Part shown: positions 1-58,976 of the stretch, one piece after another | Layout of the letters: each line of letters opens with the position of its first letter | Position numbering within the stretch: the first letter of the stretch is position 1 | Source: Patescibacteria group bacterium | Lineage (GTDB): Bacteria; Patescibacteriota; Microgenomatia; UBA8517 | NCBI GenBank assembly: GCA_038061225.1 | Contig: JBBTZT010000003.1 | Coordinates: 1-58,976, forward strand | Reading direction: 5' to 3' | Length of the DNA stretch: 58,976 nucleotides | The notes under the pieces: model-generated | The model's database searches: none | Told to the model about the DNA's origin: nothing | What the model saw: only the letters and a program-made list of their open reading frames with translations | Program-made: the position numbers and the translations under genes

Positions 1-1
1 C

Positions 2-223
2 ACCAATTAAAATAAATAATCCTAAAATTGTTGCAATGATTTTTCCACCTGCAAAATTTTTCTTTTGGGTAGTTGTAACAACTGCTGGCATTATTACATC
101 GTCATTTGGAGCGGCAGAACCAGTCGGTGGTGATGATTGTTCATGAATCATTGGAGGTAGATTAGTCTCCACTTCTAGAATAGGAGGAACATCACTAGTG
201 GTGTTTTGATTATTATCAGGCAT
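2..223 (-). CDS. Partial membrane protein (Pro-rich N-terminus then TM helix), runs off the window start
   Basis: Manual translation from ATG at 223: MPDNNQNTTSDVPPILEVETNLPPMIHEQSSPPTGSAAPNDDVIMPAVVTTTQKKKFAGGKIIATILGLFILIG. No stop before the edge. The start overlaps the stop of the 216-1511 gene by 8 bp. Confidence 0.75.
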   Translation of the reverse strand, partial: MPDNNQNTTSDVPPILEVETNLPPMIHEQSSPPTGSAAPNDDVIMPAVVTTTQKKNFAGGKIIATILGLFILIG

Positions 224-1511
224 ATGCTTTTTTCCAAATAAAAATAGATGACATTAATACTCCTATACCCATTATGAATAGACCTAGAGTAGCTGTCAAG
301 CTACCAGTCTCTGGTGTGGGCCCGCCTAGACTCGCGCTAGTCGAGGCTGGTGGTGCGGTTGCAGAAGATGTTGCAGTAGCTGATGGGCTACTAATAGGTG
401 TTGCAGAAGGTGTTGATTCAAAAGCTGGGCCTTCTGAGGCTGAAACTACAAAAGATCGAGTTACTGTTCGTAAAACGCCAGTTGTATCTCTCCATTTGAT
501 TGTCAATTTATGTTCCCCCGGTTCAAGATTATTTGGAGGACTCCAACTCCATTTTCCAGTGGATGTTGTCTTTAAAGTATCTGTTTGCATCTCCGATTCA
601 ACAACAATTTCTAACTCAGAATTTTTAGGAGCAGTTCCAAAAAATTCAGGATTAGTGGTGGTTATTATTTCACCTTCATCGATAGAATCAATTTTAATAT
701 TCTCTGTAGTTTGTGTTTCATTTGTTTTTGTAATTTCAAAACGCGATGAAATTTCAATTGATTCTGGTACAGTTAAATTGCTTTCAGGAAGTGAAGAATC
801 ATCGGTTTGTGGTAAAGACCTAAAATCATAGGTTCTACCAAGTATCATTGCGGGAATCGATCTGATCGTTTGTGGATAAATTACAGATTGAGAAGAACCC
901 AACAAACCTCCTTGTACTGAGATTTCAATAGCTGTGTTGTCCGTAATATTACTAATATATATCGATATTGGAATAACATAATTTCCTTCATCAGAGGTTA
1001 AAGTTGAAAGAACTGACCCATTTATTGTTAGATAAACTAAAGCTTTTGCAGGAGTTGATGCATCGGATTTTAAGATTGTTCCTGATGCAATTAAACTGGT
1101 TCCTGATGAATTTTTTGCAGAAAGTGTTTTTGTTTGCCAAGGAATTCCTTCATTATCATAATCATTTCCGTTGGAGTTAATTTTAAATAAAACACTAGAA
1201 TTAGAATCAGCCCCCATGATATTTACTGAATGAACAAAGCTTTTATCAGTTCCCTCTTCTAGCGCAACTTTACTTAATGAGAATTCTCCCTTACCCCATT
1301 TAATAAAGCCATTACTTTCAATATCAGTTGTCCAAGTAACAGTAAAACTTGAATCTGTAATATTTGCGAGCCTAACATTTTTAGGTAAAGCATCTATATT
1401 TGCACTAAGTTTAAATATTTGTTTTGAGTTGATAAGAAAAACTCCCGTAATAACACCAACAAGTAATATTAGTACTCCTAAAATTGTTGGTAATTTTGCA
1501 ATTTTTTTCAT
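216..1511 (-). CDS. Surface protein: N-terminal hydrophobic helix, FN3/PAP-N-like and Ig-like domains, S/T/A/P linker, C-terminal LPxTG-like sorting signal (TPETG-TM-KK)
   Basis: NVRLANITDSSFTVTWTTD resembles FN3. NPEFFGTAPKNSELEI...GKWSWSP...GEHKL resembles a bacterial Ig fold. The protein ends PTPETG, hydrophobic stretch, WKKAYA. Confidence 0.7.
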   Translation of the reverse strand: MKKIAKLPTILGVLILLVGVITGVFLINSKQIFKLSANIDALPKNVRLANITDSSFTVTWTTDIESNGFIKWGKGEFSLSKVALEEGTDKSFVHSVNIMGADSNSSVLFKINSNGNDYDNEGIPWQTKTLSAKNSSGTSLIASGTILKSDASTPAKALVYLTINGSVLSTLTSDEGNYVIPISIYISNITDNTAIEISVQGGLLGSSQSVIYPQTIRSIPAMILGRTYDFRSLPQTDDSSLPESNLTVPESIEISSRFEITKTNETQTTENIKIDSIDEGEIITTTNPEFFGTAPKNSELEIVVESEMQTDTLKTTSTGKWSWSPPNNLEPGEHKLTIKWRDTTGVLRTVTRSFVVSASEGPAFESTPSATPISSPSATATSSATAPPASTSASLGGPTPETGSLTATLGLFIMGIGVLMSSIFIWKKAYA

Positions 1512-1702
1512 AGTTTATTTTTCATTAATTCTATTGTTTCAACATCTAATTTGGGGGTAAGTGGTTTAGTAATTTCATCAGAAACTGTAACGGGCACCCC
1601 TAATGTATATGATCTATATATTGTAAACAAAATCCAAATTGCAACTGTTAATACAGTTAATATCATTAGAATAATTAAACTTGGTAACTTATTTTTCTTC
1701 AT
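1508..1702 (-). CDS. Small single-TM protein in the pilN-pilO operon
   Basis: MKKNKLPSLIILMILTVLTVAIWILF... The start at 1702 is preferred over 1717. Overlaps both neighbours. Confidence 0.65.
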   Translation of the reverse strand: MKKNKLPSLIILMILTVLTVAIWILFTIYRSYTLGVPVTVSDEITKPLTPKLDVETIELMKNKL

Positions 1703-2318
1703 ATTCATATGGTACATTGCCTGAGATTGTTAAAACAATAAACTTCTCATTGTCTGCAGTAATATTTGAATTAAAAACAAAAGAGTCAATTCTAAATGGT
1801 CTTCTTAAGTTTTCAATAGTTTGCAAAAACAAAAATAGATTTTGGTAATTACCAGTTACAGAAAAACTAACAGGTAATTCATTTTCAACCTTTTTGTCTG
1901 AGCTACCTTTTAAAAATATATTTGCAGATGAAAAGTTTCGTATTACGACAGAGCTATCAAAAGCTATTTTTTCAATCTGTTTTACTAGTTGTTCAACATT
2001 AGCACCCGTCGGAATTGCACTATCAATGAGTTCTAAATTTTGTGACTCTTTTTGTAATATATTACTTGCAATTTTTAAGTTACTAATTTTTTGAGTTAGT
2101 AGTGAAACTGTGTTTTCTTTACTTTTTATTTCATTATTTAACTCTACTATGGTTAGAATTGTTGGTTTAATTGCATAAATTGAAAAAATAATAATTGTTC
2201 CCAAAGACAAGATGAGTTCAAGGTAAGCTTTTAAGTTTGGTTTTGAATTATATATAGCCAATATATCCAAGAAAAAACCTTTGTATCTTAAATAATCTTT
2301 TCTCCATCCCTGTGCCAT
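1689..2318 (-). CDS. pilO: Type IV pilus assembly protein PilO-like
   Basis: TM helix, coiled coil, then ferredoxin-like C-domain (LPVSFSVTGNYQNLFLFLQTIENLRRPFRIDS). Lies directly downstream of pilN. Confidence 0.75.
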   Translation of the reverse strand: MAQGWRKDYLRYKGFFLDILAIYNSKPNLKAYLELILSLGTIIIFSIYAIKPTILTIVELNNEIKSKENTVSLLTQKISNLKIASNILQKESQNLELIDSAIPTGANVEQLVKQIEKIAFDSSVVIRNFSSANIFLKGSSDKKVENELPVSFSVTGNYQNLFLFLQTIENLRRPFRIDSFVFNSNITADNEKFIVLTISGNVPYEYEEK

Positions 2319-2342
2319 ATTTAGATTTATACAAGCTTTCGC

Positions 2343-2906
2343 TTATTTTTCTCCTTTCTTTGTATTATTAACTTTTGCAGAGATTGTAAAGGTTGTTACA
2401 GAACTATTTTCAATACTTGATGCAACTTGTGATAAATTTACGTCAGTAATTTCTTTTAAATCACTAAGGTTAATAAGGAATTGAGCAATTGATCTCTCTG
2501 AATAAGAAAGAGCTTTTATTTGAATTCCACTTTCACCCTCTTGTATTGAAGATAAAATTAAATCAAAAGGCATTAAATCAGAAATTTTTTTGACTAACTC
2601 ACTTCTTTTGCTTTCAGAATAAAAATTTTTAGCAACACTTAATTTCTTTTGATACATTCTAAATTCTTTTTCTACCTCTGCATAAGCTAAAACCTGAACT
2701 TTGTTCATATTAATTTCTTCATTCAAATCAGAATTTCTTGAATCTAGCCAAAATCTTGATAAAAATGCAGACATGACAACAAGCTCTGTAATGATAACCA
2801 TGATTCTAAAAGAAGATAAAGCCCATTTTAATATTCTTCCCAGAGTAGTATTTTGCAAATTATCACTAGGAAGTAAATTTATATGTTTTGGTTTGTTGGT
2901 GGGCAT
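2343..2906 (-). CDS. pilN: Type IV pilus assembly protein PilN-like
   Basis: N-terminal INLLP motif, TM, coiled coil, and C-terminal IQIKALSYSERSIAQFLINL...FTISA. Confidence 0.75.
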   Translation of the reverse strand: MPTNKPKHINLLPSDNLQNTTLGRILKWALSSFRIMVIITELVVMSAFLSRFWLDSRNSDLNEEINMNKVQVLAYAEVEKEFRMYQKKLSVAKNFYSESKRSELVKKISDLMPFDLILSSIQEGESGIQIKALSYSERSIAQFLINLSDLKEITDVNLSQVASSIENSSVTTFTISAKVNNTKKGEK

Positions 2907-2921
2907 ACACCCAATGTAGCA

Positions 2922-3173
2922 TTATTTGGAGACTTTTGAAAGACTATACAGCTTAGAAAGCTGAGATTTAATTCTACTAGCCTTATTCTTATGAATTGTC
3001 TTTTCTTTTGAAGCTCTATCAACCAAGGAAATAGCCTTTTCAATGTTTTTCTTAATCTTGGTTTTTTTAGCACTCTTAATTGATATTTCCAATTTAGACA
3101 TCCTTATTTTATTGAGAGATTCTTTTCTTTTAGAACTTCTTAAAGCTCTTTTGGCCGTTTTAGTTACTGGCAT
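2922..3173 (-). CDS. rpsT: 30S ribosomal protein bS20
   Basis: MPVTKTAKRALRSS...IHKNKASRIKSQL. Confidence 0.95.
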   Translation of the reverse strand: MPVTKTAKRALRSSKRKESLNKIRMSKLEISIKSAKKTKIKKNIEKAISLVDRASKEKTIHKNKASRIKSQLSKLYSLSKVSK

Positions 3174-3179
3174 GAGGGT

Positions 3180-3187
3180 AGTATAAT
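3180..3187. promoter_or_regulatory. Overlapping divergent -10 boxes for rpsT and murJ
   Basis: AGTATAAT reads TATAAT on + (8 nt before the murJ ATG) and TATACT on - (6 nt before the rpsT ATG). The intergenic gap is 22 bp. Confidence 0.6.
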
Positions 3188-3195
3188 CAAAAAAA

Positions 3196-4902
3196 ATGAA
3201 ATTAACAACAGTAACTAAATTAAAATTAATTTTTGCAAAATTAAAATCACTTATTTCTGACCAACAACACTCAGTTTTAAAAGCCGCGACTTTAATAATG
3301 ATAATGATTATTATCTCAAGATTATTAGGTTTAGTTCGTCAAAGAGTACTCGCCCATTATTTTGCACCAAGCGATTTAAGTCTTTTTTTTGCAGCCTTTA
3401 GATTGCCTGATACTATTTTTGAAGTACTGGTTTTTGGAACTTTTGCATCTGCTTTTATACCCATATTTACAAAAACTCTAAAAGATTCAAAAACAAAAGC
3501 TTGGGAAGTTGCAGGAATTGTAGCTAATTGGGGAGGTGTTATATTTTTAATACTAGCGGCTGTAGTAGTTATTTTTGCTCACCCGCTTTATAGAATAATA
3601 ACTCCAGGTTTTAATATTGCTGATCAAACAAGAATTGTGGATTTGGCTCGTATTTTATTTATTGCTCAAGGTTTTTTTGTAATTTCCTATGTTTTAACTG
3701 CAGTTTTAGAATCTTCAAAAAGATTTTTTATACCAGCTCTAGCACCACTTTTTTACAATCTTGGTATTATTGTTTCTACAATTCTTTTTTATAGTAAATT
3801 TGGACTTTTTGCTCCCGTTATTGGAGTTGTCGTTGGATCAGCTTGCCATTTGCTGACGCAACTGCCCTTGGCAGTAAAATTAGGTTTTAAATTCAGTAGA
3901 AGTTTTAAAATAACAGCAGAAGTCAAAAAAATTGCAAAACTTTCAGCACCTAGGATTCTTGAAGTATCTTTTCTACAAATTGCAAAATTTGTAGAGCTAA
4001 CTTTAGCTTCACTTATTTCAGTTCCTGCTTATACTTATTTTACTTTTGGGAATTCTGTCCAACTTATTCCGGTTGGTTTGTTTGGGACATCAATTGCAAA
4101 AGCGGCTTTTCCAACTTTATCAATGCAATCTGACAATTTAGAAGCTTTTAAAAAGACTTTATTTGAAACATTAAATCAAATAGTTTTTTTAATGGCTCCA
4201 ATTGTTGCCTTTTTAACAATTGCTAGAATTCCTGTAGTTAGACTTATTTTTGGAACAGATATATTTACATGGGATGCAACAATTGAAACTTCTTTTGTTG
4301 TTTCAGCATTTGCTGTTGGTATTTTTTCCCAAGCAGCAAATTCAATTTTAGCAAGAAGTTTTTACGCACTTCATGATACAAAAACACCAGTTTTAATATC
4401 AATTTCAACTCTTTTTGTAAATATTATTTTAGATTATTTACTTGTTATCGTTTATAAATTGCCTGTTTGGAGTTTGGCAGCAGCATTTTCTTTTGCATCT
4501 ATTGTTCAAATGATAATTCTTTTTACACTTGTCACCAAACGAATTCACAATGGAGTAAAAACTGGATTATATCTTCCTATTCTGAAATCTTTGACAGGAG
4601 GAGTTGTTTCTGGAGTAGTTATGTTTTTCATTTTAAAATTTTTCGATAAATCAGTTTGGATCAAAAAACTTTCATTCATCAGTAATCTTGATTTACCTTT
4701 TGAAAAATTTGTTCTTGATACTAGATATACAGGAAATTTATTAATTTTAACTGCAATTGTTGGTATAATTGGAGTAACAGTTTATCTAATAATTCTTAAA
4801 CTCTTGAAATCTAAAGAATTAGATACTTTTGTAAACTTAGTCAAACGAATGCTAGTCGGCCAAAAGTTTTCTACTGCCTCAGTAAACGAAGAAATTGTAT
4901 AA
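3196..4902 (+). CDS. murJ: Lipid II flippase MurJ (MviN)
   Basis: SRLLGLVR...AAFRLPD...F, multiple TM helices, LARSFYALHDTKTP. Confidence 0.95.
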   Translation: MKLTTVTKLKLIFAKLKSLISDQQHSVLKAATLIMIMIIISRLLGLVRQRVLAHYFAPSDLSLFFAAFRLPDTIFEVLVFGTFASAFIPIFTKTLKDSKTKAWEVAGIVANWGGVIFLILAAVVVIFAHPLYRIITPGFNIADQTRIVDLARILFIAQGFFVISYVLTAVLESSKRFFIPALAPLFYNLGIIVSTILFYSKFGLFAPVIGVVVGSACHLLTQLPLAVKLGFKFSRSFKITAEVKKIAKLSAPRILEVSFLQIAKFVELTLASLISVPAYTYFTFGNSVQLIPVGLFGTSIAKAAFPTLSMQSDNLEAFKKTLFETLNQIVFLMAPIVAFLTIARIPVVRLIFGTDIFTWDATIETSFVVSAFAVGIFSQAANSILARSFYALHDTKTPVLISISTLFVNIILDYLLVIVYKLPVWSLAAAFSFASIVQMIILFTLVTKRIHNGVKTGLYLPILKSLTGGVVSGVVMFFILKFFDKSVWIKKLSFISNLDLPFEKFVLDTRYTGNLLILTAIVGIIGVTVYLIILKLLKSKELDTFVNLVKRMLVGQKFSTASVNEEIV

Positions 4903-4915
4903 ATAAAAGACATCC

Positions 4916-4944
4916 TTGACAGTCAACTGATCAAATTGTACAAT
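4916..4944 (+). promoter_or_regulatory. Sigma70 promoter of the TA operon with palindromic operator candidates
   Basis: TTGACA(4916)-17 bp-TACAAT(4939). Palindromes TTGAC-A-GTCAA (4916-4926) and ATTGTACAAT (4935-4944) overlie the -35 and -10. Confidence 0.8.
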
Positions 4945-4954
4945 CTGACTAGTT

Positions 4955-5227
4955 ATGTTAAAGAACTTAAAAACAATATCTGCATATGAAGCTAGGAAGA
5001 ACTTTGGTGAACTAATGAATCTCGCTTACTATAATAATTATGAAATTATTGTGGAAAAAATGGGAAAACCTATGATTAAAATTGTTAAAATGGTTGCCGC
5101 GATAAGCACTACGCCTTCTAGGTCTGAAATAATGTCTAAATATTCGGGTATTTGGAGTACAAATGATGCAAATGAAATTGGAAAATCAACAAAGTCATTC
5201 AGAAAAAATTTTAAACTAGTAAAATAG
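4955..5227 (+). CDS. Phd/YefM-family antitoxin
   Basis: TISAYEARKNFGELMNLAYYNNYEIIVEKMGKP matches the Phd/YefM DNA-binding N-terminus. Sits upstream of a PIN toxin. Confidence 0.85.
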   Translation: MLKNLKTISAYEARKNFGELMNLAYYNNYEIIVEKMGKPMIKIVKMVAAISTTPSRSEIMSKYSGIWSTNDANEIGKSTKSFRKNFKLVK

Positions 5228-5238
5228 AAAACAAAAAA

Positions 5239-5646
5239 ATGGGATTGCTTCTAGATAGTGATGTTATTATTGACCATTTAAATAGTAAAAGTGATTATTT
5301 ATCTTCAATTATTAGTATTTCAAAAGAAGATTTGTTTATGAGTATTATTAATTGGTCAGAGATTATATACGGTATTAGGAAATCAAAAGATCCAATTAAG
5401 TCAAATAAACAATTTAATGGTTTTATTTTTGATCTAAATATAAAGATATTAGATCTTAATTTGAAAATTGCAAATAAATTTATTGATTTAAAAATTGATT
5501 TAGAAAAAAAGGGATCAAAACTTGAAGACTTTGATTTAATTATCGGGGCAACTTCAATATTAAATGATTTGACTTTAGTTACTGGAAATATTAAACATTT
5601 TTCTAGATTTCCAGAAATACAAATTTATCCAAAAAAAACCTCTTGA
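5239..5646 (+). CDS. vapC: VapC-like PIN-domain toxin
   Basis: LLDSDVIID, E, D..IGAT, VTGNIKHF acidic PIN motifs. Confidence 0.9.
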   Translation: MGLLLDSDVIIDHLNSKSDYLSSIISISKEDLFMSIINWSEIIYGIRKSKDPIKSNKQFNGFIFDLNIKILDLNLKIANKFIDLKIDLEKKGSKLEDFDLIIGATSILNDLTLVTGNIKHFSRFPEIQIYPKKTS

Positions 5647-5679
5647 CAATTGTTGGCACTCAGGGTATATTACTGCTAA
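5643..5679 (+). promoter_or_regulatory. Sigma70 promoter with an overlapping CIRCE operator
   Basis: TTGACA(5643)-17-TATATT(5666). TTGGCACTC-N9-TACTGCTAA at 5653-5679 versus CIRCE consensus TTAGCACTC-N9-GAGTGCTAA (3 mismatches), directly upstream of hrcA. Confidence 0.8.
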
Positions 5680-5700
5680 TACCAATTGGTTCGCATTAAT

Positions 5701-6426
5701 ATGAACGCATTAACATCAAGACAAACACAAATTTTAAAAGCATTGATAGATGAGTATATTGATACCGCAGAGCCGGTTGGTTCTGGTTCATTAGAAAAAA
5801 AATATAACTTAGGAGTATCCCCCGCAACAATTCGTAATGAAATGAATCTTTTGACCAAATCAGGATTTTTAAAACAGCCCCATACATCAGCAGGTAGAAT
5901 TCCAACATCAGGAGCTATGAAATTCTATGTTGATCAATTAATGGAAGAGAAACAAATGAGTTTAGCCGATGAAGTAAAGGCAAAAGAAGAAGTTTGGGAT
6001 GATAGGGGTAATTTTGATAAATTTATAAATGAAATAACACATTCTTTGGCAGAAAGAACTGGAGCTATGGCGATTGCTGCCATGCAAGATGGTTTTGTTT
6101 GGCAAGCTGGGCATGGAAATATATTTAGTTACCCTGAATTTGAAAATACTGCAGCTTGTGCCTCACTATTTGATTTTATAGACGAAGATGAACAATTAAT
6201 TGATTTATTTTTCAACCGATTTCCAGTTGAAACCCCATTTGATGTTTTATTTACTGAAGACATGGGATTTCGCAATATGCCAGTGGGTATAGTAGCTGCA
6301 CATTTTAAAGTTAAAGATAGAAACGGTGCGATCGGAGTATTTGGACCAGTAAGACAAACTTATTCAAACATCGTTCCAATGATAAGATATTATAGAGGAA
6401 TGCTTGAAGAAATAATGGGAATATGA
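5701..6426 (+). CDS. hrcA: Heat-inducible transcription repressor HrcA
   Basis: LTSRQTQIL..LIDEYI.TAEPVGS...SPATIRNEM..L...G.L.QPHTSAGRIPT. The ATG at 5701 is preferred to the TTG at 5686. Confidence 0.95.
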   Translation: MNALTSRQTQILKALIDEYIDTAEPVGSGSLEKKYNLGVSPATIRNEMNLLTKSGFLKQPHTSAGRIPTSGAMKFYVDQLMEEKQMSLADEVKAKEEVWDDRGNFDKFINEITHSLAERTGAMAIAAMQDGFVWQAGHGNIFSYPEFENTAACASLFDFIDEDEQLIDLFFNRFPVETPFDVLFTEDMGFRNMPVGIVAAHFKVKDRNGAIGVFGPVRQTYSNIVPMIRYYRGMLEEIMGI

Positions 6427-6890
6427 TTACAAAAAGTAAAAAAATAAAGAATGAAGAATTAAATGATATGAAAAATCAATTAGCTCGTGCTTTAGCAGAT
6501 TATGCAAATTTAAAGAAAAGATCCGAAGAAGAAAGAGTAGAAATGTATAAACTAGCAAGTATTTCTTTTATGATTAAAATATTACCTATTATTGACAATC
6601 TAAAACAAGCTCAAAGTCATGTTAATGATTCTGGTATTGCAATAATTGTTGGACAACTTGAAACACTTGCTAAAGAAGAAGGATTTGAAGAGATTAAAAC
6701 AAAAGTAGGAGAAAAGTTTAATGAATCAACTGACGAGGTGATAGAAGCACTTGAAACAAATAAAGAATTAGAAGATAATAATATTTCAGAAGTTGTTATG
6801 TCAGGCTGGAAATATTCTGATGGGACAATTGTCAGACACGCAAGAGTTAAAGTGTATAAGCGAAGCTTGCCACCTACGGTGGTAAATTAA
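6423..6890 (+). CDS. grpE: Nucleotide exchange factor GrpE
   Basis: RALADYANLKKR...GEKFNE...SGWKYSDGTIVRHARVKV; located in the hrcA-dnaK operon. Confidence 0.9.
   Translation: MITKSKKIKNEELNDMKNQLARALADYANLKKRSEEERVEMYKLASISFMIKILPIIDNLKQAQSHVNDSGIAIIVGQLETLAKEEGFEEIKTKVGEKFNESTDEVIEALETNKELEDNNISEVVMSGWKYSDGTIVRHARVKVYKRSLPPTVVN
6856..6882 (+). repeat. Mini-hairpin element ATAAGCGAAGCTTG-CCACC-TAC-GGTGG
   Basis: The first 18 nt match the reverse complement of 30888-30905 exactly. Related cores at 17664, 46735, 48920, 48944 and 55671. Confidence 0.8.
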
Positions 6891-6896
6891 AATAAT

Positions 6897-8810
6897 ATGT
6901 CTAAAATAATTGGAATTGATTTAGGAACAACAAATAGCTGTGTAGCTGTAATGGAAGGTGGAACACCTAAAGTTATCGCCACTTCTGATACTGGTAAAAA
7001 TACAACACCATCAGTTGTTGAACTTGGCAAAAATCTAGTAGGAGATGTTGCAAAACGCCAGATGATTCTAAATCCTACAAACACAATCTCATCAGTTAAA
7101 AGATTAATGGGGAGAAGATTTGAGGACAAAGAAGTAACGAGGACTCAGAAAATGGTTTCTTATAAAATTGTTTCAGGTAAAAGTGGGATGGCTGATGTTG
7201 AAATTGATGGCAAGACTTATACTCCACAAGAAATAAGTGCCAGAGTTTTAATGAAACTTAAAAAAGATGCAGAAAAATATCTTGGAGAAACTGTAGACCG
7301 CGCAGTTATTACAGTTCCTGCGTATTTTGATGATTCTCAACGACAAGCAACAAAACAGGCGGGTGAAATCGCAGGACTTAAAGTAGAAAGAATTATTAAT
7401 GAACCAACCGCAGCTGCTTTAGCATATGGATTGGATAAAAAGAAAAATGAAAAAATAGCAGTCTATGATCTTGGCGGTGGAACTTTTGATATTTCAATTC
7501 TAGAACTTGGAGATGGAGTGTTTGAGGTAAAGTCTACAAATGGTGATACACACCTAGGTGGAGATGATTTTGATGAAAAGATAGTAGATTTTATTGCAGA
7601 GGAATTCAAAAAAGAAAATTCAATGGATCTAAGGCTTGATAAACAAGCCTTACAACGTGTCAGAGATGCTGCGGAAAAAGCAAAAATTGAGCTTACTGCT
7701 ACTGAGGAAGTTGAAATAAATCAACCTTATATCACACAAAAAGATGGTCAACCGCTTCACTTGACAATGAAATTAACAAGAGCAAAGTTAGAATCAATTG
7801 TTGATGATTTAATTGTCAAAACAATTAAACCAGTTGAAGATTGTCTAAAAGATGCAAAACTTAAAACATCTGATATTAATGAAGTTATTTTAGTTGGTGG
7901 AATGACAAGAATGCCAAAGGTTGTTGAAGAAGTTAAAAAATTCTTTGGCAAAGAACCTAATAAATCAGTAAATCCTGATGAAGTTGTGGCAATTGGAGCT
8001 GCTATTCAAGCAGGAGTTTTAGCAGGAGACGTTAAAGATATTCTTCTTTTAGATGTTACTCCGCTAACACTTGCCATTGAAACAATGGGAGGCGTTGCAA
8101 CACCAATGATTCCAAGAAACACTACAGTTCCAACATCAAAAACTGAGGTTTTCTCAACTGCGGCAGATAATCAGACACAAGTTGAAATTCACATAACACA
8201 AGGTGAAAGACCACTTAGTAATGACAATAAAGCGCTAGGAAGATTTGTATTAGATGGTATTCCACCAGCTCCAAGAGGAGTTCCACAAATTGAAGTTATG
8301 TTTGATCTTGATGCGAATGGAATTTTAACAGTTACTGCAAAAGACAAAGCAACAGGAAAAACACAAAATATTAAAATTACAGGTTCTGTGGGATTAACAG
8401 ATGAAGAAGTTAAAAAAGCTCAAGAAGATGCAGAAAAGAATAAAGTAGAAGATGAAAAGAAAGCAGAAACTATAAAAGCCAAAAATACTGCAGATGCAAC
8501 AATTGTGATGGCTGAGAAAGCTATTAAAGATGCTGGAGACAAAGCACCAAAAGAAGTAGTAGAAAAAGTACAAGATAAAATTAAGGCATTAAAAGATATT
8601 TTAGAAACTGGATCAAAAGAAGATTTAGAAAGCAAGACAAAAGAACTTTCAGATACTTTGTCTGAAGTTGGTCAAGCAATGTATGCAAACCAAACACCTC
8701 CACAAGGTGAAGGACAACCAGCAACAGAAGAATCAAAAGAAGATGAATCTAAGAAATCAGACAAAAAAGGTGATTCTAAGATCGAAGAAGGTGAAGTGGT
8801 AAGCGAATAG
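6897..8810 (+). CDS. dnaK: Chaperone DnaK
   Basis: [31 protein letters not shown]. Confidence 0.99.
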
Positions 8811-8845
8811 CTTGCCATGATAAACATGGTAGAATAACTTCTGTA

Positions 8846-9742
8846 ATGACCACAAAAAATGATTTTTATGATATCTTAGGATTAAATAAATCTGCTTCTA
8901 GTGCAGAAATAAAAGCAGCATATAGAAAAAAAGCTTTGGAGTGGCATCCAGATAGACATCAAGGAAGTGACAAAGAAGAAGCTGAAAGAAAATTTAAAGA
9001 AATAAACGAAGCATATCAAATACTTTCTGATCCTTCAAAAAAGAGTGCATATGATAATTATGGCCACGACGCATTTTCTCCTGGTGGCGGAGGGTTTAAG
9101 GGTGGTGGATCCCCCTTCGCACAAGGCTTCGGGGGACAGGCCGGGCCATTTACTTACACTTGGTCTTCAGGTGGTGGGCAACAAAATCCATTTGGAAATA
9201 CTGATTTTGGAGATCCATTTGATATTTTTGAAAGTTTTTTTGGCGGAGGCGGAAATCCCTTTGGAAATCAAAGACAAAGACAAATTCCACGCTATAGCGT
9301 TCACTTAGAATTTATGGAAGCAGTAAATGGTGTTACTAAGGAATTTAATATAGAAGGGGAGAGAAGAAAAATTAAAATTCCAGCAGGTGTTGATGAAGGA
9401 ACAAAAATAAACTTTGGTGATTTTTCATTGTCTGTAAATGTTATTCCTCATGAATTTTTTGAAAGAGATGGGGATGATATTTATATAAATGTCACAATTC
9501 CCTATTCAATGGCAGTTTTAGGAGGAAACATTGAAGTTCCAACAATTGATGATGAAGTTAAAATAAAAGTAAAGGGGGGAACAGGGTCAGGAACAATGAT
9601 TAGACTAAAGGGCAAAGGTGCTCCAAACCCACATCATAAAACAAAAGGTGATCAGTATATAAAACTAAATATTTTAGTTCCAGAAAGAATGAACAGAGAA
9701 CAAAAAAGAATAATTGACGATTTGAAAGAAGAAGGGCTCTAA
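8846..9742 (+). CDS. dnaJ: DnaJ-family co-chaperone lacking the Zn-finger region (class B/CbpA-like)
   Basis: J domain with HPD, G/F-rich linker, C-terminal domain; no CxxCxGxG repeats. Confidence 0.9.
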   Translation: MTTKNDFYDILGLNKSASSAEIKAAYRKKALEWHPDRHQGSDKEEAERKFKEINEAYQILSDPSKKSAYDNYGHDAFSPGGGGFKGGGSPFAQGFGGQAGPFTYTWSSGGGQQNPFGNTDFGDPFDIFESFFGGGGNPFGNQRQRQIPRYSVHLEFMEAVNGVTKEFNIEGERRKIKIPAGVDEGTKINFGDFSLSVNVIPHEFFERDGDDIYINVTIPYSMAVLGGNIEVPTIDDEVKIKVKGGTGSGTMIRLKGKGAPNPHHKTKGDQYIKLNILVPERMNREQKRIIDDLKEEGL

Positions 9743-9786
9743 TTTTCAATTGATTAAATCTCCCTGATGCTGTAAACTTCAAGACT

Positions 9787-10776
9787 ATGGCAAGTAATAA
9801 TCAACCAAGAACTGAATTTAATCAAGCACTAAAGGCTATAGCTTCTGAACGAGGCATAGATGTTAATGTCATAATTGATGCAATCAAACAGGCAATAATT
9901 GCAGCCTTTAGACGTGATCAAAAAGAATCAGGTGTTGAATATTCTGAAGAAACTGTCTTTGATGCCCAAATTGACTCTTTAGATGGTGGAGCAAAAGTTT
10001 TAGTTGATGGCAAAGATGTAACACCTCCAGGGTTTGGAAGAATTGCGGCTCAAACGGCAAAACAAGTAATTCATCAAAAAATAAGAGAAGCAGAAAGAGG
10101 AATTGTTATGGAAGAATTTACAGGTAAGATCGGTTCATTAGTTTCTGGGACTGTCCTTCGATTTGATGGCCCAAATGTTAGAATAGATATGGGTAAGACT
10201 GAGGGATTTATGCCTCAAGACGAAAGAGTTCCTTCTGAAAGACTTGCTCAAGGTCAAAGACTAACATTTTTATTAAAAGATATTAGAGAAACTATTAAAG
10301 ACAAAGAAATAATTCTCTCTCGTGCTGATTCTCAATTTGTAGTTAAACTGTTTGCAAGAGAAGTTCCTGAAATTGGTGCAAACTCTGTAGAAATTAAATT
10401 AATTTCTCGTGAAGCTGGCGTTAGAACTAAAATTGCGGTTTACACTTCACAAAGTGGAGTTGATCCAGTAGGAAGTTGTGTTGGGCAAAAAGGTGTCAGG
10501 GTACAAGCAGTAACAAATGAGTTGGGTGGAGAAAGAGTTGATGTTATTCCTTATAACGAGGATCCCTCTGAACTCATAAAATTTGCCCTTGCTCCAGCAG
10601 AAAATTTAGTAGTAAAAGTTTCTAAAAAGACACTTGAAGCAACTGTTACTGCCCCTGAGGATCAATTATCTTTAGCAATTGGAAAAGATGGGCAAAATGT
10701 TCGTTTAGCCTCAAAATTAACAGGCTATAAAATCGAAATAATTGCGTCAAGCGAGTCAAATCAAAATGATAAATAA
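9787..10776 (+). CDS. nusA: Transcription factor NusA
   Basis: FGRIAAQTAKQVI, S1 and KH domains, GSCVGQKGVRVQAV, AIGKDGQNVRLA. Confidence 0.97.
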   Translation: MASNNQPRTEFNQALKAIASERGIDVNVIIDAIKQAIIAAFRRDQKESGVEYSEETVFDAQIDSLDGGAKVLVDGKDVTPPGFGRIAAQTAKQVIHQKIREAERGIVMEEFTGKIGSLVSGTVLRFDGPNVRIDMGKTEGFMPQDERVPSERLAQGQRLTFLLKDIRETIKDKEIILSRADSQFVVKLFAREVPEIGANSVEIKLISREAGVRTKIAVYTSQSGVDPVGSCVGQKGVRVQAVTNELGGERVDVIPYNEDPSELIKFALAPAENLVVKVSKKTLEATVTAPEDQLSLAIGKDGQNVRLASKLTGYKIEIIASSESNQNDK

Positions 10777-10823
10777 ATTTGTCATTAAAATGATAATGTT
10801 TAAATTTTTAAAAAATAATATAT

Positions 10824-12206
10824 ATGAATACCAAAAGATCGCCAATTGTAGTAGTTTTAGGTCATGTTGATCATGGTAAGACTTCTCTTCTTGATGCTTT
10901 AAGACAAACGAATGTTACTGCAACAGAGGTGGGCGGAATCACACAATCAATAGGAGCTTCGGTTATCACCTCAAAAGATGGAAATAAAATTACTTTTGTA
11001 GACACCCCAGGTCATGCTGCGTTTTCTGCCATGAGGTCTCGTGGTTCTCGCTTAGCTGATATTGCTCTTTTAGTTTTAGATTCTTCAGATGGAGTAAAAC
11101 CACAAACAAAAGAAGCAATAGAACACATAAATGATGCAAAAATTCCCTTTATAGTAGTTTTTACAAAAACTGATCTTCCAGCAGCCTCAATTGACGTAGC
11201 ATTAACTGAACTTGAAAAGAATGGAATTCTTTTTGAAGGTAGAGGTGGTCAAACTCCATACTTAGGTGTATCTGCAAAGAAAAAAGAAGGATTAAATGAA
11301 CTTTTAGATTTAATCAGTTTGCTTTCTGACGTTAATTCTATAGAAGGTGATAATGAAGCAGATTTGGAAGCAGTTGTAATTGAAACAGCAAGAGAAAAAG
11401 GTGGAAACATGGTATCTGTAGTTGTTAGAAATGGAAAATTATTTGTAGGACAAGAAATTTTTGCAGAAGGTGCAAAAGGAAAAGTTAAAGGATTATTTGA
11501 TGATAAAAACAAACCAGTTAAAGAAGTTCTCTCAGGAAAACCAGCAAGAATATTAGGTTTTAAAAACTTACCGCCAGTTGGAGCTGTAATATCTGACCAT
11601 TTTAGTGGCCAGGAATTTAAAATTTCTAATTTAAAATTTAAAATTGAGAAAGGGAAGATTCCACTTTATTTAAAAGCAGAAAGTGCGGGAGCTTTAGAGG
11701 CTCTTGTCGCATCAATTCCACAAGAATTCGCTGTTATTGATGCAACAATAGGGGATGTTATTGAATCTGATATTTTAAATGCGAAATCTAATAATGCAAT
11801 AATTTTTGTTTTTGAGAGTAAAGTTTCTTCAAATATTAAAAAACTGGCAGAAATGGAAAAAATAAAAATCGAAAGGTTTGAAATAATATATGAACTTTTA
11901 GAACGCTTAAATGAAATTGTTAAAAAGGGTTTGACAGAAATTATCGGGAAAGCTGAAATAATTGCAAGTTTTCCATTTGATAATAAAAAGGTTGCAGGGT
12001 CTAAAATACTGCAAGGTAGGATTGAAAAATTAGGAGATATTAGGCTAATAAGAGATGAAAAAGAACTAGGAAAACTCAAAATTTTATCAATCAAGAAACA
12101 AAAACAGGAAGTTCTTGGAGCTTCTCAAGGCGAAGAGTGTGGAATATTATTTGTTCCACAACTTGATTTTCAGGTAGGAGATGTTATAGTAGCGGTTAAA
12201 GAATGA
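10824..12206 (+). CDS. infB: Translation initiation factor IF-2, N-terminally truncated
   Basis: [38 protein letters not shown]; G4 motif reads TKTD. Confidence 0.95.
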   Translation: MNTKRSPIVVVLGHVDHGKTSLLDALRQTNVTATEVGGITQSIGASVITSKDGNKITFVDTPGHAAFSAMRSRGSRLADIALLVLDSSDGVKPQTKEAIEHINDAKIPFIVVFTKTDLPAASIDVALTELEKNGILFEGRGGQTPYLGVSAKKKEGLNELLDLISLLSDVNSIEGDNEADLEAVVIETAREKGGNMVSVVVRNGKLFVGQEIFAEGAKGKVKGLFDDKNKPVKEVLSGKPARILGFKNLPPVGAVISDHFSGQEFKISNLKFKIEKGKIPLYLKAESAGALEALVASIPQEFAVIDATIGDVIESDILNAKSNNAIIFVFESKVSSNIKKLAEMEKIKIERFEIIYELLERLNEIVKKGLTEIIGKAEIIASFPFDNKKVAGSKILQGRIEKLGDIRLIRDEKELGKLKILSIKKQKQEVLGASQGEECGILFVPQLDFQVGDVIVAVKE

Positions 12207-13105
12207 TTAACAATAGTTTTGCTTCACTTATATCCTCTGCTAACGAAATTTTAATTCTATTGCCAAATAAACCATATTTTGATCAAGTTGGGGCTGGACT
12301 TTCTCTTTATTTATCACTCCTAAGTCTAGCTAAAAAAGTTTCTATTTTTTGCCCCGTTTCAATGATTGCAGAATATTCTAGGCTTATTGGAGTTGATAAA
12401 ATAACAACTGATTTAGAAAGTCATAATTTAACCATTAAATTTGTAAATTATGAAGCAGCTGATGTTGATAAAGTAAATTATGACATTATTGATGGACAAT
12501 TTAAATTAACAGTAACTCCAAAACTAGGTCTTAAATCTCCCACTAAAGATCAAGTTGATATTAGTTATTCTGGTATATCTTGTGATTTAGCTATTTTAAT
12601 TGGTGGTGCAAATGATTCACATTTTCCTGCTATTTCAAAAGATGAATTTAAAAATACTAAATTAGTTCATATTGGGACAAGACTTCTAGAAATTATAAAT
12701 AATGAATTAGAAGTACTTTCTTTTGCAAGACCAGCATCCTCAGCATCAGAACTTGTAGCAAGTTTACTAAAAGAAAGTGGGTATCCAGTAGATTCTGATA
12801 TTGCAACAAATCTTTTAATAGGAATTGAAGAACAAAGTAAAAATTTTCAAGGTGAGGCAGTTACCGCTGATACATTTATTATATTTGCAGAGCTTTTAAA
12901 ATTAGGAGGTAAAAGAATGCCACGAGCGTTAGCTCCAAAAGATTATCCACAGGGATCAATTCCAACCAAGCCCTTTACATCAGCCTTCGCCAAGGCTTCG
13001 TCCAGCAAGCAAATGACCCCAGAGGAAGCAGAAGAAGAATTAAACCAAGAAATACCGCCTAGTTGGTCAGAACCAAAAATCTTCACAGGAACTAGTTTAA
13101 GTTAA
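12203..13105 (+). CDS. Degenerate DHH/NrnA-like protein
   Basis: SANEILILLP..P..DQVGAGLSL and ASSASELV...ATNLLIGI..S.NF resemble the DHH-family fold and it follows infB, but the DHH motif is absent. Confidence 0.55.
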   Translation: MINNSFASLISSANEILILLPNKPYFDQVGAGLSLYLSLLSLAKKVSIFCPVSMIAEYSRLIGVDKITTDLESHNLTIKFVNYEAADVDKVNYDIIDGQFKLTVTPKLGLKSPTKDQVDISYSGISCDLAILIGGANDSHFPAISKDEFKNTKLVHIGTRLLEIINNELEVLSFARPASSASELVASLLKESGYPVDSDIATNLLIGIEEQSKNFQGEAVTADTFIIFAELLKLGGKRMPRALAPKDYPQGSIPTKPFTSAFAKASSSKQMTPEEAEEELNQEIPPSWSEPKIFTGTSLS

Positions 13106-13120
13106 TGATATAATATATCC

Positions 13121-13367
13121 ATGAAATCTGATTTGTTTAAGCAATTAGTTTGGGATTATAATTTGACTCAAGATGAATTTGAGGAAATTCTTGTTGGGAA
13201 AAAAGTGTTAGGTAATATGAATAAAAGTTGGGCAATTACTAGAATTTTAGAGAATTTAAATTATTATGATGCAATGAATTAAGTGGGTTGATGGAAAAGA
13301 ACCAGACACCAAAACTTTTCAAGCAGATTTAAATTTAATTTGCGATTCACTACTTACAACCAAATAA
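13121..13367 (+). pseudogene. Probable deletion relic of a nucleotidyltransferase-type (AbiE-like) TA pair
   Basis: 53-aa ORF 13121-13282 (MKSDLFKQLVWDYNLTQDEFEEIL...WAITRILENLNYYDAMN) with an extended -10 box, followed by a startless frame 13278-13367 (IKWVDGKEPDTKTFQADLNLICDSLLTTK*). Family resemblance is from memory and was not searched. Confidence 0.4.
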
Positions 13368-13386
13368 TTTATGATAATATAAATAT

Positions 13387-14046
13387 ATGGACAATCAAAA
13401 TCAGACACCGGTTACATCAATAGTTACTCCTCAAGTTGTAGTTGAACAACCAAAAACTAGTAACTTTCTAATTATCTTGTTATCTATTCTTCTATTTATC
13501 TCTGTAGTCATTGCAGGTTTTTTTGCATATCAAACACAACGGCTGGTCTCCGAATTAAAAATTAAAAATGAAGAGTTAATAGTTAAAACATCAGAACCAA
13601 CAGTTGAACCAGTTGCAACAAACAGTGCGATTGCAACAGCCGACCCAACTGCAAACTGGAAAACGTATACAGATGATAAATATAAATTTAGTTTAAGGTA
13701 TCCAAATAGAGTAAAAAATCATGTCGTAAGTGTTAGTGTTTTGAGGGTAACAGGATTTGGATACTGCTATTTATATGGTACTGAAAAAACGATTGTCATA
13801 AGCGGAATAAATGCAAAAACAGCTGATGGAGTTGGTACGGGAGATACTGAAATATGTGACCAGCCAAGAGATGTAATGTCTAAAAAAGGAAATACATTTG
13901 TTCTAATACCACTTGCTGTTAGCAATGACGGCTTGCCTGTGGATCAAATATTTATAAATTATGATTACCCGCTAAGCGATCTAAATCTAGCAAAGCAGAA
14001 TCTTGATCAGGTTCTTTCCACTTTTAAATTCACAGATGCAAAATAA
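13387..14046 (+). CDS. Single-TM exported protein with a DPTANWKTY motif (PsbP-like fold suspected), paralog 1
   Basis: TM ending IAGFFAYQTQ, Pro/Thr stalk, WKTYT...F...YP, C-terminal DQVLSTFKF. Confidence 0.8.
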   Translation: MDNQNQTPVTSIVTPQVVVEQPKTSNFLIILLSILLFISVVIAGFFAYQTQRLVSELKIKNEELIVKTSEPTVEPVATNSAIATADPTANWKTYTDDKYKFSLRYPNRVKNHVVSVSVLRVTGFGYCYLYGTEKTIVISGINAKTADGVGTGDTEICDQPRDVMSKKGNTFVLIPLAVSNDGLPVDQIFINYDYPLSDLNLAKQNLDQVLSTFKFTDAK

Positions 14047-14221
14047 ACAACTTGAAGGGTTAGGCAATTTTTTCCTAGATATCGCCAAAGGACTTTTGAT
14101 TGGAAGTGTTGGTACAACGACTTTTACTTCAATTAAATTGTTTACTGCAGTTTTAGGTGGTTTATCTGCAATGGGATGTGTGTTTACAGGTTTATATTTT
14201 TTAGGTAGAATGAAAGAGTAA
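14036..14221 (+). CDS. Small two-TM protein (61 aa)
   Basis: MQNKQLEGLGNFFLDIAKGLLIGSV... The ATG at 14036 is in frame with the ORF track entry and overlaps the upstream stop. Confidence 0.6.
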   Translation: MQNKQLEGLGNFFLDIAKGLLIGSVGTTTFTSIKLFTAVLGGLSAMGCVFTGLYFLGRMKE

Positions 14222-14223
14222 CT

Positions 14224-14352
14224 ATGTTACAGAATAATATTTTAAATTTTACATATATATTTTTAATTTTTGCCGGAACTTTGTCGGTAGGAGGATTGTT
14301 GATGGTTTATTTTGATAAAAAGAAGAGGATTAAAAGTAGAAAGAAAAGATGA
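14224..14352 (+). CDS. Putative single-TM microprotein (42 aa)
   Basis: Manual translation MLQNNILNFTYIFLIFAGTLSVGGLLMVYFDKKKRIKSRKKR*. Starts 2 nt after the previous stop and has a basic tail. Confidence 0.5.
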   Translation: MLQNNILNFTYIFLIFAGTLSVGGLLMVYFDKKKRIKSRKKR

Positions 14353-14441
14353 ATACAAGTACTATTTTACCAATAATTGCCGTTTTTTTAGCTATTGCTA
14401 CGGTATTTTTAATGTATAAAAATGTAACTATGAAAAGTTAA
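14349..14441 (+). CDS. Putative single-TM microprotein (30 aa)
   Basis: Manual translation MNTSTILPIIAVFLAIATVFLMYKNVTMKS*. ATGA overlap with the previous stop. Confidence 0.45.
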   Translation: MNTSTILPIIAVFLAIATVFLMYKNVTMKS

Positions 14442-14452
14442 TAAATAAATAT

Positions 14453-15112
14453 ATGGAAAATCAAATGCCAGAAATTCCAACAGTTGATAGTCCACAGACT
14501 ACTGCCGTACAAACTGTAGATCAAAAGCCGTCGACCAATAGCTTTTTAGTAATTTTACTTTCTGTCTTATTACTTCTTTCAGTAATAATTGCAGGTTTCT
14601 TTGCATATCAAACTCAAAAACTTGTTAAAGAACTGACAATGTTAAAAACAGAACCAATTCCAACACCAGAAGTTACAATGGAACCAACAACAGAACCAGT
14701 TGCAACAGATAGTTCTGAAGTTGACCCAACTGCAAATTGGAAAACATATACAAATGAAAAATTTGTTTTTAAATACCCCTCAACTGTGACCGTTAGCCTT
14801 AAAACACAAGGCCAAGAAGAAATAATTGGGATAAAGGGTTTAATGAAGGACGTATCTTTGGTTGTTGATCCGATTGAAGATCATAATTTTTACTTAGGAA
14901 AACAAATTTTAAAAACAATTAAATACAACAACGTTTCATGGAATTTACTTACAGGTTCTCAACAATATTGTGATGGTGGCGAATGTGGCAATATTTCGGA
15001 CGCATTACAGGTTGAATATCAAAACAAAAGATATTCAATTGTGTTAGGAGATTTAATTTATCCCGACACAGTTCTTAACCAAATTCTTTCCACCTTTAAA
15101 TTCACCAATTAA
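14453..15112 (+). CDS. Single-TM exported protein with a DPTANWKTY motif, paralog 2
   Basis: Same TM, stalk, WKTY motif and NQILSTFKF end as 13387-14046. Confidence 0.8.
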   Translation: MENQMPEIPTVDSPQTTAVQTVDQKPSTNSFLVILLSVLLLLSVIIAGFFAYQTQKLVKELTMLKTEPIPTPEVTMEPTTEPVATDSSEVDPTANWKTYTNEKFVFKYPSTVTVSLKTQGQEEIIGIKGLMKDVSLVVDPIEDHNFYLGKQILKTIKYNNVSWNLLTGSQQYCDGGECGNISDALQVEYQNKRYSIVLGDLIYPDTVLNQILSTFKFTN

Positions 15113-15142
15113 TTCCCCTTTGTAAAACTTACGTCTGCCTGA

Positions 15143-15188
15143 TATAATACAGAAATTGATGGTGGTAAGGCAGATAAGCTTTGACCAT
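15143..15188 (+). promoter_or_regulatory. rpsO -10 box and leader hairpin (candidate S15 autoregulatory site)
   Basis: TATAAT at 15143. Hairpin ATGGT-GGT-AAGGC-AGATAA-GCTTT-G-ACCAT at 15159-15188. Confidence 0.5.
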
Positions 15189-15203
15189 ACATGACTAAAC
15201 AAT

Positions 15204-15473
15204 ATGGCATTAAAAGTAGAAGAGAAAAAAGAATTAATTAAAAAGTTTGCAAGAGAAAAAGGTGATACTGGTTCTCCAGAAATTCAAATTGCACTTCTTT
15301 CAACAAAGATTGCAAAACTTGCAGAACATTTAACTGAACACAAAAAGGATGTCCACTCAAGAAGAGGACTACTTTCAATGGTTGCAAAGAGAAGAAGACT
15401 TCTGTCATACTTACAAAAGAAAGACGAGAAAAGATACAAAGATTTAATCAAAGAATTAAAATTAAACAAATAA
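15204..15473 (+). CDS. rpsO: 30S ribosomal protein uS15
   Basis: [12 protein letters not shown]...[27 protein letters not shown]. Confidence 0.98.
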
Positions 15474-15492
15474 ATTTTCAGATGTGTCCTCA

Positions 15493-15540
15493 TTGAAAAT
15501 TAGAAATTGAAAATTGATTGAAAATTGTAAATTAAAAATT
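15493..15540 (+). repeat. Degenerate 7-mer tandem tract (TTGAAAA-type)
   Basis: ttgaaaa ttagaaa ttgaaaa ttga ttgaaaa ttgtaaa ttaaaaa. Confidence 0.75.
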
Positions 15541-15541
15541 C

Positions 15542-17872
15542 ATGAAGAAGATAGTTAAGACATTCAAATTAGGTGGTAAAGAAATTACATTAACCACAGG
15601 AGTATTAGCCGAACAAGCCGATAGCGCTGTTATGGCTAGAATGGGAGATACAGTAGTACTTGCTACTGTTACTTCAGCTCCACTAAAACAAGAAATGGAT
15701 TATTTCCCATTATCAGTTGAATATCAAGAGAAATTATATGCTGGTGGAAGAATAAAAGGTTCAAGATGGGTAAAAAGAGATGGAAGACCGACAGATGAAG
15801 AAATTTTAGTAGGAAGATTAATTGATAGATCCATTAGACCACTTTTTCCAAAACTATACAAAAAAGAGGTTCAAATAATAGTTGCAGTTCTTTCAGTTGA
15901 TGGTGAAAATATGCCATCAATGTTAGGTGCTATTGCCGCTTCTGCTGCAGTTCACATCTCTAACTTACCATGGAAGGGTCCTGTTGGGGTAATTAACATT
16001 GGCCTTAAAGATGAAAAATATATAATTAACCCAACCAATTCAGAGCTTTCTGAATCAGTTTTAGATTTAGTTGTTTCTTCAACTGCAAATGCAGTGGTAA
16101 TGATTGAAACAGGAGCAAAAGAAGTAAGTGAAAAGCAAGTTGTTGATGGAGTTAAAATGGCGTTTGACGAGGCACAGACTATAAACACAGCAATTGAAGA
16201 ATTTGCAAAAGAGTTGAAAGTTAAAAGAGATATCTATGAAGAAGAAAAACCATCTGCAACTTTAGAAAAAGAAGTAGAAAAATTAGTCAGTAAAGATATT
16301 TCAGAGCTTGTTAAAAACATGGCAACTCACGAGGGGTCATCTGATGTTTTTAAAGAAATGGTAACAATAGTTTCTGAGAAATTTGAAAAAGATCAAGACA
16401 AAAAATGGGTAGCAGAAATAATTGATCATCTTAAGAAAGACTATATAAGAGAACAAATACTAACAAAAGGAATAAGACCAGACGGCAGAAAATTAACAGA
16501 AATTAGAAAATTATCTTCAGAAGTAGGCTTTTTACCTAGAACTCATGGATCAGGATTATTTACTCGTGGTCAAACCCAAGTATTATCTATTGCGACACTT
16601 GGTTCCACTCAAATGGGGCAACTCTTAGAAACCGCAGAGGGTGAACAAGAAAAAAGATATATGCATCATTATTCCATGCCACCATTCACAACAGGAGAAG
16701 TTGGACGAGTTGGAAATCCAGGAAGACGTGAAATAGGTCATGGAGCATTAGCTGAAAAGGCCTTAATGCCAGTACTTCCAACTGAAGTGAATTTTCCATA
16801 TGCGATTCGCGTAGTATCTGAAGTTATGAGTTCAAATGGGTCAACTTCAATGGCTTCAGTTTGTGGTTCATCTTTGGCTTTAATGGACGCAGGAGTTCCA
16901 ATAACAGCTCCAGTATCTGGTATTGCAATGGGCTTAATTATTGAAGGCAAGGATGTTGCAATTCTTTCTGACATTATGGGAATTGAAGACTTTAATGGGG
17001 ACATGGATTTTAAGGTTGCAGGAACTGCAAAAGGAATTACAGCAATCCAGCTTGATGTTAAGACATTAAATCTAACACCTGTCATACTTGAAAAAGTATT
17101 AGAGCAGGCAAAAAATGGTCGTGCTGAGATGTTAAAAAGTGTAACAGACGCAATTAGTACTCCAAGAAAAGAAGTTTCAATTTATGCTCCAAAAATAAAA
17201 CTTGTTAAAGTTCCTGTTGATAAAATTGGTGACCTTATAGGTCCCGGTGGAAAAGCTATTAAAAAGTTAATGGCGGATACTGGAACACATATTGACGTTG
17301 AAGACGATGGAAGCGTTTCAATTTCAGGAATTGAAAAAGCAGGAATTGAAAAAGCCATTGAATATGTAGAAGGTCTTGGTAAAGAAGTAACTGCTGGCGA
17401 AATTTATGAAGGTGAAGTTGTTCGTATCATGCCATTTGGAGCTTTTGTAAATATCTTACCTGGAAAAGATGGGATGGTTCACGTTTCAGATATGGCAGAA
17501 GGGTATGTAGCGGACGCCAATGATATTGTAACCATCGGACAAAAAGTTACCGTTCGCGTTAAAGAAGTAGATGAAATGGGAAGAGTAAATCTCTCTATGA
17601 GAATGGATCCATCAACTGACAAGCCAAAAGAAGCCCACTCCGGTGGACCTTCGCGGGGCAGGGATAAGCAAAGCTTGGTCGGTTACACCGGTAGAAATTC
17701 AGGCGGTTACAATAGAAATAACAACAGATCAGATTCACGAGGTGGTGGATTTTCAGATAGAGGACGATCTTCCTTTGGAGGAAATAGGGATAGAAATTCA
17801 GCTCCAAGATCATCAGGTCCACACTTTCCAACTTCTAGATATTTCCAAACCGGAACAAATGTAGATAGATAA
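15542..17872 (+). CDS. pnp: Polyribonucleotide nucleotidyltransferase with an R/G/S/N-rich tail
   Basis: Two RNase PH domains (RTHGSGLFTRGQTQ, SNGSTSMAS, DMDFKVAG), KH and S1. Confidence 0.98.
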   Translation: MKKIVKTFKLGGKEITLTTGVLAEQADSAVMARMGDTVVLATVTSAPLKQEMDYFPLSVEYQEKLYAGGRIKGSRWVKRDGRPTDEEILVGRLIDRSIRPLFPKLYKKEVQIIVAVLSVDGENMPSMLGAIAASAAVHISNLPWKGPVGVINIGLKDEKYIINPTNSELSESVLDLVVSSTANAVVMIETGAKEVSEKQVVDGVKMAFDEAQTINTAIEEFAKELKVKRDIYEEEKPSATLEKEVEKLVSKDISELVKNMATHEGSSDVFKEMVTIVSEKFEKDQDKKWVAEIIDHLKKDYIREQILTKGIRPDGRKLTEIRKLSSEVGFLPRTHGSGLFTRGQTQVLSIATLGSTQMGQLLETAEGEQEKRYMHHYSMPPFTTGEVGRVGNPGRREIGHGALAEKALMPVLPTEVNFPYAIRVVSEVMSSNGSTSMASVCGSSLALMDAGVPITAPVSGIAMGLIIEGKDVAILSDIMGIEDFNGDMDFKVAGTAKGITAIQLDVKTLNLTPVILEKVLEQAKNGRAEMLKSVTDAISTPRKEVSIYAPKIKLVKVPVDKIGDLIGPGGKAIKKLMADTGTHIDVEDDGSVSISGIEKAGIEKAIEYVEGLGKEVTAGEIYEGEVVRIMPFGAFVNILPGKDGMVHVSDMAEGYVADANDIVTIGQKVTVRVKEVDEMGRVNLSMRMDPSTDKPKEAHSGGPSRGRDKQSLVGYTGRNSGGYNRNNNRSDSRGGGFSDRGRSSFGGNRDRNSAPRSSGPHFPTSRYFQTGTNVDR

Positions 17873-17901
17873 GTATTTTTAACACATGATATAATTTTTA
17901 T

Positions 17902-18951
17902 ATGTCAGATACTGCCTTTGAGGAGATAAACATTTTAAGTGATAAAGTTAATAAGTCTACTATTCCTGAAGATTTAAAAAAATCTGTTCTTGTCCGCTTA
18001 TCTCAACTCCAAAAGCTTACTAATTCACCTACTTTTTTGCCGGAATATGACAGAATGGATAGTTATATCGGATGGATTACAAATTTGCCGTGGTCACAAA
18101 AATCTGAGGATAACTTAGATTTAGTAAACGCCAAAAAGATATTAGATGAAAAACATTTCGGCTTAGATGATATTAAAGATCGAATTTTAGAATATCTTTC
18201 TGTTATGAAGCTTAAAAAAGAAAAAGGCGAGGCGGATGATATATATCGTGCCCCAATTCTATGTTTTGTGGGACTTGTTGGCACAGGAAAAACAACAATT
18301 GCTTATTCAATTGCAGAGGCACTGGGAAGAAAAATTGCTCGTATACCATTTGGAGGAATGGGAGATCCTTTAGATCTTCGTGGCCAAAGTAAAATGCATC
18401 CAGAAGCAGAACCAGGGAAAATTATTAAAGCCATGAGAGATACACAGTTTAAAAATTCTGTAATACTTCTTGACGAAATTGATAGAGTGACTGATTTAGG
18501 CCGAGCTTCCATTATGGGTGTTTTGGTTGAACTTTTAGATCCTGGACAAAACCATGCATTTAGTGATCATTATATAGATTATCCATTTGATCTTTCAGAA
18601 TGTATTTTTATAGCAACAGCAAATAACACAACAAATATATCAACGGCAGTAATGGATAGAATAGAACCTATTATGATGCCTTCTTATACCGATCTTGAAA
18701 AAATAACCATTGGAAAGAGATATGTTTTCCCTAAAGCTTTAAAAGACGCAGGACTTACTCCAGAGGTTTTACAAATTGATGATGAAGTTTGGGCAAACTT
18801 AGTTAGACCATTTGGTTATGATGCAGGTATTCGTACAATGGAAAGGACAATAGGAGGAGTAGTTCGTAAAGTTGCAAGGGCAATAGTTGAGGGAAAAGGA
18901 ACTTCATTCCATGTAACTACAACAAATGTAAAAGAATTCCTTCCTTTATAG
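17902..18951 (+). CDS. Lon-type AAA+ ATPase module without the N-domain or protease domain
   Basis: LDEKHFGLDDIKDRILEYL, Walker A GLVGTGKTT, Walker B LLDEID, LLDPGQN..F.DHY. The protein stops where the Lon protease domain would begin. Confidence 0.85.
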   Translation: MSDTAFEEINILSDKVNKSTIPEDLKKSVLVRLSQLQKLTNSPTFLPEYDRMDSYIGWITNLPWSQKSEDNLDLVNAKKILDEKHFGLDDIKDRILEYLSVMKLKKEKGEADDIYRAPILCFVGLVGTGKTTIAYSIAEALGRKIARIPFGGMGDPLDLRGQSKMHPEAEPGKIIKAMRDTQFKNSVILLDEIDRVTDLGRASIMGVLVELLDPGQNHAFSDHYIDYPFDLSECIFIATANNTTNISTAVMDRIEPIMMPSYTDLEKITIGKRYVFPKALKDAGLTPEVLQIDDEVWANLVRPFGYDAGIRTMERTIGGVVRKVARAIVEGKGTSFHVTTTNVKEFLPL

Positions 18952-18963
18952 TAAAATAATTAA

Positions 18964-19389
18964 ATGAAGTTTCTTATTATTGGTGATTCGCATGGGAACA
19001 TTGCAAATCTAAAACATGTCATGGGATTTGCAAAAAATATTAAAGCAAAAGCTGTAATTCATACTGGCGATTGGAATAATTTAAAAAGTGTAGAAACAGT
19101 TTTAGAGTATAAAATCCCACTTTATTCTTGTTTGGGAAATGCAGATATAGATCCAAGATTCGAGTTTAAAGAACTCGTAGAGTTTGAAATTGATAAGGTT
19201 AAAATTGGTTTGATTCACAATATAAAAAAAATAAAACAAGACAAAGACAAATTTGATTTTATTTTCTGTGGGCATAACCATCAACAAAGACAGATAAAAA
19301 ACATAGTAAATCCTGGAGCTTTAGAAAACGAAATTAACTTTGCAATTTTTGATACAAAAACTAAAATAGTAGAATTTATAAATGATTAA
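18964..19389 (+). CDS. YfcE/MJ0936-type metallophosphoesterase
   Basis: GDSHGN, HTGD, GNAD, H, GHNH, NPG motifs. Confidence 0.9.
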   Translation: MKFLIIGDSHGNIANLKHVMGFAKNIKAKAVIHTGDWNNLKSVETVLEYKIPLYSCLGNADIDPRFEFKELVEFEIDKVKIGLIHNIKKIKQDKDKFDFIFCGHNHQQRQIKNIVNPGALENEINFAIFDTKTKIVEFIND

Positions 19390-19996
19390 AAACATAATAT
19401 TTGATTTTGGAGGGGTGATATTTACAGATGATGATATAGGTGTTTTATTTGATAATGAGGAATTAAATCAAAGGTTTCAGACCGATCAAAAAACTCTTGA
19501 GAATGCTTGGACTAAATATTGGAGAGAAGTTGGAGAAAACAGAATGACAATTATCGAGTTTTACAATAGTCTTCAATATGAAATAATAGGAAAAGTTGAT
19601 GAAGACTTTTCTAGGGAACTTTTAAAAATATATAAAAAGAAAACACACACCCTAGAGCCATATAATTTATTACCTTTTTTAAAGAAAAAATACAATTTAT
19701 ATGCAATTACTAATATTTTTAAGGAAGGTTATGAATTTAAAAAAAATAAGTATAGACTCAACGACCTTTTCAAATTAATCATTGCTTCTTGTGAGGTTAA
19801 AATTTCAAAAGCAAATCCTGAAATTTTCCAGATATTATTAAACTTGACCAATATCATACCTGAAGAAAGTTTGTTTATTGACGATCGAGAAAAAAACACA
19901 ATTCAAGCAGAAAAAATGGGTTTCAAAATACTTTTGTATGACAATATTAAGAATCTTAAAGAAAAATTAAATAATTTTAATATTAAATATGATTAA
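19382..19996 (+). CDS. HAD-superfamily hydrolase
   Basis: IIFDFGGV motif I, ITN motif II, K..PEIF, FIDDR.KN motif IV. Confidence 0.9.
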   Translation: MIKNIIFDFGGVIFTDDDIGVLFDNEELNQRFQTDQKTLENAWTKYWREVGENRMTIIEFYNSLQYEIIGKVDEDFSRELLKIYKKKTHTLEPYNLLPFLKKKYNLYAITNIFKEGYEFKKNKYRLNDLFKLIIASCEVKISKANPEIFQILLNLTNIIPEESLFIDDREKNTIQAEKMGFKILLYDNIKNLKEKLNNFNIKYD

Positions 19997-20093
19997 ACTT
20001 GAAGCCTTACACAAACTTAAGGACAAAATGGAAAAGGAGAATTCTCTTTCTTGCGGTTTACAAAACAAAAACCGAAATGATAGAATTAATTAA
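19989..20093 (+). pseudogene. Probable 5' remnant of the original udg gene (34 aa ORF)
   Basis: MIKLEALHKLKDKMEKENSL aligns loosely with the UDG N-terminus MDKKQELLQIKLDMEADKYL. The start overlaps the HAD gene stop, and the stop forms TAATG with the LAGLIDADG start. Confidence 0.45.
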
Positions 20094-20974
20094 TGAAGGT
20101 CCAAAGTTTTACTCGAAATAGATTAAAGTATTCAGTAAATGAGAAATTTTTTAACAAATGGAGTTCGCAGATGGCATATATTTTAGGGTTTACCTATTCA
20201 GATGGAAATATTTACAAATCTACACTTGCTTGGGATATACAAAAAAGGGATAGAGAATTACTTGTAAAAATTAGAAGAGCAATGAATAGTAACCATCCTA
20301 TTAAAGAGAGGTCTCATTCAGTTAGATTAAGAATAAGCAATTTGAAGTTGATTAGTGGTGCAATTAAACGAGGTTTAATGGAAAAGAAGTCTAAAAGAAT
20401 GATCTTACCGTCTATTCCAACTAAATTTATATCACATTTTATGAGAGGTTTTTTGGATGGTGACGGTTGGGTTGTTTTAAGAAATGGTAGAAATGAAGCC
20501 GATATAGGGTTTGTTAGCGGTAATCAGAAGTTTTTAGAAAATGTCTCGTTAAGAATATTTGAAGAAACAGGAATTAAAGGTCATGTAAGGGCAAAATTTA
20601 AAATTACTCCCAATGGTTTTAGATCTACGACATATCTTATGGAATATTTTTCTAATAACGCTGTGAGGGTAGGTAATTGGATATATAGCCATCTTTCACA
20701 AAAGGATTTAAAATTAAGAAGAAAATATATGAAATATTTAAAAGCTGTGAAGTTATACGATTACATAAATTCAGGAAGTAGGGGTGTGAGAGTTGTTCAG
20801 AAAAAGATGAAAGATACAATGAGAAACATACTGCATAAATTTTATGTTGAGAATCATCTTAATGCAGTTCAGATTGCAAATATTCTAAAGGTTCACTCAT
20901 CGTCAATATATCGCTGGTTGGAAAAAACAGGGACAAGACATCCAATACATAGAAAGGAATTTATTAGTGGATAA
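20093..20974 (+). mobile_element. Free-standing double-motif LAGLIDADG homing endonuclease with a C-terminal HTH
   Basis: Motifs AYILGFTYSDG and HFMRGFLDGDG; C-terminal NAVQIANILKVHSSSIYRWL HTH. Candidate promoter TTTACA(20057)-18-TAGAAT(20081). Confidence 0.85.
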
Positions 20975-21584
20975 GAAACAAGAGTTATTGCAAATAAAAT
21001 TAGATATGGAAGCTGACAAGTACCTCCCATTGATTTCAAAACCTCAAGATATTATTCCAGGTGATGGAAATTCTGATGCTGAAATAGTTTTTATTGGAGA
21101 AGCTGGTGGATATAATGAATCTGTTCAGAGAAAACCGTTTGTCGGTCAGGCGGGAAAGTTATTAGATAAGTTATTAGAATTATCTGATATTAAAAGAGAG
21201 GATGTTTATATCACTAACATGGTAAAGACAAGACCTCCAAATAATAGAGATCCGTTACCAGATGAATTAAAGTCATATGAAAACTATCTTGATAGAGAAT
21301 TAAAAGTGATTAAACCAAAAGTTATAATAACTCTTGGACGATTTTCGATGGCAAAGTTTTTGCCAAACGTTTTTATAAGTGGAGTTCATGGCAAAAAATA
21401 TGAAGTATTATTTGATAATAGAAAGATAATTGTGGTTCCTATGTATCATCCGGCAGCATCGTTGAGAAATGGAAGCATTCTTGAACAAGAAAAGAAAGAT
21501 TTTATTAATTTAAAAACTATATTAACAGAGACTTTATCTCAAGAAGGTGATAAAATTGATCCAGTTCAATTGGAACTTATCTAA
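20967..21584 (+). CDS. udg: Uracil-DNA glycosylase family 4-like (no cysteines)
   Basis: FIGEAGG.NE....PFVGQAGKLL, VYITN.VK.RPPNNRDP, MYHPAA; GTG start with an upstream AGGA. Confidence 0.9.
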   Translation: MDKKQELLQIKLDMEADKYLPLISKPQDIIPGDGNSDAEIVFIGEAGGYNESVQRKPFVGQAGKLLDKLLELSDIKREDVYITNMVKTRPPNNRDPLPDELKSYENYLDRELKVIKPKVIITLGRFSMAKFLPNVFISGVHGKKYEVLFDNRKIIVVPMYHPAASLRNGSILEQEKKDFINLKTILTETLSQEGDKIDPVQLELI

Positions 21585-21615
21585 ATTGAACAAATTAGAA
21601 TATAAATTATAAAAT

Positions 21616-23280
21616 ATGCTTCGATTTATAGCCCTTTCGGGTACTACAGGAGTTACTGAAAATTTAAATGTCTATGAATACCTGCCTAGCGGCAAGGCTG
21701 GTCAAGATGAAATGATCATCCTTGATTGTGGCGTTGGATTCCCTGATCTTGAAATGCCGGGAGTGGATCTTGTTATTCCTGACTTTTCATATGTCGTCAA
21801 GAACCGCCATAAATTAAAAGGAATTGTTTTATCTCAAGGTCATGAGGATCATATAGGGGCTTTACCCTTTTTACTCCGTCAAGTAAATGCTCCAATTTAT
21901 TGTGCGCCACTTGTGACTGAATTTGTAACCGAAAAATTTAGAGATAATGGAATAACTGATTTTAAGATAAATACATTTGATCCAACTAAAGATACATTTC
22001 AAATTGGATCTTTTAAATTCTCACCATTTAGAGTCGCTCATTCAGTTCCTGATACAGTAGGTTTTGCAATTGAGACACCTGAGGGAAAAATTATGCATGT
22101 TCCAGAACATAAAATTGATCAACAATCTGTTGATGGAATGTCTTTTGATTTAACTCGGGCCAAGAAACTTTCTGAAGGAAATGTACTCTGTTTAATCTCT
22201 GATTGTTTGGGTTCAAATGAACCGGGATTTACTGATAGTGGGCAAGAAATAGAAGAAAGAATGTTTAATATTGCCAGTAGTTCAAATAAAGCACTTTTTA
22301 TGAGTGCGATGTCATCCTCAATTGGTAGGTTTCAACAAATGGTTAATGTTGCAGTACGTCTAAGAAGAAAAGTTGTTTTTGTAGGACGTTCCGTCCAGAA
22401 TAAAACTGAATCTGCACACAAGTTGGGATATTTAAAATATTTAGATGAACAAGTAGTTGACTTTAAAAAAGCTAGAAAAATGCATCCTAGAGACTTAATG
22501 TATATTATTGCTGGCTGTTATGGTCAAGTAGGCAGTTCTGTTTATAGATTGGCAACAGATGATGATGATAGAATTTCGGCTTCAGCTGGAGATACCTTTA
22601 TTTTTTCAGCCAATCCTGCCCCTCCTTATTCAAAAGAAAGCCAGGATTTTGTAATCGATGAACTTATAGATCGTGGGGTTGATGTTCATTATTATGATCT
22701 TAAAGAAAGGCTCCATGTCTCAGGCCATGGTGGACAAGAAGATATAAAAATGCTTTTTAATATCACAAAACCTAAATATTTTATCCCTACAGGTGGAACT
22801 ATAAAACATATGTATTCCTATGAAAAACTAGTCGTATCGGAAGGAAAAGCAAAAAATAATGTTTTCAAACTAAAACCGGGTGACTCTATTGAGTTTAAAA
22901 ATGGTCAAGCTACAAGAGGTCAAAAAATTTCGGTAAAAGAAGTTATGGTTCATGGTCTTGGAATTGGAGATATTGGAAAAACAGTGCTTGAGCATAGAAC
23001 TTTACTTGGAAAACAAGGAATGGTTGTTGTGGTACTTAAAGCAACTAAACATGGAAAAATATTGGATAGACCTGAAATAGTAAGTCGTGGATTTGTATTT
23101 GAAGGAATTTCTGGAGGACTTTTAAACGATTCAATCCAAAGGTTAATGAAACACCTAAGAACTCACAATGATCTAAATTCTAAAAAAATTAAAGATGAAA
23201 CAATTAAATTTTTAGAAGGTTATTTTTTCAAATCTACAGGTAGAAGCCCAATGATTCTCCCCATTGTTGTAGAAGTTTGA
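21616..23280 (+). CDS. rnj: Ribonuclease J
   Basis: DCGVGFP, GHEDHIGALP, HSVPD, beta-CASP domain, HVSGHG. Confidence 0.93.
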   Translation: MLRFIALSGTTGVTENLNVYEYLPSGKAGQDEMIILDCGVGFPDLEMPGVDLVIPDFSYVVKNRHKLKGIVLSQGHEDHIGALPFLLRQVNAPIYCAPLVTEFVTEKFRDNGITDFKINTFDPTKDTFQIGSFKFSPFRVAHSVPDTVGFAIETPEGKIMHVPEHKIDQQSVDGMSFDLTRAKKLSEGNVLCLISDCLGSNEPGFTDSGQEIEERMFNIASSSNKALFMSAMSSSIGRFQQMVNVAVRLRRKVVFVGRSVQNKTESAHKLGYLKYLDEQVVDFKKARKMHPRDLMYIIAGCYGQVGSSVYRLATDDDDRISASAGDTFIFSANPAPPYSKESQDFVIDELIDRGVDVHYYDLKERLHVSGHGGQEDIKMLFNITKPKYFIPTGGTIKHMYSYEKLVVSEGKAKNNVFKLKPGDSIEFKNGQATRGQKISVKEVMVHGLGIGDIGKTVLEHRTLLGKQGMVVVVLKATKHGKILDRPEIVSRGFVFEGISGGLLNDSIQRLMKHLRTHNDLNSKKIKDETIKFLEGYFFKSTGRSPMILPIVVEV

Positions 23281-23298
23281 TATGATGTATTTATACAT

Positions 23299-25410
23299 AT
23301 GGCAAGAAAACACAAAAGAAGAGCCGACAAAAGAGCTTTTAGGTTAAAATTAAAACCTCAAACAATTGCTTCAATTGCGCAGGTATTCTTTTTTGCTTTA
23401 GCTGGACTTATCATTATTTCATTTTCTAGAAGAGGTTTAGCTTTAGTTCGCGTTAATGATTTAATGATGGATATTTTTGGTTGGTCAACAATTTTCTTGC
23501 CGTTTATCTTTTTATCCTTTGCCTTTTTAGTAAGTAAAATTAAAAACCCCCTTTCTCAACCAAATGTTATTGTTGGCTCAATGCTTATCTTTTTATCTTT
23601 AGCTGGAATTGGCAAATCTGGGAATCTTGGACTTGCCTTTTGGGATGGGGTGTCAACATTAGTAACACCTTTTGGAGCGGTAATTGTTTTTTTTGGGATT
23701 ATATTAACAGGGCTTGTTATTCTTTTTAATACTTCTTTTGATCAAGTTTTTAAAATTTTTAAAAATATTTATTCTACTATTAATGCATATATTTTTGGTC
23801 AGAAATCAGCCGGTGGTGGAAGAATATTTCCTCGTAAAGATTTTAAAATTTCTGGTAGTGATTCAGCCTCTCCTGTAATTAAAAAGAATAAAGAAACTTA
23901 TGAAAATTCGAAAACAAATTATGAAAATTCGCAAGCGAATTTAGAAGAAAAACTGATTAGTAATGTTAAGGGAGAAGAAGCTATTTGGAAATATCCACCA
24001 CTAGATTTACTTTCTGACGAACAGATAGGTAAAGTTGATAGAGGTGATATAAATGGCAATGCAGATACAATTGAAAAAACTTTGGAATCGTTTGGGATTA
24101 CAGCAAATATAGTTGAAGTAAATTTGGGTCCTGCTGTAACTCAGTACGCAATTCAAGTTGCCTTAGGTACCAAATTATCTAAAATTACGGCTCTTGAGCG
24201 TGATTTAGCTCTCGCTCTTTCAGCTCCAACCGGAACAATTAGAATTGAAGCTCCTATTCCAGGACGTAATTTAGTTGGTATCGAACTTCCAAACAAATCA
24301 CCTGAATTTGTACCATTAAAGAGAATTCTAGAATCTGAACAAATGAATTTAATGAAATCAAAACTTGCGGTTACCTTAGGTCTTGATGTTTCTGGAAAAC
24401 CAGTAATTGCAGACATTGGTAGAATGCCACATATTTTAATCGCAGGACAAACAGGGTCAGGAAAATCAGTTTGTATCAATACATTCTTAGCCTCAATTCT
24501 CTTTCGAGCTAGTCCTTCTGAAGTTAAGTTTATAATGGTTGATCCAAAAAGAGTTGAGCTTACTGGATATAATGACATTCCTCATCTTCTTTCACCCGTG
24601 ATTGTTGATACAAATAAAATATTATCTGCACTTCGTTGGTTGACTAGAGAAATGGATAGAAGATATGAATTATTTGCTTCAGCTGGAGCTAAAAATATTG
24701 ATTCATATAACGAAATGAGCGGTTTTCAAGCCCTTCCATTTATAGTTTTATTAATTGATGAATTGGCAGATGTTATGCTTTTGTCTCCAGTTGAGGTTGA
24801 AGATGCAATTACAAGAATTGCCCAAATGAGTCGTGCTGTTGGAATACACATGGTTCTTGCCACACAAAGACCATCAGTGAATGTTATAACAGGTTTAATT
24901 AAAGCAAATATTCCAACCAGAGTTGCTTTTGCAGTTTCCTCCCAGATTGATTCAAGAGTTATTATGGATATTCAAGGAGCAGAAAAACTTCTTGGAATGG
25001 GAGACATGTTATATCTTCCTCCAGATCAAGCAAAACCAGCCAGAATTCAAGGAGCTTTTGTTAATGAAGCGGAAATTAAAAAATTAGTTAATTTTATCAA
25101 AAACCAAGGTGCCCCCGTTCAATATACTAGTGAGATTACAACAATGACTAAATCAGGTAAACCGGCAGTTCCAGGTGTTATGGGTGATACAGACGATCTT
25201 TTTTCAGAAGCTGTCAAAGTAGTTTGCCAGTATGACAGAGCTTCTGCATCACTTCTTCAAAGACGTCTATCAATTGGATATGCTAGAGCCGCAAGGGTTG
25301 TTGATCAATTGCAAGATGCTGGAGTTATTGCCCCATCTGATGGTTCCTCAAAACCACGTGAGGTACTAATTAAAAATGCAGATGATTTTTTAAGTCAATT
25401 CTCAAAATAG
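23299..25410 (+). CDS. ftsK: DNA translocase FtsK/SpoIIIE
   Basis: N-terminal TM helices, PHILIAGQTGSGKS, IDELAD, LATQRPS, gamma domain ASASLLQRRLSIGYARAAR. Confidence 0.97.
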   Translation: MARKHKRRADKRAFRLKLKPQTIASIAQVFFFALAGLIIISFSRRGLALVRVNDLMMDIFGWSTIFLPFIFLSFAFLVSKIKNPLSQPNVIVGSMLIFLSLAGIGKSGNLGLAFWDGVSTLVTPFGAVIVFFGIILTGLVILFNTSFDQVFKIFKNIYSTINAYIFGQKSAGGGRIFPRKDFKISGSDSASPVIKKNKETYENSKTNYENSQANLEEKLISNVKGEEAIWKYPPLDLLSDEQIGKVDRGDINGNADTIEKTLESFGITANIVEVNLGPAVTQYAIQVALGTKLSKITALERDLALALSAPTGTIRIEAPIPGRNLVGIELPNKSPEFVPLKRILESEQMNLMKSKLAVTLGLDVSGKPVIADIGRMPHILIAGQTGSGKSVCINTFLASILFRASPSEVKFIMVDPKRVELTGYNDIPHLLSPVIVDTNKILSALRWLTREMDRRYELFASAGAKNIDSYNEMSGFQALPFIVLLIDELADVMLLSPVEVEDAITRIAQMSRAVGIHMVLATQRPSVNVITGLIKANIPTRVAFAVSSQIDSRVIMDIQGAEKLLGMGDMLYLPPDQAKPARIQGAFVNEAEIKKLVNFIKNQGAPVQYTSEITTMTKSGKPAVPGVMGDTDDLFSEAVKVVCQYDRASASLLQRRLSIGYARAARVVDQLQDAGVIAPSDGSSKPREVLIKNADDFLSQFSK

Positions 25411-25411
25411 T

Positions 25412-26032
25412 ATGATTACCGTAGGGGAAATTTTAAAAGAAGCTCGTCTCAAGAAAAAATTGTCTCTCTCAAATCTTGAAAAGGAAACAAAGATCAAAAA
25501 AGAATTTATCGATTTAATTGAAAATAATTCGTGGGATAAATTACCTGATTACCCAGTTGTTTCTGGATTTGTTAAAAACCTAGCTGACTTTTTGGATATT
25601 TCAGCAGAAACTACAAATGCAATATTAAGAAGAGATTATTTGCCAAAAAAACTTCATATAAATCCTAAACCTGATATAGGATCAAAATTTTATTGGTCTC
25701 CTAAATTAACTTTTGTAACTAGTATTTCACTATTAACTTTACTAGTTTTAAGTTATCTAGGGTTTGAATATTTAAAGTTTATTAAACCCCCAGAACTTGA
25801 AATATATAATCCAAAAAATAATGAAATAGTTCTTGAAAATAAAATAAAAATAATCGGTAAAACAACAACAGACGTAATTTTAACAGTCAATAATCAACCC
25901 ATTCTTCTTGATCAGGAGGGAAATTTCCAAACAGAAATAGAAATTACAAAAGATACAAGAAATTTATTATTTAAAGCAATTTCAAGATCAGGTAAAATAA
26001 CTGAGAAAAAAGTTGAAATTAATGTAGAATAA
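25412..26032 (+). CDS. RodZ-like HTH-TM protein with a C-terminal Ig-like domain
   Basis: TVGEILKEAR...LE..TKI...FI..IE...GFVKNLA; TM; PPELEI.NP...; follows ftsK. Confidence 0.75.
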   Translation: MITVGEILKEARLKKKLSLSNLEKETKIKKEFIDLIENNSWDKLPDYPVVSGFVKNLADFLDISAETTNAILRRDYLPKKLHINPKPDIGSKFYWSPKLTFVTSISLLTLLVLSYLGFEYLKFIKPPELEIYNPKNNEIVLENKIKIIGKTTTDVILTVNNQPILLDQEGNFQTEIEITKDTRNLLFKAISRSGKITEKKVEINVE

Positions 26033-26036
26033 ATAT

Positions 26037-26273
26037 ATGGATAGCGTACAAAGATTATTGGTTGTAGTAGTTGTTTCACTAACAGTTCTTTTAGTAATTG
26101 TTGGTATTCAAGTCGTTTTTATTATTTTAGACTTAAGAAAATCTGTAAAAAGATTAAATTCGATTTTAGAAGATGCAGTTTTAGGTGGTGGTTTAATTAG
26201 ACCTGATAAATTAACTGGAATTGCAGAAATGTTTAAAAGAGATAAAACTATAGAAACTCACGGACAAGAATAA
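26037..26273 (+). CDS. Small single-TM protein
   Basis: Long hydrophobic N-terminus followed by an amphipathic helix; tightly packed in the operon. Confidence 0.7.
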   Translation: MDSVQRLLVVVVVSLTVLLVIVGIQVVFIILDLRKSVKRLNSILEDAVLGGGLIRPDKLTGIAEMFKRDKTIETHGQE

Positions 26274-26295
26274 ATATTTTTGATATACTTCATTC

Positions 26296-28011
26296 ATGGT
26301 TACTTCAAACGAAGTCCGAGAAAAGTATTTAAAGTTTTTTGAGAAAAGAGGACACACTATTATTCCTCCTGCACCTCTTGTTTTAGAAAATGATGCAACA
26401 ACACTTTTTACATCAAGTGGAATGCAACCTTTGGCCCCATATTTAATGGGACAAAAACATGAATTGGGTACAAGACTTGTTGATTCACAACCTGCAATTA
26501 GGACGATAGATATTGACGAAGTGGGTGATAATAGACACTTAACTTATTTTGAAATGTTGGGTAATTGGAGTTTAGGAGATTATTTTAAAGATGAACAACT
26601 TCCATGGATTTGGGAATTTTTAACTGAAGAATTAAAACTTCCAAAAAATAAATTATATGTTTCTATATTCGAGGGTAATGATTTTGTACCTGAAGATGTG
26701 GAGAGTTTTAATATCTGGAAAAAATTGGGTGTACCCAAAGATCATATTTTTGAGTATGGTGTAAATAAAAATTGGTGGAGTAGAAGCGGAACGCCAGATG
26801 AAATGCCTGTTGGCGAAATTGGTGGTCCTGACTCCGAGATATTCTACGAATTTGAAAATGTAAAACACGACAAAACTTTTGGGGAAAAGTGTCACCCTAA
26901 TTGCGATTGCGGAAGGTTTTTGGAAATTGGAAACTCAGTTTTTATCCAATACAAAAAGAATGAAAAAGGTGAACTTGAGGAATTACCACAAAAAAATGTT
27001 GATTTTGGTGGAGGATTGGAAAGAATAACAGCAGCATTAAATAATGATCCTGACATATTTAAAACTGATATCTTTCTGCCGATTATAGAAAAATTAGAAA
27101 AAGTAACTGGTAAAAAATATGAACAAGAAAAGAAAAATTTTAGAATAATTGCCGACCATCTAAGGGCTTCAGAAGCTTTAATTAATGCTGGTGTTGTTCC
27201 TTCAAATAAAATGCATGGATATATTTTAAGAAGATTAATTAGAAGAATTGCAACAAAAACTAATAACTTAGAACTTATAACTAATAATAAAATAATACTT
27301 GATGAAGTTTCTAAGTTTAAATTAAGTTTAGAGAATGGCATTAAAGAGATTAAAAAAATACTCGAGCGTTCCGAGGACAAAATTACAGGCAAAATTGCCT
27401 TTGATTTATATCAATCATATGGTTTTCCACTAGAGCTTACTGTTGAGTTGTTTAAAGACAAAGGTCAAAAGGTAAACCTTGATGATTTTAAGAAAGAATT
27501 TGAAAAACATAAAGAGGTTTCAAGGTCTACTTCCAAAGGTATGTTTAGGGGAGGTTTAGAAGACCATGGTGAGGAAACTACAAAACTTCATACCGCCACA
27601 CATTTATTACATACTGCATTACGAAAAGTTTTAGGAGATACTGTTAGCCAAAAAGGAAGCCATATAACTGCAGACAGACTTCGATTTGATTTTTCATATC
27701 CTGAAAAACTGACAGAAGATCAAATAACAAAAGTTTTTGATTTGATTAGTAAGAAGATTGACGAAGATTTACCAGTTACTTTTATAGAAACAACACCTGA
27801 AGAAGCAATTAAAATGGGCGCGCTCCATTTCTTTGCAGAGAAGTATGGAGAGAAGGTAAAAATGTATTCTATTGGTGATTTTAGCCGTGAGATTTGTGGT
27901 GGACCACACGTCACTAGCACAAAACTTGTTGGAGATGTTAGAATGATTAAGCAAGAGAAAATTGGTAGTGGAATAATAAGAATATATGTTGGACTTTCTG
28001 TCAAAACCTAA
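26296..28011 (+). CDS. alaS: Alanyl-tRNA synthetase, compact form (no C-Ala domain)
   Basis: LFTSSGMQP, RHLTYFEMLGNWSLGDYFK, DFGGGLER, editing motifs HTATHLLH and CGGPH. Confidence 0.97.
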   Translation: MVTSNEVREKYLKFFEKRGHTIIPPAPLVLENDATTLFTSSGMQPLAPYLMGQKHELGTRLVDSQPAIRTIDIDEVGDNRHLTYFEMLGNWSLGDYFKDEQLPWIWEFLTEELKLPKNKLYVSIFEGNDFVPEDVESFNIWKKLGVPKDHIFEYGVNKNWWSRSGTPDEMPVGEIGGPDSEIFYEFENVKHDKTFGEKCHPNCDCGRFLEIGNSVFIQYKKNEKGELEELPQKNVDFGGGLERITAALNNDPDIFKTDIFLPIIEKLEKVTGKKYEQEKKNFRIIADHLRASEALINAGVVPSNKMHGYILRRLIRRIATKTNNLELITNNKIILDEVSKFKLSLENGIKEIKKILERSEDKITGKIAFDLYQSYGFPLELTVELFKDKGQKVNLDDFKKEFEKHKEVSRSTSKGMFRGGLEDHGEETTKLHTATHLLHTALRKVLGDTVSQKGSHITADRLRFDFSYPEKLTEDQITKVFDLISKKIDEDLPVTFIETTPEEAIKMGALHFFAEKYGEKVKMYSIGDFSREICGGPHVTSTKLVGDVRMIKQEKIGSGIIRIYVGLSVKT

Positions 28012-29986
28012 AGTAGAAAAGGAGAATTTTTGGGCTTTATTAATTGAGCCTGAATGGATAAGTTCTGCAATCTGGCAAATTACAGATGGTAAGGTTGAGA
28101 TTGTAAGCACTTCACCGGCAACCAGATGGGAAGATGATTTAACTGAGGCGGTTGATATTTCTCTTTCAGCTTGCACACAAAATTTTCCTGATGATGCGCC
28201 AGATCCTACAAAAACTGTGTTTGGGGTACCCAATACATGGATTGAGGGCGGAAATATCAAAGAAGAGTATTTAACTAAATTAAAAAAGATTTGCCAAGAT
28301 TTATCGCTTGTTCCATCTGGTTTTGTGGTTTTATCAGAAGCTATTTCTCATTATATTAAACAAGATGAGGGAACGACATTATCAGGAATAGTCGTTGGAA
28401 TTAGTAATGAAACTTTAGATATATCAATCTTTAATACAGGAAAATTAGTTGCTACAACCAGTGTTCTCCGTAGCGTCTCTATTGAAGATGACATAATGGA
28501 AGGATTAAGTCGTTTAAATGAAGGTTTGGAAAATTTTCCATCAAGAATAATTTTGTTTAACCAGAAAGAACAAGAATTAGATGAAATTAAAAATAATTTA
28601 AATGATACAGATTGGAATAAAATAGGCAATTCTAAATTTGTCCATACACCTAGAATTGAAATATTTGATCCTAGTAAAAAAATACTAGCAGTAGCTTTAG
28701 CCGGAGGTTCCGAAATTGGGGATGTCAGCGGAGTAGTAGAAACCAAAATAGAAGAATTACCTATAGAAGAAATATCAAATATTGAAGAACCAAAGAATGT
28801 AACAGCCCAGGATTTGGGATTTGTTGTAAGCAATAAACCATCACTCCCAAAACTACCTAAACTACCTAAATTACCTAAGTTTAATTTTTCACTTGGCGCT
28901 AAACCATTAATATTAGGAAGTAGCTTAATATTAGTAACTTTGGTTATAAGTTTTATTCTTTGGTGGTTTTTACCAAAAGCTACTGTCACAATTTATATTT
29001 TGCCCAAAAAACTTGAGGAAAACATCTCTCTTAATTTAGATAAAGATATAAAAGGAGAAAATATTGACGTTAGTGTTAATAGTGAAAAAACAAAAACAAC
29101 AACAGGTACAAAAATGGTAGGCGAAAAAGCAAAAGGATCAGTTGAAATTAGAAATAATACTTCCGAACTAATTAAATTACCAGTAGGTACAATTCTAACG
29201 TCAAGTACGGATTTAAAATTTGTAACTGTCAAATCAGCGTCTATATCGGGATCTCTTTTAGCTGGAACATATGGTAAAGAGTCTGTTGAAGTTGAAGCTG
29301 GATCCATAGGATCAGAGTACAATTTACCAAAAGACGAAGTCTTTAAAATTAGTAATTATCCAAAGGGTGAAATTGCAGCTTTTGCATCAAATGTATTTGC
29401 AGGTGGAACTAGCAGGCAAATATCTGCAGTCAGTCAAGAAGACAGAGAATCATTACTAGATGATTTGACAAAAGAATTAATGGATAATGCAAAGTTAAAA
29501 TTAAATGAGATGATATCATTTGAAGATTATTTAGTTGAATCGTCACTAACAACTGACACAATAAATGAAGATTTTAGCAATAAGGTAGGAGATGAAGCAA
29601 CTTCAATCAAATTATCGTTAACACTTAATGTTTCTGGATTAAAAATACTAAAAAGTGACTTAGCCAAGATCTCAAAAGAAAAATTAAATGATAAAGTACC
29701 ATCTGGGTTTGTATTAAAAGATGACCAACTTGCCTATGAATTTATTGCTAATGATAATAATGGTTTTGATGTTAGATTAATTGCTAACTTACTTCCAAAT
29801 ATTGATCCAAATGAAGTTGCTAAAAAAATTGCAGGTAAGTATCCTACATTGGCTGAGGATTATCTATCTAATATGGCTGGATTTGCAAGGGCTGAATTTA
29901 GATTGAAACCATATCTTCCAGGTAAACTTGGCACATTACCTCATGTCCCAAAAAATATAACAGTTGAATTTTCTGCAGAAAAATGA
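27986..29986 (+). CDS. Conserved CPR membrane protein: FtsA/PilM-like N-domain, TM, baseplate-J-like extracellular region
   Basis: N-terminal actin-fold-like pattern (KTVFGVPNTW, GFVVLSEAISHY). After the TM: KAKGSVEI.N...LPVGT...F.T, VEA..IGSEYN, FAGG.SR..V.QED, typical of baseplate-J-like CPR proteins. Recognition only. Confidence 0.55.
   Translation: MLDFLSKPKVEKENFWALLIEPEWISSAIWQITDGKVEIVSTSPATRWEDDLTEAVDISLSACTQNFPDDAPDPTKTVFGVPNTWIEGGNIKEEYLTKLKKICQDLSLVPSGFVVLSEAISHYIKQDEGTTLSGIVVGISNETLDISIFNTGKLVATTSVLRSVSIEDDIMEGLSRLNEGLENFPSRIILFNQKEQELDEIKNNLNDTDWNKIGNSKFVHTPRIEIFDPSKKILAVALAGGSEIGDVSGVVETKIEELPIEEISNIEEPKNVTAQDLGFVVSNKPSLPKLPKLPKLPKFNFSLGAKPLILGSSLILVTLVISFILWWFLPKATVTIYILPKKLEENISLNLDKDIKGENIDVSVNSEKTKTTTGTKMVGEKAKGSVEIRNNTSELIKLPVGTILTSSTDLKFVTVKSASISGSLLAGTYGKESVEVEAGSIGSEYNLPKDEVFKISNYPKGEIAAFASNVFAGGTSRQISAVSQEDRESLLDDLTKELMDNAKLKLNEMISFEDYLVESSLTTDTINEDFSNKVGDEATSIKLSLTLNVSGLKILKSDLAKISKEKLNDKVPSGFVLKDDQLAYEFIANDNNGFDVRLIANLLPNIDPNEVAKKIAGKYPTLAEDYLSNMAGFARAEFRLKPYLPGKLGTLPHVPKNITVEFSAEK
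28844..28879 (+). repeat. 9-bp tandem repeat x4 encoding (LPK)4
   Basis: ctcccaaaa ctacctaaa ctacctaaa ttacctaag, immediately before the TM helix. Confidence 0.85.
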
Positions 29987-30645
29987 ACAAAAGAAAAATA
30001 ATTAAATTAATGGCAATTGTGTCTGGTATTTCAGGATTTACAATTCTCCTTTCGTCTGTTTGGCCAATTATTGAATATCAATTGACAGATGCTAGGGCAT
30101 ATACAACACTTCTTTCCCCTTTGGCTTTGGAAAAAGATGAAATAAGGAAAGACAAAAATGCAGATTTGACAAAAGCCTCTAATTGGTTTCCAACAAGTCC
30201 TCAAAACAAAAAGTTTAATGATTCTAAGGTTTCTTTCTATACAATTTCAATTCCAAAATTAAGAATTGAAAATGCAGTTGTAGCCATCGGTGGAGAGGAT
30301 CTTTCAAAAAGTTTGGTTCAGTATCCAGGAACTGCCCTTCCTGGAAATAATGGAAACGCTGTTATTTTTGGTCATTCCGCCCTTCCTATTTTTTATAATC
30401 CTAAAAATTACATGGCTATATTTTCAACGCTACCAACATTAAAAGAAGGTGATGATATTTTTATAAATTATGATAGTGTTTCGTATGAATTTAAAGTTGA
30501 AGAACTGTTTGAAATTTATCCTACAGATATACAAATTTTGGAGCAAAATTCAACTGATTCGTTTTTGACCTTGGTCACTTGTGTACCACCCGGGGATCCT
30601 AGGAATCCAAAAAGATTAATAGTTAGAGCACGTGTGGTAACATAA
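29983..30645 (+). CDS. Sortase
   Basis: N-terminal TM; catalytic His (GHS), TLVTC and Arg (RLIVRA). Confidence 0.93.
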   Translation: MNKRKIIKLMAIVSGISGFTILLSSVWPIIEYQLTDARAYTTLLSPLALEKDEIRKDKNADLTKASNWFPTSPQNKKFNDSKVSFYTISIPKLRIENAVVAIGGEDLSKSLVQYPGTALPGNNGNAVIFGHSALPIFYNPKNYMAIFSTLPTLKEGDDIFINYDSVSYEFKVEELFEIYPTDIQILEQNSTDSFLTLVTCVPPGDPRNPKRLIVRARVVT

Positions 30646-30649
30646 CCAA

Positions 30650-31060
30650 ATGAATATATTAGGTATAGATTACGGAAGAAAAAAAATAGGACTTGCCATA
30701 TCGAATGGAAAATTAGCAGAGCCAATGAAAGTGATTAGATATACAGATATAAAGAAATTAAGTGAACAAATAAGACAAATAATAAAACAAGAAAAAATTG
30801 AAAAAGTTATAGTCGGAGTTTCTGAAGGGGAAATGGCAATTGAATCAAAAAAATTTGCAACACTAATCACCAGTTACCAACCACAAAGTGGCAAGCTTCG
30901 CTTATCACCAGTCACTGTTGAGTTTTCTGATGAAACTTTAAGTTCTTATGACGCAGTTGATATGTCAATTCAAGCAGGAATGAGTAGAAAAAAAAGAAAA
31001 GAGATGGAAGATGCATTTGCAGCATCCATTATGCTACAATCATATATAGATCATGTTTAA
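30650..31060 (+). CDS. yqgF: YqgF/RuvX pre-16S rRNA nuclease
   Basis: ILGIDYGRKKIGLAIS, IVGV, DETLSS, DAFAASIMLQSY. Confidence 0.93.
   Translation: MNILGIDYGRKKIGLAISNGKLAEPMKVIRYTDIKKLSEQIRQIIKQEKIEKVIVGVSEGEMAIESKKFATLITSYQPQSGKLRLSPVTVEFSDETLSSYDAVDMSIQAGMSRKKRKEMEDAFAASIMLQSYIDHV
30881..30905 (-). repeat. Mini-hairpin element ATAAGCGAAGCTTG-CCAC-TTT-GTGG, in frame inside yqgF
   Basis: Reverse complement of ccacaaagtggcaagcttcgcttat; encodes PQSGKLRLS. Confidence 0.8.
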
Positions 31061-31250
31061 AAATGTAATAGCACCAATTCAAGCTTGGCTTATGTCACAG
31101 GGTAAATGTGTTGGTTGTGGCACACCTCTAGACACGGCTAAAAAGAAAGAACATAAGTATGGAGAAATGGTAACTTGTAAATGTGGCAGAATTTATATCA
31201 GAAATTCAAAAACAAAAAGCTACAGAAGAGCACTTCTAAATGAAATCTAA
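31053..31250 (+). CDS. Small Zn-ribbon protein
   Basis: CVGC...CKCGRIY; overlaps both neighbours. Confidence 0.75.
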   Translation: MFKNVIAPIQAWLMSQGKCVGCGTPLDTAKKKEHKYGEMVTCKCGRIYIRNSKTKSYRRALLNEI

Positions 31251-32157
31251 ATTATTATTATTTTTAACTGTAACTATTCTTTTTTTTGTAATTTGTGGTT
31301 TTTATGTTAAAAATATGTTTTTGCCAGTATCAACTGATGCAAAATCTGTTGATTTTTTAATTCCTAAAGGTTCGTCTGTCTCTATTATTGCAAACAATTT
31401 AAAAAAAGCAGGACTTATTAAAAATGCAATCGTTTTTAAGATCTACATTCAAATTACAAGTTCACAAAACAAAATACAAGCAGGTGAGTTTCAGCTCGCC
31501 CCGAGCTTCACACTTTCTCAAATTGTTGACAAACTTAAAAAAGGTCCATCTGAAATTTGGGTAACTATTCCAGAAGGGCTTAGACGTGAGGAAATAGCTT
31601 TAAAATTTAAGACCACTCTAAACAAAAGTGATGAGTTTGTAGTCGAATTTATGAACTTAACCGTAAACAAAGAAGGCTATCTTTTCCCAGATACCTATCT
31701 TTTTCCTAAAGCAGCAACAGCAAGTCAAATAGTAAATAAACTTACAAATACATTTGATTCAAAAGTAGAAACAGTTACATACAAACAAGTTATTATGGCC
31801 TCAATGTTGGAACGAGAAACAATAAGTGACGATGAAAAACCAATAGTCGCAGGAATTTTATATAAAAGAATTAAAAATGACTGGCCACTACAAGTAGATG
31901 CAACAATACAATATGCAAAAGGAAATTGGGAACCAATTTATTCCATTGATAAAAATATTGTTTCTCCATTTAATACATATAAAAATTTAGGAATGCCACC
32001 AAGTCCTATTGCAAATGCAGGACTTTCTTCAATTGAAGCAGCAATTAATCCAGAAGAATCTGATTACTGGTATTATATTCATGATGACGATGGCAAAATT
32101 CACTTTGCAAGAACTTTGGAAGAACACAACGCAAACATTGCTAAATATTTAAGGTAA
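31240..32157 (+). CDS. mltG: Endolytic transglycosylase MltG
   Basis: TIPEG, EGYLFPDTY, ASMLERE, LQVDAT, SPFNTY..GMPPSPIAN. Confidence 0.95.
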   Translation: MKSKLLLFLTVTILFFVICGFYVKNMFLPVSTDAKSVDFLIPKGSSVSIIANNLKKAGLIKNAIVFKIYIQITSSQNKIQAGEFQLAPSFTLSQIVDKLKKGPSEIWVTIPEGLRREEIALKFKTTLNKSDEFVVEFMNLTVNKEGYLFPDTYLFPKAATASQIVNKLTNTFDSKVETVTYKQVIMASMLERETISDDEKPIVAGILYKRIKNDWPLQVDATIQYAKGNWEPIYSIDKNIVSPFNTYKNLGMPPSPIANAGLSSIEAAINPEESDYWYYIHDDDGKIHFARTLEEHNANIAKYLR

Positions 32158-32166
32158 TTTTAGTTG

Positions 32167-32194
32167 TTGACATTGGCTGATATTCTAATATAAT
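32167..32194 (+). promoter_or_regulatory. rpoB sigma70 promoter
   Basis: TTGACA(32167)-16-TATAAT(32189). Confidence 0.75.
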
Positions 32195-32242
32195 CGCTTC
32201 TAGGTCTACTTATGTAGGCTTCTTTCATATTACCTAATCTTA

Positions 32243-35200
32243 ATGAAATCAAATAAACCTTTGCGCCGAAATTTTGGAAAAAAAGAAACAAATCTTCCCA
32301 AGCTTGATTTAACTTTAGTTCAGAGAGAATCTTGGCAATGGTTTTTAATAAAAGGAATAGCTGAAGAATTAAAAGCAATTTCCCCAATTGATGATTTTAC
32401 AGGTAAAAATTGGCAACTAACGCTAGGTGATCATTCTCTTGGAAAACCAACTATTACAGCTTCACATGCACAACAAAAAGGTTTAACTTATTCATCTCCA
32501 CTTAAAATTACTGCAACATTAATCAACAAAAGAACAGGTAAAGAAGTAAGTCAAGAAGTTTTTTTGGGTGATCTACCTCAAATGACAACTCGTGGGACAT
32601 TTATAGTTAATGGAATTGAAAGAGCAGTTATTAATCAAATTGTAAGATCCCCAGGAATATATTTCTCAGGAGAACTAGATGTTTCGTCTGGAAGAACTTT
32701 ATATAAAGCAGAAGTTAGGCCACTTCATGGTTCATGGTTAGAATTTGAGGCTACAAGAGGGGACTTAATTCATGCCAGAATTGATAGAAGAAAAAAGGTT
32801 TTAGCAACAGTTTTTCTTAAAGCACTTGGTATGGAAAGTGAAAAAGAGATACTTAATTTCTTTAAAGATACAGATATTGATAAAGATCATAAATATATTG
32901 AAAGCACATTAGCAAAAGATACAACAAAGAGTAGAGAGGAAGCACTTCTTGAAATTTATAGAAAATTAAGACCAGGAGAACCAGTTTTAATTGAGAACGC
33001 TACAAATTTATTCGAGAGTATGTTTTTGGATAAAAGAAGATATGATTTAGGTGAGGTTGGAAGATATAAAATAAACAAAAGATTTAGTAATAATAATTCT
33101 GACAAGGCATCAAATGTATTAACTTTAAAAGACATTTCTTCTTCACTAACTTATCTTTTAGGTTTACAAAATGGAGTTGGAAGAGTTGATGATATAGATC
33201 ATCTTTCAAACAGAAGACTTAGAAGAGTTGGTGAGTTGGTTGGTGTTAACGCCTTTAGAATTGGATTACTTCGACTTGAAAGATCTGTTAAAGAAAAGAT
33301 GAGTTTGATTTCAGCCGATGACAAGCCACTTCCATCAAATTTAATTAATGCAAGACCTTTAATATCTTCATTAAATGAATTTTTTAGAAGCAATCAATTA
33401 TCTACTATTTTAGATGATACAAATCCTCTTTCAGAAATTGATAATTTAAGAAGAGTTTCGGTTTTAGGTGCTGGTGGAATAAATAAAGAAAGAGCCTCAT
33501 TTTCTATAAGAGATGTTAATTCTTCACAATATGGAAGACTTGATCCCGTAAGAAGCCCTGAAGGTCCAAATATTGGACTTGTTACTTATCTCTCACTTTA
33601 TGCGAAAGTGAATGAATTTGGATTTTTAGAATCTCCTTACAAAAAAGTGATTAAAGAGGGTAAAAAGATGAAGGTCACTGATGGAATTGTTTATTTGACT
33701 GCAGATGATGAAGAAGTTTCAAACATTACCCATTCAGGGATTAATATTAATGAAAATGGTTACATAAAAGATGTAAGAGTACCACTAAGGCATTTAGGTG
33801 GTTTTACAGAGGGACCAGTATCTTTGGTTGAATATATTGACATAAGTCCAAGACAATTAGTTGGTACTTCAGCATCCCTTATTCCATTTTTAGCTCATGA
33901 TGAAGGAAATAGGGCTTTAATGGGATCAAATATGCAATGCCAAGCTGTTCCTTTGGTTGCTCCAGAATCTCCAATTGTAGGAACAGGAATGGAAGCCGAA
34001 GTATCAAAAGCTATGATTAGAAATGTTATTGCAAGACATAATGGAGAAGTTTTTCATGCAGATAATGAAAAAATAATAATTAAACTTGATAAAAAAGTAT
34101 CACCAACAGGTGCAGAGATTGACGATTCAACAGAGGACATCGAAATAACAGATGGTGGTAAAAAGGAAGTATATTCTTTAATGAAGTTCAAAAAAACAGC
34201 TCATTCAACTTGTTATAACCAAAGAATCTTGGTTAATCCGGGTCAAAAAATAAAACAAGGAGATTTATTGGTTGATGGACCAGCAAGTCAAAATGGAGAA
34301 CTTGCTTTGGGACGTAATTTGATGGTTGCATACACTTCATTTGGTGGTTATGGTTTTGAAGATGCTATTTTAATATCAGATAGATTAGTTAAAGATGATT
34401 CATTAACATCAATTCACATTGAAGAATACGATGCTGAAGTAGTTGATACTAAACTAGGTGCAGAAGAAAGAACAAAAGATATACCTAATGTTTCAGAAAA
34501 TGAACTTGCAAACTTAGCGGAAGATGGAATAGTAGTTATTGGTGCTGAGGTCGGCCCAAATGATATATTAGTTGGTAAAATTGCTCCCAAAGGTGAAACT
34601 GAATTAACATCAGAAGAAAGACTTCTTCGCGCTATTTTTGGAGAAAAGGCAAGAGAAGTTAGGGATACTTCTCTTCGAGTTCCTCATGGAGAAAAGGGAA
34701 TTGTAGTAGGAGTTAGCATTTTAGATCGTAACAAAGGTGATGATTTAGGTCCTGGAGTAATTGAAAAAATCACAGTTAAGGTTGCCCAAATTAGAAAAAT
34801 TACAGTAGGAGATAAAATTGCAGGTAGACATGGAAACAAAGGGGTAATTGCAAAAATTATGGCAGTTTCTGACATGCCATATCTTGCAGATGGTACACCT
34901 GTTGATATTATTATTTCACCACTTTCTGTTCTTTCTCGTATGAATTTAGGGCAATTATTAGAAGCTCATTTCGGATTAGCTCTTCATAAAAATAATGAAA
35001 AAGGTGCATTTCCTGTATTTGATCATGTAACAGAGAAAGACTTAATTAATGAACTAAAAAGTGCAAACTTACCCGTAACCGGAAAAGCAAGACTTATTGA
35101 TGGTAGAACTGGAGAATCCTTTAAAGAAGATGCAGTTGTAGGAATTGGATATATTCTTAAATTAACTCACATGGTTGAGGACAAGACTCACGCAAGATCT

Positions 35201-35620
35201 ACTGGACCATACTCATTAGTTACACAACAACCATTAGGTGGTAAAGCTCAAATGGGTGGACAACGTTTGGGAGAAATGGAAGTCTGGGCACTTGAGGCTC
35301 ATAGAGCACAACATGTTTTGCAAGAAATGCTTACAATTAAATCAGATGATATTGTGGGTCGTGCTAAAGCTTTTGAAGCAATAGTTAAAGGAACTGATAT
35401 TCCAGAGTCAACAATTCCAGAGAGTTTTAAGGTCTTAGTCAGAGAATTAAATGCATTAGGTTTAAGTATTATACCAAAAGGAGTTATATTGGCTAGCCAT
35501 ACTTCTGAGGAAGACACCAAAGAGGGAGAGAAATTAGCCAGAGTTTTAGGTGCTGAGATGGTTGCAACAGAAGAATTATTGGATCCTAAAGGAAAGATGG
35601 AGGTAGAAAATGTTAACTAA
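32243..35620 (+). CDS. rpoB: RNA polymerase beta subunit
   Basis: GDKIAGRHGNKG, GGQRLGEMEVWALEA. Confidence 0.99.
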   Translation: MKSNKPLRRNFGKKETNLPKLDLTLVQRESWQWFLIKGIAEELKAISPIDDFTGKNWQLTLGDHSLGKPTITASHAQQKGLTYSSPLKITATLINKRTGKEVSQEVFLGDLPQMTTRGTFIVNGIERAVINQIVRSPGIYFSGELDVSSGRTLYKAEVRPLHGSWLEFEATRGDLIHARIDRRKKVLATVFLKALGMESEKEILNFFKDTDIDKDHKYIESTLAKDTTKSREEALLEIYRKLRPGEPVLIENATNLFESMFLDKRRYDLGEVGRYKINKRFSNNNSDKASNVLTLKDISSSLTYLLGLQNGVGRVDDIDHLSNRRLRRVGELVGVNAFRIGLLRLERSVKEKMSLISADDKPLPSNLINARPLISSLNEFFRSNQLSTILDDTNPLSEIDNLRRVSVLGAGGINKERASFSIRDVNSSQYGRLDPVRSPEGPNIGLVTYLSLYAKVNEFGFLESPYKKVIKEGKKMKVTDGIVYLTADDEEVSNITHSGININENGYIKDVRVPLRHLGGFTEGPVSLVEYIDISPRQLVGTSASLIPFLAHDEGNRALMGSNMQCQAVPLVAPESPIVGTGMEAEVSKAMIRNVIARHNGEVFHADNEKIIIKLDKKVSPTGAEIDDSTEDIEITDGGKKEVYSLMKFKKTAHSTCYNQRILVNPGQKIKQGDLLVDGPASQNGELALGRNLMVAYTSFGGYGFEDAILISDRLVKDDSLTSIHIEEYDAEVVDTKLGAEERTKDIPNVSENELANLAEDGIVVIGAEVGPNDILVGKIAPKGETELTSEERLLRAIFGEKAREVRDTSLRVPHGEKGIVVGVSILDRNKGDDLGPGVIEKITVKVAQIRKITVGDKIAGRHGNKGVIAKIMAVSDMPYLADGTPVDIIISPLSVLSRMNLGQLLEAHFGLALHKNNEKGAFPVFDHVTEKDLINELKSANLPVTGKARLIDGRTGESFKEDAVVGIGYILKLTHMVEDKTHARSTGPYSLVTQQPLGGKAQMGGQRLGEMEVWALEAHRAQHVLQEMLTIKSDDIVGRAKAFEAIVKGTDIPESTIPESFKVLVRELNALGLSIIPKGVILASHTSEEDTKEGEKLARVLGAEMVATEELLDPKGKMEVENVN

Positions 35621-38600
35621 TACACTAGATACATTGTTTGACTTAAAAGATTTAGAAGATTTTGGTTCATTAATAATTAGACTGGCTTCTCCTGAAGATA
35701 TTAGAAGATGGAGCAGGGGTGAAGTGTTAAAACCAGAAACAATTAATTATAGAACTCTAAAATCTGAAAAAGATGGTCTTTTTGATGAAAAGATCTTTGG
35801 ACCTACTAAAGATTGGGAATGTTATTGTGGAAAATACAAAAGAATTAGATACAAAGGTGTAATTTGTGATAAATGTGGAGTTGAAGTAACACAATCTCGA
35901 GTAAGGCGTGAAAGGATGGGGCATATTAGTCTTGCTTGCCCTGTTGCTCATATTTGGTTTTTCAAAGGTGCTCCGAGTAAAATCTCTACAATTTTAGGCG
36001 TTCCTCCAAGAGCAATGGAACAAGTTATTTACTTTGCTAGATATATGGCTCTAAATGTAGATGAAGATAAGAAGAAGGATGCAATCAAACTGTTAGAAAC
36101 TGCTTTAACAGAAGGTGAAAATCAAATAATTACAACCTTTAAAGATAAAAAGAATTTATTAAATCAAGAAGCACAAAAAGCAAGAGAAAAAATTGAAAAC
36201 AAGATTAAAGATAAAGAACAATTATCTCTTGCAATTTCTGAAATTGAACTTGATCAAAGAAAAAAAGAAACAGCAATTTCAGAAGATGAAAAGGTAAATT
36301 TATTAAGAAACTCACGATTATTTGAAAATTTGATAAGCCTTGTAAGAGGATTAAAAACTCTAAGTATATTATCTGAAGAAGAATATGATGAACTTTATAC
36401 TTTCGGGGCAGCAGATTTCTTTGAAGCCAAAATGGGTGCTGAAGCAGTTCTTTCTGTTTTATCTGAAGTTAACTTAGAAAAATTATCAATAGAAATTAGA
36501 AAAGAAGTTGATGAGACAAAAACAACTAGTACAAAATATATAAAGATTGTTAAAAGATTAAAATTAGTTGATGGTTTAAGAAAATCTAAGATTGATCCAG
36601 TTTGGATGATATTAAAAGTACTTCCAGTACTTCCTCCTGATCTTAGACCTATGGTTCAACTATCTGGTGGAAGATTTGCAACCAGTGATTTAAATGATTT
36701 ATATAGAAGAGTTATAAATAGAAATAATAGATTAAAACATCTAATTGGTCTTGGAGCTCCTGAAATAATTTTAAGAAACGAAAAAAGAATGTTACAAGAA
36801 GCAGTTGATTCTTTAATCGATGCATCTCAAAGAAAAGCTACTCGACGTGCTCGTGGTAGACAACCACTTCGTTCTCTTTCTGACATGTTAAAAGGAAAAC
36901 AGGGAAGATTTAGACAAAACCTTCTTGGTAAAAGAGTAGACTATTCAGGTCGTAGTGTGGTTATTGTAGGACCTGACTTAAAACTTAATCAGTGTGGTTT
37001 ACCTAAAGAAATGGCACTTGAAATGTTTAAACCATTTGTACTTCGTGAAATGATTTCAAGGGGTATTGCACCAAACGTAAAATCAGCCAAAAACATGCTT
37101 GATAGAAGGCCACCAGAAATATTTGATATTTTAGAAGAAATAACTAAGGATCATCCAGTGCTTTTAAATCGTGCTCCAACTTTGCATAAACTTTCAATCC
37201 AAGCATTTTATCCAATATTAATAGAAGGAAGTGCTATTAGACTTCATCCTGCAGTTTGTGCTGGATTTAATGCAGATTTTGACGGTGATCAAATGGCAGT
37301 TCATGTTCCTTTATCAAAACAAGCGATTGAAGAAGCAAAAACACTGATGCTTCCTGAACACAATTTATTACGACCTTCAGACGGATCACCTGTTTCTACC
37401 CCTGCTTCTAAAGAAATGGCACTTGGTGTTTATTACTTAACATCAGTTGATACAAAACTAAAAATTAATGAAGGTATTTTTTCAGACAAAGATGAGGCCA
37501 TACTTTCTCATCAAAGTCAAAAAATAGAATTAAGACAGCCAATAATAGTTAGAATTGACGGAAAAATTATTGAGACCACTGTGGGAAGAATTTACTTTAA
37601 TGAGATATTACCTCCTGTTTTTGATTTTATAAATGAAGCTTGTACTTCAACTGTCATCAAGAAATTATTTAGTGTTGCCTACGCCAAGTGTAACTCTGGC
37701 GTTGTTGTTGAAATGATAGACGCAGTTAAGAATTTAGGTTTTTCAGCAGGTACAATTTCAGGAATTTCATTTGGGGTTTTTGATGCCGTATTGCTTCCTG
37801 AAAAAGCAAAAATATTAAAACAAGCAGAAGATAAAGTAACTGAAATTGAAAACAATTTTAATATCGGTCTTATCACTCTTGGTGAAAAGAAAAGGATGGT
37901 TCAAGAAGTTTGGATTGAAGTTTCAGATGATTTGGCAGATAAAACATGGGCTTTAATGACACCTACAAATCCAATCAGAGTTGTCATTGATGCAAAAGTA
38001 GGAAGAGCTTCAAGAGATCAAGTTAAACAATTGTCAGCAATGAGAGGTTTGGTTGTTGATCCACTTGGAAAAATTGTTGAACTTCCTATTAAGTCTAACT
38101 TTAGAGAAGGACTTTCTGTTTTTGAATACGTTACATCCTCTAGAGGATCAAGAAAAGGGTTAACAGATACTGCTATTAAAACAGCAGATGCAGGTTACTT
38201 AACAAGAAGATTAGTCGATGTATCCCACGATCTTATTATTAGACTTATTGATTGTGAAACACTTGATGGAATTACAATTAGAAAGATAGACAGACCAGCA
38301 ATCTTTACAACCAGAATAATTGGTAGATATTTAGTTTCTGATGTAAAAGATAACAAAAACAAAGTAATTGCTGTTAAAGGGGACTTGATAAATGAAGAAT
38401 TGGCAAAGAAGATTGATGAATCAGGTGTGGAAGAAGTAACATTAAGATCTGCTTTGACATGTGCCGCAAGACATGGACTTTGCTCTAAATGTTATGGATG
38501 GGACCTTTCTACTAAAAGTGATGTTGAGGCAGGAACACCTGTTGGTGTAATAGCAGCTCAATCTATTGGAGAACCTGGAACACAACTTACTCTTCGTACA

Positions 38601-39347
38601 AAACACGCTGCTGGTGTAGCTGGTGCAGGAGTTGATGTTACACAAGGTCTTCCAAGAGTTGAAGAATTGGTTGAGGCAAGAACACCAAAAGTTGTTTCAT
38701 CGATCTCTGAAATTTCTGGTAAAGTTAACGTTTCTGAAACGGAAGAGGGATGGAAAGTAGTTGTTTTGGGAACAGGAAAAACAAAAGAGGAAAGAGAATA
38801 TTTGTTACCAAAAACTTTAGAATTAGCAGTTACTGATAAACAGATAATTGAAGCTGGTACAGCTCTAGCCAATGGTTCACTTGATATAAAAGATATACTT
38901 TTAATTAAAGGATTAAGAGCCGCACAAGAATATCTAGTTACCGAACTTCAAAAAGTATATGAATCACAAGGTATTGGTATTAATGATAAACACTTTGAAG
39001 TAATTGTTAGAAAGATGAGTGATGAGATAAGAGTTGTAACAGCGGGAGATACTCAATTCTTGCCAGGTGAACTTTCAAGTAGAGCTACATTTGAAAATGA
39101 AAATGAAAAAACTTTAGCAGCAGGTGGAGAACCAGCATCAGCTCAACAAATAGTTTTAGGAATAACAAGAAGATCCCTTTATACTGAAAGTTGGTTATCT
39201 GCAGCGTCATTTGAACAAACAACTGATGTTTTAACTGAAAGTTCATTAATGTCAAAGGAAGATAATCTACTAGGTCTTAAAGAAAATGTTATTATAGGTA
39301 GGCTTATTCCTGTTACAGCAGAAAAAGCATTAATCAAAAATAATTAA
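35610..39347 (+). CDS. rpoC: RNA polymerase beta' subunit
   Basis: NADFDGD catalytic motif, Zn-ribbon cysteines, [10 protein letters not shown]. Confidence 0.99.
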
Positions 39348-39351
39348 AATT

Positions 39352-39774
39352 ATGCCAACAGCAAATCAATTAGTAAAACATGGTAGAAAATCAAGCAAAA
39401 AGAAGTCAAAAACAACTTCTTTAAAAAGGTGGTTTAATGCCAAAGATCGTGAGTTTGGAGAAAACTCATCTCCATTTAAAAGAGGAGTAGTTTTAACTGT
39501 TAGAACCATGACTCCTAGAAAACCTAATTCAGCTTTAAGAAAAGTTGCCAGAGTTAGACTTTCAAATAAACAAGAAGTAACAGTTTATATTCCAGGAGAA
39601 GGTCATGAGCTTGCAGAACATTCTGTAGTTTTGGTTAGAGGTGGGAGAGTTAAAGACTTAGCTGGAGTTAAATACACAATTGTTAGAGGAAAATTAGATA
39701 CTACTGGAGTTAGTGGTAGAAAAACTGCAAGAAGTAGATATGGAGTTAAGAAAGACCAAGGAGGAAAGAAGTAA
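39352..39774 (+). CDS. rpsL: 30S ribosomal protein uS12
   Basis: [23 protein letters not shown]. Confidence 0.99.
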
Positions 39775-40253
39775 TGCCAAGAAAAGGACCAGCAAGAAAA
39801 AGATTAGTTGAAGTAGATCCTATTTATGAAAGTGTTTTAATTGCAAAACTTATTAATAGGAGTATGTATGATGGCAAAAAATCAGTTTCTCAAAAAGAGA
39901 TTTACAATGCGTTAGAGATTATTGAAAAAAAGACAAAAGAAAATCCAGTAACTATATTTGAAAAGGCAATTGAAAACATTAAACCTGAAATGGAAGTTAG
40001 AGCTAAAAGGGTTGGGGGCGCTGCTTATCAAGTTCCAATGCAAGTAAGAGGAGAAAGAAAAGAATCTTTAGCAATTAGATGGTTAGTAGCAGCTGCAAGG
40101 GCAAAGAGTAATTCAGAATTTCATACATACGCTGAAAAGATTGCACAAGAATTAATGGATGCTGCAAAGGCAGAAGGTGGAGCAGTTAGAAAAAGGCAAG
40201 AAATGGAAAAAATTGCAGAAGCAAACAAAGCGTTTAGTCACTTCAAATGGTAA
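39774..40253 (+). CDS. rpsG: 30S ribosomal protein uS7
   Basis: RVGGAAYQVP, AEANKAFSHFKW. Confidence 0.99.
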   Translation: MPRKGPARKRLVEVDPIYESVLIAKLINRSMYDGKKSVSQKEIYNALEIIEKKTKENPVTIFEKAIENIKPEMEVRAKRVGGAAYQVPMQVRGERKESLAIRWLVAAARAKSNSEFHTYAEKIAQELMDAAKAEGGAVRKRQEMEKIAEANKAFSHFKW

Positions 40254-40262
40254 TATAGGTAT

Positions 40263-42440
40263 ATGGCAGAGGAAAAAGCAAAAAAATCCGCAATGGTTAT
40301 GACGGCTACAAAAGACCGTAATGTTTCTTTGGATAAAATTAGAAACATTGGAATTATTGCTCACATTGATGCTGGTAAAACAACAACAACTGAAAGACTT
40401 TTATTTGAAACAGGTAGAACTTATAAACAAGGCTCTGTTGATGATGGAACAACAGTTACAGACTGGATGGCTCAAGAAAGAGAAAGAGGAATTACAATAG
40501 TTTCGGCCGCAATTACTGCCTTTTGGGATTTTAATCCGTCAGCTGGCGGATCTTCAGTAGAAAAAGGTCATTACAGAATAAATTTAATTGATACTCCAGG
40601 ACACATTGATTTTACGGCAGAAGTTGAGAGGAGTCTCAGGGTCCTCGATGGCGCTTTAATGGTTTTTGATGGAAGAACGGGGGTTGAAAGTCAATCTGAA
40701 ACTGTTTGGAGGCAGGCTGATAAATACAAAGTTCCAAGAATTTGTGTTTTAAATAAACTTAATTTAATTGGGGCTGATTTTGATGGTTCCATTAAATCAA
40801 TTAGAGAAAGGTTGGGGGCTAATGCTTCACCTGTAACTTATCCAATTGGTCAAGAACATGATCATCGTGGAGTTATTGATCTTATCAGGCTGAAAGCCTT
40901 AACTTATAAAGCAATTGAAGATCACCAACTAACAGAGGAAGAAATCCCAACTGATTTATTAGAAACTGCAAAGAAATATAGACAAGAATTAATTGAAAAA
41001 GTATCAGAATTTGATGATGATACATTAACAAAATATTTAGAAGGCGTTGAACCAACTGATGTTGAAATTAAAAGAGCAATTAGAAAAGGAGTTATTTCAG
41101 GAAAATTCTTTCCAATTTTTGGAGGAGACAACAGATCTGCAGAGTCACAATTATTACTTGATGGAGTTGTAGAATATTTACCCTCTCCTATTGATCTTAG
41201 TGCAATTGAAGGAACAAATACTAAAACTGGTGAGATAGAACACAGGGAAAGAAACAGCGAGGCGCCGTTCTCAGGAATTGCTTTTAAAGTTGTTACTGAC
41301 CCCCATGTTGGAAGACTTCTCTACGTTAGAGTTTATTCAGGAGTCTTAAAGACAGGACAAACTGTCTATAACGCCAATAAACAAACATCAGAAAGAATTG
41401 GAAAATTAGTTTTACTTCATGCTGACCAAAGAGAACTTATCGAAGAGGCCTATGCTGGAGAAATTGTTGCTGTTGTTGGTATGAAGGATACTACCACAGG
41501 ACACACTATTTGTGATCCTGCCCACCCAATCCACCTTGAATCAATTACTTTTCCAGAACCAGTTATTTCTCTTGCTATTGAACCTGCAACAAAAGCTGAT
41601 CAAGAAAAAATGGGTCTGGCTTTAAACAAACTTTCAGATGAAGACCCGACCTTTAAAATTAAAAGTAATCCTGAAACTGGACAGACAATTATTGCAGGAA
41701 TGGGTGAATTACAACTTGAGGTTTTAGTAGACAGAATGAAAAGGGAGTTTAACGTGGTTGCCACCACGGGTGCACCACAAGTTGCTTATAAGGAAACAAT
41801 TAAGAGAAATGGTGATGGAGAGGGTAAATATATAAGACAAACTGGTGGTCGTGGACAATATGGACATTGTTTGATTCGTGTTGAGCCAAGAGGTAGAGGC
41901 GAGGGATTTGAATTTAAGAGTGAAATTAAGGGTGGATCAATTCCATCTGAATATATCCCTGCAATTCAAAAAGGTATTGTTGAAAAATTAGAAAATGGAA
42001 TTATGGCAGGTTATCCAATGGTTGATATTAAAGCTATTGTCTATGATGGAAGTTATCATGATATAGATTCTTCAGAAATGTCATTTAAAATTGCAGGATC
42101 TTTAGCTGTTGAGGATGCAATTAGAAAAGCTGATATGTGCCTTCTTGAGCCAATCATGAAAGTTGAAGTATTTACTCCAGCAGAATATATGGGAGACGTC
42201 ATGGGAGACCTTTCCAGTAAAAGAGCACAAATTTCTGGAACTGAAGAAAAGGCTGGGGAAACTGTAGTTCTTGCAACGGCACCACTTGCAGAGCTTTCAG
42301 GTTATGCAACAAAATTAAGATCATTAACACAGGGAAGAGCAAGAGCATTCGTAGAACCATCTCATTATGAAGAAGTTCCAAGTCACATTGCCGCCCAAAT
42401 AGTTGCAAAGGCTGGAAAAGTCGAGATGACAAGAGGATAA
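40263..42440 (+). CDS. fusA: Elongation factor G
   Basis: RNIGIIAHIDAGKTTTTER, QERERGITI, DTPGHIDF; five-domain layout; str operon position. Confidence 0.98.
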   Translation: MAEEKAKKSAMVMTATKDRNVSLDKIRNIGIIAHIDAGKTTTTERLLFETGRTYKQGSVDDGTTVTDWMAQERERGITIVSAAITAFWDFNPSAGGSSVEKGHYRINLIDTPGHIDFTAEVERSLRVLDGALMVFDGRTGVESQSETVWRQADKYKVPRICVLNKLNLIGADFDGSIKSIRERLGANASPVTYPIGQEHDHRGVIDLIRLKALTYKAIEDHQLTEEEIPTDLLETAKKYRQELIEKVSEFDDDTLTKYLEGVEPTDVEIKRAIRKGVISGKFFPIFGGDNRSAESQLLLDGVVEYLPSPIDLSAIEGTNTKTGEIEHRERNSEAPFSGIAFKVVTDPHVGRLLYVRVYSGVLKTGQTVYNANKQTSERIGKLVLLHADQRELIEEAYAGEIVAVVGMKDTTTGHTICDPAHPIHLESITFPEPVISLAIEPATKADQEKMGLALNKLSDEDPTFKIKSNPETGQTIIAGMGELQLEVLVDRMKREFNVVATTGAPQVAYKETIKRNGDGEGKYIRQTGGRGQYGHCLIRVEPRGRGEGFEFKSEIKGGSIPSEYIPAIQKGIVEKLENGIMAGYPMVDIKAIVYDGSYHDIDSSEMSFKIAGSLAVEDAIRKADMCLLEPIMKVEVFTPAEYMGDVMGDLSSKRAQISGTEEKAGETVVLATAPLAELSGYATKLRSLTQGRARAFVEPSHYEEVPSHIAAQIVAKAGKVEMTRG

Positions 42441-42451
42441 AAATTTCCCCG

Positions 42452-42481
42452 TTGACACTTTTTAGTAGTCTCGGTTATAAT
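42452..42481 (+). promoter_or_regulatory. Internal tuf promoter (leaderless geometry)
   Basis: TTGACA(42452)-18-TATAAT(42476), with the ATG 7 nt later. Confidence 0.8.
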
Positions 42482-42488
42482 ACACACT

Positions 42489-43691
42489 ATGGCAGCTGAC
42501 GCAAAAGTAAAATTTGATAGAACAAAACCACATTTAAATATTGGTACTATTGGTCATGTTGATCATGGAAAGACCACATTAACTGCAGCTATCACTACAG
42601 TTCTTGCAAAAAATTTTCCAGGTGGAGTAAATAAAGCTTACGCATTTGATCAAATTGATTCAGCTCCAGAAGAAAAACAAAGAGGAGTGACAATTAATAT
42701 CAGCCACGTTGAATATGAAACGGACAAAAGACATTATGCCCATATAGACGCTCCGGGACACGCAGACTACATTAAAAACATGATTACTGGTGCTGCACAA
42801 ATGGATGGAGCAATTTTAGTTGTCTCAGCTCCAGATGGTCCTATGCCTCAAACAAGAGAACACGTAATATTGGCAAGACAAGTTAATGTCCCATCTTTAA
42901 TTGTTGCTTTAAACAAGTGTGATGCAATGGATGACCCAGAACTTCTAGAACTTGTTGAAGCAGACATTAGAGAGTTATTAACTAAATACCAATTTCCAGG
43001 AGAAACAACTCCTATCGTTAGAGTTTCTGCACTTAAAGCGCTTGAAGGTGATGCAGAAGCAGAAAAAGGAATATTAAAGTTAATGGAAACAGCTGATTCG
43101 TATATTCCAGATCCAGTAAGAGATGTTGAAAAACCATTTTTAATGCCTGTTGAGGATGTTTTCTCAATCTCAGGAAGAGGCACTGTTGTCACAGGCCGCG
43201 TCGAACGCGGTGAAATTAAGGTTAATGAAGAAATTGAAATTGTAGGTATTAAAACTACAATGAAATCAGTTGTTACTGGTCTTGAAATGTTTAGAAAATT
43301 ATTAGATTCTGCAATGGCAGGTGACAATGTTGGAGTATTACTTCGAGGAGTTGACAAAAATCAAGTAGAAAGAGGACAGGTCTTAGCAAAATCAGGAACA
43401 GTTACTCCACATACTGAATTTGAAGCTGAAGTTTATATCTTAAGCAAAGACGAAGGTGGAAGACATACGCCATTCTTTACAGGCTACAAGCCACAATTCT
43501 TTATTAGAACAGCAGATATTACAGGAGATGTAAAACTTGCAGATGGGGTTGAAATGGTTATGCCAGGAGACAATGCAAAAATGACAGTAAAATTAATTGC
43601 TCCTATTGCAATGGAAGATGGATTAAGATTTGCAATTCGTGAAGGTGGCCACACAGTAGGCGCTGGGGTCATTACAAAAGTATTAAAATAA
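42489..43691 (+). CDS. tuf: Elongation factor Tu
   Basis: [38 protein letters not shown]. Confidence 0.99.
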
Positions 43692-43704
43692 CTAGCACAC
43701 TTAT

Positions 43705-44007
43705 ATGCAAAGACTTAGAGTTAAGCTAAAAGCTTACGATCATAGAGTAATTGACGAAGCAGCAACTAAAATAATAGATGTAGCTTTAGCGTCTGGCGCC
43801 AAAATATCCGGTCCCACGCCACTTCCAACAGATAGAAGTGTAATGTCAGTTAAAGAATCTCCCTTTACAGATAAAGATGCTCAGGAACATTATGAAGTTC
43901 TAATTCACAAAAGATTAATTGATATTATTGACCCAACCCCAAGAACAGTAGATTCTCTTGGAAACCTTGATCTTCCCGCAGGAGTCTCTATTGAGATCAA
44001 GATGTAG
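43705..44007 (+). CDS. rpsJ: 30S ribosomal protein uS10
   Basis: LRVKLKAYDHR, GPTPLPT, HKRLIDI. Confidence 0.99.
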   Translation: MQRLRVKLKAYDHRVIDEAATKIIDVALASGAKISGPTPLPTDRSVMSVKESPFTDKDAQEHYEVLIHKRLIDIIDPTPRTVDSLGNLDLPAGVSIEIKM

Positions 44008-44014
44008 TTTACCC

Positions 44015-44075
44015 TTGCGTAATACACGTATAGTTTGATATAATTCACCCTTAGAATCATGATGATTAATTCTAA
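44015..44075 (+). promoter_or_regulatory. Internal promoter and leader hairpin before rplC
   Basis: TTGCGT(44015)-18-TATAAT(44039) with extended TG; inverted repeat TTAGAAT...ATTCTAA at 44051-44075. Confidence 0.6.
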
Positions 44076-44077
44076 AT

Positions 44078-44779
44078 ATGAATATATTATTTGGTACAAA
44101 AGGAACAATGTCTCAAACCTTTATAGAAGGGTTTAGGATTCCTGTTACAAAAATTAACCTCGGTCCCTGTACAGTTACCCAGATTAAGAACGAAAAAATA
44201 GATGGTTACTGGGCAATCCAAGTCTCATTAGGAAATAAAAAGATTAAAAATATAACTAAGCCTCTCCAAGGACACTCCAAAAAATCAAACACAACTCCAA
44301 GGTATGTAAAAGAAGTTAGAGTTAAATCTGAACCAAAGTATAAAATTGGTGATATTATAAATGTCGCTGATATATTCAAAAAAGGTGATGTCGTTTCAAT
44401 TACAGCTGTTAGTAAGGGTAAAGGTTTTGCAGGAGGGGTAAAAAGATATGGTTTTAGAGGTGGACCAAAAACTCATGGACAGTCAGATCGTCACAGAGCT
44501 CCTGGATCAATTGGACAAACTACAACACCAGGAAGAGTTTATAAAGGTAAGAGGATGGCAGGTAGAATGGGTGGAGAGCAAGTTACAATAAAAAATCTTC
44601 ACATTATAGAAGTTGATAGTGAAAAAAATGAACTTACAGTTTCAGGCGCAATTCCAGGAAGAACTGGAATTTTCGTGCAAGCACGTAAAATTAAAGCTGG
44701 GACACTTAAAGATTTAGAACATGAAGTAGTTGCAACAATTGTAGAAGAAGAACCAGAGGAGGTAAAAAATGAAAACTAA
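44078..44779 (+). CDS. rplC: 50S ribosomal protein uL3
   Basis: SKGKGFAGGVKR, HRAPGSIG, GKRMAGRMG. Confidence 0.98.
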   Translation: MNILFGTKGTMSQTFIEGFRIPVTKINLGPCTVTQIKNEKIDGYWAIQVSLGNKKIKNITKPLQGHSKKSNTTPRYVKEVRVKSEPKYKIGDIINVADIFKKGDVVSITAVSKGKGFAGGVKRYGFRGGPKTHGQSDRHRAPGSIGQTTTPGRVYKGKRMAGRMGGEQVTIKNLHIIEVDSEKNELTVSGAIPGRTGIFVQARKIKAGTLKDLEHEVVATIVEEEPEEVKNEN

Positions 44780-45413
44780 ATTATACACAGTTAAAGGTGA
44801 AGTTAAGGGAGATATTAATCTTCCTAAAGAATATAATCTTAAAACGTCTAATTCATTACTTTTACAGGCTGTAAGAGTTTTTGAAGATAGAACGCATTTT
44901 GGTCTAGCAAGAGTTAAAACAAGATCAGAAGTTAACAAAACAAGAAAGAAATTATATAAACAAAAAGGTACAGGTGGAGCAAGGCACGGTGCAAAATCAG
45001 CACACATTTTTGTTGGAGGAGGAGTAGCCCATGGACCAAAAGGAGAAAAAAGAAATTTAAATCTTCCTTTAAAAATGAAAAAGAAAGCACTTTATTTATC
45101 CTTAGTCAAAAAATTTAATTTGAAAACTGCAATATTAGTTGAAGGATTAAATAAGGTCTCAAAAACGTCAGAAGCTAATAAAATAATAAAGACACTTAAA
45201 GATAATTTAAAAATAAAATCAAAAGTTGTTGTAGTTTTTTCAAAAGAGAATTATAAATCTGCAAAATATTTTAAAAATATAAAAAATACAACAGTTAATG
45301 ATTTTCCATCCTTAAACGCTTTTAATGTTTTAACATCAAATATGATTTTTATAGATAGTTTTGTATTTGATAAAAGTAATGAAATCCAGCTACGCCGTAA
45401 AAAAACTAAATGA
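44769..45413 (+). CDS. rplD: 50S ribosomal protein uL4
   Basis: QKGTGGARHG, GGGVAHGPK. Confidence 0.97.
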   Translation: MKTKLYTVKGEVKGDINLPKEYNLKTSNSLLLQAVRVFEDRTHFGLARVKTRSEVNKTRKKLYKQKGTGGARHGAKSAHIFVGGGVAHGPKGEKRNLNLPLKMKKKALYLSLVKKFNLKTAILVEGLNKVSKTSEANKIIKTLKDNLKIKSKVVVVFSKENYKSAKYFKNIKNTTVNDFPSLNAFNVLTSNMIFIDSFVFDKSNEIQLRRKKTK

Positions 45414-45700
45414 ATTTAAAACCAATATTTACAGAGAAGAGTATGAATCAAGCCAAAAATGGTAGGTATTCGTTTTGGTTTTTGCCAAAATTTAGTAAAA
45501 ATCAGATAAAAAATATCTTAGAAAAAACACTTGATATCAAAATTGATTCTATTAAAACACAAAATTATAAAAAGATGATAGCAAAAACGATGAGAGGTAC
45601 TATAAAAACCATTTCTGCAAAAAAGAAAGTTTTAATCACTTTAAAATCAGGAAAAATTGATTTTTTTGCAGATGAAGTTAAAAATAACAAATCAAAATGA
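45410..45700 (+). CDS. rplW: 50S ribosomal protein uL23
   Basis: PIFTEKS, KNQIK, KKVLITL; operon position. Confidence 0.92.
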   Translation: MNLKPIFTEKSMNQAKNGRYSFWFLPKFSKNQIKNILEKTLDIKIDSIKTQNYKKMIAKTMRGTIKTISAKKKVLITLKSGKIDFFADEVKNNKSK

Positions 45701-46455
45701 CAAAACTTAAAACATTATTAAAAAAAAGTTCAGGAAGAAGTAAAGGAACAATTACTGTTAGACACCAAGGTGGACGAGCAAAAAGATTTTTAAGAGTAAT
45801 TGATTTCAAGAGAAGTAAAAAAGATATTTGGGCAAAAGTAGAAGCTATTGAATATGATCCAAACAGAAATGCTAAGATTGCAAAATTGCTTTACCCTGAT
45901 GGCACAAGATCATATATAATAGCACCCGTAAGTTTAGAAGAAGGTATGAAGGTTATTGCAAGTAGCGATGCACCTTTAGAAGTTGGTAATTGTTTACCAC
46001 TTGCTAAAATCCCAGTAGGTACAGCAGTTCATAATATCGAAATAAGAAGTGGTAAAGGTGGTCAAATTGCAAGAGGTGCAGGAATAGTAGCTTTTGTCTT
46101 TGGTAAAGATGAAACACATGTCTTAATCAAAATGCCCTCAGGTGAGATTAGAAAATTTGATCCTGCTTGCATGGCAGTAATTGGTCAAGTGGGTAATATT
46201 GATGATAAGAACAAAAATTTAAGAAAAGCTGGAGCTAATAGATGGAGAGGTAAAAGACCAACAGTAAGAGGTGTTGCTATGCATCCTGGGGCTCATCCTC
46301 ACGGTGGTGGAGAAGGCAGAAGTGGAATTGGTTTAAAGTATCCAAAGACACCTTGGGGTAAAAAAGCAGTAGGAAAGACAAGAAGTCCAAAGAAATATTC
46401 TGACAGTGTGATCGTTCAAGGAAGAAAAAGAGGAAAGGCTGGTTTAACAAAATAA
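45697..46455 (+). CDS. rplB: 50S ribosomal protein uL2 (short N-terminus)
   Basis: [24 protein letters not shown]. Confidence 0.99.
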
Positions 46456-46456
46456 T

Positions 46457-46738
46457 ATGTCAAGAAGCTCTAAAAAAGGACCATATGTAGATGAAAGACT
46501 TTTAAAAAAGTTAGAAAAGGGCATGGGTCAAAAAGAGAATCCAATAAAAACATGGTCAAGAGCATGCCAAATTCCACCAGAATTTGTCAACAAATACTTT
46601 ACCGTTCATAACGGCAAAGTATTTATAGATGTTTTTGTTAGTGAAGATATGGTTGGACATACTTTAGGAGAATTTTCACCAACAAGAACATTTAAAGGAC
46701 ATGGAGAAGTTGTCAAACGTACGATGGACAAAACATAA
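46457..46738 (+). CDS. rpsS: 30S ribosomal protein uS19
   Basis: [21 protein letters not shown]. Confidence 0.99.
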
Positions 46739-46759
46739 GCAAAGCTTGTATATATCAAA

Positions 46760-47107
46760 ATGGAATTTAAATCTGAACAAAAATATTTAATACTTAGCCC
46801 TCGTAAAATCAGGCCGGTAATTGATGTTATTAAAAAAATGACACCTGCTAAAGCTTTGGAAAAGTTACCATTTATTAAAAAAAGAGCATCAGAATTTATT
46901 TTAAAGGTAATTAAATCAGCGCTTGCTAATGCAAGTCAAAAAGGAATAAGTGCAGAAGATTTGATTTTTAAAGAAATTCAAATTGGTGAAGGACCAAGAC
47001 TTAAAAGAGGTCAACCTGTATCACGTGGAAGATGGCATCCTATAAAGAAAAGAATGAGTCATATCAAAGTTATATTAGAAAGTAAAAAAAATGGGACAAA
47101 AAGTTAA
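46760..47107 (+). CDS. rplV: 50S ribosomal protein uL22
   Basis: SPRKIR, EGPRLKR, KRMSHI. Confidence 0.97.
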   Translation: MEFKSEQKYLILSPRKIRPVIDVIKKMTPAKALEKLPFIKKRASEFILKVIKSALANASQKGISAEDLIFKEIQIGEGPRLKRGQPVSRGRWHPIKKRMSHIKVILESKKNGTKS

Positions 47108-47726
47108 CCCAATTGGTTTTAGAACAGGCAGAATGACTGGATGGAAATCTAGGTGGTTTTCTGATAGTGGTGTTTATAAAGATTTATTACTTGAGGATTT
47201 TGCAGTAAGAAAAGAATTAATGAAAAAGTTAGCATCTGCAGGAATTGTTGGAGTCGAAATTGAAAGACAACCAAAAAGCATTGTAATAATTGTTACAGTA
47301 TCAAGACCTGGTATTGTGATAGGAAGAGGAGGATCAGGAATTGAAGACTTGAAGAAATTTATAATCTCAATTTTAAAATCTAAACATCAAAAAATTGATC
47401 TTAAGGTAAATGAAGTAAAAAGTCCCGAACTATCTGCTTATTTAGTTGCAGAAAGAGTTGCACAGGATTTGGAAAGAAGAATTCCACACAGAAGGTCTGT
47501 AACAAAATCAATGGAAAGAGTAATGGCTGCAGGAGCAGGAGGAATCAAAATTGTTTTGGGTGGTCGTATTAATGGAGCTGAAATTTCAAGAGTTGAGAAA
47601 TTTCATCAAGGTTCAGTTCCAACACAGACCTTAAGAGAAGATATAGATTATGCAGAGCGCCCAGCTTTAACAAAAAGAGGTTATGTAGGTGTAAAAGTCT
47701 GGATTCATAGAAAGGAACAGAGTTAA
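47091..47726 (+). CDS. rpsC: 30S ribosomal protein uS3
   Basis: [30 protein letters not shown]. Confidence 0.99.
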
Positions 47727-48130
47727 TGTTACAACCAAAGAAAGAAAAATTTATAAAGAACTTTAGAGGTAGAAGAAGGGGTACCGCACTTCGTGGTAGT
47801 TCTGTTTCCTTCGGAGATTTTGGACTAAAATCATTAGAGGTATCGTGGATAACTGCAGCACAAATTGAAGCTGCTAGAAAAGCAATCTCACATCACCTTA
47901 AAAGAGGTGGAAAAGTCTGGATCAGAATTTTTCCAGATAAACCAGTAAGCGGTCGCGCTGCTGGAAAAAGGATGGGTGGGGGAAAAGGAGATGTTCTAAA
48001 ACATGTAGCCGTTGTTAAACCAGGTAGAATAATGTTTGAAGTCGCTGGAGCACCTGAAAAATTAGTCAAAGAAGCGTTTATAAGAGCAACGGCTAAACTA
48101 CCTGTTGCAACTAGAATGGTTATGAAATAA
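47726..48130 (+). CDS. rplP: 50S ribosomal protein uL16
   Basis: MLQPK, QIEAAR, RMGGGKG. Confidence 0.99.
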
Positions 48131-48334
48131 ATGAAAATTAAAGAATTTAATAGTTTAAAAAGTGAGGAGATAAAGAAATTAGAAGATCTAGTTTCTAAAA
48201 AGAGGCTTCTTCTTTTAAAAAATGCTGTTAAAATTGCAGCTGGTAAGGAAAAGAATTTAAAACAGGCATGGAGTCAAAGAAAAGAAATAGCTCAAATTTT
48301 AACTATACTTAAGGAGAAAGAATTAAAAAAATGA
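48131..48334 (+). CDS. rpmC: 50S ribosomal protein uL29
   Basis: RKEIAQILTIL; operon position. Confidence 0.88.
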   Translation: MKIKEFNSLKSEEIKKLEDLVSKKRLLLLKNAVKIAAGKEKNLKQAWSQRKEIAQILTILKEKELKK

Positions 48335-48552
48335 AATTTTATAAAGGCAAAATAATTAGTATGAAAATGGCAAAAACCATTACTGTTGAAGTGGAAAGAT
48401 TATTAGCTCATCCTATTTATAAAAAAAGGTTTAAAAGAAGTAAAAAATATCACGTTCATAGTGAAAAAGAACATAAACTGGGTGAAGTAATTAGATTTAT
48501 TGAGACTCGTCCAGTAAGTAAATCAAAAAGATGGAAGGAGGTTACTAAATAA
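48331..48552 (+). CDS. rpsQ: 30S ribosomal protein uS17
   Basis: HPIYKK...KYHVH, ETRPVSKSKRW. Confidence 0.97.
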   Translation: MKFYKGKIISMKMAKTITVEVERLLAHPIYKKRFKRSKKYHVHSEKEHKLGEVIRFIETRPVSKSKRWKEVTK

Positions 48553-48917
48553 TGGTACAACTAAGATCATATTTAGTTCCCGCTGATAATTCTGGAGCTA
48601 AAAAATTAATGGTAATTGGAGTTCCTGGAAGAATTGGTAAAATTGCAACTTTAGGGGATGTAGTTTTGTGTGTTGTTAAAGGTTGTGATCCAAATGGTGC
48701 AATAAAAGATCATGAAAAAGTAAAAGTATTGATTGTAAGAACAAGAAAAGAAGTTGGTAGATTTGATGGAACTTATATCAGATTTGATGATAATGCAGGA
48801 GTAGTAATTGATAAACAGGGATTACTTTTAGGTACTCGTGTGTTAGGACCAATTGCAAGAGAAGTTAAAGAAGCAGGATTTAATAAAATAGCATCATTAT
48901 CAAGGGAAGTAGTTTAA
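48552..48917 (+). CDS. rplN: 50S ribosomal protein uL14
   Basis: ADNSGAK, IRFDDNA, GTRVLGPIARE. Confidence 0.99.
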   Translation: MVQLRSYLVPADNSGAKKLMVIGVPGRIGKIATLGDVVLCVVKGCDPNGAIKDHEKVKVLIVRTRKEVGRFDGTYIRFDDNAGVVIDKQGLLLGTRVLGPIAREVKEAGFNKIASLSREVV

Positions 48918-48969
48918 ATATAAGCGGAGCTTGTAATATAAATATAAGCGGAGCTTGTAATATAAATAT
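48916..48969 (+). repeat. 24-bp tandem duplication carrying the ATAAGC-GGA-GCTTG mini-hairpin
   Basis: aaatataagcggagcttgtaatat x2 plus a partial third unit, between rplN and rplX. Confidence 0.9.
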
Positions 48970-48970
48970 T

Positions 48971-49273
48971 ATGAAATTTAAAATAGGAGATACAGTTAAA
49001 ATAACGATAGGCAAAGACAAGGGTAAAGAGGGTAAAATCGAAAGAATAATACCCAAGAAAAATACAGTTGTTGTAGCTGAAGTTAATATGTATAAAAAGC
49101 ATGTTAAAGGTTCACAGGGGCAAAAGGGAGGAATCTATGATATTCCAAGACCTCTAAATTTAGCTAAAATTGCTTTAATTTGTCCTAATTGCAAAAAAAT
49201 AACTAGAGTTGGTTTTAAAATTGAAAAAGAAACAAAAATAAGGTTTTGTAGAAAGTGTGGAAAACAAATATGA
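48971..49273 (+). CDS. rplX: 50S ribosomal protein uL24
   Basis: KIGDTV.I..GKDKGK.G. Confidence 0.98.
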   Translation: MKFKIGDTVKITIGKDKGKEGKIERIIPKKNTVVVAEVNMYKKHVKGSQGQKGGIYDIPRPLNLAKIALICPNCKKITRVGFKIEKETKIRFCRKCGKQI

Positions 49274-49815
49274 ATACAAAGAGATTAAAACAAAAATATC
49301 AAGAAGGAATTAAGCAAATACTTAAAGAAGAATTTGTTATTAAAAATGTCATGGCAATACCAAAACTTGTCAAAATTAATATTAACGTGGGAATTGGTGA
49401 TTCTTTGAAAAATAAAGAATTAAAAGAATCTTTAATTCGTGATTTTTCTTTGATTACAGGACAAAAATTATCTGAAAGAAAAGCTAAAATTTCTGTTGCA
49501 ACCTTCTCAGTTAGAGAAGGAATGGTAGTTGGATTATCAGCAACTTTAAGGGGAGAAAGAATGTATGATTTCTTTGATAAATTCGTTAACATTGTTCTTC
49601 CAAGGCTGCGTGATTTTAGAGGTGTAAAGAAAACAAGTTTTGATAAATCAGGAAATTATACAATTGGACTTACTGATCATACTGTTTTTCCTGAAATTGA
49701 TATAACAAAAGCTGCTCCTGCCCATGGAATGGAAATAACATTTGTAACAGAAGCAGGTTCAATTGAAAAAGGTATGAAATTATTAGAACTTATGGGCATG
49801 CCCTTTGTGAAATAA
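49270..49815 (+). CDS. rplE: 50S ribosomal protein uL5
   Basis: [20 protein letters not shown]; ATG at 49270 forms an ATGA overlap with rplX. Confidence 0.98.
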
Positions 49816-49817
49816 AT

Positions 49818-50003
49818 ATGGCAAAAACATCAAAAACAGTTAGAGAAACAAAAAAATTAAAGCATAAAACAATGTATAGAAATAGATGTAGTCTTTGTGG
49901 AAGACCAAGAGGTTTTATGAGAAAATACGGAATCTGTAGACTCTGTTTTAGAGAACATGCTCTAAAGGGGGAAATTCCAGGAGTACGAAAGGCAAGTTGG
50001 TAA
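49818..50003 (+). CDS. rpsN: 30S ribosomal protein uS14 (Zn-binding type)
   Basis: CSLCGRPR...ICRLCFRE...PGVRKASW. Confidence 0.99.
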
Positions 50004-50004
50004 G

Positions 50005-50382
50005 ATGACAAACTATCATATAGCAGATTTTTTAATACGACTTAAGAATGCTTCCATGGCAAATATTAAGGAGTTAACCATGCCTACAACTAATTTAATT
50101 AACGCTGTGGCAAAAACATTAAAAGATGAGAAATTTTTAAATGAAGTAACTATTAAAGATAAAAAAATAACAGTACAACTTGCAATTTATATGAAAAAAC
50201 CAGTTCTTTCAAACGTAACTATAATTTCAAGACCAGGTCTAAGAATCTATATGAATGCAGACCAAATTGAAGCAATCAAAACACCTGAAGTTTATATTAT
50301 AAATACGAATTCAGGAGTTATGTCTGGAAAACAAGCAATTAAAAAACGACTAGGTGGAGAGGTAATAGCAAAGGTAATTTAA
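50005..50382 (+). CDS. rpsH: 30S ribosomal protein uS8
   Basis: IADFLIRLKNA, ISRPGLRIY, GGEV. Confidence 0.98.
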   Translation: MTNYHIADFLIRLKNASMANIKELTMPTTNLINAVAKTLKDEKFLNEVTIKDKKITVQLAIYMKKPVLSNVTIISRPGLRIYMNADQIEAIKTPEVYIINTNSGVMSGKQAIKKRLGGEVIAKVI

Positions 50383-50383
50383 C

Positions 50384-50932
50384 ATGAGTAAGGTAGGACA
50401 ACAACCAATAGAAATACCATCAGGAGTAACTGTTGAAATAAACGGTAGTCTTGTCAGTGTTTCTGGTCCAAAGGGTAAATTAGAAACAAGTTTTAAGAAA
50501 GATTTAATTGATATTAAGGTTGATGAAAATAAAATACTAGTTACTCCTAAAAAGAAAAGTAAAATAGCAAGATCAATTTGGGGTACAACTAGAATGTTGA
50601 TTGCAAATAACGTTAAAGGTGTAACAGAAGGTTGGAAAAAACAACTTGAATTAGTAGGAACTGGATATAGATCAGAAGTAGCTGGAAATACTTTGGTTCT
50701 GGCAATAGGATATTCCCATCCTGTTAAGGTTGAAGCTCCAGAGGGAATTACCTTTAAAGTAGAAAAAAGTGTTATAAATGTAGAAGGAATTGACAAACAA
50801 GTAGTTGGACAAGTCTCAGCTGACATAAGAAGTTGCCGACCACCAGAACCATATAAAGGAAAAGGTGTTAAATATGTTGGTGAGGTAATTAGAAGAAAGG
50901 CAGGAAAGGCGGCAAAAACAGCAACTGCATAA
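50384..50932 (+). CDS. rplF: 50S ribosomal protein uL6
   Basis: [22 protein letters not shown]. Confidence 0.99.
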
Positions 50933-50942
50933 ACAAACAATT

Positions 50943-51215
50943 ATGAAAAGAAAAATTATAGGTACAACTGATAGACCAAGGCTTAGTGTCTTTAGATCAA
51001 ATAAGATGCTTTATGCTCAAATTATTAATGATGAAAAGGGAATAACTTTAGTGTCTGAAAAAGGTAAAGGTGGTAAAGAAGTGGGGCTTAAAATTGCCCA
51101 AAAAGCGGTTAAAAAGAAAGTTAAAAAGATAGTTTTTGATAAAAGTGGTTATGCGTATCACGGTAAAATAAAAGCTATTGCTGAAGGAGCTAGAGAAGGA
51201 GGTTTAGATTTTTAA
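50943..51215 (+). CDS. rplR: 50S ribosomal protein uL18 (short)
   Basis: [33 protein letters not shown]. Confidence 0.97.
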
Positions 51216-51700
51216 TGGATTATCAACGACCAGAAAAAGAATTTAACGAGACAGTAGTTCAAATCAATAGGATTTCAAAGAAAACTAAGGGTGGAAATCA
51301 AGTAAGATTTGGGGCTGTAGTTGTATTGGGAGATAGAAAAGGAAAAGTAGGAGTTGGTAATTCTAAGGCAACTGATGTCAGAAATGCTATAAGAAAAGCA
51401 ATTGAGGATGCCAAGAAAAAAATGATAACAATTACAATGAGAGGTACAACAATTCCCTATTCGGTAATCGTCAAATTGGGGGCATCAAAAGTAATGCTCA
51501 AACCAGCTCCTCCCGGATCGGGTGTTATTGCAGGAGGTCCTATGAGAATTGTACTTGAGTCAGCTGGAGTTAGAGATGTTGTTGGTAAAACAATGGGAAG
51601 TAATAACAAAATATCAAATGTCAGGGCTACTATTTTAGCACTAGAAAAAACATCAGAGTTGTTAGAAAAGAAAGATTTCATGAAAGGAAAAAACAAATAA
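51215..51700 (+). CDS. rpsE: 30S ribosomal protein uS5
   Basis: RISKKTKGG, PAPPGSGVIAGG. Confidence 0.98.
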   Translation: MDYQRPEKEFNETVVQINRISKKTKGGNQVRFGAVVVLGDRKGKVGVGNSKATDVRNAIRKAIEDAKKKMITITMRGTTIPYSVIVKLGASKVMLKPAPPGSGVIAGGPMRIVLESAGVRDVVGKTMGSNNKISNVRATILALEKTSELLEKKDFMKGKNK

Positions 51701-51918
51701 TGGCAAAAAGATTAGGTCGAGGATATGGCAGTGGCAAAGGTGGACATACATCTGGAAGGGGTCAAAAAGGACAAAAATCGAGAACAAATATCCACATACT
51801 GTTTGAAGGTTTGAAAGTTAAAAAATCTACACTTAAAAAGTTTCCACTCTTAAGAGGAAAGGGTAAATTTCTAGCCAAACCTAAAGCAAAAGAAAGATAT
51901 ATTAGTAAGAATGCCTAA
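51700..51918 (+). CDS. rplO: 50S ribosomal protein uL15, truncated (72 aa)
   Basis: KRLGRGYGSGKGGHTSGRGQKGQKSR...FEG. The C-terminal globular domain is absent and secY starts inside the 3' end. Confidence 0.9.
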   Translation: MAKRLGRGYGSGKGGHTSGRGQKGQKSRTNIHILFEGLKVKKSTLKKFPLLRGKGKFLAKPKAKERYISKNA

Positions 51919-53191
51919 TAATATTGCCCAATTTTTTAAAAAAATTTTTTTAAGTACACGCTTAAGAAAAAAAATATTAGTAACAGCACTAGCCTTAATA
52001 GTTTTTAGAATTGCTGCTCATATACCTGCAGCTGGGATAGATAAAGGTAGTTTATCGGCTTTATTTTCAGGAAGTCCATTATTATCTCTTTTGGATGTTT
52101 TTTCGGGTGGAACTCTTGCTAATTTTTCAATTATGGCATTAGGACTTAATCCTTATATTAATGCCTCTATTATTTTACAAATTTTAGGATATATTGTTCC
52201 TCATCTTGAAGAATTGCAAAAGGAAGGAGAATATGGACAAGAAAAAATCAATCAATACACAAGATTGTTAACGGTTCCACTTGCCATAATGCAAAGTTTT
52301 GGTATGTATGCTCTTCTTAAATCTCAGTCAATAATTGGTAATTTGGCTATTTTGGATCTTATTTTTCTTTGTTTGACAATGACTGCAGGAACGATGCTTG
52401 CTGTCTGGCTTGGAGATATGATTACCGAATATGCTTTTAAAAGTGGTATATCATTCTTAATTTTTGTAGGTATTATTTCAAGACTCCCAATAACTTTAGG
52501 GCAAACAATATCAACCTTTGAAAGCCAAAATATTTTAAAACTTGTAATTTTTGCAGTAGTAGCTCTTGCTGTTATGGCAATGATTATTTTTGTAAATGAA
52601 GCTATAAGACAGATTCCAATTAGTTATGCTAAAGCTGCAAGGGGACTAAAACAAGCCCAATCCTATCTCCCACTCCGTCTAAATCAAGCAGGAGTTATAC
52701 CAATTATTTTTGCTGTATCTTTAGTACTTATGCCATCCATGCTTTCCCAATTTTTAGCAACTAGTAATAATCAAGTTTTAATAAATATAACAACTGCGAT
52801 CCAGAGGTTTTTTAGCCCAGCATCTGTTTCTTACAATATAACATATTTCTTATTAGTTGTAGGTTTTACATTTTTCTATACATCTGTTGTTTTTAATCCT
52901 GAAAAAATTGCAGAAAATTTGCAAAAATCAGGAGGATTTATTCCAGGAATTCGTCCAGGAACATCAACTATTAAGTATTTAACTTTTGTCTTAAATAGAA
53001 TTACTGTTGTAGGCGCTGTATTTTTAGGTTTAGTTGCAGTTTTACCATCTTTAGTTCAAGGTACAATTGGTATTTCAAACTTGGCAATAGGTGGAACTGG
53101 AGCACTAATAGTAATTTCAGTAGTTCTTGAAATAATCCGTGAAATTGAAGGAGATTTGTTAATGAGTAAGTATGAAGGATATACAAAATGA
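51911..53191 (+). CDS. secY: Preprotein translocase SecY
   Basis: FSIMALGLNPYINASII, PLRLNQAGVIPIIFA, GFIPGIRPG. Confidence 0.99.
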   Translation: MPNNIAQFFKKIFLSTRLRKKILVTALALIVFRIAAHIPAAGIDKGSLSALFSGSPLLSLLDVFSGGTLANFSIMALGLNPYINASIILQILGYIVPHLEELQKEGEYGQEKINQYTRLLTVPLAIMQSFGMYALLKSQSIIGNLAILDLIFLCLTMTAGTMLAVWLGDMITEYAFKSGISFLIFVGIISRLPITLGQTISTFESQNILKLVIFAVVALAVMAMIIFVNEAIRQIPISYAKAARGLKQAQSYLPLRLNQAGVIPIIFAVSLVLMPSMLSQFLATSNNQVLINITTAIQRFFSPASVSYNITYFLLVVGFTFFYTSVVFNPEKIAENLQKSGGFIPGIRPGTSTIKYLTFVLNRITVVGAVFLGLVAVLPSLVQGTIGISNLAIGGTGALIVISVVLEIIREIEGDLLMSKYEGYTK

Positions 53192-53757
53192 ATATAGTGC
53201 TTTTTGGTCCACAAGGTTCAGGTAAAGGAACACAAGCCCTTCTTTTATGTCAAAAATATGGACTTTTTTATTTTGAGTCGGGTGCATATTTAAGAAAGGT
53301 TGCAGAAACAAACCCTGATTTAAAAAAATCTCTTGATCTAGGTAATCTTGTTCCAGATAAAGAGATGACATCTTATTTGACAGCTTTCTTTGATGAAAAA
53401 AATTTATACGATGATATATTATTTGATGGGTTTCCAAGAACTATAGAACAGTATTATTTTTTTAAAAAATGGTTAGTTGGAAAACAAGTTAAATTAGATT
53501 TGGGAATTGTTTTAGAAATAAGTGAAGAAGAAACGATAAAAAGACTTTTACTTAGAAAAAGAGATGATGATACTCCAGAAGCAATCAAAAAAAGACTTCT
53601 ACTTTATAGGAACAGGACGGAAGTATTAATTAATGAAATCAAAAAAGATACGAAGGTGATTGAAGTTAACGGTGAAAGATCGATACAAGCTATTCAAAAA
53701 GATCTAATCTCTATCATCGAAGATGTAAAAATTGTAGAAGGTATTAAAAATGGATAA
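53188..53757 (+). CDS. adk: Adenylate kinase (short LID)
   Basis: GPQGSGKGTQ, DGFPR, R.DD. Confidence 0.95.
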   Translation: MNIVLFGPQGSGKGTQALLLCQKYGLFYFESGAYLRKVAETNPDLKKSLDLGNLVPDKEMTSYLTAFFDEKNLYDDILFDGFPRTIEQYYFFKKWLVGKQVKLDLGIVLEISEEETIKRLLLRKRDDDTPEAIKKRLLLYRNRTEVLINEIKKDTKVIEVNGERSIQAIQKDLISIIEDVKIVEGIKNG

Positions 53758-54508
53758 TTTTTCACTTAAGACTCCAGAAGAATTGGAATTAATGATAGAA
53801 GGAGGTAAAAAACTTTCTGAAATCAAACATATTTTAGTTAAAGAAGTTAAAGAGGGTGTTTCTGCTTTAGATTTAGACATTTTAGCTGAAAAGTTAATTT
53901 TAGAAAAAGGAGGTAAACCTTCCTTTAAGATGGTAGATGGTTACTCATGGTCAACCTGTATTAATGTTAACCAAGGTGTAGTACATGGTATCCCTCACAG
54001 AGAAGTTATTTTTAAAAATGGAGATTTAATAAGTATCGATTTGGGAATGTATTATAAGGGGTTTCATACTGATACTTCAGTAAGTACAGCAATTAATCCA
54101 AGTAAAGAAGTAACTAGGTTTTTGAAAATTGGTAAAGATGCTTTTGAAAAAGCAGTTTCTGCAATTATAGCCAACAAAAGTTATATTTATGATATTTCTA
54201 AAGAAATGGAATCAGTACTGTATAAGAATAATTACTCACCCATTTTAGATTTAACGGGTCATGGGATAGGTAAAAATTTACATGAAAATCCACATATACC
54301 CTGTTATACATCGGGACTTAGAGTTGAAACTGAAAAAATAGTCCCTGGTATGGCATTGGCTGTTGAAGTTATGTACGCATTAGGAAAACCAGATTTAGCT
54401 AAAGAAAAAGATGGCTGGACAATCGTAACTCAGGATGGTAAAATAGCAGGGCTTTTTGAAGATACTATTATAGTTACTGAGAAAGGCAGGAAGATAGTCA
54501 CACAGTGA
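53750..54508 (+). CDS. map: Methionine aminopeptidase type I
   Basis: VVHGIP, SIDLG, HTDT, GHGIG..LHE.P, E..FEDT. Confidence 0.97.
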   Translation: MDNFSLKTPEELELMIEGGKKLSEIKHILVKEVKEGVSALDLDILAEKLILEKGGKPSFKMVDGYSWSTCINVNQGVVHGIPHREVIFKNGDLISIDLGMYYKGFHTDTSVSTAINPSKEVTRFLKIGKDAFEKAVSAIIANKSYIYDISKEMESVLYKNNYSPILDLTGHGIGKNLHENPHIPCYTSGLRVETEKIVPGMALAVEVMYALGKPDLAKEKDGWTIVTQDGKIAGLFEDTIIVTEKGRKIVTQ

Positions 54509-54517
54509 CTTTTTTGT

Positions 54518-54751
54518 ATGAATAAGCTTGAAAAGATAAAAAGAGATGGAAGTTATGAAGTTGAAGGTACTGTCACTGAACTTTTACCAAATACAATGTT
54601 TAGAGTGGTGACATCTGATGGGAAAAGCCTACTTACAACCTTAAAAGGTAAGATGCGTAAAGCATATGTCAGAGTTTTTCCTGGAGATAAAGTAAGGGTT
54701 GAAATGACAAAATACGATGAAGATAGGGGAAGGATAGTATATAAATACTAA
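54518..54751 (+). CDS. infA: Translation initiation factor IF-1
   Basis: EGTVTELLPNTMFRV, GDKVRVE. Confidence 0.98.
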   Translation: MNKLEKIKRDGSYEVEGTVTELLPNTMFRVVTSDGKSLLTTLKGKMRKAYVRVFPGDKVRVEMTKYDEDRGRIVYKY

Positions 54752-54771
54752 ATTTAAAATAAATTAGATAT

Positions 54772-54885
54772 ATGAAAGTATTAGCATCAGTAAAACCAAG
54801 ATGTAAAGATTGTAAACTTATTAAAAGAGCAGGAGTGTTGCGTTTGATTTGTAAAAATCCAAGACACAAAGCAAGACAAGGTTAA
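54772..54885 (+). CDS. rpmJ: 50S ribosomal protein bL36 (missed by the ORF track)
   Basis: Manual translation [37 protein letters not shown]. Confidence 0.98.
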
Positions 54886-54890
54886 TATAT

Positions 54891-55292
54891 ATGGCAAGAA
54901 TATCAGGTATTGAATTAAATGATAAATTTAGAGTTGATTATGCTTTAACACAAATCAAAGGCATAGGTTGGACGATGTCTGAAAAAATTATAAAATTTTT
55001 AAAATTGGATCCTTCCAGAAGGATCAAAGACTTGACTGCTGAGGAAATAAATAAAATATCAAACAAAATTGAAGAATTTCCAACAGAGGGAGATTTAGTA
55101 AGAAGAGTTAAGGCAAATATAAACAGACTACAAACAATTGGATCATATAGAGGGATAAGACACAATAAAGGATTACCAACAAGAGGTCAAAGAACAAAAA
55201 CTAATGCTAGAACAAAAAGAGGAAAAAGAAAAACTGTTGGAGCATTCAAAAAAGAAGCTTTAGCAAAAGCAACAGTCGCAGGTAGAAAATAA
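54891..55292 (+). CDS. rpsM: 30S ribosomal protein uS13
   Basis: MARISG, SYRGIRH..GLPTRGQRTKTNART. Confidence 0.99.
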   Translation: MARISGIELNDKFRVDYALTQIKGIGWTMSEKIIKFLKLDPSRRIKDLTAEEINKISNKIEEFPTEGDLVRRVKANINRLQTIGSYRGIRHNKGLPTRGQRTKTNARTKRGKRKTVGAFKKEALAKATVAGRK

Positions 55293-55296
55293 ATAC

Positions 55297-55674
55297 ATGT
55301 CAGTAAAAAAAACTAAACAAAATAAAAATGAAGGACTGGCAAAAATCTATATTTCTGCATCTTTTAATAATACATTAGTAAATATTTGTGATAGTTTAGG
55401 TGGAACTATATCTTGGTGTTCATCAGGCGCATCTGGTTTTAAAGGTACTAGAAAATCAACTCCTTATGCAGCAACAACAGCAATTGAAACCGCAATAAAA
55501 AAGGCTAAAGAAAAAGGAGTAAATGAAGTTGAAATTTATGTTAAAGGTCCAGGGCCAGGAAGAGATGCGGCACTTCGTGCAATTAAAACATCGGGAGTTA
55601 AAATTGCATTAATTGCAGATGTAACACCAATTCCACACAACGGACCAAGACCAAAAAAGAAAAGGAGAGTATAA
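55297..55674 (+). CDS. rpsK: 30S ribosomal protein uS11
   Basis: ASFNNT, GFKGTRKSTPYAA, DVTPIPHNG. Confidence 0.99.
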   Translation: MSVKKTKQNKNEGLAKIYISASFNNTLVNICDSLGGTISWCSSGASGFKGTRKSTPYAATTAIETAIKKAKEKGVNEVEIYVKGPGPGRDAALRAIKTSGVKIALIADVTPIPHNGPRPKKKRRV

Positions 55675-55697
55675 GCAAAGCTTGTATAAATCTAAAG

Positions 55698-56300
55698 ATG
55701 GCAAAATATAATGGACCTAAAGATCGATTATCAAGAAGAGAAGGAATAGATATTTTTGGTAAAGGTGCAAAATTAACAAGACTTAATATCTTACCTGGTG
55801 TTCATGGACCAAAAGGTGCAAAGAGAAATCAATCTCAATATGGTAAACAACTTCGTGAGAAACAAAAAGTAAAAAGAATATATGGAATTTTGGAGAAGCA
55901 ATTTAGAATTTATGTAGAAAAAGCTCTAAAATCAAAAGGTAATACAGGAGAAGCCTTATTAATTTTACTTGAAAAAAGACTTGATAATGTTGTTTATAAA
56001 TTAGGTTTTGCCGAAAGTCGTCCAATGGCAAGGCAATTAGTTTCTCATAGACATATTTTGGTAAATGGTAAGAAATTAAATATACCTTCATATCAAACAG
56101 AAATAGGAGATATAATCTCTTTAACTCCAAAAATCTTAGATAATTCAAATATTAAAAAAGTAATAAGTATAGAGGATTATGAAACACCATCTTGGCTTGT
56201 AAGGAAAGCTATCGTTGGTAAGGTTTCAACTGAACCTAAAAGATCAGATGTAACAGAAATTGTTTCAGAGCAAGATATAGTAGAATTCTACTCAAGATAA
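55698..56300 (+). CDS. rpsD: 30S ribosomal protein uS4
   Basis: LREKQKVK..YG..E, LEKRLDNVVY.LG, ARQLVSH. Confidence 0.99.
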   Translation: MAKYNGPKDRLSRREGIDIFGKGAKLTRLNILPGVHGPKGAKRNQSQYGKQLREKQKVKRIYGILEKQFRIYVEKALKSKGNTGEALLILLEKRLDNVVYKLGFAESRPMARQLVSHRHILVNGKKLNIPSYQTEIGDIISLTPKILDNSNIKKVISIEDYETPSWLVRKAIVGKVSTEPKRSDVTEIVSEQDIVEFYSR

Positions 56301-56332
56301 TGATACAATTCGAAAACCTTTAAGGAGGTGAT
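56301..56332 (+). promoter_or_regulatory. Extended -10 box and full-length Shine-Dalgarno before rpoA
   Basis: TGA-TACAAT at 56301-56309; TAAGGAGGTGAT at 56321-56332, 5 nt before the ATG. Confidence 0.75.
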
Positions 56333-56337
56333 ATTTT

Positions 56338-57246
56338 ATGTCGCAACCAATATTTGAAATAATAGAAGAAAAAAAAGAAAAAAATTATTCAGTACTGGCC
56401 ATAACTCCATTGGAGCAGGGTTATGGTTTTACATTAGGTAATTCATTAAGAAGGGTTTTATTAACTTCACTTCCAGGCGCAGCAATAACATCTGTTAAAA
56501 TTGCAGGTGTTAACCATCAATTTTCAAGTCTTAGTGGTATGAAAGAAGATGTCGTTGAATTTGTATTAAATCTTAAAAAAGTTAGATTGTCATATAAAGG
56601 AGAAAAGGCAGTTAATGCAACTTTAAAAGTAACAACAGCGGGAGAAGTTAAAGCAGTAGATATTAAACTTCCAGCAGGAGTAGAAATATCAAATCCCGAA
56701 TTAGTTTTAGCAGTTTTAAATAAAGGTGCCAAGCTTGATGCAGACATAATTATTGAGTCGGGTTCAGGTTATATTCCAGCAGATACAAGAAGTTCTACTG
56801 AAGTAGGAATGATTCCACTTGATGCATCATTTTCACCTATCGTCAGAGTTAATTACAAAGTTGAAGAAACTCGTGTTGGTAGACTAACAAATTTTGACAA
56901 ACTTACACTTGAAGTCTGGACAGATGGAACTATTAAAGTAAGAGAGGCTGTAGTACAAGCTGCAGATATTTTGGTTAATTATTTTTCACAAATAATTAAA
57001 CCAATTAAAGTTGAAAAGAAAAAAGAAGAAATAGAAGTTAGTGATTTAGGACTAGTAGGAAAACTATCCGTTGAAGAAATTGGACTTCCAACAAGAGTTG
57101 CTAATGCACTTGCAAAAGCAGGTTTTGAAACAGTTGAACTCCTTGTCAAAGCTGATAAAGCTGAATTAGTAAAAGTAAGAAATTTAGGAGAAAAATCTCT
57201 AAAAATTATTTCAGCAGCTTTAGGTGAGAAAGGGGTAAGTTTTTAG
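56338..57246 (+). CDS. rpoA: RNA polymerase alpha subunit
   Basis: PLEQGYGFTLGNSLRRVLL, DASFSPI, alpha-CTD NLGEKSL. Confidence 0.99.
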   Translation: MSQPIFEIIEEKKEKNYSVLAITPLEQGYGFTLGNSLRRVLLTSLPGAAITSVKIAGVNHQFSSLSGMKEDVVEFVLNLKKVRLSYKGEKAVNATLKVTTAGEVKAVDIKLPAGVEISNPELVLAVLNKGAKLDADIIIESGSGYIPADTRSSTEVGMIPLDASFSPIVRVNYKVEETRVGRLTNFDKLTLEVWTDGTIKVREAVVQAADILVNYFSQIIKPIKVEKKKEEIEVSDLGLVGKLSVEEIGLPTRVANALAKAGFETVELLVKADKAELVKVRNLGEKSLKIISAALGEKGVSF

Positions 57247-57247
57247 T

Positions 57248-57670
57248 ATGGTCAAAAGAGTTTTTGGAAGAAAGCTTTCTCGAGAAAGATCTTCTAGAGA
57301 ATTATTGTTTGTGTCTTTGATTGAGAGTTTAGTGCATCACGGACAAATCAAAACAACTAAAGCTAAAGCAAAATCAATCATCGGTTTAATAGACCGATTG
57401 GTTGTTTTGGCAAAAAAAGGAACATTAGCATCAAAAAGACAAATTTTAAAAAGACTAAAAGGAAATAAAGAAATTTCAACTTTATTCTGGACAAATATTG
57501 CTAAAATATTTGAAACTAGAAATGGTGGGTATACAAGAATTATTCCCCTAACACAAAGAAAAGGTGATATGGCAGAAATGGTTAGAATTGAATGGACTGA
57601 AAAAATGAAATCCAACGTAGGCGCTACAAAAAAAAATGAAAACATATCAACCAAAACAAAAAGAAGTTAA
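57248..57670 (+). CDS. rplQ: 50S ribosomal protein bL17
   Basis: IKTTKAKAK, RNGGYTRII, RKGDMA. Confidence 0.97.
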   Translation: MVKRVFGRKLSRERSSRELLFVSLIESLVHHGQIKTTKAKAKSIIGLIDRLVVLAKKGTLASKRQILKRLKGNKEISTLFWTNIAKIFETRNGGYTRIIPLTQRKGDMAEMVRIEWTEKMKSNVGATKKNENISTKTKRS

Positions 57671-58052
57671 AAGAGCTTGGCACTTAATTGACGCCCAAGG
57701 GGAAGTTCTTGGAAGATTGGCAAGTAAAGTTGCCATACTTTTGATGGGTAAACAAAAGTCTACTTACTCAACTCATATGGATTCTGGAGATAATGTAGTA
57801 GTTATCAATGCAGAAAAAATTACTACTACAGGTAAAAAAGCAGAACAAAAAGTTTATAGAAGTCATTCAGGATATCCAGGTGGTTTTAAGGAAGTTAGTT
57901 TTGAAAAAATGGCGAAAGTCCACCCAGCAAGAATTATTGAATTTGCAGTTTCTGGGATGCTTCCTGATAATAGATTAAAATCGGATAGAATGGCAAGATT
58001 ACATATTACAAAAGGAGAAAAACATAAATATGACAATAACTTCAAGAAATAA
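57636..58052 (+). CDS. rplM: 50S ribosomal protein uL13
   Basis: WHLIDA...LGRLAS, DSGDNVVVINA, HSGYPGG. Confidence 0.99.
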   Translation: MKTYQPKQKEVKRAWHLIDAQGEVLGRLASKVAILLMGKQKSTYSTHMDSGDNVVVINAEKITTTGKKAEQKVYRSHSGYPGGFKEVSFEKMAKVHPARIIEFAVSGMLPDNRLKSDRMARLHITKGEKHKYDNNFKK

Positions 58053-58058
58053 CTGATT

Positions 58059-58463
58059 ATGAATCACAAAAAAAATTATATATATGCAGTTGGTAGAAGG
58101 AAAAGTTCTTCTGCTAGGGTTCGTTTATTTAAAGGTAGCGGTGAAAGTCTAATTAATAATAAAAAAATATCAGAAGTCTATGAAAACAAAACTGCATTAA
58201 TTATATTAGATAAACCATTTAAAGTTACTAATACACAGGGTAAGTATTTTTTCACAGCTAAAGTTTCAGGTGGTGGTAAAGAAGGACAAATGGAAGCAAT
58301 TATTCATGGAGTTTCAAGAGCATTGATTAAGATCAATGCAGATAAATTCCGCGTACCGCTAAAAGAAAAAAAACTTTTAACTAGAGATCCAAGAGAAAGA
58401 CAAAGAAGAATGGTTGGAACAGGTGGAAAAGCAAGACGCAAGAAACAATCGCCTAAAAGATAG
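58059..58463 (+). CDS. rpsI: 30S ribosomal protein uS9
   Basis: GRRKSSSARV, GGGKEGQ, LTRDPR...KAR..QSPKR. Confidence 0.99.
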   Translation: MNHKKNYIYAVGRRKSSSARVRLFKGSGESLINNKKISEVYENKTALIILDKPFKVTNTQGKYFFTAKVSGGGKEGQMEAIIHGVSRALIKINADKFRVPLKEKKLLTRDPRERQRRMVGTGGKARRKKQSPKR

Positions 58464-58563
58464 TAGTGCAAAACTGTCACCGATTGATGCAATTAGATAC
58501 AAATAGAACAAAACAATCACCAGCTATTTGTCTTTGGTCATTTGTCACTGATAAAATAAAACA

Positions 58564-58917
58564 ATGTATAGATTTGAAAAACTTAGAGTATATGATGATG
58601 CTTTAAATCTAGTCGAGGATATTTATAAATTGACAAAGTTAATTCCAAAAACAGAAACTTTTGCTTTAATCGACCAAATTAAGCGAGCTTCAACTTCAAT
58701 TGTTTTAAATATTGCTGAAGGTTCAGGAAGTGAAAGTGATAAAGGATTTAAAAATTTCTTAAGAATTGCATTAAAGTCGCTATATGAAACAGTTGCTTGC
58801 CTAAAACTTGTAAGTCGCTTATTTAAAATAAATACAGAAATTTATTTACAAAAATGTGAGTTAGTTGGAAGAGAACTAAATGGTTTAATTAAATCTATGT
58901 CTAAAGCTAATGGCTAA
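58564..58917 (+). CDS. Four-helix-bundle protein (23S rRNA intervening-sequence protein family)
   Basis: F..L.VY..A..L...IY.LT...P..E.F.L..QI.RA..SI..NIAEG.G....K.F..FL.IA..S..E pattern. Confidence 0.9.
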   Translation: MYRFEKLRVYDDALNLVEDIYKLTKLIPKTETFALIDQIKRASTSIVLNIAEGSGSESDKGFKNFLRIALKSLYETVACLKLVSRLFKINTEIYLQKCELVGRELNGLIKSMSKANG

Positions 58918-58950
58918 CGGCAAATGACTGTTTTGTTTTATATTGTTTTA

Positions 58951-58976
58951 CGGGGAGTAGTTTAAAAGCAGAATCC
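58951..58976 (+). tRNA. Probable tRNA 5' half, truncated by the window end (isotype unknown)
   Basis: CGGGGAG (acceptor strand), T8-A9, D-stem GTTT/GAAT around a short loop; GC-rich onset after an AT-rich spacer. Confidence 0.55.

Follow-up and report, generated by a model that had tools for sequence, protein, structure and literature searches.

Short GC-rich sequences within housekeeping genes of an AT-rich groundwater bacterium are probably copies of several families of mobile mini-elements

Why should short, strongly GC-rich stretches lie within the protein-coding genes of an AT-rich genome, and do they represent ancestral codons or acquired DNA? We addressed this question at six places in a window of 58,976 nt (the whole stretch of DNA that was analysed). 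The host is a tiny AT-rich groundwater bacterium, and the elements sit in housekeeping genes. All six stretches proposed in the initial annotation are real, with the coordinates confirmed and a GC content of 61-77% versus 33% for the window; only at the pnp site are the limits better drawn at 17633-17662 than at 17635-17662. The features are as follows.

321-350, minus strand: surface protein insert, 30 nt, GC 0.70, family D
9110-9136 (core 9114-9132), plus strand: DnaJ copy, 27 nt, GC 0.67, family C
12984-13000, plus strand: copy in ORF 12203-13105, 17 nt, GC 0.65, family C variant
17633-17662, plus strand: PNPase copy, 30 nt, GC 0.77, family E variant
21681-21701, plus strand: RNase J insert, 21 nt, GC 0.71, family A, 21-nt form
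40534-40551, plus strand: EF-G copy, 18 nt, GC 0.61, family B

GC-island ranking placed all six among the 18 strongest 24-nt islands of the window, and none of them is a chance GC island. Across the 621-kb genome, each family consensus matched 1-6 sites at 3-6 mismatches, whereas ten shuffles of each pattern averaged 0-0.1; the genome holds about 21 element copies, versus approximately none with shuffled patterns. Exact or near-exact copies are common in other genomes, where reversed-pattern controls returned 0-2 matches. We consider it likely that the six sites hold copies from at least five families of GC-rich, fixed-sequence, partly palindromic mobile mini-elements of 17-30 nt, which circulate not just among candidate-phyla-radiation (Patescibacteria-type) bacteria but also in some further uncultured lineages.

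The stretches had been grouped as one second set of palindromes; they fall instead into five families, with the RNase J and EF-G sites belonging to palindrome families that have copies elsewhere in the genome. The term palindrome fits sites 321, 21681 and 40534, which form 10-12 of 12-15 dyad pairs or lie one mismatch from a perfect palindrome, but families C and E are poor palindromes, the DnaJ/12984 family and the PNPase element having only partial dyad symmetry. Hairpin energies were mostly no better than those of shuffled sequences (z of -0.1 to -1.2 for these two families, and +0.9 for the PNPase copy). Given the low symmetry and weak hairpins of families C and E, palindromy is not the unifying property.

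Comparison with sister genomes revealed clean insertions at three sites. In the surface protein gene (ORF 216-1511), the family D 30-mer CCAGCCTCGACTAGCGCGAGTCTAGGCGGG lies on the coding (minus) strand and encodes PASTSASLGG in a Ser/Thr/Ala/Pro stalk, directly before the PTPETG sorting signal. Relative to its 88%-identical counterpart in G006, this sortase-anchored protein shows a clean 30-nt gain, the empty site reading ..GCTCCA followed by CCCACG... A 99.8%-identical 6.6-kb contig from a different groundwater metagenome (run X3) lacks exactly these 30 nt, which indicates that the insertion is recent; insertion is ongoing at the strain level. The identical 30-mer occurs in 12 records of other metagenome-assembled genomes, 11 of them in the PASTSASLGG frame, and family D copies use solely the two stop-free frames. 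Record titles name Paceibacterota, Saccharibacteria, Nomurabacteria, Gammaproteobacteria and Burkholderiales, labels that may include mis-binned contigs. A second family D copy lies in the present genome at C5:16965.

In RNase J (ORF 21616-23280), the element CCTGCCTAGCGGCAAGGCTGG encodes LPSGKAG and is a 21-nt variant of family A (CCTGCCTGC..GCAGGCAGG), differing at three positions from CCTGCCTGCCGGCAAGGCAGG at C2:5274. It forms a clean 21-nt insertion between GAATA and TCAAG, and the peptide is missing from 29 of 29 aligned relatives, including the 93%-identical sister G002. As the initial annotation had anticipated, an AlphaFold model places the inserted residues (23-29) in a loop, here a beta-hairpin loop between strands 15-22 and 32-40. 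Family A recurs in 17 of 61 relatives, with up to 22 copies per genome and no control matches, and an empty site for it was found in a surface-protein linker when G042 was compared with G040.

The third clean gain opens the Arg/Gly-rich C-terminal tail of PNPase (ORF 15542-17872), after the S1 domain, where GCCCACTCCGGTGGACCTTCGCGGGGCAGG, a 30-nt variant of the family E element CCCACTCCGCTGAAGCTTCGCGGGGCAGG, encodes AHSGGPSRGR. Relatives read KPKE directly followed by DRR, so that 30 nt were gained within an ancestral Arg/Gly tail; the same variant is inserted between AAAGAA and GATAGA in a metagenome pnp orthologue (L288). An exact match to the canonical family E 29-mer occurs in 17 metagenome contigs, some copies lying in frame within genes and others forming intergenic arrays. 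No target-site duplication was present at the empty sites of RNase J, the surface protein, PNPase and G042/G040. A copy is inserted as a precise unit; its target site is not duplicated and has no conserved motif.

Surviving copies in these gene-dense genomes keep an open frame, encode a Pro/Ser/Ala/Gly-type peptide and lie in loops, linkers, tails and leader peptides, outside domains or in loops of variable length. Family A is read as LPAxxG in all 10 copies of this genome and in 28 of 34 copies in relatives (binomial 6e-9). This strong frame skew toward Pro/Ser/Ala/Gly peptides indicates that copies are translated, adding 6-10 residues.

The remaining sites (EF-G, DnaJ and 12984) are not simple insertions. 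EF-G (ORF 40263-42440) carries ATCCGTCAGCTGGCGGAT, the 18-nt family B palindrome ATCCGCCAGCTGGCGGAT with one mismatch, encoding NPSAGGS before the DTPGH (G3) motif. Here, 18 nt stand in place of 9, with shared end bases AA..GAT, and the longer loop (+3 aa) is confined to this genome and G002, the loop having 13 residues in 24 of 30 genomes; solved EF-G structures have gaps of 6 to 13 residues at the insert position. Family B has five copies in this genome, one of them perfect, and exact copies of its 16-mer core, up to 12 per genome, occur in 26 of 101 relatives, with no control matches. ORF 12203-13105, a conserved unnamed protein with no Pfam matches, contains CCTTCGC-CAAGGCTTCG, one base short of the family C core, which encodes AFAKAS in a hypervariable C-terminal linker. 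Sisters G002 and G006 lack the segment, 30 nt here standing against 15 in the sister. In both cases, the element takes the place of a few bases of a variable loop or linker.

Replacement with shared end bases at EF-G, 12984 and DnaJ (the latter in both this genome and its congener G004) would fit templated patch repair, in which breaks in loop-coding DNA are filled from an ectopic element copy, resident or acquired from community DNA by competence, using microhomology at the ends and no dedicated enzyme. The abundance of family D points the same way: it is 4-13 times commoner than this genome in community DNA, its unitigs being 4-13 times deeper than their flanks and joined to at least four other flanks. 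However, no microhomology links flank and element ends at the three clean insertions, and unit limits are identical in a dozen unrelated contexts, whereas random patch copying would not yield constant limits. We regard patch repair as conceivable but unlikely. On the mobile-element reading, the three replacement sites would reflect the same process combined with microhomology or later deletion.

The mini-elements are probably non-autonomous and would be moved in trans by a putative enzyme. Our best current lead is a class of small tRNA-gene-associated cassettes that encode a stand-alone GIY-YIG nuclease and have elements in their 5′ flank. In G040 (twice) and G029 (once), copies of families A, B and C precede, by 5-28 nt, a small GIY-YIG ORF that itself lies immediately 5′ of a tRNA gene, and this genome has a double hairpin at the equivalent place upstream of a tRNA-adjacent GIY-YIG ORF. 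This association comprises four loci noticed post hoc and may arise simply because compact genomes have few neutral spacers. Hairpin-flanked RAYT-like genes occur here and in 42 of 61 relatives; a RAYT-type transposase is not favoured as the mover, since families A-E flank no such gene in 16 inspected loci, each of which has its own different hairpin. Viral contigs contained no copies of families C and D, and plasmid collections none of families D and E.

The position of families A, B and C at the 5′ edge of GIY-YIG cassettes could also mean that each short element is a footprint, the joined ends left after a longer cassette inserted and was lost. This appears distinctly improbable: half-element pairs flanking a gene were looked for without success here and at about 320 other loci, neighbouring copy pairs sit within ordinary genes, and the one in-frame fusion of a GIY-YIG domain with a host protein lacks element arms. 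Moreover, had a cassette of about 300 nt passed through EF-G or RNase J, the cell would probably have died.

The palindromes of families A and B are perfect, their 6-bp centres (TGCGCA and CAGCTG) resemble the sites of dimeric proteins, and the elements are patchily spread among relatives, as might be expected of a selected DNA signal (an uptake, protein-binding or restriction-related site) that arose by point mutation and was kept by selection. We consider this very improbable in view of the whole-unit gains at empty sites and the low number of copies, just 1-22 per genome. In addition, the shared EF-G copies are conserved no better than their flanks, differing between this genome and G002 at 3 of 18 positions versus 4 of 45; inserted copies drift at about the flank rate.

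Composition alone, in which the GC islands are ancestral, mutually unrelated Gly/Ala/Pro/Arg-rich linker codons, is still harder to sustain. In all relatives, the linker of DnaJ (G/F) and the tail of PNPase have a somewhat higher GC content than the genes they belong to, and both are ancestrally rich in Gly; further GC islands of the window are ordinary coding sequence (EF-Tu, rpoC, the MltG AGEFQL motif). Against this, stretches of 18-30 nt are identical to copies found in unrelated genes and phyla, the rare codons CTG, GCG, CAG and CGG are used, and sister genomes lack the segments. Orthologue alignments of 29-30 relatives per gene, run to ask whether the peptides are ancestral residues, refuted that origin at five sites. 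Within family C, the DnaJ copy and the 12984 copy share CCTTCGC(A)CAAGGCTTCGG; 17 of 18 positions agree, and a single indel puts the two in different reading frames; CCTTCGCCAAAGGCTTCGG variants occur in G026 and G027.

DnaJ gave a divided answer. Its element, TCCCCC-TTCGCACAAGGCTTCG-GGGGGA (ORF 8846-9742), encodes SPFAQGFGG. This peptide falls in the G/F linker that separates the J domain from DnaJ_C and aligns with the ancestral NPFAGGGFGG motif without length gain relative to relatives, but the DNA matches, at 19 of 19 positions, element copies in unrelated genes and a copy elsewhere in the dnaJ of a congener. Exact copies of the core 19-mer occur in 6 genomes; allowing up to two mismatches yields 27 matches, versus 2 in the control, spread over 19 of 101 relatives, unrelated genes and three frames. 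The congener, G004, carries TCCTCC..GGAGGA at its dnaJ position (+4 aa); the arms show a compensatory change, and the copy ends are CC-TT..TT-GG. The DnaJ copy overwrites the ancestral G/F motif and leaves its length unchanged.

An assembly or sequencing artefact is a negligible prospect even though assemblies break at the family D element, since copies are in frame, the EF-G copies are inherited and have diverged between this genome and G002, and the five sites compared (RNase J, the surface protein, DnaJ, the unnamed protein and PNPase) recur in independent groundwater assemblies from two to five studies, with no differences in the four carrying the RNase J insert or inside the DnaJ, unnamed-protein and PNPase elements.

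Among known systems, GIY-YIG homing-type cassettes are alike in having an ORF 5′ of a tRNA gene, a duplicated tRNA 5′ fragment and GC-rich elements in the upstream flank. In classical homing, the nuclease gene itself moves into a fixed target, whereas here an 18-30-nt string goes into many targets. MITEs are non-autonomous elements of 50-500 bp with target-site duplications and little beyond inverted ends; the mini-elements share the lack of autonomy and of internal content but measure 17-30 nt and make no such duplication. REP elements, mobilized by RAYT (HUH tyrosine) transposases, are non-autonomous GC-rich imperfect palindromes of 20-40 nt that are sometimes intragenic (PMC3733652). Family E likewise forms REP-like intergenic arrays in GC-richer contigs, but copies here lie mainly within genes, and families A-E lack a GTAG or CGTC tag.

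Fungal mitochondrial GC clusters are short, GC-rich and mostly palindromic elements of an AT-rich genome, with in-frame presence/absence polymorphism in var1; their many sub-families merge and shuffle without a known dedicated transposase (PMC8811140). Their ends usually bear AG/TAG repeats, interpreted as target duplication; the clusters are organellar and mostly intergenic, those of Magnusiomyces being bypassed in translation (PMC8811140). The resemblance lies in short GC-rich elements, AT-rich background and in-frame polymorphism; the mini-elements differ in showing no duplication at four empty sites and a frame bias that argues for translation.

Rickettsia palindromic elements (RPEs), the analogy drawn initially, are about 100-150 bp long and known from Rickettsia only. 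They are selfish repeats inserted in frame in coding genes, including housekeeping genes, and are translated and tolerated (PMC10969869). The likeness holds for behaviour, namely in-frame insertion and a translated extra peptide, but not for membership: compared by description, the elements here are 17-30 nt long, fall into several unrelated-looking families and are identical across distant lineages. Alignments with relatives support the proposal that such selfish elements act as a source of protein sequence.

The initial annotation proposed that six GC-rich stretches of the window are selfish palindromes set in frame in protein loops, akin to Rickettsia palindromic elements (RPEs) but shorter, and that they act as a source of new protein sequence. 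All six are present where it placed them, and all rank among the window's top 18 GC islands. Their elements measure 17-30 nt and have 61-77% GC, against 33% for the window, which forms the leading 58,976 bases of contig C3, and 32-36% for the contigs of the study genome (G000; 620,921 bp in 7 contigs, estimated completeness 92%). The size of this groundwater genome (0.62 Mb) and that of its relatives (0.5-1.3 Mb) point to a bacterium of CPR type. The remaining GC islands of the window are ordinary coding sequence (EF-Tu, rpoC, ribosomal proteins); one of them, at 31480-31506, encodes the AGEFQL stretch of ORF 31240-32157, which we take to be a conserved MltG motif. Pfam confirmed five of the six host genes, namely a Big_13 surface protein, DnaJ, PNPase, RNase J and EF-G, and the protein at 12203-13105, initially described as DHH-like, had no Pfam match at E <= 1e-5. 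Beyond the window, C3:324,900-330,300 and C6:1,200-2,100 are densely packed with GC-rich islands and with long inverted repeats, one of which pairs ACATCGGCTGACCCCACCCAGCCGATGT with its complement at a distance of 1.2 kb; such clusters may have a foreign or mobile origin, or may be artefacts of contig ends.

GC-rich elements of the window, by position, host gene and family
321-350, surface protein: CCAGCCTCGACTAGCGCGAGTCTAGGCGGG between ..CCA and CCC..; 12 of 15 dyad pairs; family D
9110-9136, DnaJ: peptide SPFAQGFGGQAGPF, aligned with ancestral NPFAGGGFGGQNGPF, no length gain; family C
12984-13000, unnamed protein: TCAGCCTTCGCCAAGGCTTCGTCCAGCAAG in G000, CAAACAATAAATAGA in the sister genome G002; family C
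17633-17662, PNPase: peptide AHSGGPSRGR; family E
21681-21701, RNase J: GAATA-CCTGCCTAGCGGCAAGGCTGG-TCAAG in G000; family A
40534-40551, EF-G: AATCCGTCAGCTGGCGGA in place of AAGGAAGAT at the DNA level; family B

Orthologue alignments of RNase J, EF-G, the surface protein, PNPase and the unnamed protein support in-frame insertion, as the initial annotation had supposed; the DnaJ element brings no gain in length. In RNase J, GAATATCAAG-type sequence, with nothing between, is found in 25 relatives besides the sister G002, whose identity is 93%. The 21-mer gained by G000 coincides exactly with the dyad unit and has 3 mismatches to the copy at C2:5274, and the local alignment with Bacillus subtilis RNase J1 (3zq4) begins directly after it. 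In an AlphaFold prediction that drew on 25 orthologues (mean pLDDT 81.5), residues 23-29 (LPSGKAG) fall within the loop joining strand 15-22 to strand 32-40, in agreement with the loop position first suggested. Three relatives from another family of the order (G048, G039 and G043; L070-L072) have, at the identical point of this beta-hairpin loop, an independent 5-residue insertion of TPDKGPA type that does not belong to families A-E.

The surface-protein element is an exact extra relative to the 88%-identical orthologue of G006 and lies in an S/T/A/P stalk before PTPETG; that orthologue (G006:C16:3059-4351) holds one in-frame TAA. The stalk linker of the orthologue in another relative, G042 (L201), carries LPAQAG of family A, which is absent from its congener G040 (L202); this is an independent hit by another family on the linker that carries D in G000. 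The Arg/Gly-rich tail of PNPase is ancestral and the AHSGGPSRGR segment is not, since relatives pass directly from KPKE to DRR..; a metagenomic pnp orthologue (L288) carries the identical 30-mer at AAAGAA|GATAGA.

At the EF-G site, the stretch from FW to RINxIDTPGH spans 13 residues in 24 of 30 genomes and 16 residues only in G000 (NPSAGGS) and G002 (NPPAGGS), and solved EF-G structures align with 6- and 13-residue gaps at this position. Between these two species the element has changed at 3 of 18 positions and its flanks at 4 of 45; the copy therefore predates their split and is under no special conservation. In the unnamed protein, the linker from IPTKPFT to QMTPEEAEEE is missing altogether in some relatives (0 residues) and exceeds 40 residues in others. 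In DnaJ, codons are shifted to GC despite the unchanged length, and the 19-mer CCTTCGCACAAGGCTTCGG recurs exactly in unrelated genes of five other genomes. The dnaJ of the congener G004 carries GGATCCTCCTTCGCACAAGGCTTCGGAGGACAA at a different position with four additional residues; its arms read TCCTCC/GGAGGA against TCCCCC/GGGGGA in G000, a compensatory change. The proposal of short RPE-like selfish palindromes that add protein sequence is thus supported with three amendments: there are five families, two of these are poor palindromes, and at DnaJ the element replaced sequence instead of being inserted.

When the whole genome was scanned for perfect GC-rich hairpins, CCTGCCTGCGCAGGCAGG was recovered exactly five times in G000, together with 20- and 21-nt relatives, and (A)TCCGCCAGCTGGCGGA(T) exactly three times. 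With mismatches allowed, the genome contains about 21 copies of the five families against a mean of 0-0.1 in ten shuffles per pattern. Among relatives, family A is patchily distributed (17 of 61 genomes, up to 22 copies each), family B occurs in 26 of 101 genomes with up to 12 copies, and family C in 19 of 101, usually in the fuller form CCCTCCTTCGCACAAGGCTTCGGAAGGG and read as PPSHKASEG, SPFAQGFGG or, from the opposite strand, PRSLVRRG; reversed control patterns matched 0 (A), 0 (B) and 2 (C) times. Family D was found as an identical 30-mer in unrelated proteins of 12 MAG records, whose titles name Paceibacterota, Saccharibacteria, Nomurabacteria, Gammaproteobacteria and Burkholderiales. Family E recurs as an identical 29-mer in 17 metagenome contigs: within genes and in frame (PHSAEASRGR) where contigs have 35-40% GC, and in intergenic arrays beside other hairpins, much like REPs, where they have 46-60%. 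Searches of viral contigs returned no matches for families C and D, and searches of plasmids none for D and E. The commonest one-mismatch variant of family A, CCTGCCTGCGCAGACAGG, present in at least eight genomes of relatives, would encode the sortase-like motif LPAQTG; we judge this likeness to reflect a sub-family or coincidence, and take it as the latter because the hosts are cytoplasmic proteins.

Several studies of groundwater and aquifers have yielded metagenomes that contain G000 sequence. The RNase J insertion occurs without a single difference in contigs of four runs from at least three studies, alongside co-occurring congeners without it. In groundwater run X3, which also carries the RNase J insert, a 6,612-nt contig is 99.8% identical to window positions 291-6932 and is short by exactly 30 nt at 319, the D element. 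As G006 shares this empty site, the empty state is ancestral and the insertion in the surface protein very young. In other runs the assembly shatters at D, where unitigs of 31-33 nt are 4-13 times deeper than their flanks and lead into at least four other contexts absent from G000; this depth and the multiplicity of contexts indicate that D is a multi-copy repeat of the community. Contigs of a further run, X8, join window position 10697 to 11074 (376 nt skipped, depth 59.5) and, inside dnaK, 6934 to 7674 (739 nt skipped, depth 11), joins that may represent structural variants or sequence of other organisms.

Each element is gained with constant limits. No target-site duplication is present at the empty sites GAATA|TCAAG, CCA|CCC and AAGAA|GATA, and no conserved target is evident beyond a purine-rich 5' neighbour (31 of 41) and a pyrimidine-rich 3' neighbour (33 of 41) of family-A copies. 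In one relative (L216:1516-1549, corresponding to G038:C2:513815-513848), an 18-nt family-A palindrome lies at the exact centre of another, TTGCCTGC-CCTGCCTGCGCAGGCAGG-GCAGGCAG, encoding SLPA-LPAQAG-QAG within a 611-aa ORF, with a further copy 504 nt away. Tentatively, and with somewhat less than even confidence, we propose that fixed GC-rich strings of 17-30 nt are placed bluntly by an undescribed DNA-writing activity, one that Patescibacteria and some other phyla have in common or pass among themselves. The strain-level empty site is the reason for regarding this activity as operating today. Its protein partner may be a class of stand-alone GIY-YIG nucleases of minimal size (80-100 aa) that are lodged at tRNA genes and have identical strings at the 5' edge of their cassettes. 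At the three sites that are not clean insertions (EF-G, DnaJ and 12984), one or a few bases are common to the target and the element ends, which leaves room for a component of microhomology or patch repair.

Loci of candidate enzymes
L220, G040:C7:30602-30840: GIY-YIG ORF; upstream palindrome in a duplicated tRNA 5' fragment
L321, G040:C6:44954-45201: GIY-YIG ORF; upstream palindrome in a duplicated tRNA 5' fragment
L322, G029:C27: GIY-YIG ORF; 27-nt family C copy ending 5 nt before the ATG
G000 C2:73716-73964: GIY-YIG ORF; double hairpin between the tRNA end and the ATG
G000 C3:228297-228965, beyond the window: RAYT-like (PF01797) gene, 223 aa; hairpin repeat ATCCCACATCGGGAGTGRATTACTATT on both sides

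Small stand-alone GIY-YIG ORFs (80-120 aa) number 1-18 per genome and often lie directly 5' of tRNA genes. G000 encodes two small GIY-YIG proteins, at C2:73716-73910 and C3:85945-86169. At the listed loci they end 3-4 nt ahead of an intact tRNA gene, and the upstream duplicated tRNA 5' fragment or tRNA end holds the element. The two ORFs of G040 are preceded by family A at 18 nt and family B at 28 nt, respectively, B replacing the D-arm, and G029 has three GIY-YIG units in tandem between tRNA-Glu, tRNA-Lys and tRNA-Gln. This association is post hoc and comprises four loci; it could also arise if such spacers were the sole neutral landing places in compact genomes. An in-frame GIY-YIG fusion (L316) has no element arms.

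A RAYT-type HUH transposase was considered as the mover of the elements. Of 61 relatives, 42 have a PF01797 gene; these include every one of the 11 genomes that hold two or more family-A copies, compared with 31 of the 50 others (Fisher 0.01). PF01797 matches are lacking in G049, which holds B and C copies, and in G010, G027 and G028, each with one family-A match. The candidate was rejected on inspection of 16 loci, including the G000 gene and those of the element-rich genomes G038, G040, G029 and G002: the flanking hairpins, such as ATCCCACATCGGGAGTGG and CCACCTCGAAGGTGG, differ from gene to gene, and in no case are they A-E. The layout of G000 is repeated by fifteen RAYT-like genes of relatives (among L246-L261), each with its own hairpin, an arrangement that resembles a REPtron and here occurs in CPR genomes. 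PF01797 matches number 33 in the congener G004, whose genome is 0.9 Mb; about 30 are IS200-type transposase genes of 145 aa that are nearly identical to one another, which marks a recent IS expansion. No gene bracketed by split half-elements was seen in G000 or the fetched loci, a result that is not firm given how noisy halves of 8-9 nt are. Composite elements were dismissed, nearby family-A pairs sitting in ordinary ORFs and enclosing nothing special, and hairpin stability was rejected as a unifying feature.

Reading frames bear on how the copies are expressed. All 10 family-A copies of G000 are read as LPAxxG, as are 28 of 34 in relatives, the others giving CLRRQ (4) or PACAGR (2) (binomial 6e-9, a count that includes a few orthologous pairs). 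For D, four of the six frames hold stops and are never used, and of the two open frames PASTSASLGG is used by 11 of 12 copies. Frame filtering of this kind is to be expected only where ribosomes pass through the elements, which argues that they are translated and not skipped; byp-type bypass or introns, under which frame and stops would be irrelevant, fit neither the strong frame bias nor the lack of copies in stop-containing frames. A second D copy of G000 with 1 mismatch (C5:16965-16994, beyond the window) lies in a prepilin-like gene between the MEINKKKG leader and LTLTELLIV; it uses the other open frame, LPRLALVEAG, and its terminal Gly re-creates a prepilin-peptidase-type site, G|LTLTE, with a leader longer by 10 residues.

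The window makes four contributions: D and E, two cross-phylum families of 29-30 nt; the overwriting of an ancestral motif by a family C copy; the presence of elements in four core genes within a span of 40 kb; and an empty site at strain level. If the proposed reading is true, mobile DNA of only 17-30 bases can spread between phyla and enter EF-G, RNase J, DnaJ and PNPase without cell death, which would explain in concrete terms how conserved CPR proteins come by lineage-specific loop insertions; were a DNA-writing activity responsible, no known mobile unit would be smaller than these strings, and they would steadily supply essential proteins with new loop sequence. In practice, the elements are markers that distinguish strains, break assemblies, inflate local depth and can mislead alignment-based phylogenies. 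The empty site and the recurring GIY-YIG neighbourhood make the movement of enzyme-less palindromic clusters, a long-open question, directly testable.

The phenomenon appears to be undescribed: the element strings and peptides were found in no paper by literature search, and searches by concept returned RPE, REP and GC-cluster work only. REPs are imperfect palindromes of 20-40 nt, one end of which bears an unpaired tag, GTAG or CGTC (PMC3733652), whereas on inspection families A-E end in CCTGCC, (A)TCCGCC, CCCTCC/TCCCCC, CCAGCC/CCCGCC and CCCCAC/CCTGCC, without such a tag; unlike REPtrons, in which the cognate RAYT gene is flanked by its own hairpin, A-E flank none of the 16 loci. MITEs measure 50-500 bp, with terminal inverted repeats and a target-site duplication, compared with 17-30 nt and no duplication here, and DUS/USS reach hundreds to thousands of copies by substitution, in contrast to 1-22 copies per genome and whole-unit gains at empty sites. 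Closer likenesses are found in two systems. As with RPEs, insertion is in frame within genes and tolerated as an extra surface peptide, as indicated by the orthologue alignments and the RNase J AlphaFold loop; compared by description only, RPEs differ in being about 100-150 bp, with a long palindromic structure, and belong to the genus Rickettsia. Yeast mitochondrial GC clusters, in frame in var1, are likewise short GC-rich palindromes in an AT-rich genome with in-frame insertion polymorphism, to which the strain-level empty D site corresponds; their terminal AG/TAG repeats, read as a target-site duplication (PMC8811140), have no counterpart at the empty sites here. Families A-E thus match the behaviour of RPEs and of in-frame var1 GC clusters (PMC10969869, PMC8811140), and are set apart from both by their lack of terminal duplications, their size of 17-30 nt, their host group and their identity across distant lineages.

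Follow-up and report, generated by a model that had tools for sequence, protein, structure and literature searches.

The described systems closest to the repeat examined here are the REP and REPIN sequences with their RAYT transposases, short (20 to 40 nt) dispersed hairpins without coding capacity that carry a conserved head 5' of the stem, lie mostly after stop codons, and form lineage-specific families. The SDR1 to SDR8 repeats of Nostoc and other cyanobacteria are 21 to 27 nt long, share a predicted hairpin with compensatory changes, form composite or nested copies, and show presence/absence evidence of recent mobility; these features and the proposal of an RNA intermediate reportedly go back to Elhai et al. 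2008 (Genome Res 18:1484). Rickettsia palindromic elements (RPE), palindromic selfish DNA of ~100 to 150 bp in a reduced genome, insert in frame into protein genes (PMC10969869), essential ones included, and add 30 to 50 residues. Very short two-hairpin mobile units, polymorphic between close species and occasionally genic, are also found in A+T-rich compact mitochondrial genomes, namely, the double-hairpin elements of Allomyces and the GC clusters of yeast; PMC2800124, citing Paquin et al. 2000, reports no flanking duplication for the Allomyces elements. Finally, TA-duplicating MITEs (Correia) and the palindrome-associated elements of the IS200/IS605 type combine subterminal hairpins with what looks like a TA target, TA being present at either end.

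The DNA analyzed here, referred to as the window, is a stretch of 58,976 nt from a member of Candidatus Woesebacteria (CPR), an ultra-small bacterium of the Hainich groundwater. The motif TAAGC-N2-6-GCTTG occurs 10 times in the window versus 0.2 times expected (300 shuffles; shuffle maximum, 2), and its GC-stem form TAA-GC-N2-4-GC-TTG occurs nine times versus 0.14. Likewise, AAGCNNAGCTT has eight matches (0.71 expected), as does ATAAGCNNAGCTTG with at most one mismatch (0.36 expected). The frequency in the window is thus ~50-fold above chance, in line with the original prediction of a dispersed mini-hairpin element. Across ~76 kb of the source genome, nine matches are real copies of the element. 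The window contains the following features.

2321..2345, minus strand: one-hairpin copy at the pilN/pilO junction, TAAGC-GAAA-GCTTG-TATAAATC-TAA
6857..6884, plus strand: two-hairpin copy at the grpE/dnaK junction, TA-AGC-GAA-GCTTG-CCACC-TAC-GGTGG-TA
8800..8831, plus strand: two-hairpin copy at the dnaK/dnaJ junction, TA-AGC-GAATA-GCTTG-CCATG-ATAAA-CATGG-TA
17665..17693, plus strand: two-hairpin copy in the RG-rich C-terminal tail of PNPase, TA-AGC-AAA-GCTTG-GT-CGGT-TAC-ACCG-G-TA
30881..30904, minus strand: two-hairpin copy, antisense within ruvX (yqgF), TAAGC-GAA-GCTTG-CCAC-TTT-GTGG
31080..31093, minus strand: motif match with a CAA loop, not an element copy, in conserved coding sequence of a 65-aa CxxC...CxC ORF
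46736..46756, plus strand: one-hairpin copy at the rpsS/rplV junction, TAAGC-AAA-GCTTG-TATATATC
48921..48968, plus strand: two tandem 24-nt units at the rplN/rplX junction, (TAAGC-GGA-GCTTG-TAATA-TAAATA) x2
55672..55695, plus strand: one-hairpin copy at the rpsK/rpsD junction, TAAGC-AAA-GCTTG-TATAAATC-TAA

All seven copies listed previously were recovered (6856, 17664, 30892-30905 on the minus strand, 46735, 48920, 48944, and 55671), and the 18 nt said to be common to 6856(+) and 30888-30905(-) in opposite orientation are indeed identical (ATAAGCGAAGCTTGCCAC). The copies at 2321-2345(-), with a GAAA loop, and 8800-8831 are absent from that list. The minus-strand match at 31080-31093 was rejected as an element: it encodes the conserved peptide IQAWL(MS) of a zinc-ribbon ORF and shows no indel relative to L091 and L092, where point changes degrade the motif and the peptide is kept.

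The element measures ~18 to 28 nt and comes in two forms sharing the head TA-AGC-RNA-GCTTG, followed in the first by an A/T-rich 8-nt tail (e.g., TAWAAATC) and in the second by another hairpin of 3 to 5 bp and variable sequence. Hairpin 1 (TA-AGC-RNA-GCT-TG) has 4 to 6 bp and a loop of 3 to 5 nt; its head is kept in 38 exact-core copies at no fewer than 20 loci, and AAGT/ACTT and AAAC/GTTT stem variants were found. The second stem varies between copies with compensatory changes. In the two-hairpin alignment, a set picked by eye whose covariation figures therefore carry ascertainment bias, 89.7% of cells are paired versus 75.8% in shuffles and 15 cells carry double-sided changes versus 3.1, values reached by 0 of 500 shuffles; pairing falls to 14 to 44% in slid controls. 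Both hairpins retain pairing via compensatory changes.

The original prediction placed a CCAC..GTGG hairpin near three copies. At 6870-6882 and 30881-30891(-), this hairpin is part of the element; upstream of 17664 it is conserved coding sequence (HSGG) that is also present in a relative without the element, and the true second hairpin of this pnp copy, CGGT-TAC-ACCG, lies on the 3' side. Similarly, the proposed link to the extra-stable d(GC-GNA-GC) DNA mini-hairpin rule (PMC13037366) holds only for copies with G-initial loops (GAA, GGA, and GAAA) and fails for the AAA loops at 17664, 46735, and 55671.

Of 18 two-hairpin copies, 15 have TA directly after the second hairpin. More generally, TA, usually TAA, is found on both sides of most filled sites, with TT on the right side in ruvX, and once in empty sites; a terminal TA carried by the element and a target duplication give indistinguishable flanks. 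The ends read AGC... and ...ATC or ...GTGG, with no terminal inverted repeats. Copies are singlets, the sole pair being the direct tandem at 48921-48968, and composites in which a two-hairpin copy abuts a one-hairpin copy occur in L106 (rpsM/rpsK) and L141.

Comparison with relatives supports the prediction that orthologous sites would be polymorphic, revealing clean indels of 20 to 30 nt at 10 sites. Sister species at 83 to 89% DNA identity share 0 of the 10 occupied sites. Relative to L011 (89% identity), the window is filled at rpsS/rplV, rplN/rplX, and rpsK/rpsD, and L011 is filled at rplW/rplB, rplP/rpmC (an exact 21-nt insertion, GAAATAA/GCAAAGCTTGTAAAAATCTAA/ATG, with slashes at its borders), and rpmJ/rpsM, which are empty in the window. 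The same reciprocity is seen with the sister species L164: pilN/pilO, grpE/dnaK, and dnaK/dnaJ are filled in the window only, and one junction outside the window is filled in L164 only. Site occupancy turns over completely between species at 83 to 89% DNA identity, and copies are gained and lost as clean blocks at TA/TAA.

Individual sites illustrate this turnover. The copy at 2321-2345(-), which supplies the pilN stop codon with its first TAA and ends 2 nt before the pilO ATG, is a derived gain, because both L164 and L165 lack the 23 inserted nucleotides. At grpE/dnaK, L164 reads GTGTTTAAATT... without the element, and its GrpE ends ...VFKFVKK. The copy at 8800-8831 is a 30-nt insertion relative to L164, and a near-identical dnaK/dnaJ copy exists in L165, a 75%-identity genome. 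Compared with L166 (P0241), pnp has exactly 27 extra nucleotides between GGGA and TAGAA, with TA at each side, and ruvX has exactly 24 extra nucleotides compared with L091; in L092, the corresponding ruvX position holds an antisense copy that has diverged (CGA loop; CTTC/GAAG as second stem). In the ribosomal protein genes, the TAA of the 46736-46756 copy is the rpsS stop codon, 3 nt separate the element from the rplV ATG, and the site is empty in L011, L106, L013, L014, and L088 and decayed in L016 and L015. The rplN/rplX junction reads TAAATATATATAAAAATG in L011 and its relatives, a 41-nt difference from the window, and L106 has a single variant copy. The first TAA of the 55672-55695 copy is the rpsK stop codon, with the rpsD ATG 2 nt past the element; this copy is a 22-nt insertion relative to L011, and the junction holds a two-hairpin version in L106 and decayed versions in L015 and L016.

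Further copies occupy yet other junctions in other genera (L014, L015, L016, L017, L018, L022, L106, and L114), and a metagenome scan added ~14 junction copies; no copies were found in the non-Microgenomates loci compared. The family spans Woesebacteria and related Microgenomates (CPR). Near-identical copies of 27 to 33 nt recur at non-homologous junctions, both within one genome (2321-2345(-) and 55672-55695 are identical at 31 of 33 positions) and across genera (L164:986(-) and L016:3848 share TAAGCGAAGCTTGAAATTAAAATTATGAAAA). Against an insertion element, several junctions are filled in distant genomes and empty in near ones, which calls for either precise loss or insertion hot spots.

Most copies lie at junctions, and four of the eight window sites (grpE, dnaK, pnp, and ruvX) are partly or wholly coding. 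Peptide donation, part of the original prediction, can be read directly in these proteins. RuvX gains 8 aa from the 24-nt antisense copy, read as PQSGKLRL on the plus strand; PNPase gains 9 aa (KQSLVGYTG) from its 27-nt copy; the GrpE C-terminal tail YKRSLPPTVVN is read in frame through the copy; and the last residues and stop codon of DnaK lie inside one, the TAG stop falling within the GAATA loop of hairpin 1. An in-frame copy is also present in rplC of L017. Genic copies add 2 to 11 residues. Surviving copies are either sense at stop codons and junctions or in frame in tolerant protein segments.

Taken together, the motif excess and the presence/absence polymorphism at orthologous sites argue for a short, non-autonomous mobile element, as originally proposed. 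The motif is probably the head shared by a family of non-autonomous DNA insertion elements of the REP/SDR kind and of very small size (~18 to 28 nt). Since different sites are occupied in close relatives, the element would rank with the smallest bacterial insertion elements known. Counting against this reading are the lack of terminal inverted repeats, the occurrence of copies as singlets instead of REPIN doublets, and the missing link to a transposase.

The earlier label of REP/RPE-like holds as an analogy only. Like REP sequences, the element is a short palindrome with a conserved 5' motif in many dispersed copies, and RAYT-like Y1 genes exist in the host clade; unlike REPINs, which are inverted doublets, it occurs as singlets or direct tandems, many copies are in frame inside genes, the head is TA-AGC... 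instead of GTAG, and the second stem varies widely. It shares in-frame insertion with RPE and differs in size (24 to 30 nt), location (mostly intergenic), taxon, and sequence. With respect to SDRs, it is an analogue and not a member, given its unrelated sequence and phylum and its CPR host; SDRs, not known outside a cyanobacterial subgroup, lie in heptamer repeats, HIP1, or minitransposons and not at stop codons. The mitochondrial elements are organellar, lack TA flanks, and have no sequence relation to it. MITEs are ~50 to 500 bp with terminal inverted repeats matching an IS; such repeats are missing here, and no cognate IS was found. To our knowledge, any described MITE or PATE is 5 to 10 times longer. 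IS200/IS605 single-strand (peel-and-paste) elements have subterminal hairpins, insert beside a fixed short target that is not duplicated, show a strand bias linked to replication, and depend on a Y1 TnpA. Here, hairpins are present (at both ends in the two-hairpin form), a TA target is consistent with the flanks, and the strand bias is compatible with insertion into the lagging-strand template, although no TnpA is linked and replication and transcription directions coincide here.

Among the other explanations, the one that survives best, though we consider it unlikely, is a host-selected intercistronic RNA cassette, in which a stop codon, a 6- to 8-bp stem, and an A/U-rich spacer before the next ATG are kept for function. 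Three roles can be envisaged for such a cassette, namely, shielding the preceding cistron against 3' exonucleases, marking a site of RNA processing, or insulating the start codon that follows; insertion would only supply new cassettes, and retention and sense orientation would follow from function. Indeed, all ~35 junction copies are sense, as an RNA-level function also predicts, and in 17 of 38 exact-core copies the preceding gene stops at the element TAA, most copies having the next ATG 0 to 27 nt downstream. One-hairpin copies with their flanks are predicted to fold into 7 to 8 bp (-5 to -6.6 kcal/mol; z down to -2.4), the stem is kept by compensatory variants, and the element is near-identical even between genera whose coding DNA is just ~75% identical. 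One metatranscriptome contig, from a single thin RNA run, is unbroken over 46647-46835, placing this copy in a polycistronic RNA unless the contig is contaminating DNA. However, no junction is consistently filled and the occupied junctions differ per genome, which fits poorly with a needed function, and the antisense ruvX copy and the in-frame pnp and L017 rplC copies have no such role. The distance from element to ATG, 0 to 27 nt, also speaks against a cassette. In addition, not a single G-T (in RNA, G-U) pair occurs among ~96 paired cells, unusual for a selected RNA helix; no copy matches an Rfam family at gathering score, and the window contains no tRNA or tmRNA.

Spread of the same element through an RNA intermediate, by transcription, reverse transcription, and integration, is improbable. 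It would account for the strict sense orientation at junctions and for the very small size without terminal inverted repeats, and the analogues lend it some precedent: this route was reportedly proposed for SDRs (Elhai 2008, a reference given in PMC3116915), as it was for the Allomyces elements (PMC2800124). In contrast, the flanking TA...TA resembles a target duplicated or matched at the level of DNA, a plus-strand gene harbors two antisense copies, no reverse transcriptase was found in any annotated context, and the stems are Watson-Crick only.

That there is no element at all, the motif recurring by point mutation or codon usage as a protein-binding, uptake, or restriction-type (AAGCTT) site or a promoter, is hardly credible: 1 of the 10 window matches (31080) is a coding coincidence, many copies contain AAGCTT, and TATAAA-like tails lie 5 to 7 nt before some ATGs in a genome with leaderless-type promoters, but relatives differ by 20- to 30-nt block indels and not substitutions, GGA, AGA, ATA, or CGA loops abolish AAGCTT, which by itself is not enriched (~28 sites versus ~20 expected), a promoter scan flags no copy (tail-to-ATG spacing, 0 to 9 nt), and a terminator scan flags none either, no copy having a T-run after it.

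Returning to the DNA insertion element, the TA...TA flanks suggest that it moves as DNA. Its folded single strand would most likely be recognized by a trans-acting HUH/Y1 enzyme of the RAYT or IS200 type and inserted beside TA in the template of the lagging strand. The G-rich, gene-sense strand carries all of the junction copies. Purifying selection would then clear copies outside the few intergenic nucleotides and permissive loops. The host may additionally make use of the mRNA hairpin, although the data can be explained without this. A REP-associated tyrosine transposase was looked for, as the original prediction advised, and no transposase is linked to the element. RAYT-like genes are present in L158, L171, and L172, relatives that carry the element (Pfam Y1_Tnp at 1e-11; NCBIfam REP_Tyr_transpos at 45.7 bits, below the cut-off of 80), yet the element was not found beside them. 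Whereas RAYT genes have REPs of the same family as flanks, other palindromes border these genes and interrupt them from within, ATTGCAAGGT-CTC-ACCTTGCAAT and ACCTTTAAGGGT-GTA-ACC(C)TTTAAAGGT. Neither the window nor its annotated flanks contain a RAYT gene, and the ~100-kb Pfam-annotated context around the window genome and relatives contains no transposase.

CPR host genomes are famous for their streamlining. Tentatively, they may harbor the smallest actively transposing class of bacterial DNA so far described: single- or double-hairpin units of 18 to 28 nt that target the TA within TAA stop codons, turn over totally between congeneric species, routinely remodel essential proteins (DnaK, GrpE, PNPase, RuvX, and ribosomal proteins) at their C termini and loops, and are perhaps moved by RAYT-like transposases that carry their own palindrome in their coding sequence.

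The original prediction listed seven copies (6856, 17664, 30892-30905 on the reverse strand, 46735, 48920, 48944, and 55671), and each coordinate is exact. In the window, the pattern AAGCNNAGCTT has 8 matches against 0.71 expected, and the 14-mer ATAAGCNNAGCTTG, if one mismatch is tolerated, has 8 against 0.36. When TAAGC-N-GCTTG is allowed loops of 2 to 6 nt, 10 matches are found versus 0.2 expected (maximum of 2 in 300 shuffles), bearing out the predicted excess over expectation. The additional matches are as follows:

2321-2345, reverse strand: copy at the pilN/pilO junction, loop GAAA
8800-8831: copy at the dnaK/dnaJ junction, loop GAATA
31080-31093, reverse strand: chance match, loop CAA

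The last was rejected as a coincidence, since it encodes IQAWLMS within a conserved 65-amino-acid zinc-ribbon ORF whose orthologues show point differences and no indel. The real copies in the window thus number nine, over eight sites, and no additional copy is present in the 10 kb upstream and 6.7 kb downstream of it in the same genome.

Exact protein matches assign the window to contigs of Hainich groundwater metagenomes (0.1-µm filter fraction). It carries housekeeping genes (pilN/O, murJ, hrcA-grpE-dnaK-dnaJ, nusA-infB, rpsO-pnp, RNase J, ftsK, alaS, ruvX, rpoBC, and the S10-spc-alpha ribosomal cluster), and its nearest reference genomes belong to Candidatus Woesebacteria and other Microgenomates (CPR/Patescibacteria). 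The tuf ATG follows 7 nt behind a perfect TTGACA-18-TATAAT promoter (42452-42491), and further promoter boxes lie at 17880-17904, 20072-20095, and 26275-26298. Several other genes have TGnTATAAT-like boxes 6 to 7 nt before the ATG and lack a Shine-Dalgarno sequence, an arrangement suggestive of widespread leaderless mRNAs in this organism. Between rpsE and secY, a 72-amino-acid ORF without a Pfam match (51700-51918) starts with MAKRLGRGYG, resembling the N terminus of ribosomal protein uL15, and could be a strongly truncated L15. Another feature of the ribosomal cluster is a terminator-like hairpin between map and infA (54496-54517; AGTCAC-ACA-GTGACT, then TTTTTTG), which is kept in the related loci L011 and L012.

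Alignment of the copies with their flanks reveals that the 14-mer is merely the head of a longer unit, which occurs in two forms. Form 1 consists of TA-AGC-RNA-GCTTG and an A/T-rich tail, which in the genus of the window reads TAWAAATC, with TAA next in most cases. Form 2 has the same head, then a second hairpin of 3 to 5 bp, and then TA. The stem of hairpin 2 varies among copies, with complementarity kept:

CCACC/GGTGG, CCAC/GTGG, CCATG/CATGG, CGGT/ACCG, CTGC/GCAG
CCATC/GATGG, CTTC/GAAG, TGGC/GCCA, CCGAT/ATCGG

In a 16-copy alignment, 89.7% of cells pair (75.8% when shuffled) and both sides have changed in 15 cells (3.1 in shuffles), values that none of 500 shuffles reached; these copies were picked by eye, and the figures carry some ascertainment bias. 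Sliding the partner by 1 to 3 columns lowers pairing to 14 to 44%. The stems are exclusively Watson-Crick, without a G-T pair among approximately 96 paired cells. Hairpin 1 shows compensatory variants as well, namely AAGT/ACTT (L022 and L106, loci of further relatives) and AAAC/GTTT (L015, L114, and L158). Both hairpins keep their pairing, and the families have lineage-specific tails. The idea that hairpin 2 is a palindromic copy of flanking DNA was rejected at pnp and ruvX, where the flanks have no similarity to it.

Most copies have an R-N-A loop (AAA, 13; GAA, 8; GAAA, 4; GGA, 3; AGA, 2; ATA, 2). The d(GC-GNA-GC) mini-hairpin is extra-stable, with a Tm of ~76 °C, and formation of this type of mini-hairpin by A-first loops is not reported (PMC13037366). 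The stable GC-GNA-GC mini-hairpin named in the original prediction holds for G-first loops only, A-first loops falling outside the rule (PMC13037366). The additional hairpin assigned to the copy near 17664 had to be withdrawn, as the upstream hairpin there is coding sequence. Nearest-neighbour folding gives modest energies, from -1.7 to -5.8 kcal/mol as DNA and from -5 to -10 kcal/mol as RNA, and the one-hairpin RNA stem reaches 7 to 8 bp with its flanks.

The copies are insertions that differ between close relatives. The ribosomal cluster of the window aligns end to end with that of L011, a sister-species locus, at 88.9% identity, and six of the indels of at least 4 nt are the element:

rpsS/rplV: filled in the window, empty in L011, 17 nt
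rplN/rplX: filled in the window, empty in L011, 41 nt, two tandem units
rpsK/rpsD: filled in the window, empty in L011, 22 nt
rplW/rplB: filled in L011, empty in the window, 24 nt, two-hairpin form
rplP/rpmC: filled in L011, empty in the window, exactly 21 nt
rpmJ/rpsM: filled in L011, empty in the window, 20 nt

The rplP/rpmC sequence is GAAATAAATG in the window and GAAATAA-GCAAAGCTTGTAAAAATCTAA-ATG in L011. A second sister locus, L164 (83 to 88% identical to the window), likely belongs to the same species group as L011. It lacks the window's copies at pilN/pilO (23 nt, also missing from the more distant L165), grpE/dnaK, and dnaK/dnaJ (30 nt), and it alone carries a 28-nt insertion at one junction left unfilled in the genome of the window. 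In total, six sites are filled only in the window, four only in the sister, and none in both. As predicted, orthologous sites are thus polymorphic for presence, with 10 differing and none held in common, and turnover is rapid.

Near-identical contigs from Hainich carry an identical copy set in 10 of 10 cases, and DNA sequencing runs contained just variants at the sister-species level when inspected for strain-level polymorphism. Apparently precise losses of copies occur among the relatives compared. Two other features of these loci also vary. A Phd/YefM-like antitoxin and PIN-domain toxin pair between murJ and hrcA (4955-5646) is missing from this interval in L164, making the cassette polymorphic. 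At rpsH/rplF, the near-identical Hainich strain L003 (5036-5070) has ~32 extra bases relative to window positions 50382-50384, ATTTATGAGTAAAATAAATAAAATTTTCTTACT, which include a second rplF start and constitute a strain-level indel without the AAGC element. The "extra 100 nt" between rpsH and rplF in L001 is a run of N marking a scaffold gap.

Other genera (~70 to 78% identity) carry copies at yet different junctions:

rplD/rplW: copy in L016
rplX/rplE: copy in L014
rpsN/rpsH and rpsE/next gene: copies in L018
rplB/rpsS, rpsC/rplP, infA/rpmJ, and rpsM/rpsK: copies in L022
downstream of rpsD: further two-hairpin copy in L022

Several further copies lie in L106 and L114. Credible copies were absent from the examined loci of other phyla and other CPR classes, and in viral contigs the one-hairpin pattern matched only by chance and the two-hairpin pattern did not match. 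A metagenome scan with the form 1 pattern returned 67 loci; ~14 are genuine, all of low GC content and all laid out as stop-element-(TAA)-ATG, and the others are due to chance or to an unrelated conserved gene. Junctions of these relatives contain other repeats too. In L018, rplW/rplB and rpsQ/rplN (~75 nt each) share one longer intergenic repeat, ...GCATCTCACGGGATCCCGTTAGATGCTCTGAAAGAGCTATCTAACTGGGA..., which is a separate dispersed element family. A/T-rich filler of 60 to 130 nt, built of short motifs (aataaatac, ttggtaattattgg), occupies rpsC/rplP, rplE/rpsN, and rpsK/rpsD junctions in L014, L015, L088, L114, and L018 and is missing from the window.

Insertions into unique sequence have sharp boundaries, and blocks are gained and lost at TA/TAA. 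At pnp, the empty site GGGA-TA-GAA corresponds to GGGA-TA-[AGCAAAGCTTGGTCGGTTACACCGG]-TA-GAA, and at dnaK/dnaJ, GTAG-TA-CAATAAC corresponds to GTGG-TA-[28 nt]-TA-GAATAAC. The TA...TA reading also fits rplP/rpmC, rplW/rplB, and grpE/dnaK; at rpmJ/rpsM, rpsK/rpsD, and pilN/pilO it holds with a margin of one base in an A run; the ruvX copy has TT instead of TA on its right. TA directly follows hairpin 2 in 15 of 18 two-hairpin copies, with a chance rate of ~0.1 in such composition. The flanking TA may be a 2- to 3-nt target duplication or the element's own terminal TA inserted beside a TA. At grpE, the TA used lies in an out-of-frame TTTAAA within coding sequence, not in a stop codon, which places specificity (TA/TAA) at the DNA level. 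Survival best accounts for the link with stop codons, since in compact operons the stop codon is nearly the sole noncoding TAA.

Near-identical stretches of 27 to 33 nt at unrelated places point to copy-and-paste spread, not convergence. The copies at 2321-2345 (reverse strand) and 55672-55695 differ only in a single loop base and a single base ahead of the ATG, L164:986 (reverse strand) and L016:3848, from different genera, have TAAGCGAAGCTTGAAATTAAAATTATGAAAA in common, and L022 has its own tail, GATTCRGACAAAAR, in three copies.

Copies survive only at junctions in sense orientation, or in frame in tolerant protein segments. The original prediction that the element donates peptide sequence is supported by in-frame reading in RuvX, PNPase, GrpE, and the end of DnaK. 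In RuvX, which is 136 amino acids long (most homologues, 121 to 131), an antisense copy of exactly 24 nt contributes PQSGKLRL; the closest homologue (71% identity) has no copy. L092 carries a diverged antisense copy with a different second stem at the identical ruvX position, so the position is a hot spot or the insertion is an old one since lost elsewhere. In PNPase, a 27-nt copy in the RG-rich tail is read as KQSLVGYTG. GrpE reads through its copy to end in YKRSLPPTVVN, a tail also found in an 80%-identical protein (P0129), compared to FKFVKK or similar in relatives; the final DnaK residues and TAG stop lie inside the loop of the copy, and the rplC tail of L017 has an in-frame copy (DKQSLPSDGK). 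Gene callers will misplace stops and starts and report odd C-terminal tails at copies; cases in point are the inserts in PNPase and RuvX, the tail of GrpE, and the end of DnaK. GrpE of the L014 genome (L165:10001-10498; also P0139) gains PPRLGEAG from a different in-frame insertion of 24 nt, which is G+C-rich (~GACCCGCCTAGACTCGGCGAGGCT); this insertion is missing from the window and L164 and may represent another mini-insertion family.

If the hairpin served the host at the RNA level, by stabilising the message, marking a processing site, or insulating the start codon that follows, this would account for the strictly sense orientation and for the conservation of the unit across genera. This explanation is less likely, being hard to square with the lack of any consistently occupied junction and with the antisense and intragenic copies. 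The only metatranscriptome containing the organism covers it at a depth of ~2, and one contig runs straight across the copy at 46735. Spread via an RNA intermediate is possible and finds no support here. Rfam and tRNA scans gave no match, and GGAG, which is Shine-Dalgarno-like, occurs in GGA-loop copies only. Finally, a HindIII site or restriction avoidance (the middle loop base varies, as in GGA, AGA, ATA, and CGA, and AAGCTT is neither conserved nor enriched overall), a mobile promoter for leaderless mRNA (tail-to-ATG spacing of 0 to 9 nt, promoter scan silent at copies), a terminator (no T-run), and an uptake sequence were all rejected.

The element would move as DNA, mobilised in trans. 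As the mechanism we favour a Y1/HUH enzyme that recognises the folded single strand, by analogy with REP-RAYT and IS200/IS605. This preference is based on a unit that comprises little beyond one or two hairpins and a fixed short flank, on its purely Watson-Crick stems, on the apparently precise losses, and on the junction copies, all of which lie on the G-rich, gene-sense strand. Y1/HUH-type enzymes act on the lagging-strand template, which the G-rich, gene-sense strand would be. At a candidate replication origin near 3.2 kb, the upstream GC skew is flat or mixed, and the pilN/pilO copy does not separate replication strand from transcription strand.

The REP-associated transposase anticipated by the original prediction was not found in the window or its annotated flanks (~100 kb). 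RAYT-like proteins are encoded on related Microgenomates contigs that carry the element (L158; L171, two; L172, one):

L158:10841-11380: RAYT-like gene
L171:9922-10596: RAYT-like gene 1
L171:16563-17255: RAYT-like gene 2

These proteins match Pfam Y1_Tnp at 1e-11 and contain the motifs NHIHLL and RYIHKNP; their best NCBIfam model, "REP-associated tyrosine transposase," scores 45.7 bits, below the cutoff of 80. Each gene has its own 23- to 27-nt palindrome on both sides (L171:9886-10634, L171:16528-17259, L158:10806-11380, and L172:3244-3918) and another interrupting it in frame. For two genes, the palindromes are ATTGCAAGGT-CTC-ACCTTGCAAT and ACCTTTAAGGGT-GTA-ACCCTTAAAGGT, and in both paralogues the third, in-gene palindrome sits at an identical position, where it encodes TLQGETLQY in one and VTFKGVTFKG in the other. 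These palindromes differ from the AAGC element. The enzyme class is thus available in the clade, with a putative tie to the element.

We rate the element among the very small dispersed hairpin insertion elements. In behaviour, it is similar to REP elements, the 21- to 27-nt SDR elements of cyanobacteria, and mitochondrial double-hairpin elements, and its effect on proteins recalls the RPEs of Rickettsia, at a five-fold smaller size. However, it differs from REP/RAYT systems in lacking REPIN doublets and a cognate flanked RAYT, and from SDRs in phylum and sequence; it has no terminal inverted repeats. Full-text literature searches returned no report of such elements in CPR/Patescibacteria. Its size and its TA/TAA stop-codon niche are unusual, as are its full turnover from one sister species to the other and its occurrence within a streamlined genome's most conserved operons. 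As the element is very short with sharply defined ends, every base is testable, making it a tractable substrate for studying how hairpin DNA is recognised and moved. Close species differ entirely in which sites are filled, and the copies can thus serve directly as markers of strains and species in groundwater metagenomes. The prevailing view of CPR/Patescibacteria genomes is that they are minimal and contain few repeats; a fast-moving element in their most conserved operons indicates that selfish DNA persists there and shapes gene ends.

What the first reader, a model, noticed from the sequence alone, without database searches (positions are those of the whole stretch)
19989..21060. Intron-less LAGLIDADG element that appears to break udg and supply a replacement 5' end
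Seen: (i) a 34-aa ORF starts where udg would be coupled to the HAD gene, and its first 20 aa (MIKLEALHKLKDKMEKENSL) parallel the UDG start (MDKKQELLQIKLDMEADKYL); (ii) the sequence then switches, at about 20048, to a segment with a promoter and a CGGTTT/AAACCG hairpin; (iii) that ORF stops in a TAATG overlap with a two-motif LAGLIDADG-HTH gene; (iv) the endonuclease 3' end contains the SD and GTG start of a complete udg. There is no room for a ribozyme or intein. Inference: a homing element that invades a DNA-repair gene without splicing, restores the host gene with a diverged N-terminus that is immune to recutting, and keeps translational coupling. The HTH may autoregulate.
Basis: partly seen in the sequence, partly recalled or inferred. 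Interest (0 to 1): 0.8.

Follow-up and report, generated by a model that had tools for sequence, protein, structure and literature searches.

The report
Homing endonuclease replacing udg's start
A selfish gene for a DNA-cutting enzyme sits in the front of a bacterial DNA-repair gene (uracil-DNA glycosylase) and, instead of splicing itself out, brings a spare front end for that gene. The same layout recurs in about 70 related groundwater bacteria, making it a bacterial mirror image of a trick known from fungal mitochondria and phages.

Summary
Window 19989-20048 is the first 20 codons of a uracil-DNA glycosylase gene (udg): UDG N-terminus HMM, E=4e-7 against all window ORFs. It still starts on the stop codon of the upstream HAD gene. 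It is followed by a 44-nt conserved leader, an intact two-motif LAGLIDADG-HTH gene (20093-20974), and a complete udg (20967-21584) whose GTG start overlaps the endonuclease stop.

In 80 metagenome loci with a homologue of the endonuclease, a udg follows directly wherever the contig allows, in at least 20 different gene neighbourhoods. Twenty of 79 loci keep a udg 5' stub upstream; four control region sets gave none.

The window's udg is chimeric. Codons 1-114 match one UDG type and codons 121-205 match the type found in its closest relatives (p~0.002). Related pairs share only stub-endonuclease-udg, with identity falling along udg. That pattern fits homing with co-conversion.

UDGs linked to the endonuclease almost never keep the canonical catalytic motif GE[AG]PGxxED (3/66, against 48/54 unlinked), which suggests that motif is the cleavage target.

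Cleavage, immunity and HTH autoregulation are untested. This is a new variant of a known kind: intronless homing that replaces a gene's end.

The parts
19382..19996 (+). HAD-family hydrolase gene, the upstream neighbour. Its stop overlaps the ATG of the udg stub.
   Evidence: Pfam Hydrolase/HAD_2; sequence. HAD is absent at this position in L004, L144 and L147.
19989..20048 (+). udg 5' stub: codons 1-20 of a former (type B) uracil-DNA glycosylase gene, still starting at the translationally coupled position. The ORF runs on to the stop at 20091-20093.
   Evidence: Type-B UDG N-terminus HMM positions 1-21, E=4e-7 among 3133 window ORFs. 15/20 identical to type-B proteins. BLASTP against L004 UDG E=3e-5. 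A related strain's contig aligns to 20013-20052.
20049..20092 (+). Leader of the element. Contains a promoter-like -35 (20057-20062) and an extended -10 (TG + TAGAAT, 20078-20086) ending 6 nt before the endonuclease ATG, and a non-conserved hairpin (20054-20074). The stub ORF stop overlaps the endonuclease ATG (TAATG, 20091-20095).
   Evidence: Conserved with L056 (33/38), L145 and L147 directly upstream of their endonuclease genes. Promoter scan, though the scan total is not above chance. Fold z=-2.7.
20093..20974 (+). Free-standing double-motif LAGLIDADG homing endonuclease gene with a C-terminal helix-turn-helix (293 aa).
   Evidence: Pfam LAGLIDADG_3, 5.5e-8. 97 homologues at E<=1e-5. AlphaFold model pLDDT 90.4. 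Foldseek top hits are LAGLIDADG endonucleases. dN/dS 0.14-0.34 in related pairs.
20171..20206 (+). LAGLIDADG motif 1 (MAYILGFTYSDG), ending in the catalytic Asp37.
   Evidence: D37 and G38 are invariant in 40 homologues.
20435..20467 (+). LAGLIDADG motif 2 (HFMRGFLDGDG), ending in the catalytic Asp124.
   Evidence: D124 and G125 are invariant in 40 homologues.
20819..20929 (+). C-terminal helix-turn-helix (three helices, residues about 243-279).
   Evidence: Helices in the model. S270, Y273, R274, W275 and L276 are invariant. HTH_23 scores above Pfam's cutoff in homologue P0060; hits are only weak in the window protein.
20955..20958 (+). Shine-Dalgarno-like AGGA, 8 nt before the udg GTG, inside the endonuclease coding region.
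   Evidence: Sequence.
20967..21584 (+). Complete family-4-type uracil-DNA glycosylase gene. The GTG start overlaps the endonuclease stop (GTGGATAA). The gene is chimeric.
   Evidence: Pfam UDG 1.2e-30. Colinear from residue 1 with endonuclease-free homologues.
20967..21308 (+). Replacement 5' part of udg (codons 1-114, type A), inferred to be the co-conversion tract that travels with the endonuclease gene.
   Evidence: 32 of 34 informative sites are type A. 70-77% aa identity to L001-L003 against 48% to L004. Nucleotide profile.
21093..21149 (+). Codons for catalytic motif A (IGEAGGYNESVQRKPFVGQ), a non-canonical, proline-less version. Candidate site of the change that confers resistance, and the homologue of the inferred cleavage target.
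   Evidence: Canonical GE[AG]PGxxED in 3/66 endonuclease-linked UDGs against 48/54 unlinked. Stubs in the L124-L135 subfamily end at PGR[NY]EDG.
21327..21584 (+). Resident 3' part of udg (codons 121-205, type B, like the nearest relatives).
   Evidence: 7 of 11 informative sites are type B; breakpoint between codons 114 and 121, max chi-square 17.3, permutation p~0.002. 76-81% nt identity to L144 against 50-68% to type A.

Best explanation
This is a udg-specific, free-standing LAGLIDADG-HTH homing endonuclease gene that sits in the 5' end of the uracil-DNA glycosylase gene without an intron or intein.

Shown:
- The mobile unit is the leader, the endonuclease gene and the 5' part of a udg allele. 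The udg start codon overlaps the endonuclease stop.
- Upstream lies the truncated original 5' end of udg (the stub).
- The working udg is a chimera of an incoming 5' part and a resident 3' part.
- The same layout recurs family-wide, in unrelated gene neighbourhoods.
- Related genomes share the endonuclease gene plus the udg 5' part more closely than the udg 3' part or the flanks.

Inferred:
- The enzyme cuts endonuclease-free udg alleles in or next to the codons of catalytic motif A (GE[AG]PGxxED).
- The break is repaired from an endonuclease-bearing allele. The left crossover falls in the stub or the upstream flank, or the left end is joined illegitimately. The right crossover falls inside udg.
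- The copied udg 5' part carries a motif-A variant (GEAGG, GEAAG, SEAPG or ..EN/ES) that the enzyme does not cut.
- The host keeps a working UDG, translated from its own SD and start inside the endonuclease 3' end.
- The endonuclease is expressed either by coupling to the stub ORF (TAATG here; in-frame fusion to the stub in L065, L103, L086, L089 and L093) or from a promoter-like element in the leader.
For: Gene identities:
- Pfam assignments.
- Catalytic Asp37 and Asp124 invariant.
- Confident LAGLIDADG fold.
- Purifying selection on the endonuclease gene and on udg.

Association with udg:
- A udg lies directly downstream, on the same strand, in every one of 80 loci where the contig allows, mostly with a 4-nt overlap. 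The 8 loci without one are cut by a contig end or interrupted by a transposase-like ORF (L127).
- The neighbouring genes differ widely: at least 20 upstream and at least 15 downstream families.

Stubs:
- 20 of 79 loci have a udg 5' stub upstream of the endonuclease gene (E<=0.05), against 0 in four control sets.
- The window's stub scores E=4e-7.

Chimera in the window.

Transfer and co-conversion:
- L057 and L058 are 98.2% identical over 1168 nt, starting 83 nt upstream of the endonuclease gene, although their own metallophosphoesterase genes are only 68-79% identical. L058 also keeps a duplicated tail of that gene.
- L093/L095 and L100/L111 share only stub-endonuclease-udg, with unrelated flanks and identity falling along udg.
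- In 8 or more pairs, synonymous divergence is low in the endonuclease gene and udg codons 1-65 and high in the udg 3' third.
- The window and its closest genome L147 are 86-93% aa identical in the flanks, but only 64% in the endonuclease and 48% in the udg 5' half.

Other:
- Presence is patchy among close relatives.
- An endonuclease-free related strain occurs in the same sample.
- Degenerate copies exist: L102, L095, L103, L132, L127.
- Motif-A association, and stubs that keep the canonical PGR[NY]EDG.
Against: - No cleavage, expression or homing experiment exists.
- No close donor was found; the nearest endonuclease is 67% identical.
- At deep levels the endonuclease and UDG divergences are correlated for all UDG segments alike (r about 0.73-0.76). 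This means long residence within host lineages and would also fit a stable operon.
- Stub ends vary between UDG codons about 10 and about 53, so the insertion point is not defined by them alone.
- Assigning the window's stub to type B rests on 20 codons (15/20 against 10/20 for type A).
- The motif-A statistic is not corrected for phylogeny, and three linked UDGs are fully canonical.
- Several dS values are saturated.
- Endonuclease-free genomes with a type-A udg (L001, L002) show no scar.
- L145 shares the same stub and leader, so the window's insertion is old and its udg 5' part may have been exchanged later.
Confidence: 0.8

Rival explanations
1. The LAGLIDADG-HTH protein is a domesticated partner of UDG (a WhiA-like regulator, or a repair nuclease acting with the glycosylase). 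It is inherited vertically as a stable two-gene operon, and the stubs are relics of one ancient rearrangement.
For: The pairing and start/stop overlap are strictly conserved down to 33% protein identity. Endonuclease and UDG divergences are correlated. Both genes are under purifying selection. WhiA, which combines LAGLIDADG and HTH, is among the fold matches.
Against: Presence is patchy among close relatives. A 98%-identical cassette sits in backgrounds that are 68-79% identical. Islands of identity are limited to stub-endonuclease-udg between otherwise unrelated contigs, and there are dS gradients within udg. Stubs remain recognisable in many subfamilies although they are non-coding relics. 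Degenerate copies exist. Both catalytic Asp residues are kept and no WhiA Pfam families match.
Confidence: 0.1
2. The mosaic structure comes from ordinary homologous recombination or horizontal transfer at a variable locus. The endonuclease gene is an inactive passenger that no longer promotes its own spread.
For: Mosaicism extends beyond the cassette, for example patchy identity in RNase J and in upstream flanks. No close donor was found for the window. The window's stub is shared with L145 and is therefore old.
Against: The endonuclease ORF is intact and under purifying selection, with invariant catalytic residues. The identity islands centre on the endonuclease gene and the udg 5' part in many independent pairs. 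The endonuclease gene follows udg into many unrelated neighbourhoods. Motif A is altered specifically in linked alleles.
Confidence: 0.07
3. The endonuclease gene lies in a group I or group II intron, or is an intein, and the 34-aa ORF is exon/extein 1 of udg, joined to the rest by splicing.
For: The 34-aa ORF and udg are in the same reading frame. LAGLIDADG genes in CPR bacteria are usually intron-borne in rRNA genes (PMC11270868).
Against: There is no Rfam match. The endonuclease is in another frame and has no Hint/intein domain. The downstream udg is colinear with endonuclease-free homologues from residue 1, so joining the stub to it would duplicate the N-terminal helix. Only 44 nt lie between the stub and the endonuclease ATG, and the endonuclease stop overlaps the udg start.
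Confidence: 0.01
4. The 34-aa ORF is a chance ORF in an intergenic spacer and has nothing to do with udg.
For: Its similarity to the window's own UDG N-terminus is not significant.
Against: HMM E=4e-7 against all window ORFs. Homologous stubs occur in 19 other loci, with clean controls. L147 and L145 have stubs at the same place.
Confidence: 0.02

Closest known systems
Mobile endonuclease ORFs (mORFs) of fungal mitochondria that carry a foreign gene terminus: Allomyces macrogynus atp6; Glomus atp6, atp9, cox2 and nad3; Rhizopus atp9; Mortierella cox2 (PMC3630166 and the work cited there)
   Same: A LAGLIDADG (or GIY-YIG) endonuclease ORF inserts into a protein-coding gene without an intron. 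It brings a foreign copy of the displaced gene end that keeps the gene whole. The native end stays behind as a remnant that resembles the relatives' gene more than the copy in use does. The ORF is sometimes in phase with the host gene.
   Different: In fungi it is the 3' end (C-terminus) that is replaced, and the hosts are mitochondrial genomes. Here it is the 5' end (N-terminus) of a chromosomal gene of CPR/Patescibacteria. The element therefore has to supply a start codon and ribosome-binding site for the host gene, both of which lie inside the endonuclease 3' end. The endonuclease carries an extra HTH. A single target gene (udg) is followed across many lineages.
Intronless homing of free-standing endonuclease genes in T-even phages (SegF, SegG, MobE; from my own knowledge, e.g. 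Belle et al. 2002, Genes Dev)
   Same: A free-standing endonuclease gene lies next to its target gene, cuts the allele that lacks it, and spreads by break repair with co-conversion of flanking markers. The allele that carries the endonuclease gene is protected by sequence differences.
   Different: The phage enzymes are GIY-YIG or HNH, sit between genes, and spread in mixed infections. Here the enzyme is a LAGLIDADG-HTH in cellular chromosomes, it lies inside the target gene's 5' end, and it leaves a duplicated stub.
Aeromonas phage Aeh1 nrdA split by mobE (from my own knowledge, Friedrich et al. 2007, PNAS)
   Same: An endonuclease gene inserts into a coding gene without an intron or intein, and the host function survives.
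   Different: In Aeh1 the host gene is split into two polypeptides that reassemble. Here the gene is kept whole by a replacement 5' end.
Intein- and intron-encoded LAGLIDADG endonucleases (PI-SceI, PI-PfuI, TliVMA intein, I-OnuI, bI3 maturase)
   Same: The fold and both catalytic motifs. Conserved, functionally critical codons as targets is the pattern known for these enzymes from the literature; here it is only inferred for motif A.
   Different: This element has no splicing component, and it has an added C-terminal HTH.
WhiA (LAGLIDADG domain plus HTH; PDB 3hyi)
   Same: The domain order, LAGLIDADG followed by a C-terminal HTH.
   Different: WhiA has lost its catalytic residues and is a conserved regulator in a fixed genomic context. 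Here the catalytic Asp residues are invariant, no WhiA Pfam families match, and presence is patchy.
LAGLIDADG genes in insertion sequences of CPR rRNA genes (PMC11270868)
   Same: The same host group, the same enzyme superfamily, and spread by homing to conserved sites.
   Different: Those lie in group I-type introns or insertion sequences that are removed from rRNA transcripts. That paper does not mention udg or free-standing copies.

Membership tests
LAGLIDADG homing endonuclease (double-motif, monomeric) | Two LAGLIDADG motifs, each ending in a catalytic acidic residue, in an alpha-beta-beta-alpha-beta-beta-alpha repeat fold | tested here: met
   Pfam LAGLIDADG_3, 5.5e-8. D37 and D124 invariant in 40 homologues. 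Model pLDDT 90.4 with Foldseek hits to PI-SceI, I-OnuI and bI3. PDB profile hit 2dch.
LAGLIDADG homing endonuclease (double-motif, monomeric) | Site-specific cleavage of a long target in the allele that lacks the gene | not testable with these tools
   Needs purified protein and substrates. A target in or next to the motif-A codons is only inferred.
Free-standing endonuclease gene spreading by intronless homing | Not embedded in an intron or intein | tested here: met
   No Rfam hit. No Hint domain. Own reading frame. The flanking udg is complete.
Free-standing endonuclease gene spreading by intronless homing | Presence/absence polymorphism at one site among related genomes | tested here: met
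   Present in the window, L003, L145, L146 and L147. Absent in L001, L002, L004, L144 and a strain in run X8, all with the same Lon ... udg-RNase J synteny.
Free-standing endonuclease gene spreading by intronless homing | Co-conversion of flanking host sequence with the endonuclease gene | tested here: met
   The window's udg is chimeric. dS and identity gradients along udg occur in 8 or more pairs. A donor metallophosphoesterase tail was carried into L058.
Endonuclease ORF with carried gene-terminus replacement (fungal mORF type) | Insertion inside a protein-coding gene, with a carried copy of the displaced terminus that keeps the gene complete | tested here: met
   The layout is stub, endonuclease gene, then a complete udg colinear with intact homologues. 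It is a mirror image: the 5' end is replaced, not the 3' end.
Endonuclease ORF with carried gene-terminus replacement (fungal mORF type) | The native remnant resembles the relatives' gene more than the terminus in use does | tested here: met
   The stub is 15/20 identical to type-B N-termini, the type of the nearest relatives. The N-terminus in use is type A, and its 5' half is 48% identical to L004 and L147. This rests on only 20 codons.
Endonuclease ORF with carried gene-terminus replacement (fungal mORF type) | [quoted passage not shown] | tested here: not met
   In the window the ORFs overlap out of frame (TAATG). In-frame stub-endonuclease fusions do occur in L065, L103, L086, L089 and L093. 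This feature is also variable among the fungal cases (PMC3630166).
Intein | In-frame insertion with Hint splicing blocks | tested here: not met
   Different reading frame; only LAGLIDADG_3 found in Pfam.
Group I / group II intron | A ribozyme structure flanking the ORF | tested here: not met
   No Rfam match at E<=1 over 19000-22000. Only 44 nt lie upstream of the ORF and none downstream.
WhiA | A degenerate LAGLIDADG domain without catalytic residues, plus WhiA-type N-terminal and HTH domains | tested here: not met
   Catalytic Asp residues are invariant. No WhiA_N, LAGLIDADG_WhiA or HTH_WhiA hit. The only resemblance is a fold match to 3hyi.
Family-4-type uracil-DNA glycosylase (the host gene) | UDG-superfamily fold with motif A GE[AG]PG..E and motif B HP[SA] | tested here: inconclusive
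   Pfam UDG 1.2e-30 and an HPAA motif are present. Motif A reads GEAGGYNES, without the proline, and the N-terminal CxxC is absent. UDG dN/dS of 0.07-0.37 argues that the gene is functional. Activity was not tested.

The most novel reading that the evidence does not exclude
A widespread family of LAGLIDADG-HTH endonucleases in CPR bacteria targets the codons of the catalytic motif A of uracil-DNA glycosylase and spreads together with resistant, proline-less or ED-less versions of that motif. A selfish element would then have repeatedly rewritten the active-site motif and N-terminus of a DNA-repair enzyme across many lineages, with different endonuclease variants re-invading loci that are already occupied. 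This would be the first bacterial chromosomal case of homing that replaces a gene's 5' end.
Probability: 0.4. Interest if true: 0.75.

Novelty: new variant of a known kind. Interest (0 to 1): 0.66.

Why it matters
It would show that an endonuclease gene can colonise the start of an essential-type chromosomal gene in bacteria with no splicing machinery. It does so by carrying a replacement start codon, ribosome-binding site and N-terminal coding region. This mirrors the C-terminal replacement known from fungal mitochondria.

The roughly 70 related loci supply natural target and non-target pairs: endonuclease-free and endonuclease-linked udg alleles, plus stubs that mark the insertion region. 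That makes the recognition site of a new LAGLIDADG-HTH scaffold directly testable.

It also suggests that part of the unusual sequence diversity of CPR UDGs, including a changed catalytic motif, is driven by a selfish element rather than by enzyme function. Annotators should therefore not read the stub ORFs, or the in-frame stub-endonuclease fusions, as ordinary genes.

Tried and rejected
- Direct alignment of the 34-aa ORF with the window's own UDG N-terminus, protein and DNA: not significant. The homology only shows against relatives.
- Rfam scan for an intron: nothing.
- The hairpin as a functional element: modest stability, one arm changed in L145 and absent in L147 and L056. Dropped.
- The promoter scan as evidence: the number of promoter-like sites in this AT-rich stretch is no higher than in shuffles. 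Only the conservation of the TG-TA[GA]AAT box in relatives gives it some weight.
- A test of whether endonuclease distances track the UDG N-terminal part better than the C-terminal part across all loci: no difference. The signal appears only in close pairs.
- Search for RNA runs to map transcripts: none listed.
- Attempt to recover the endonuclease-free allele of the co-occurring X8 strain with a chimeric protein query: only P0102/L144 was found, no closer than L004 in the stub.
- Search for a close donor of the window's cassette: the nearest endonucleases are 63-67% identical.
- Window against L145 and L147 by segment, to date a second replacement: suggestive (endonuclease codons 1-70 are as similar as the flanks, the rest much less), but dS is saturated.
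- Other LAGLIDADG copies in the window: none.
Full report
**1. What is in the window**

On the + strand the window carries, in order:
- a Lon-like AAA protein gene (17902-18951);
- a metallophosphoesterase gene, MPE (18964-19389);
- a HAD hydrolase gene (19382-19996);
- a 34-aa ORF (19989-20093);
- a 293-aa LAGLIDADG_3 protein gene (20093-20974; Pfam 5.5e-8);
- a 205-aa UDG-superfamily protein gene (GTG 20967-21584; Pfam 1.2e-30);
- the RNase J gene (21616-23280).

The HAD stop overlaps the ORF's ATG (ATGATTAA). The ORF's stop overlaps the endonuclease ATG (TAATG, 20091-20095). The endonuclease stop overlaps the udg start (GTGGATAA), with AGGA 8 nt upstream. No Rfam family matches the region. 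The endonuclease has no intein domain and lies in a different reading frame, so there is no splicing element. Fourteen contigs that carry the identical endonuclease protein were read, and the 8 places shown, from several groundwater samples, have the same gene order, so the structure is not an assembly artefact.

**2. The 34-aa ORF is a udg 5' stub**

Aligned with the window's own UDG N-terminus it is not significant. Relatives settle the question.
- The nearest endonuclease-free relative by flanking genes is L004 (Lon 84% aa identical, against 67-69% for L001-L003). Its udg starts MSNYKELHNLKDKMEKDNLL. The ORF starts MIKLEALHKLKDKMEKENSL.
- A profile of the first 45 residues of this 'type B' UDG family was searched against all 3133 six-frame ORFs of the window. 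It finds the real udg (E=1.6e-7) and the 34-aa ORF (E=4e-7, profile positions 1-21). Nothing else scores below E=1.
- Several type-B proteins are 15/20 identical to the ORF.
- Homology stops at codon 20-21 (20048-20051).
- From about 20055 to 20092 the sequence is instead conserved with the stretch directly upstream of the endonuclease gene in L056, L145 and L147: TACAAAACAAAA.CCGAA.TG.TAGAATTAATTA-ATG.

**3. The architecture is general**

The endonuclease has 97 homologues at E<=1e-5, most of them full length. A metagenome scan with their alignment returned 80 loci.
- In every locus where the contig continues, a UDG gene lies directly downstream on the same strand. Its start is mostly 4 nt inside the endonuclease gene.
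- The eight loci without a detected UDG end at the contig edge or, in L127, are interrupted by a transposase-like ORF.
- The surrounding genes are not conserved. In the window's subfamily they are Lon/MPE/HAD ... RNase J. In more distant subfamilies there are at least 20 different upstream and at least 15 different downstream gene families. The endonuclease gene therefore follows udg, not a neighbourhood.
- A general UDG N-terminus profile finds a stub within 400 nt upstream of the endonuclease gene in 13 loci at E<=1e-3 and in 20 of 79 at E<=0.05. Four control sets gave none at that level: further upstream, inside the endonuclease gene, downstream of udg, and the reverse complement.
- Shorter stubs are visible by eye in L059, L060, L063 and L147, e.g. 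MTKFEELHKF..., MSNYSELHKLKE*.
- In L065, L103, L086, L089 and L093 the stub is fused in frame to the endonuclease.
- Some loci have no stub at all, and the endonuclease gene abuts the upstream gene (L062, L064, L069, L073).

**4. The working udg in the window is a chimera**

- Codons 1-114 group with 'type A' UDGs (L001, L002, L057, L062, L069, L073). Identity there is 70-90%, against 33-43% to L004 in the first 60 residues.
- Codons 121-185 group with type B (L004, L060, L061, L144).
- Of the informative sites, 32 of 34 are type A before codon 114, and 7 of 11 are type B after codon 121. Max chi-square is 17.3, permutation p~0.002.
- The nucleotide profile agrees.
- The closest genome found, L147, is 86-93% aa identical in PNPase, Lon, RNase J and FtsK. 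It is only 64% identical in the endonuclease, 48% in the udg 5' half and 72% in the 3' half.

**5. Evidence that the unit moves with part of udg**

(a) L057 and L058 are 98.2% identical over 1168 nt, beginning 83 nt upstream of the endonuclease gene. Their MPE genes are only 68-79% identical. L058 has its own complete MPE gene plus a duplicated about 20-nt tail of an L057-like MPE.

(b) L093/L095 and L100/L111 have unrelated flanks and share only [stub-]endonuclease-udg at 80-98% identity. Identity falls along udg to 59-73%. L064/L065 show an island of 92-98% over the endonuclease gene and the udg 5' part, in a background of 75-92%.

(c) In eight or more pairs, synonymous divergence is low in the endonuclease gene and udg codons 1-65 and several-fold higher in the last third of udg. 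For example, L100/L104 give 0.05/0.03, then 0.00, 0.17, 1.71. L098/L099 give 0.05/0.08, then 0.02, 0.09, 0.54.

(d) Presence is patchy among syntenic relatives. Contigs of run X8 include a related strain that is colinear with the window at 18800-19119, 20013-20052 and 21612 onward. In length this fits MPE-udg-RNase J without HAD or the endonuclease gene.

(e) Degenerate copies exist (L102 frameshift; L095, L103 and L132 truncated; L127 interrupted). Intact copies are under purifying selection, dN/dS 0.14-0.34.

Together these fit homing by double-strand-break repair with co-conversion of the udg 5' part.

**6. The enzyme**

- Both LAGLIDADG motifs end in invariant Asp-Gly: D37/G38 and D124/G125.
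- The AlphaFold model is confident (pLDDT 90.4). It matches intein-borne and free LAGLIDADG endonucleases, the bI3 maturase and, more weakly, WhiA.
- The C-terminal about 50 residues form a three-helix HTH with invariant S270, Y273, R274, W275 and L276. HTH_23 passes Pfam's cutoff in homologue P0060, but hits in the window protein are only weak.
- What the HTH does is unknown. It could extend DNA recognition or provide autoregulation.

**7. Where it probably cuts (inference)**

- The longest stubs reach UDG motif A. In the L124-L135 subfamily the stub runs through ...FVGE...PGR[NY]EDG, and the endonuclease ATG lies inside those codons.
- The conversion tract in the window covers motif A (21093-21149).
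- Only 3 of 66 endonuclease-linked UDGs keep the full canonical GE[AG]PGxxED. This compares with 48 of 54 unlinked UDGs in the genome set, and 151 of 161 type-B family proteins of unknown context. Fisher p is about 5e-23, not corrected for phylogeny.
- The changes differ between endonuclease subfamilies (GEAGG, GEAAG, SEAPG, ..EN/ES/EA), whereas the stubs keep the canonical proline.
- This is what resistance mutations in a target site spanning these codons would look like.
- The altered UDGs are under purifying selection (dN/dS 0.07-0.37), so they are probably still functional.

**8. Expression (inference)**

The stub ORF keeps the coupled start behind HAD and ends in TAATG, so the endonuclease may be translated by termination-reinitiation. 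Alternatively, the leader has a TTTACA-18-TG-TAGAAT element that ends 6 nt before the ATG. The scan's total is not above chance, but the TG-TA[GA]AAT box is conserved in relatives. udg is translated from its own AGGA and GTG inside the endonuclease 3' end. No RNA data were available.

**9. History of this locus**

L145 has a HAD-like upstream gene end, a decayed copy of the same stub, the same leader, a 67%-identical endonuclease, and a udg that is type-B-like throughout. The stub and leader junction in the window therefore predates the split of these lineages. The window's type-A udg 5' part, and perhaps most of its endonuclease gene, may come from a later exchange with a different variant of the element. 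Segment-wise divergence points that way but is saturated.

**10. Rivals**

- A domesticated, vertically inherited operon partner would explain the tight conservation of the pair and the deep correlation of endonuclease and UDG divergence. It does not explain the points in section 5.
- Passive recombination with an inactive endonuclease gene is hard to square with invariant catalytic residues, purifying selection and the motif-A pattern.
- An intron, an intein or a chance ORF are excluded.

**11. Comparison with what is known**

- The closest described systems are the mobile endonuclease ORFs of fungal mitochondria. They insert into atp6, atp9, cox2 or nad3 and carry a foreign C-terminal segment, leaving the native one as a downstream remnant (PMC3630166, which cites the Allomyces atp6 case). 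The present element is the mirror image. The N-terminus is replaced, which means the element must also bring the host gene's translation start. The host is a bacterial chromosome.
- It also works like the intronless homing of T-even phage Seg and Mob endonucleases (from my own knowledge).
- LAGLIDADG genes in CPR bacteria have been described within rRNA insertion sequences (PMC11270868). That paper mentions neither udg nor free-standing copies.
- Full-text searches found no paper linking LAGLIDADG genes to uracil-DNA glycosylase.
- I therefore rate it a new variant of a known kind.

**12. Limits**

Nothing here shows cleavage, immunity or expression. The donor of the window's cassette was not found. 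Assigning the stub to type B rests on 20 codons. The motif-A statistic ignores shared ancestry. Several dS estimates are saturated.

Noticed in passing
L078 520-1104: A complete second UDG-superfamily gene (195 aa, Pfam UDG 1.6e-19, HPSP motif) lies directly upstream of the endonuclease gene, so this locus reads UDG-endonuclease-UDG. It is only distantly related to types A and B.
   Followed up: partly
L084-L119; proteins P0060, P0064, P0072: A subfamily of the endonuclease is about 380-410 aa long, with roughly 100 extra C-terminal residues. JGI names some of them 'YacG/DUF329'. Pfam gives only a weak treble-clef (VATC) hit.
   Followed up: partly
window 19382-19390 and 19989-19997: The same 9 nt, ATGATTAAA, forms both the MPE/HAD and the HAD/stub start-stop overlaps. 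The HAD gene is missing between MPE and udg in L004, L144, L147 and the X8 strain, so HAD may itself be an insertion with a duplicated junction.
   Followed up: no
window 20967-21584; alignment: UDGs of types A and B lack the N-terminal CxxC of the iron-sulfur cluster seen in the Dehalococcoidia and other family-4 UDGs in the same alignment. They have D-K-x-L-P-L there instead.
   Followed up: no
L058 2700-2990: A complete resident MPE gene is followed by about 85 nt of unassigned sequence and then a duplicated about 20-nt MPE tail. That tail belongs to the cassette that is 98% identical to L057, which marks an illegitimate left junction of a transfer.
   Followed up: yes
L127 2944-4521: The endonuclease ORF stops after about 185 residues and is followed by a 312-aa ORF with an N-terminal Cys-rich motif that looks like a transposase. 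This appears to be an insertion that disrupts the endonuclease gene.
   Followed up: partly
protein P0082: One homologue of the endonuclease (41% identical, 279 aa) is labelled by NCBI as coming from a Woesearchaeota (DPANN) archaeon. Either the family extends to archaea or the contig was mis-binned.
   Followed up: no
window 13387-14046 and 14453-15112: Two neighbouring genes of exactly 219 aa each are 41% identical, with a shared hydrophobic stretch near the N-terminus (probably a membrane helix) and the shared motif DPTANWKTYT. They are tandem paralogues of unknown function.
   Followed up: partly
L146 1-558: The gene upstream of Memo/Lon in this locus encodes a 1697-aa alpha-2-macroglobulin-like protein with Hint/PT-HINT hits, according to precomputed Pfam results.
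   Followed up: no
window 21614-22114 vs L147: Identity between the window and L147 within RNase J swings between 76% and 100% over 100-nt steps. Recombination mosaicism therefore extends beyond the cassette.
   Followed up: partly
window 21888-21920 (- strand): A weak match to the Rfam SAM/SAH riboswitch model (19 bits against a 40-bit cutoff, E=0.4) lies inside the RNase J coding region. It is almost certainly chance.
   Followed up: no

Follow-up and report, generated by a model that had tools for sequence, protein, structure and literature searches.

In the RNA polymerase of a Woesebacteria-type bacterium of the class Microgenomatia, a lysine takes the place of the conserved phenylalanine beside the trigger-loop histidine, and on balance we lean towards reading it as a real alternative arrangement of the active-site gate that selection maintains, in which the basic residue would contact phosphate. 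All cellular RNA polymerases share the trigger loop as their mobile catalytic element, and at its tip sits a Phe-His pair that is regarded as essentially invariant. The window analysed is the whole stretch of 58,976 nt from contig JBBTZT010000003.1 of assembly GCA_038061225.1, and all features described below lie on its forward (+) strand.

The rpoC gene encoding the β′ subunit (P0001, 1245 aa) was located at 35610..39347 by its open reading frame, its Pfam domains and one genomic match. The Rpb1 domains 1, 2, 3 and 5 scored 255.5, 128.4, 64.7 and 182.7 bits, all above their cut-offs, and the intact reading frame is the sole rpoC copy of the 0.62 Mb genome. It lies directly downstream of rpoB (β subunit, P0002, 1125 aa; 32243..35620), and the stop of rpoB and the start of rpoC overlap by 11 nt. 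The NADFDGD motif, β′ R425 and N458, the NTP-site residues β R678 and R1106, and β K1065 and K1073 were all retained.

The trigger loop and trigger helices (residues 986-1030; 38565..38699) were delimited by alignment to solved β′ chains and to E. coli, and they are of the short form without an SI3-type insertion; the best-matching solved chains are likewise short and without SI3, with gaps of at most 2 residues. Positions 38580-38615 read ACA CAA CTT ACT CTT CGT ACA AAA CAC GCT GCT GGT in the rpoC frame, giving 12 residues within a wider reading of 16 residues around Lys998. This residue (AAA, 38601..38603) was placed opposite F935 of the TQLTMRTFH motif by MAFFT with E. coli K-12 rpoC and by phmmer with the solved β′ chains, and it corresponds to F1084 of yeast Rpb1; Phe stands here in E. 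coli and in the three solved chains compared. The trigger-loop His follows as His999 (CAC, 38604..38606; E. coli H936), so that of the canonical [M/L]-R-T-F-H the Arg at 933 (R996) and the His at 936 are present and the Phe at 935 is absent. In the second trigger helix, Val1010 (GTT, 38637..38639) replaces I1134. The bridge helix (37 residues, 837-873; 38118..38228) includes Val841 (GTT, 38130..38132) at E. coli position 773 and Arg845 (AGA, 38142..38144) at position 777, and Phe505 (TTT, 37122..37124) stands at position 409, 16 residues before R425. Compared with the canonical β′ of E. coli, Thermus, Bacillus and Mycobacterium, the window enzyme is alike in subunit, domain order, catalytic loop, bridge helix, trigger loop, R933 and H936, and differs by F935K, M932L, F773V, I774T, H777R, A779S, I1134V and W409F. 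It also has V940 and Q1136, and Q929 is unchanged.

The 120 nearest protein clusters, taken from NCBI, JGI, ENA and Logan assemblies, all carry Lys at this position (120/120). The bridge-helix variant is present in nearly all of them, with 104 of the 112 caught by a regular expression having exactly the 13-residue form, while R777 and S779 are found in 120/120 and position 933 is R in 92, K in 27 and Q in 1. Sequencing or assembly error is excluded, because the Lys recurs in every one of these clusters and nearly all share the same bridge-helix variant. That the Lys codon is such an error, or belongs to a decaying or paralogous gene copy, has a negligible chance of being correct: the 1245-aa frame is intact and single, every catalytic residue is kept, and the Lys also appears in dozens of fetched genomes. 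The preliminary description had reported a Lys for the conserved Phe beside the catalytic His and a deviating bridge helix, and both observations hold, with K998 aligning to F935 and a 14-residue bridge-helix segment showing F773V, I774T, T776S, H777R and A779S relative to E. coli.

Within the class, the codon count at position 935 in 133 matched genomes gave about 67 K, 30 R, 2 H and 34 F. One genome (G451) was counted only in the class tallies and another (G154) only in the Patescibacteria tallies; both are absent from the alignments and trees, and no conclusion rests on either. In the concatenated β and β′ likelihood tree (IQ-TREE), the lineages with a basic residue (K/R/H) formed one clade with an SH-aLRT of 98, and the F-type families formed a basal grade below it. 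The two single-gene FastTree trees conflicted, placing the F-type clade as nested in one and as sister in the other. A joint reversion of all four diagnostic sites in a nested F-type clade, as the β′-only FastTree would have it, was rejected, since both the 283-row tree and the concatenated IQ-TREE give a single origin. The basic residue at 935 thus has one origin within the Microgenomatia class, and after its acquisition the position toggles only among K, R and H in the class clade. The change from Phe to Lys (TTY to AAR) requires three base changes, and the clade uses both codons for Lys (AAA 35, AAG 17) and six for Arg, all of which points to selection for a basic residue.

The K/R/H and F types of the class are split by just four of about 2250 β′/β columns, namely W409F/Y, F773V/I, F935K/R/H and I1134V. 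These columns are enriched for bridge-helix and trigger-loop positions (P about 0.01); with conserved columns as the null, the values were P = 0.012 (strict) and P = 0.0016 (relaxed). The suggestion that the surrounding changes had co-evolved with the Lys therefore stands for 773, 1134 and 409, which change together with F935K/R on one short branch of the class tree, and fails for H777R and T776S-type changes, which are also found in members with F935, with A779S only partly associated. H777R is not coupled to the Lys because class members that keep F935 carry it too, and the same was found for β R687C (33938-33940), a class-wide change like β H526 to Asn (33443-33445). A charge swap between β R678 and β′ K935 was also rejected, since in the alignment R678 is conserved and it is R687 that is replaced by Cys. 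A link of the Lys to missing Gre factors was ruled out by the GreA encoded in the genome of the window organism. The coupling of the four sites goes back to a single evolutionary event on one branch. Across bacteria, independent contrasts for the 935-773 link gave about 1-2 changes the same way, 0 opposite and 4-7 unchanged, which is not significant, and a general coupling of 935 with 773, 777, 779, 932 or 933 was dropped, the contrasts being non-significant with too few events.

Outside the class, K arose repeatedly and independently. A scan of genome contigs, which is a sample and not a census, returned at least 120 matches. Sequences of the global scan were grouped by motif and tree because many NCBI record titles are plainly wrong ('Gammaproteobacteria' or 'Pseudomonadales' on Microgenomatia-type sequences). 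On the 283-row bacterial tree at least 8 changes between basic and other residues at 935 were counted, and K935 was also found in several other CPR families and in Caldipriscota. In the archaeal phylum to which G523 (record titled Iainarchaeum) belongs, 71 of 72 matched genomes had K; F is retained by most of the Nanoarchaeota sampled. W409, F773 and a canonical bridge helix persist in the other lineages that gained K935 independently, which indicates that compensatory partners are not required. In K935 backgrounds the His has been replaced at least 2 times, by T-K-Q in two families and by H-G-K-R or H-G-K-Q in another, and Arg933 is often lost in K lineages (D, N, H, S or Q). A survey of CPR rpoC did not bear out the Lys variant as a CPR-wide trait: the K-H pair was found in 39 of 401 sampled Patescibacteria (about 10%), across more than 10 families, and most keep TFH. 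The tip of the trigger loop is unusually plastic across Patescibacteria (TYH, TTH, TVN, TFK, TKQ, HGKR, DSKH and others), at least 21 changes at position 933 were counted on the 283-row tree, and possible intermediates between F and K (Y, I, T and V at 935) are present in CPR.

In E. coli cryo-EM structures, M932, F935 and H936 are listed among the trigger-loop residues around the bound NTP (PMC10716388; PMC13486597), and F1084 and H1085 have been described as triphosphate contacts (bioRxiv 10.1101/2023.04.30.538882). In yeast, F1084I is a fast, error-prone gain-of-function allele (PMC3325174), and F1084R is a lethal substitution for which Q1078S and Rpb2 Y769F each act as suppressors (PMC12391331). 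The yeast position is the homologous one beside the trigger-loop His, and the requirement of a basic residue for a permissive background is a pattern seen here in nature, but the yeast alleles are engineered and eukaryotic, and the partners in the window (773, 1134 and 409) differ from the yeast suppressors. The suppressor sites themselves are unchanged in the window, with Q929 corresponding to Q1078 and β M681 aligned with Rpb2 Y769 by motif.

In E. coli, the F773V allele favours the folded state of the trigger loop and confers resistance to CBR703, pauses and terminators (PMC3959191), and I1134V is a reduced-activity, slow allele (PMC5127505). The window enzyme carries Val at both positions naturally. 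Each is a separate laboratory allele in E. coli, and there the two push trigger-helix folding in opposite directions, whereas in the window clade they occur together, with K935, as wild type. The 'closed active site' RNAPs of the F773V type (Malinen et al. 2014), a description drawn from the E. coli enzyme only, combine fast error-prone catalysis with slow translocation, pause insensitivity and CBR resistance (PMC3959191), and the Val at β′ 773 that marks them is present as V841. Lineage-specific trigger-loop variation tunes proofreading in Deinococcus and cyanobacteria, and F773V, A940V and G1136Q have been listed as lineage-specific changes stabilising trigger-helix folding (bioRxiv 10.1101/2024.06.20.599782; PMC4756841). 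These variants are a precedent for natural retuning of trigger loop and bridge helix, and the window has V773, V940 and Q1136. In plant Pol V, both F and H are lost and the loop is shortened (bioRxiv 10.1101/2023.04.30.538882); the window enzyme keeps the His and a normal loop length and does not belong with such degenerate trigger loops of the Pol IV and Pol V type. None of Deinococcus, cyanobacteria, Pol IV and Pol V swaps F935 for a basic residue.

In the ancestor of a large Microgenomatia subclade, the Phe that neighbours the catalytic His and packs against the incoming NTP was replaced by a basic residue (K, later also R or H), with the bridge-helix F773V/I, the second-trigger-helix I1134V and the β′ W409F/Y changing on the same short branch. 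With the trigger helix closed, the Lys amine could reach the NTP's β/γ phosphates, or the pyrophosphate as it leaves, and supply an extra electrostatic contact. V773 would favour trigger-helix folding and V1134 would weaken it, each as in E. coli, and jointly they may shift the balance of folding to suit the new residue 935. The enzyme would remain fully functional, with probable differences in NTP affinity, rate, pausing and fidelity. The idea of distinct elongation properties is plausible by analogy with the E. coli and yeast mutants (F773V, I1134V, F1084I/R).

A further-reaching proposal is that the Lys beside the trigger-loop His acts, with partial redundancy, as a second phosphate contact or proton donor, convergent in CPR and DPANN for binding scarce NTPs more tightly; this is rather improbable. 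Single-subunit polymerases use a general-acid Lys, CPR bacteria and DPANN archaea must scavenge nucleotides, and such redundancy would account for the replacement of His and the loss of Arg933 in K lineages. Near-neutral drift with compensation is an unlikely explanation, though one with some weight: a mildly deleterious loss of Phe935 would be fixed by chance in small-population, fast-evolving symbionts and then buffered, Lys being merely the best tolerated residue, with no distinct enzymatic property. The plasticity of the trigger-loop tip, the frequent changes at 933, the reduced genomes of these organisms and the single event behind the class coupling with 773, 1134 and 409 are consistent with drift, and since CPR proteins evolve fast, some fixation in this way may have occurred. 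Against it, the basic residue, once gained, has been kept throughout a deep clade with turnover of synonymous codons, and the three-step change from F to K is seen again in many lineages and in nearly all genomes sampled from an archaeal phylum. Moreover, the constraint on 935 is not generally relaxed, because most CPR and most sampled Nanoarchaeota keep F.

Avoidance of an inhibitor as the driving force has only a slim chance of being right. The class is also altered at the rifampicin-pocket positions β 526 and 687, which are known resistance positions, but no inhibitor is known to contact F935 specifically. Most other lineages combine K935 with a canonical bridge helix, and a single antibiotic would hardly account for bacteria and archaea having converged. 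In E. coli, selection for CBR703 resistance gave exactly this V773 change (PMC3959191), but the window has Asp at 792, where N792D raises the streptolydigin sensitivity of E. coli (PMC3959191).

In the literature searched, with most subscription journals outside its scope, no paper tying trigger-loop variation to CPR or DPANN was found. A basic residue in place of the Phe is a stable natural solution that has recurred, being fixed in a large clade of CPR and in nearly all genomes sampled from a single DPANN phylum. The K-type enzymes and their relatives without the His are ready natural enzymes for asking whether the trigger-loop His is a general acid or a positional catalyst, and they also bear on the trade-off among trigger-helix folding, the bridge helix and NTP affinity, with a short list of partners (773, 1134 and 409) for mutant-cycle work. 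Assumptions from model bacteria about antibiotic sites and a 'universal motif' do not transfer to CPR and DPANN.

Both RNA polymerase subunits were aligned to E. coli K-12 rpoBC, whose numbering is used below, and β′ was also aligned to solved β′ chains. Read in the rpoC frame, 38580-38615 encodes 12 trigger-loop residues, among which Lys998 (AAA, 38601-38603) aligns with E. coli F935, while His999, Arg996 and Leu995 correspond to H936, R933 and M932. The preliminary description had reported a Lys replacing the conserved Phe that adjoins His, and this was confirmed both by the E. coli alignment and by the 120 nearest protein clusters (from NCBI, JGI, ENA and Logan assemblies, labelled for instance Woesebacteria, Microgenomates or Patescibacteria), 120/120 of which carry K at 935 and nearly all of which share the bridge-helix variant. 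Position 933 in these clusters is R in 92, K in 27 and Q in 1. Since K is present in all of them, Lys998 is neither an error nor a private mutation, and an artefact as the source of the Lys codon is excluded. The bridge helix (38118-38228) also deviates as described, with F773V, I774T, T776S, H777R and A779S relative to E. coli. An Asp occupies the N792 position (38187-38189); N792D raises the streptolydigin sensitivity of E. coli RNAP (PMC3959191).

Judged by its sequence, the window rpoC is an ordinary RpoC family member missing one canonical feature of the trigger-loop motif, the Phe. Four Rpb1 Pfam domains pass the cut-off in β′, and alignment to E. coli showed NADFDGD, R425 and N458 intact in RpoC and β R678, R1106, K1065, K1073 and H1237 retained in the rpoB product. 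The source genome (0.62 Mb, about 92% complete) has a single-copy rpoC and encodes GreA. rpoC begins within rpoB, with its start codon 11 nt before the rpoB end (35610-35620; rpoB, β subunit, 32243-35620; rpoC, β′ subunit, 35610-39347), an overlap which suggests translational coupling of both subunits, and the sizes of the ORFs downstream of rpoC (140, 159, 725 and 400 aa) suggest a str operon of the rpsL-rpsG-fusA-tuf type.

Distribution was surveyed by DNA-pattern matching on evenly drawn species genomes. The survey of CPR rpoC proposed in the preliminary description showed that Lys935-His936 (K-H) is present in 39 of the 401 sampled Patescibacteria genomes, most matches having the canonical TFH. 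Eleven of the 39 belong to the window's class, Microgenomatia, and the remainder are spread over about ten further families, in differing contexts that include LHSKH, ISSKH, LDSKH, LDTKH, LNTKH, MQSKH and MRTKH. Within the class (146 genomes, 133 matched), position 935 is K in about 67, R in 30, H in 2 and F in 34; one class family with H-G-K-R or H-G-K-Q lies outside the survey pattern. Genome G489 has two F-type (Phe935) rpoC copies on different contigs, and the bin of genome G502 holds both a full K-type rpoC and an F-type rpoC fragment on a 1.7 kb contig (loci L033 and L034), which is probably contamination. Microgenomatia-type rpoC was also observed on contigs titled 'uncultured Gammaproteobacteria', 'Pseudomonadales', 'Methylococcaceae' and 'Methylomirabilota' (loci L117, L119, L123, L132, L133, L137, L196, L173 and others), and these MAGs seem to have been deposited under a wrong taxonomy.

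The rpoB-rpoC stretch was aligned for about 100 genomes, with two or three from each family, and about 2250 β′ and β columns were scanned for separation of basic-935 (K/R/H) from F-type members. Only four positions, all in β′, passed strict thresholds: 409, where F/Y replaces W, 773, where V/I/L replaces F, 935 itself, and 1134, where V replaces I. With relaxed thresholds these were joined by β′ 779, β′ 784, β 374, β 1281, β 1282 and a single insertion column. Position 773 tracks 935 (F with F; V/I/L with K/R/H), the sole exception being genome G515 with R935 and F773. At each strict position the F-type residue is also that of E. coli and the outgroup, so the window carries the derived state. 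Against a null of 847 columns conserved in both groups, 54 of them in the bridge helix or trigger loop, at least two of three strict matches in these elements gave P = 0.012 and at least four of nine relaxed matches P = 0.0016. This enrichment, from one event only, supports a coordinated remodelling of the trigger-helix/bridge-helix unit. The co-evolution proposed earlier is thus partly supported, in that 773, 1134 and 409 switch together with 935 but H777R does not: R777 and a non-Arg residue at β 687 are present in every class member aligned, F type included, so both changes are class-wide and unrelated to Lys. Nor does co-evolution stand as a general pattern, as phylogenetically independent contrasts across bacteria showed no general 935-773 link. 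The distinct elongation properties put forward in the preliminary description may accompany these changes.

F-type families are nested in a β′-only FastTree and sister in a 283-row tree. In the resolving tree (concatenated β and β′ IQ-TREE, 59 rows, 2107 columns, trait columns masked) they form a basal grade, and the basic-935 lineages all fall in one clade (SH-aLRT 98, short stem of 0.036), so that basic 935 arose once in the class, with no reversion. After this origin, 935 switches among K, R and H only, with mixed codons (Lys by 35 AAA and 17 AAG; Arg by six codons), a pattern that marks purifying selection to keep this side chain basic. All three bases must change from TTY to AAR, and Y, I, T and V at 935 in some CPR lineages are possible intermediates.

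When 185,579 species genomes were scanned for GEPGTQ[L/M]TxxxKH, at least 120 loci matched. The 120 matches listed were all true trigger loops and included Microgenomatia-type sequences, many of them plainly mistitled at NCBI, sequences reading LDTKH, a clade that reads MNTKH/MRTKH and has a canonical bridge helix, a 1410-aa β′ under a Caldipriscota title, two sequences titled 'Bacillota', and archaeal A'' subunits (TLRTKHYAG, TLNTKHFAG, TLDTKHFAG). W409 and F773 are kept in K935 lineages outside the class, and 1134 is V or T in some. On the 283-row bacterial tree, 935 underwent at least 11 F/non-F and at least 8 basic/other changes. In archaea, the change from Phe to Lys is nearly fixed in the phylum of the Iainarchaeum-titled match (T-L-R-T-K-H in A'' of 71 of 72 matched genomes among G647-G726; archaeal loci such as L121, L122, L124 and L141) and rare in that of the Nanoarchaeota-titled match (K in 2 of 68).

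The 'catalytic' His936 is itself replaced by Q, R, K or N in several Patescibacteria families (at least 5 changes on a 107-row tree): T-K-Q occurs in two families (loci L052, L089), H-G-K-R or H-G-K-Q in another (L096-L099), T-F-K in L112 and T-V-N in L113. Three of the families with a replaced His936 have K at 935, and K lineages have frequently lost Arg933. Both changes would fit a partial redundancy of Lys with neighbouring basic residues, neither being statistically established. Single MRTFY and MRTFW (an aromatic residue for His936) and MNAIH sequences were seen among 50%-identity representatives (P0123-P0272).

In rpoB, H526 is Asn (33443-33445) and R687 is Cys (33938-33940), with Q513T and F514I also present. 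Across the class, N predominates at 526, and C, T, A, S, G or N occupies 687. As these two classic rifampicin-resistance positions are changed class-wide, a natural rifamycin insensitivity of the class is suggested.

M932, F935 and H936 surround the bound NTP in E. coli cryo-EM structures (PMC10716388; PMC13486597), and yeast Rpb1 F1084 and H1085, the counterparts of F935 and H936, contact the triphosphate according to a Pol V paper (bioRxiv 10.1101/2023.04.30.538882). Yeast F1084I is fast and error-prone (PMC3325174), while F1084R is lethal without Q1078S or Rpb2 Y769F (PMC12391331), so a basic residue at 935 depends on a permissive background. One rival explanation is that symbionts evolving fast underwent drift with compensation; avoidance of inhibitors is another, and E. 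coli F773V, which stabilises the folded trigger loop, is CBR-resistant as well as fast, error-prone and pause-insensitive (PMC3959191). In E. coli, I1134V lowers activity (PMC5127505). Among natural substitutions, F773V, A940V and G1136Q are cited as stabilising trigger-helix folding (bioRxiv 10.1101/2024.06.20.599782), and V773, V940 and Q1136 are all present in the window β′. A search of mainly open-access literature found no papers joining trigger-loop variation with CPR or DPANN. In the mechanism proposed here, Lys935 would make an additional direct electrostatic contact, either with the phosphates of the NTP or with the pyrophosphate as it leaves, and the accompanying changes may rebalance trigger-helix folding.
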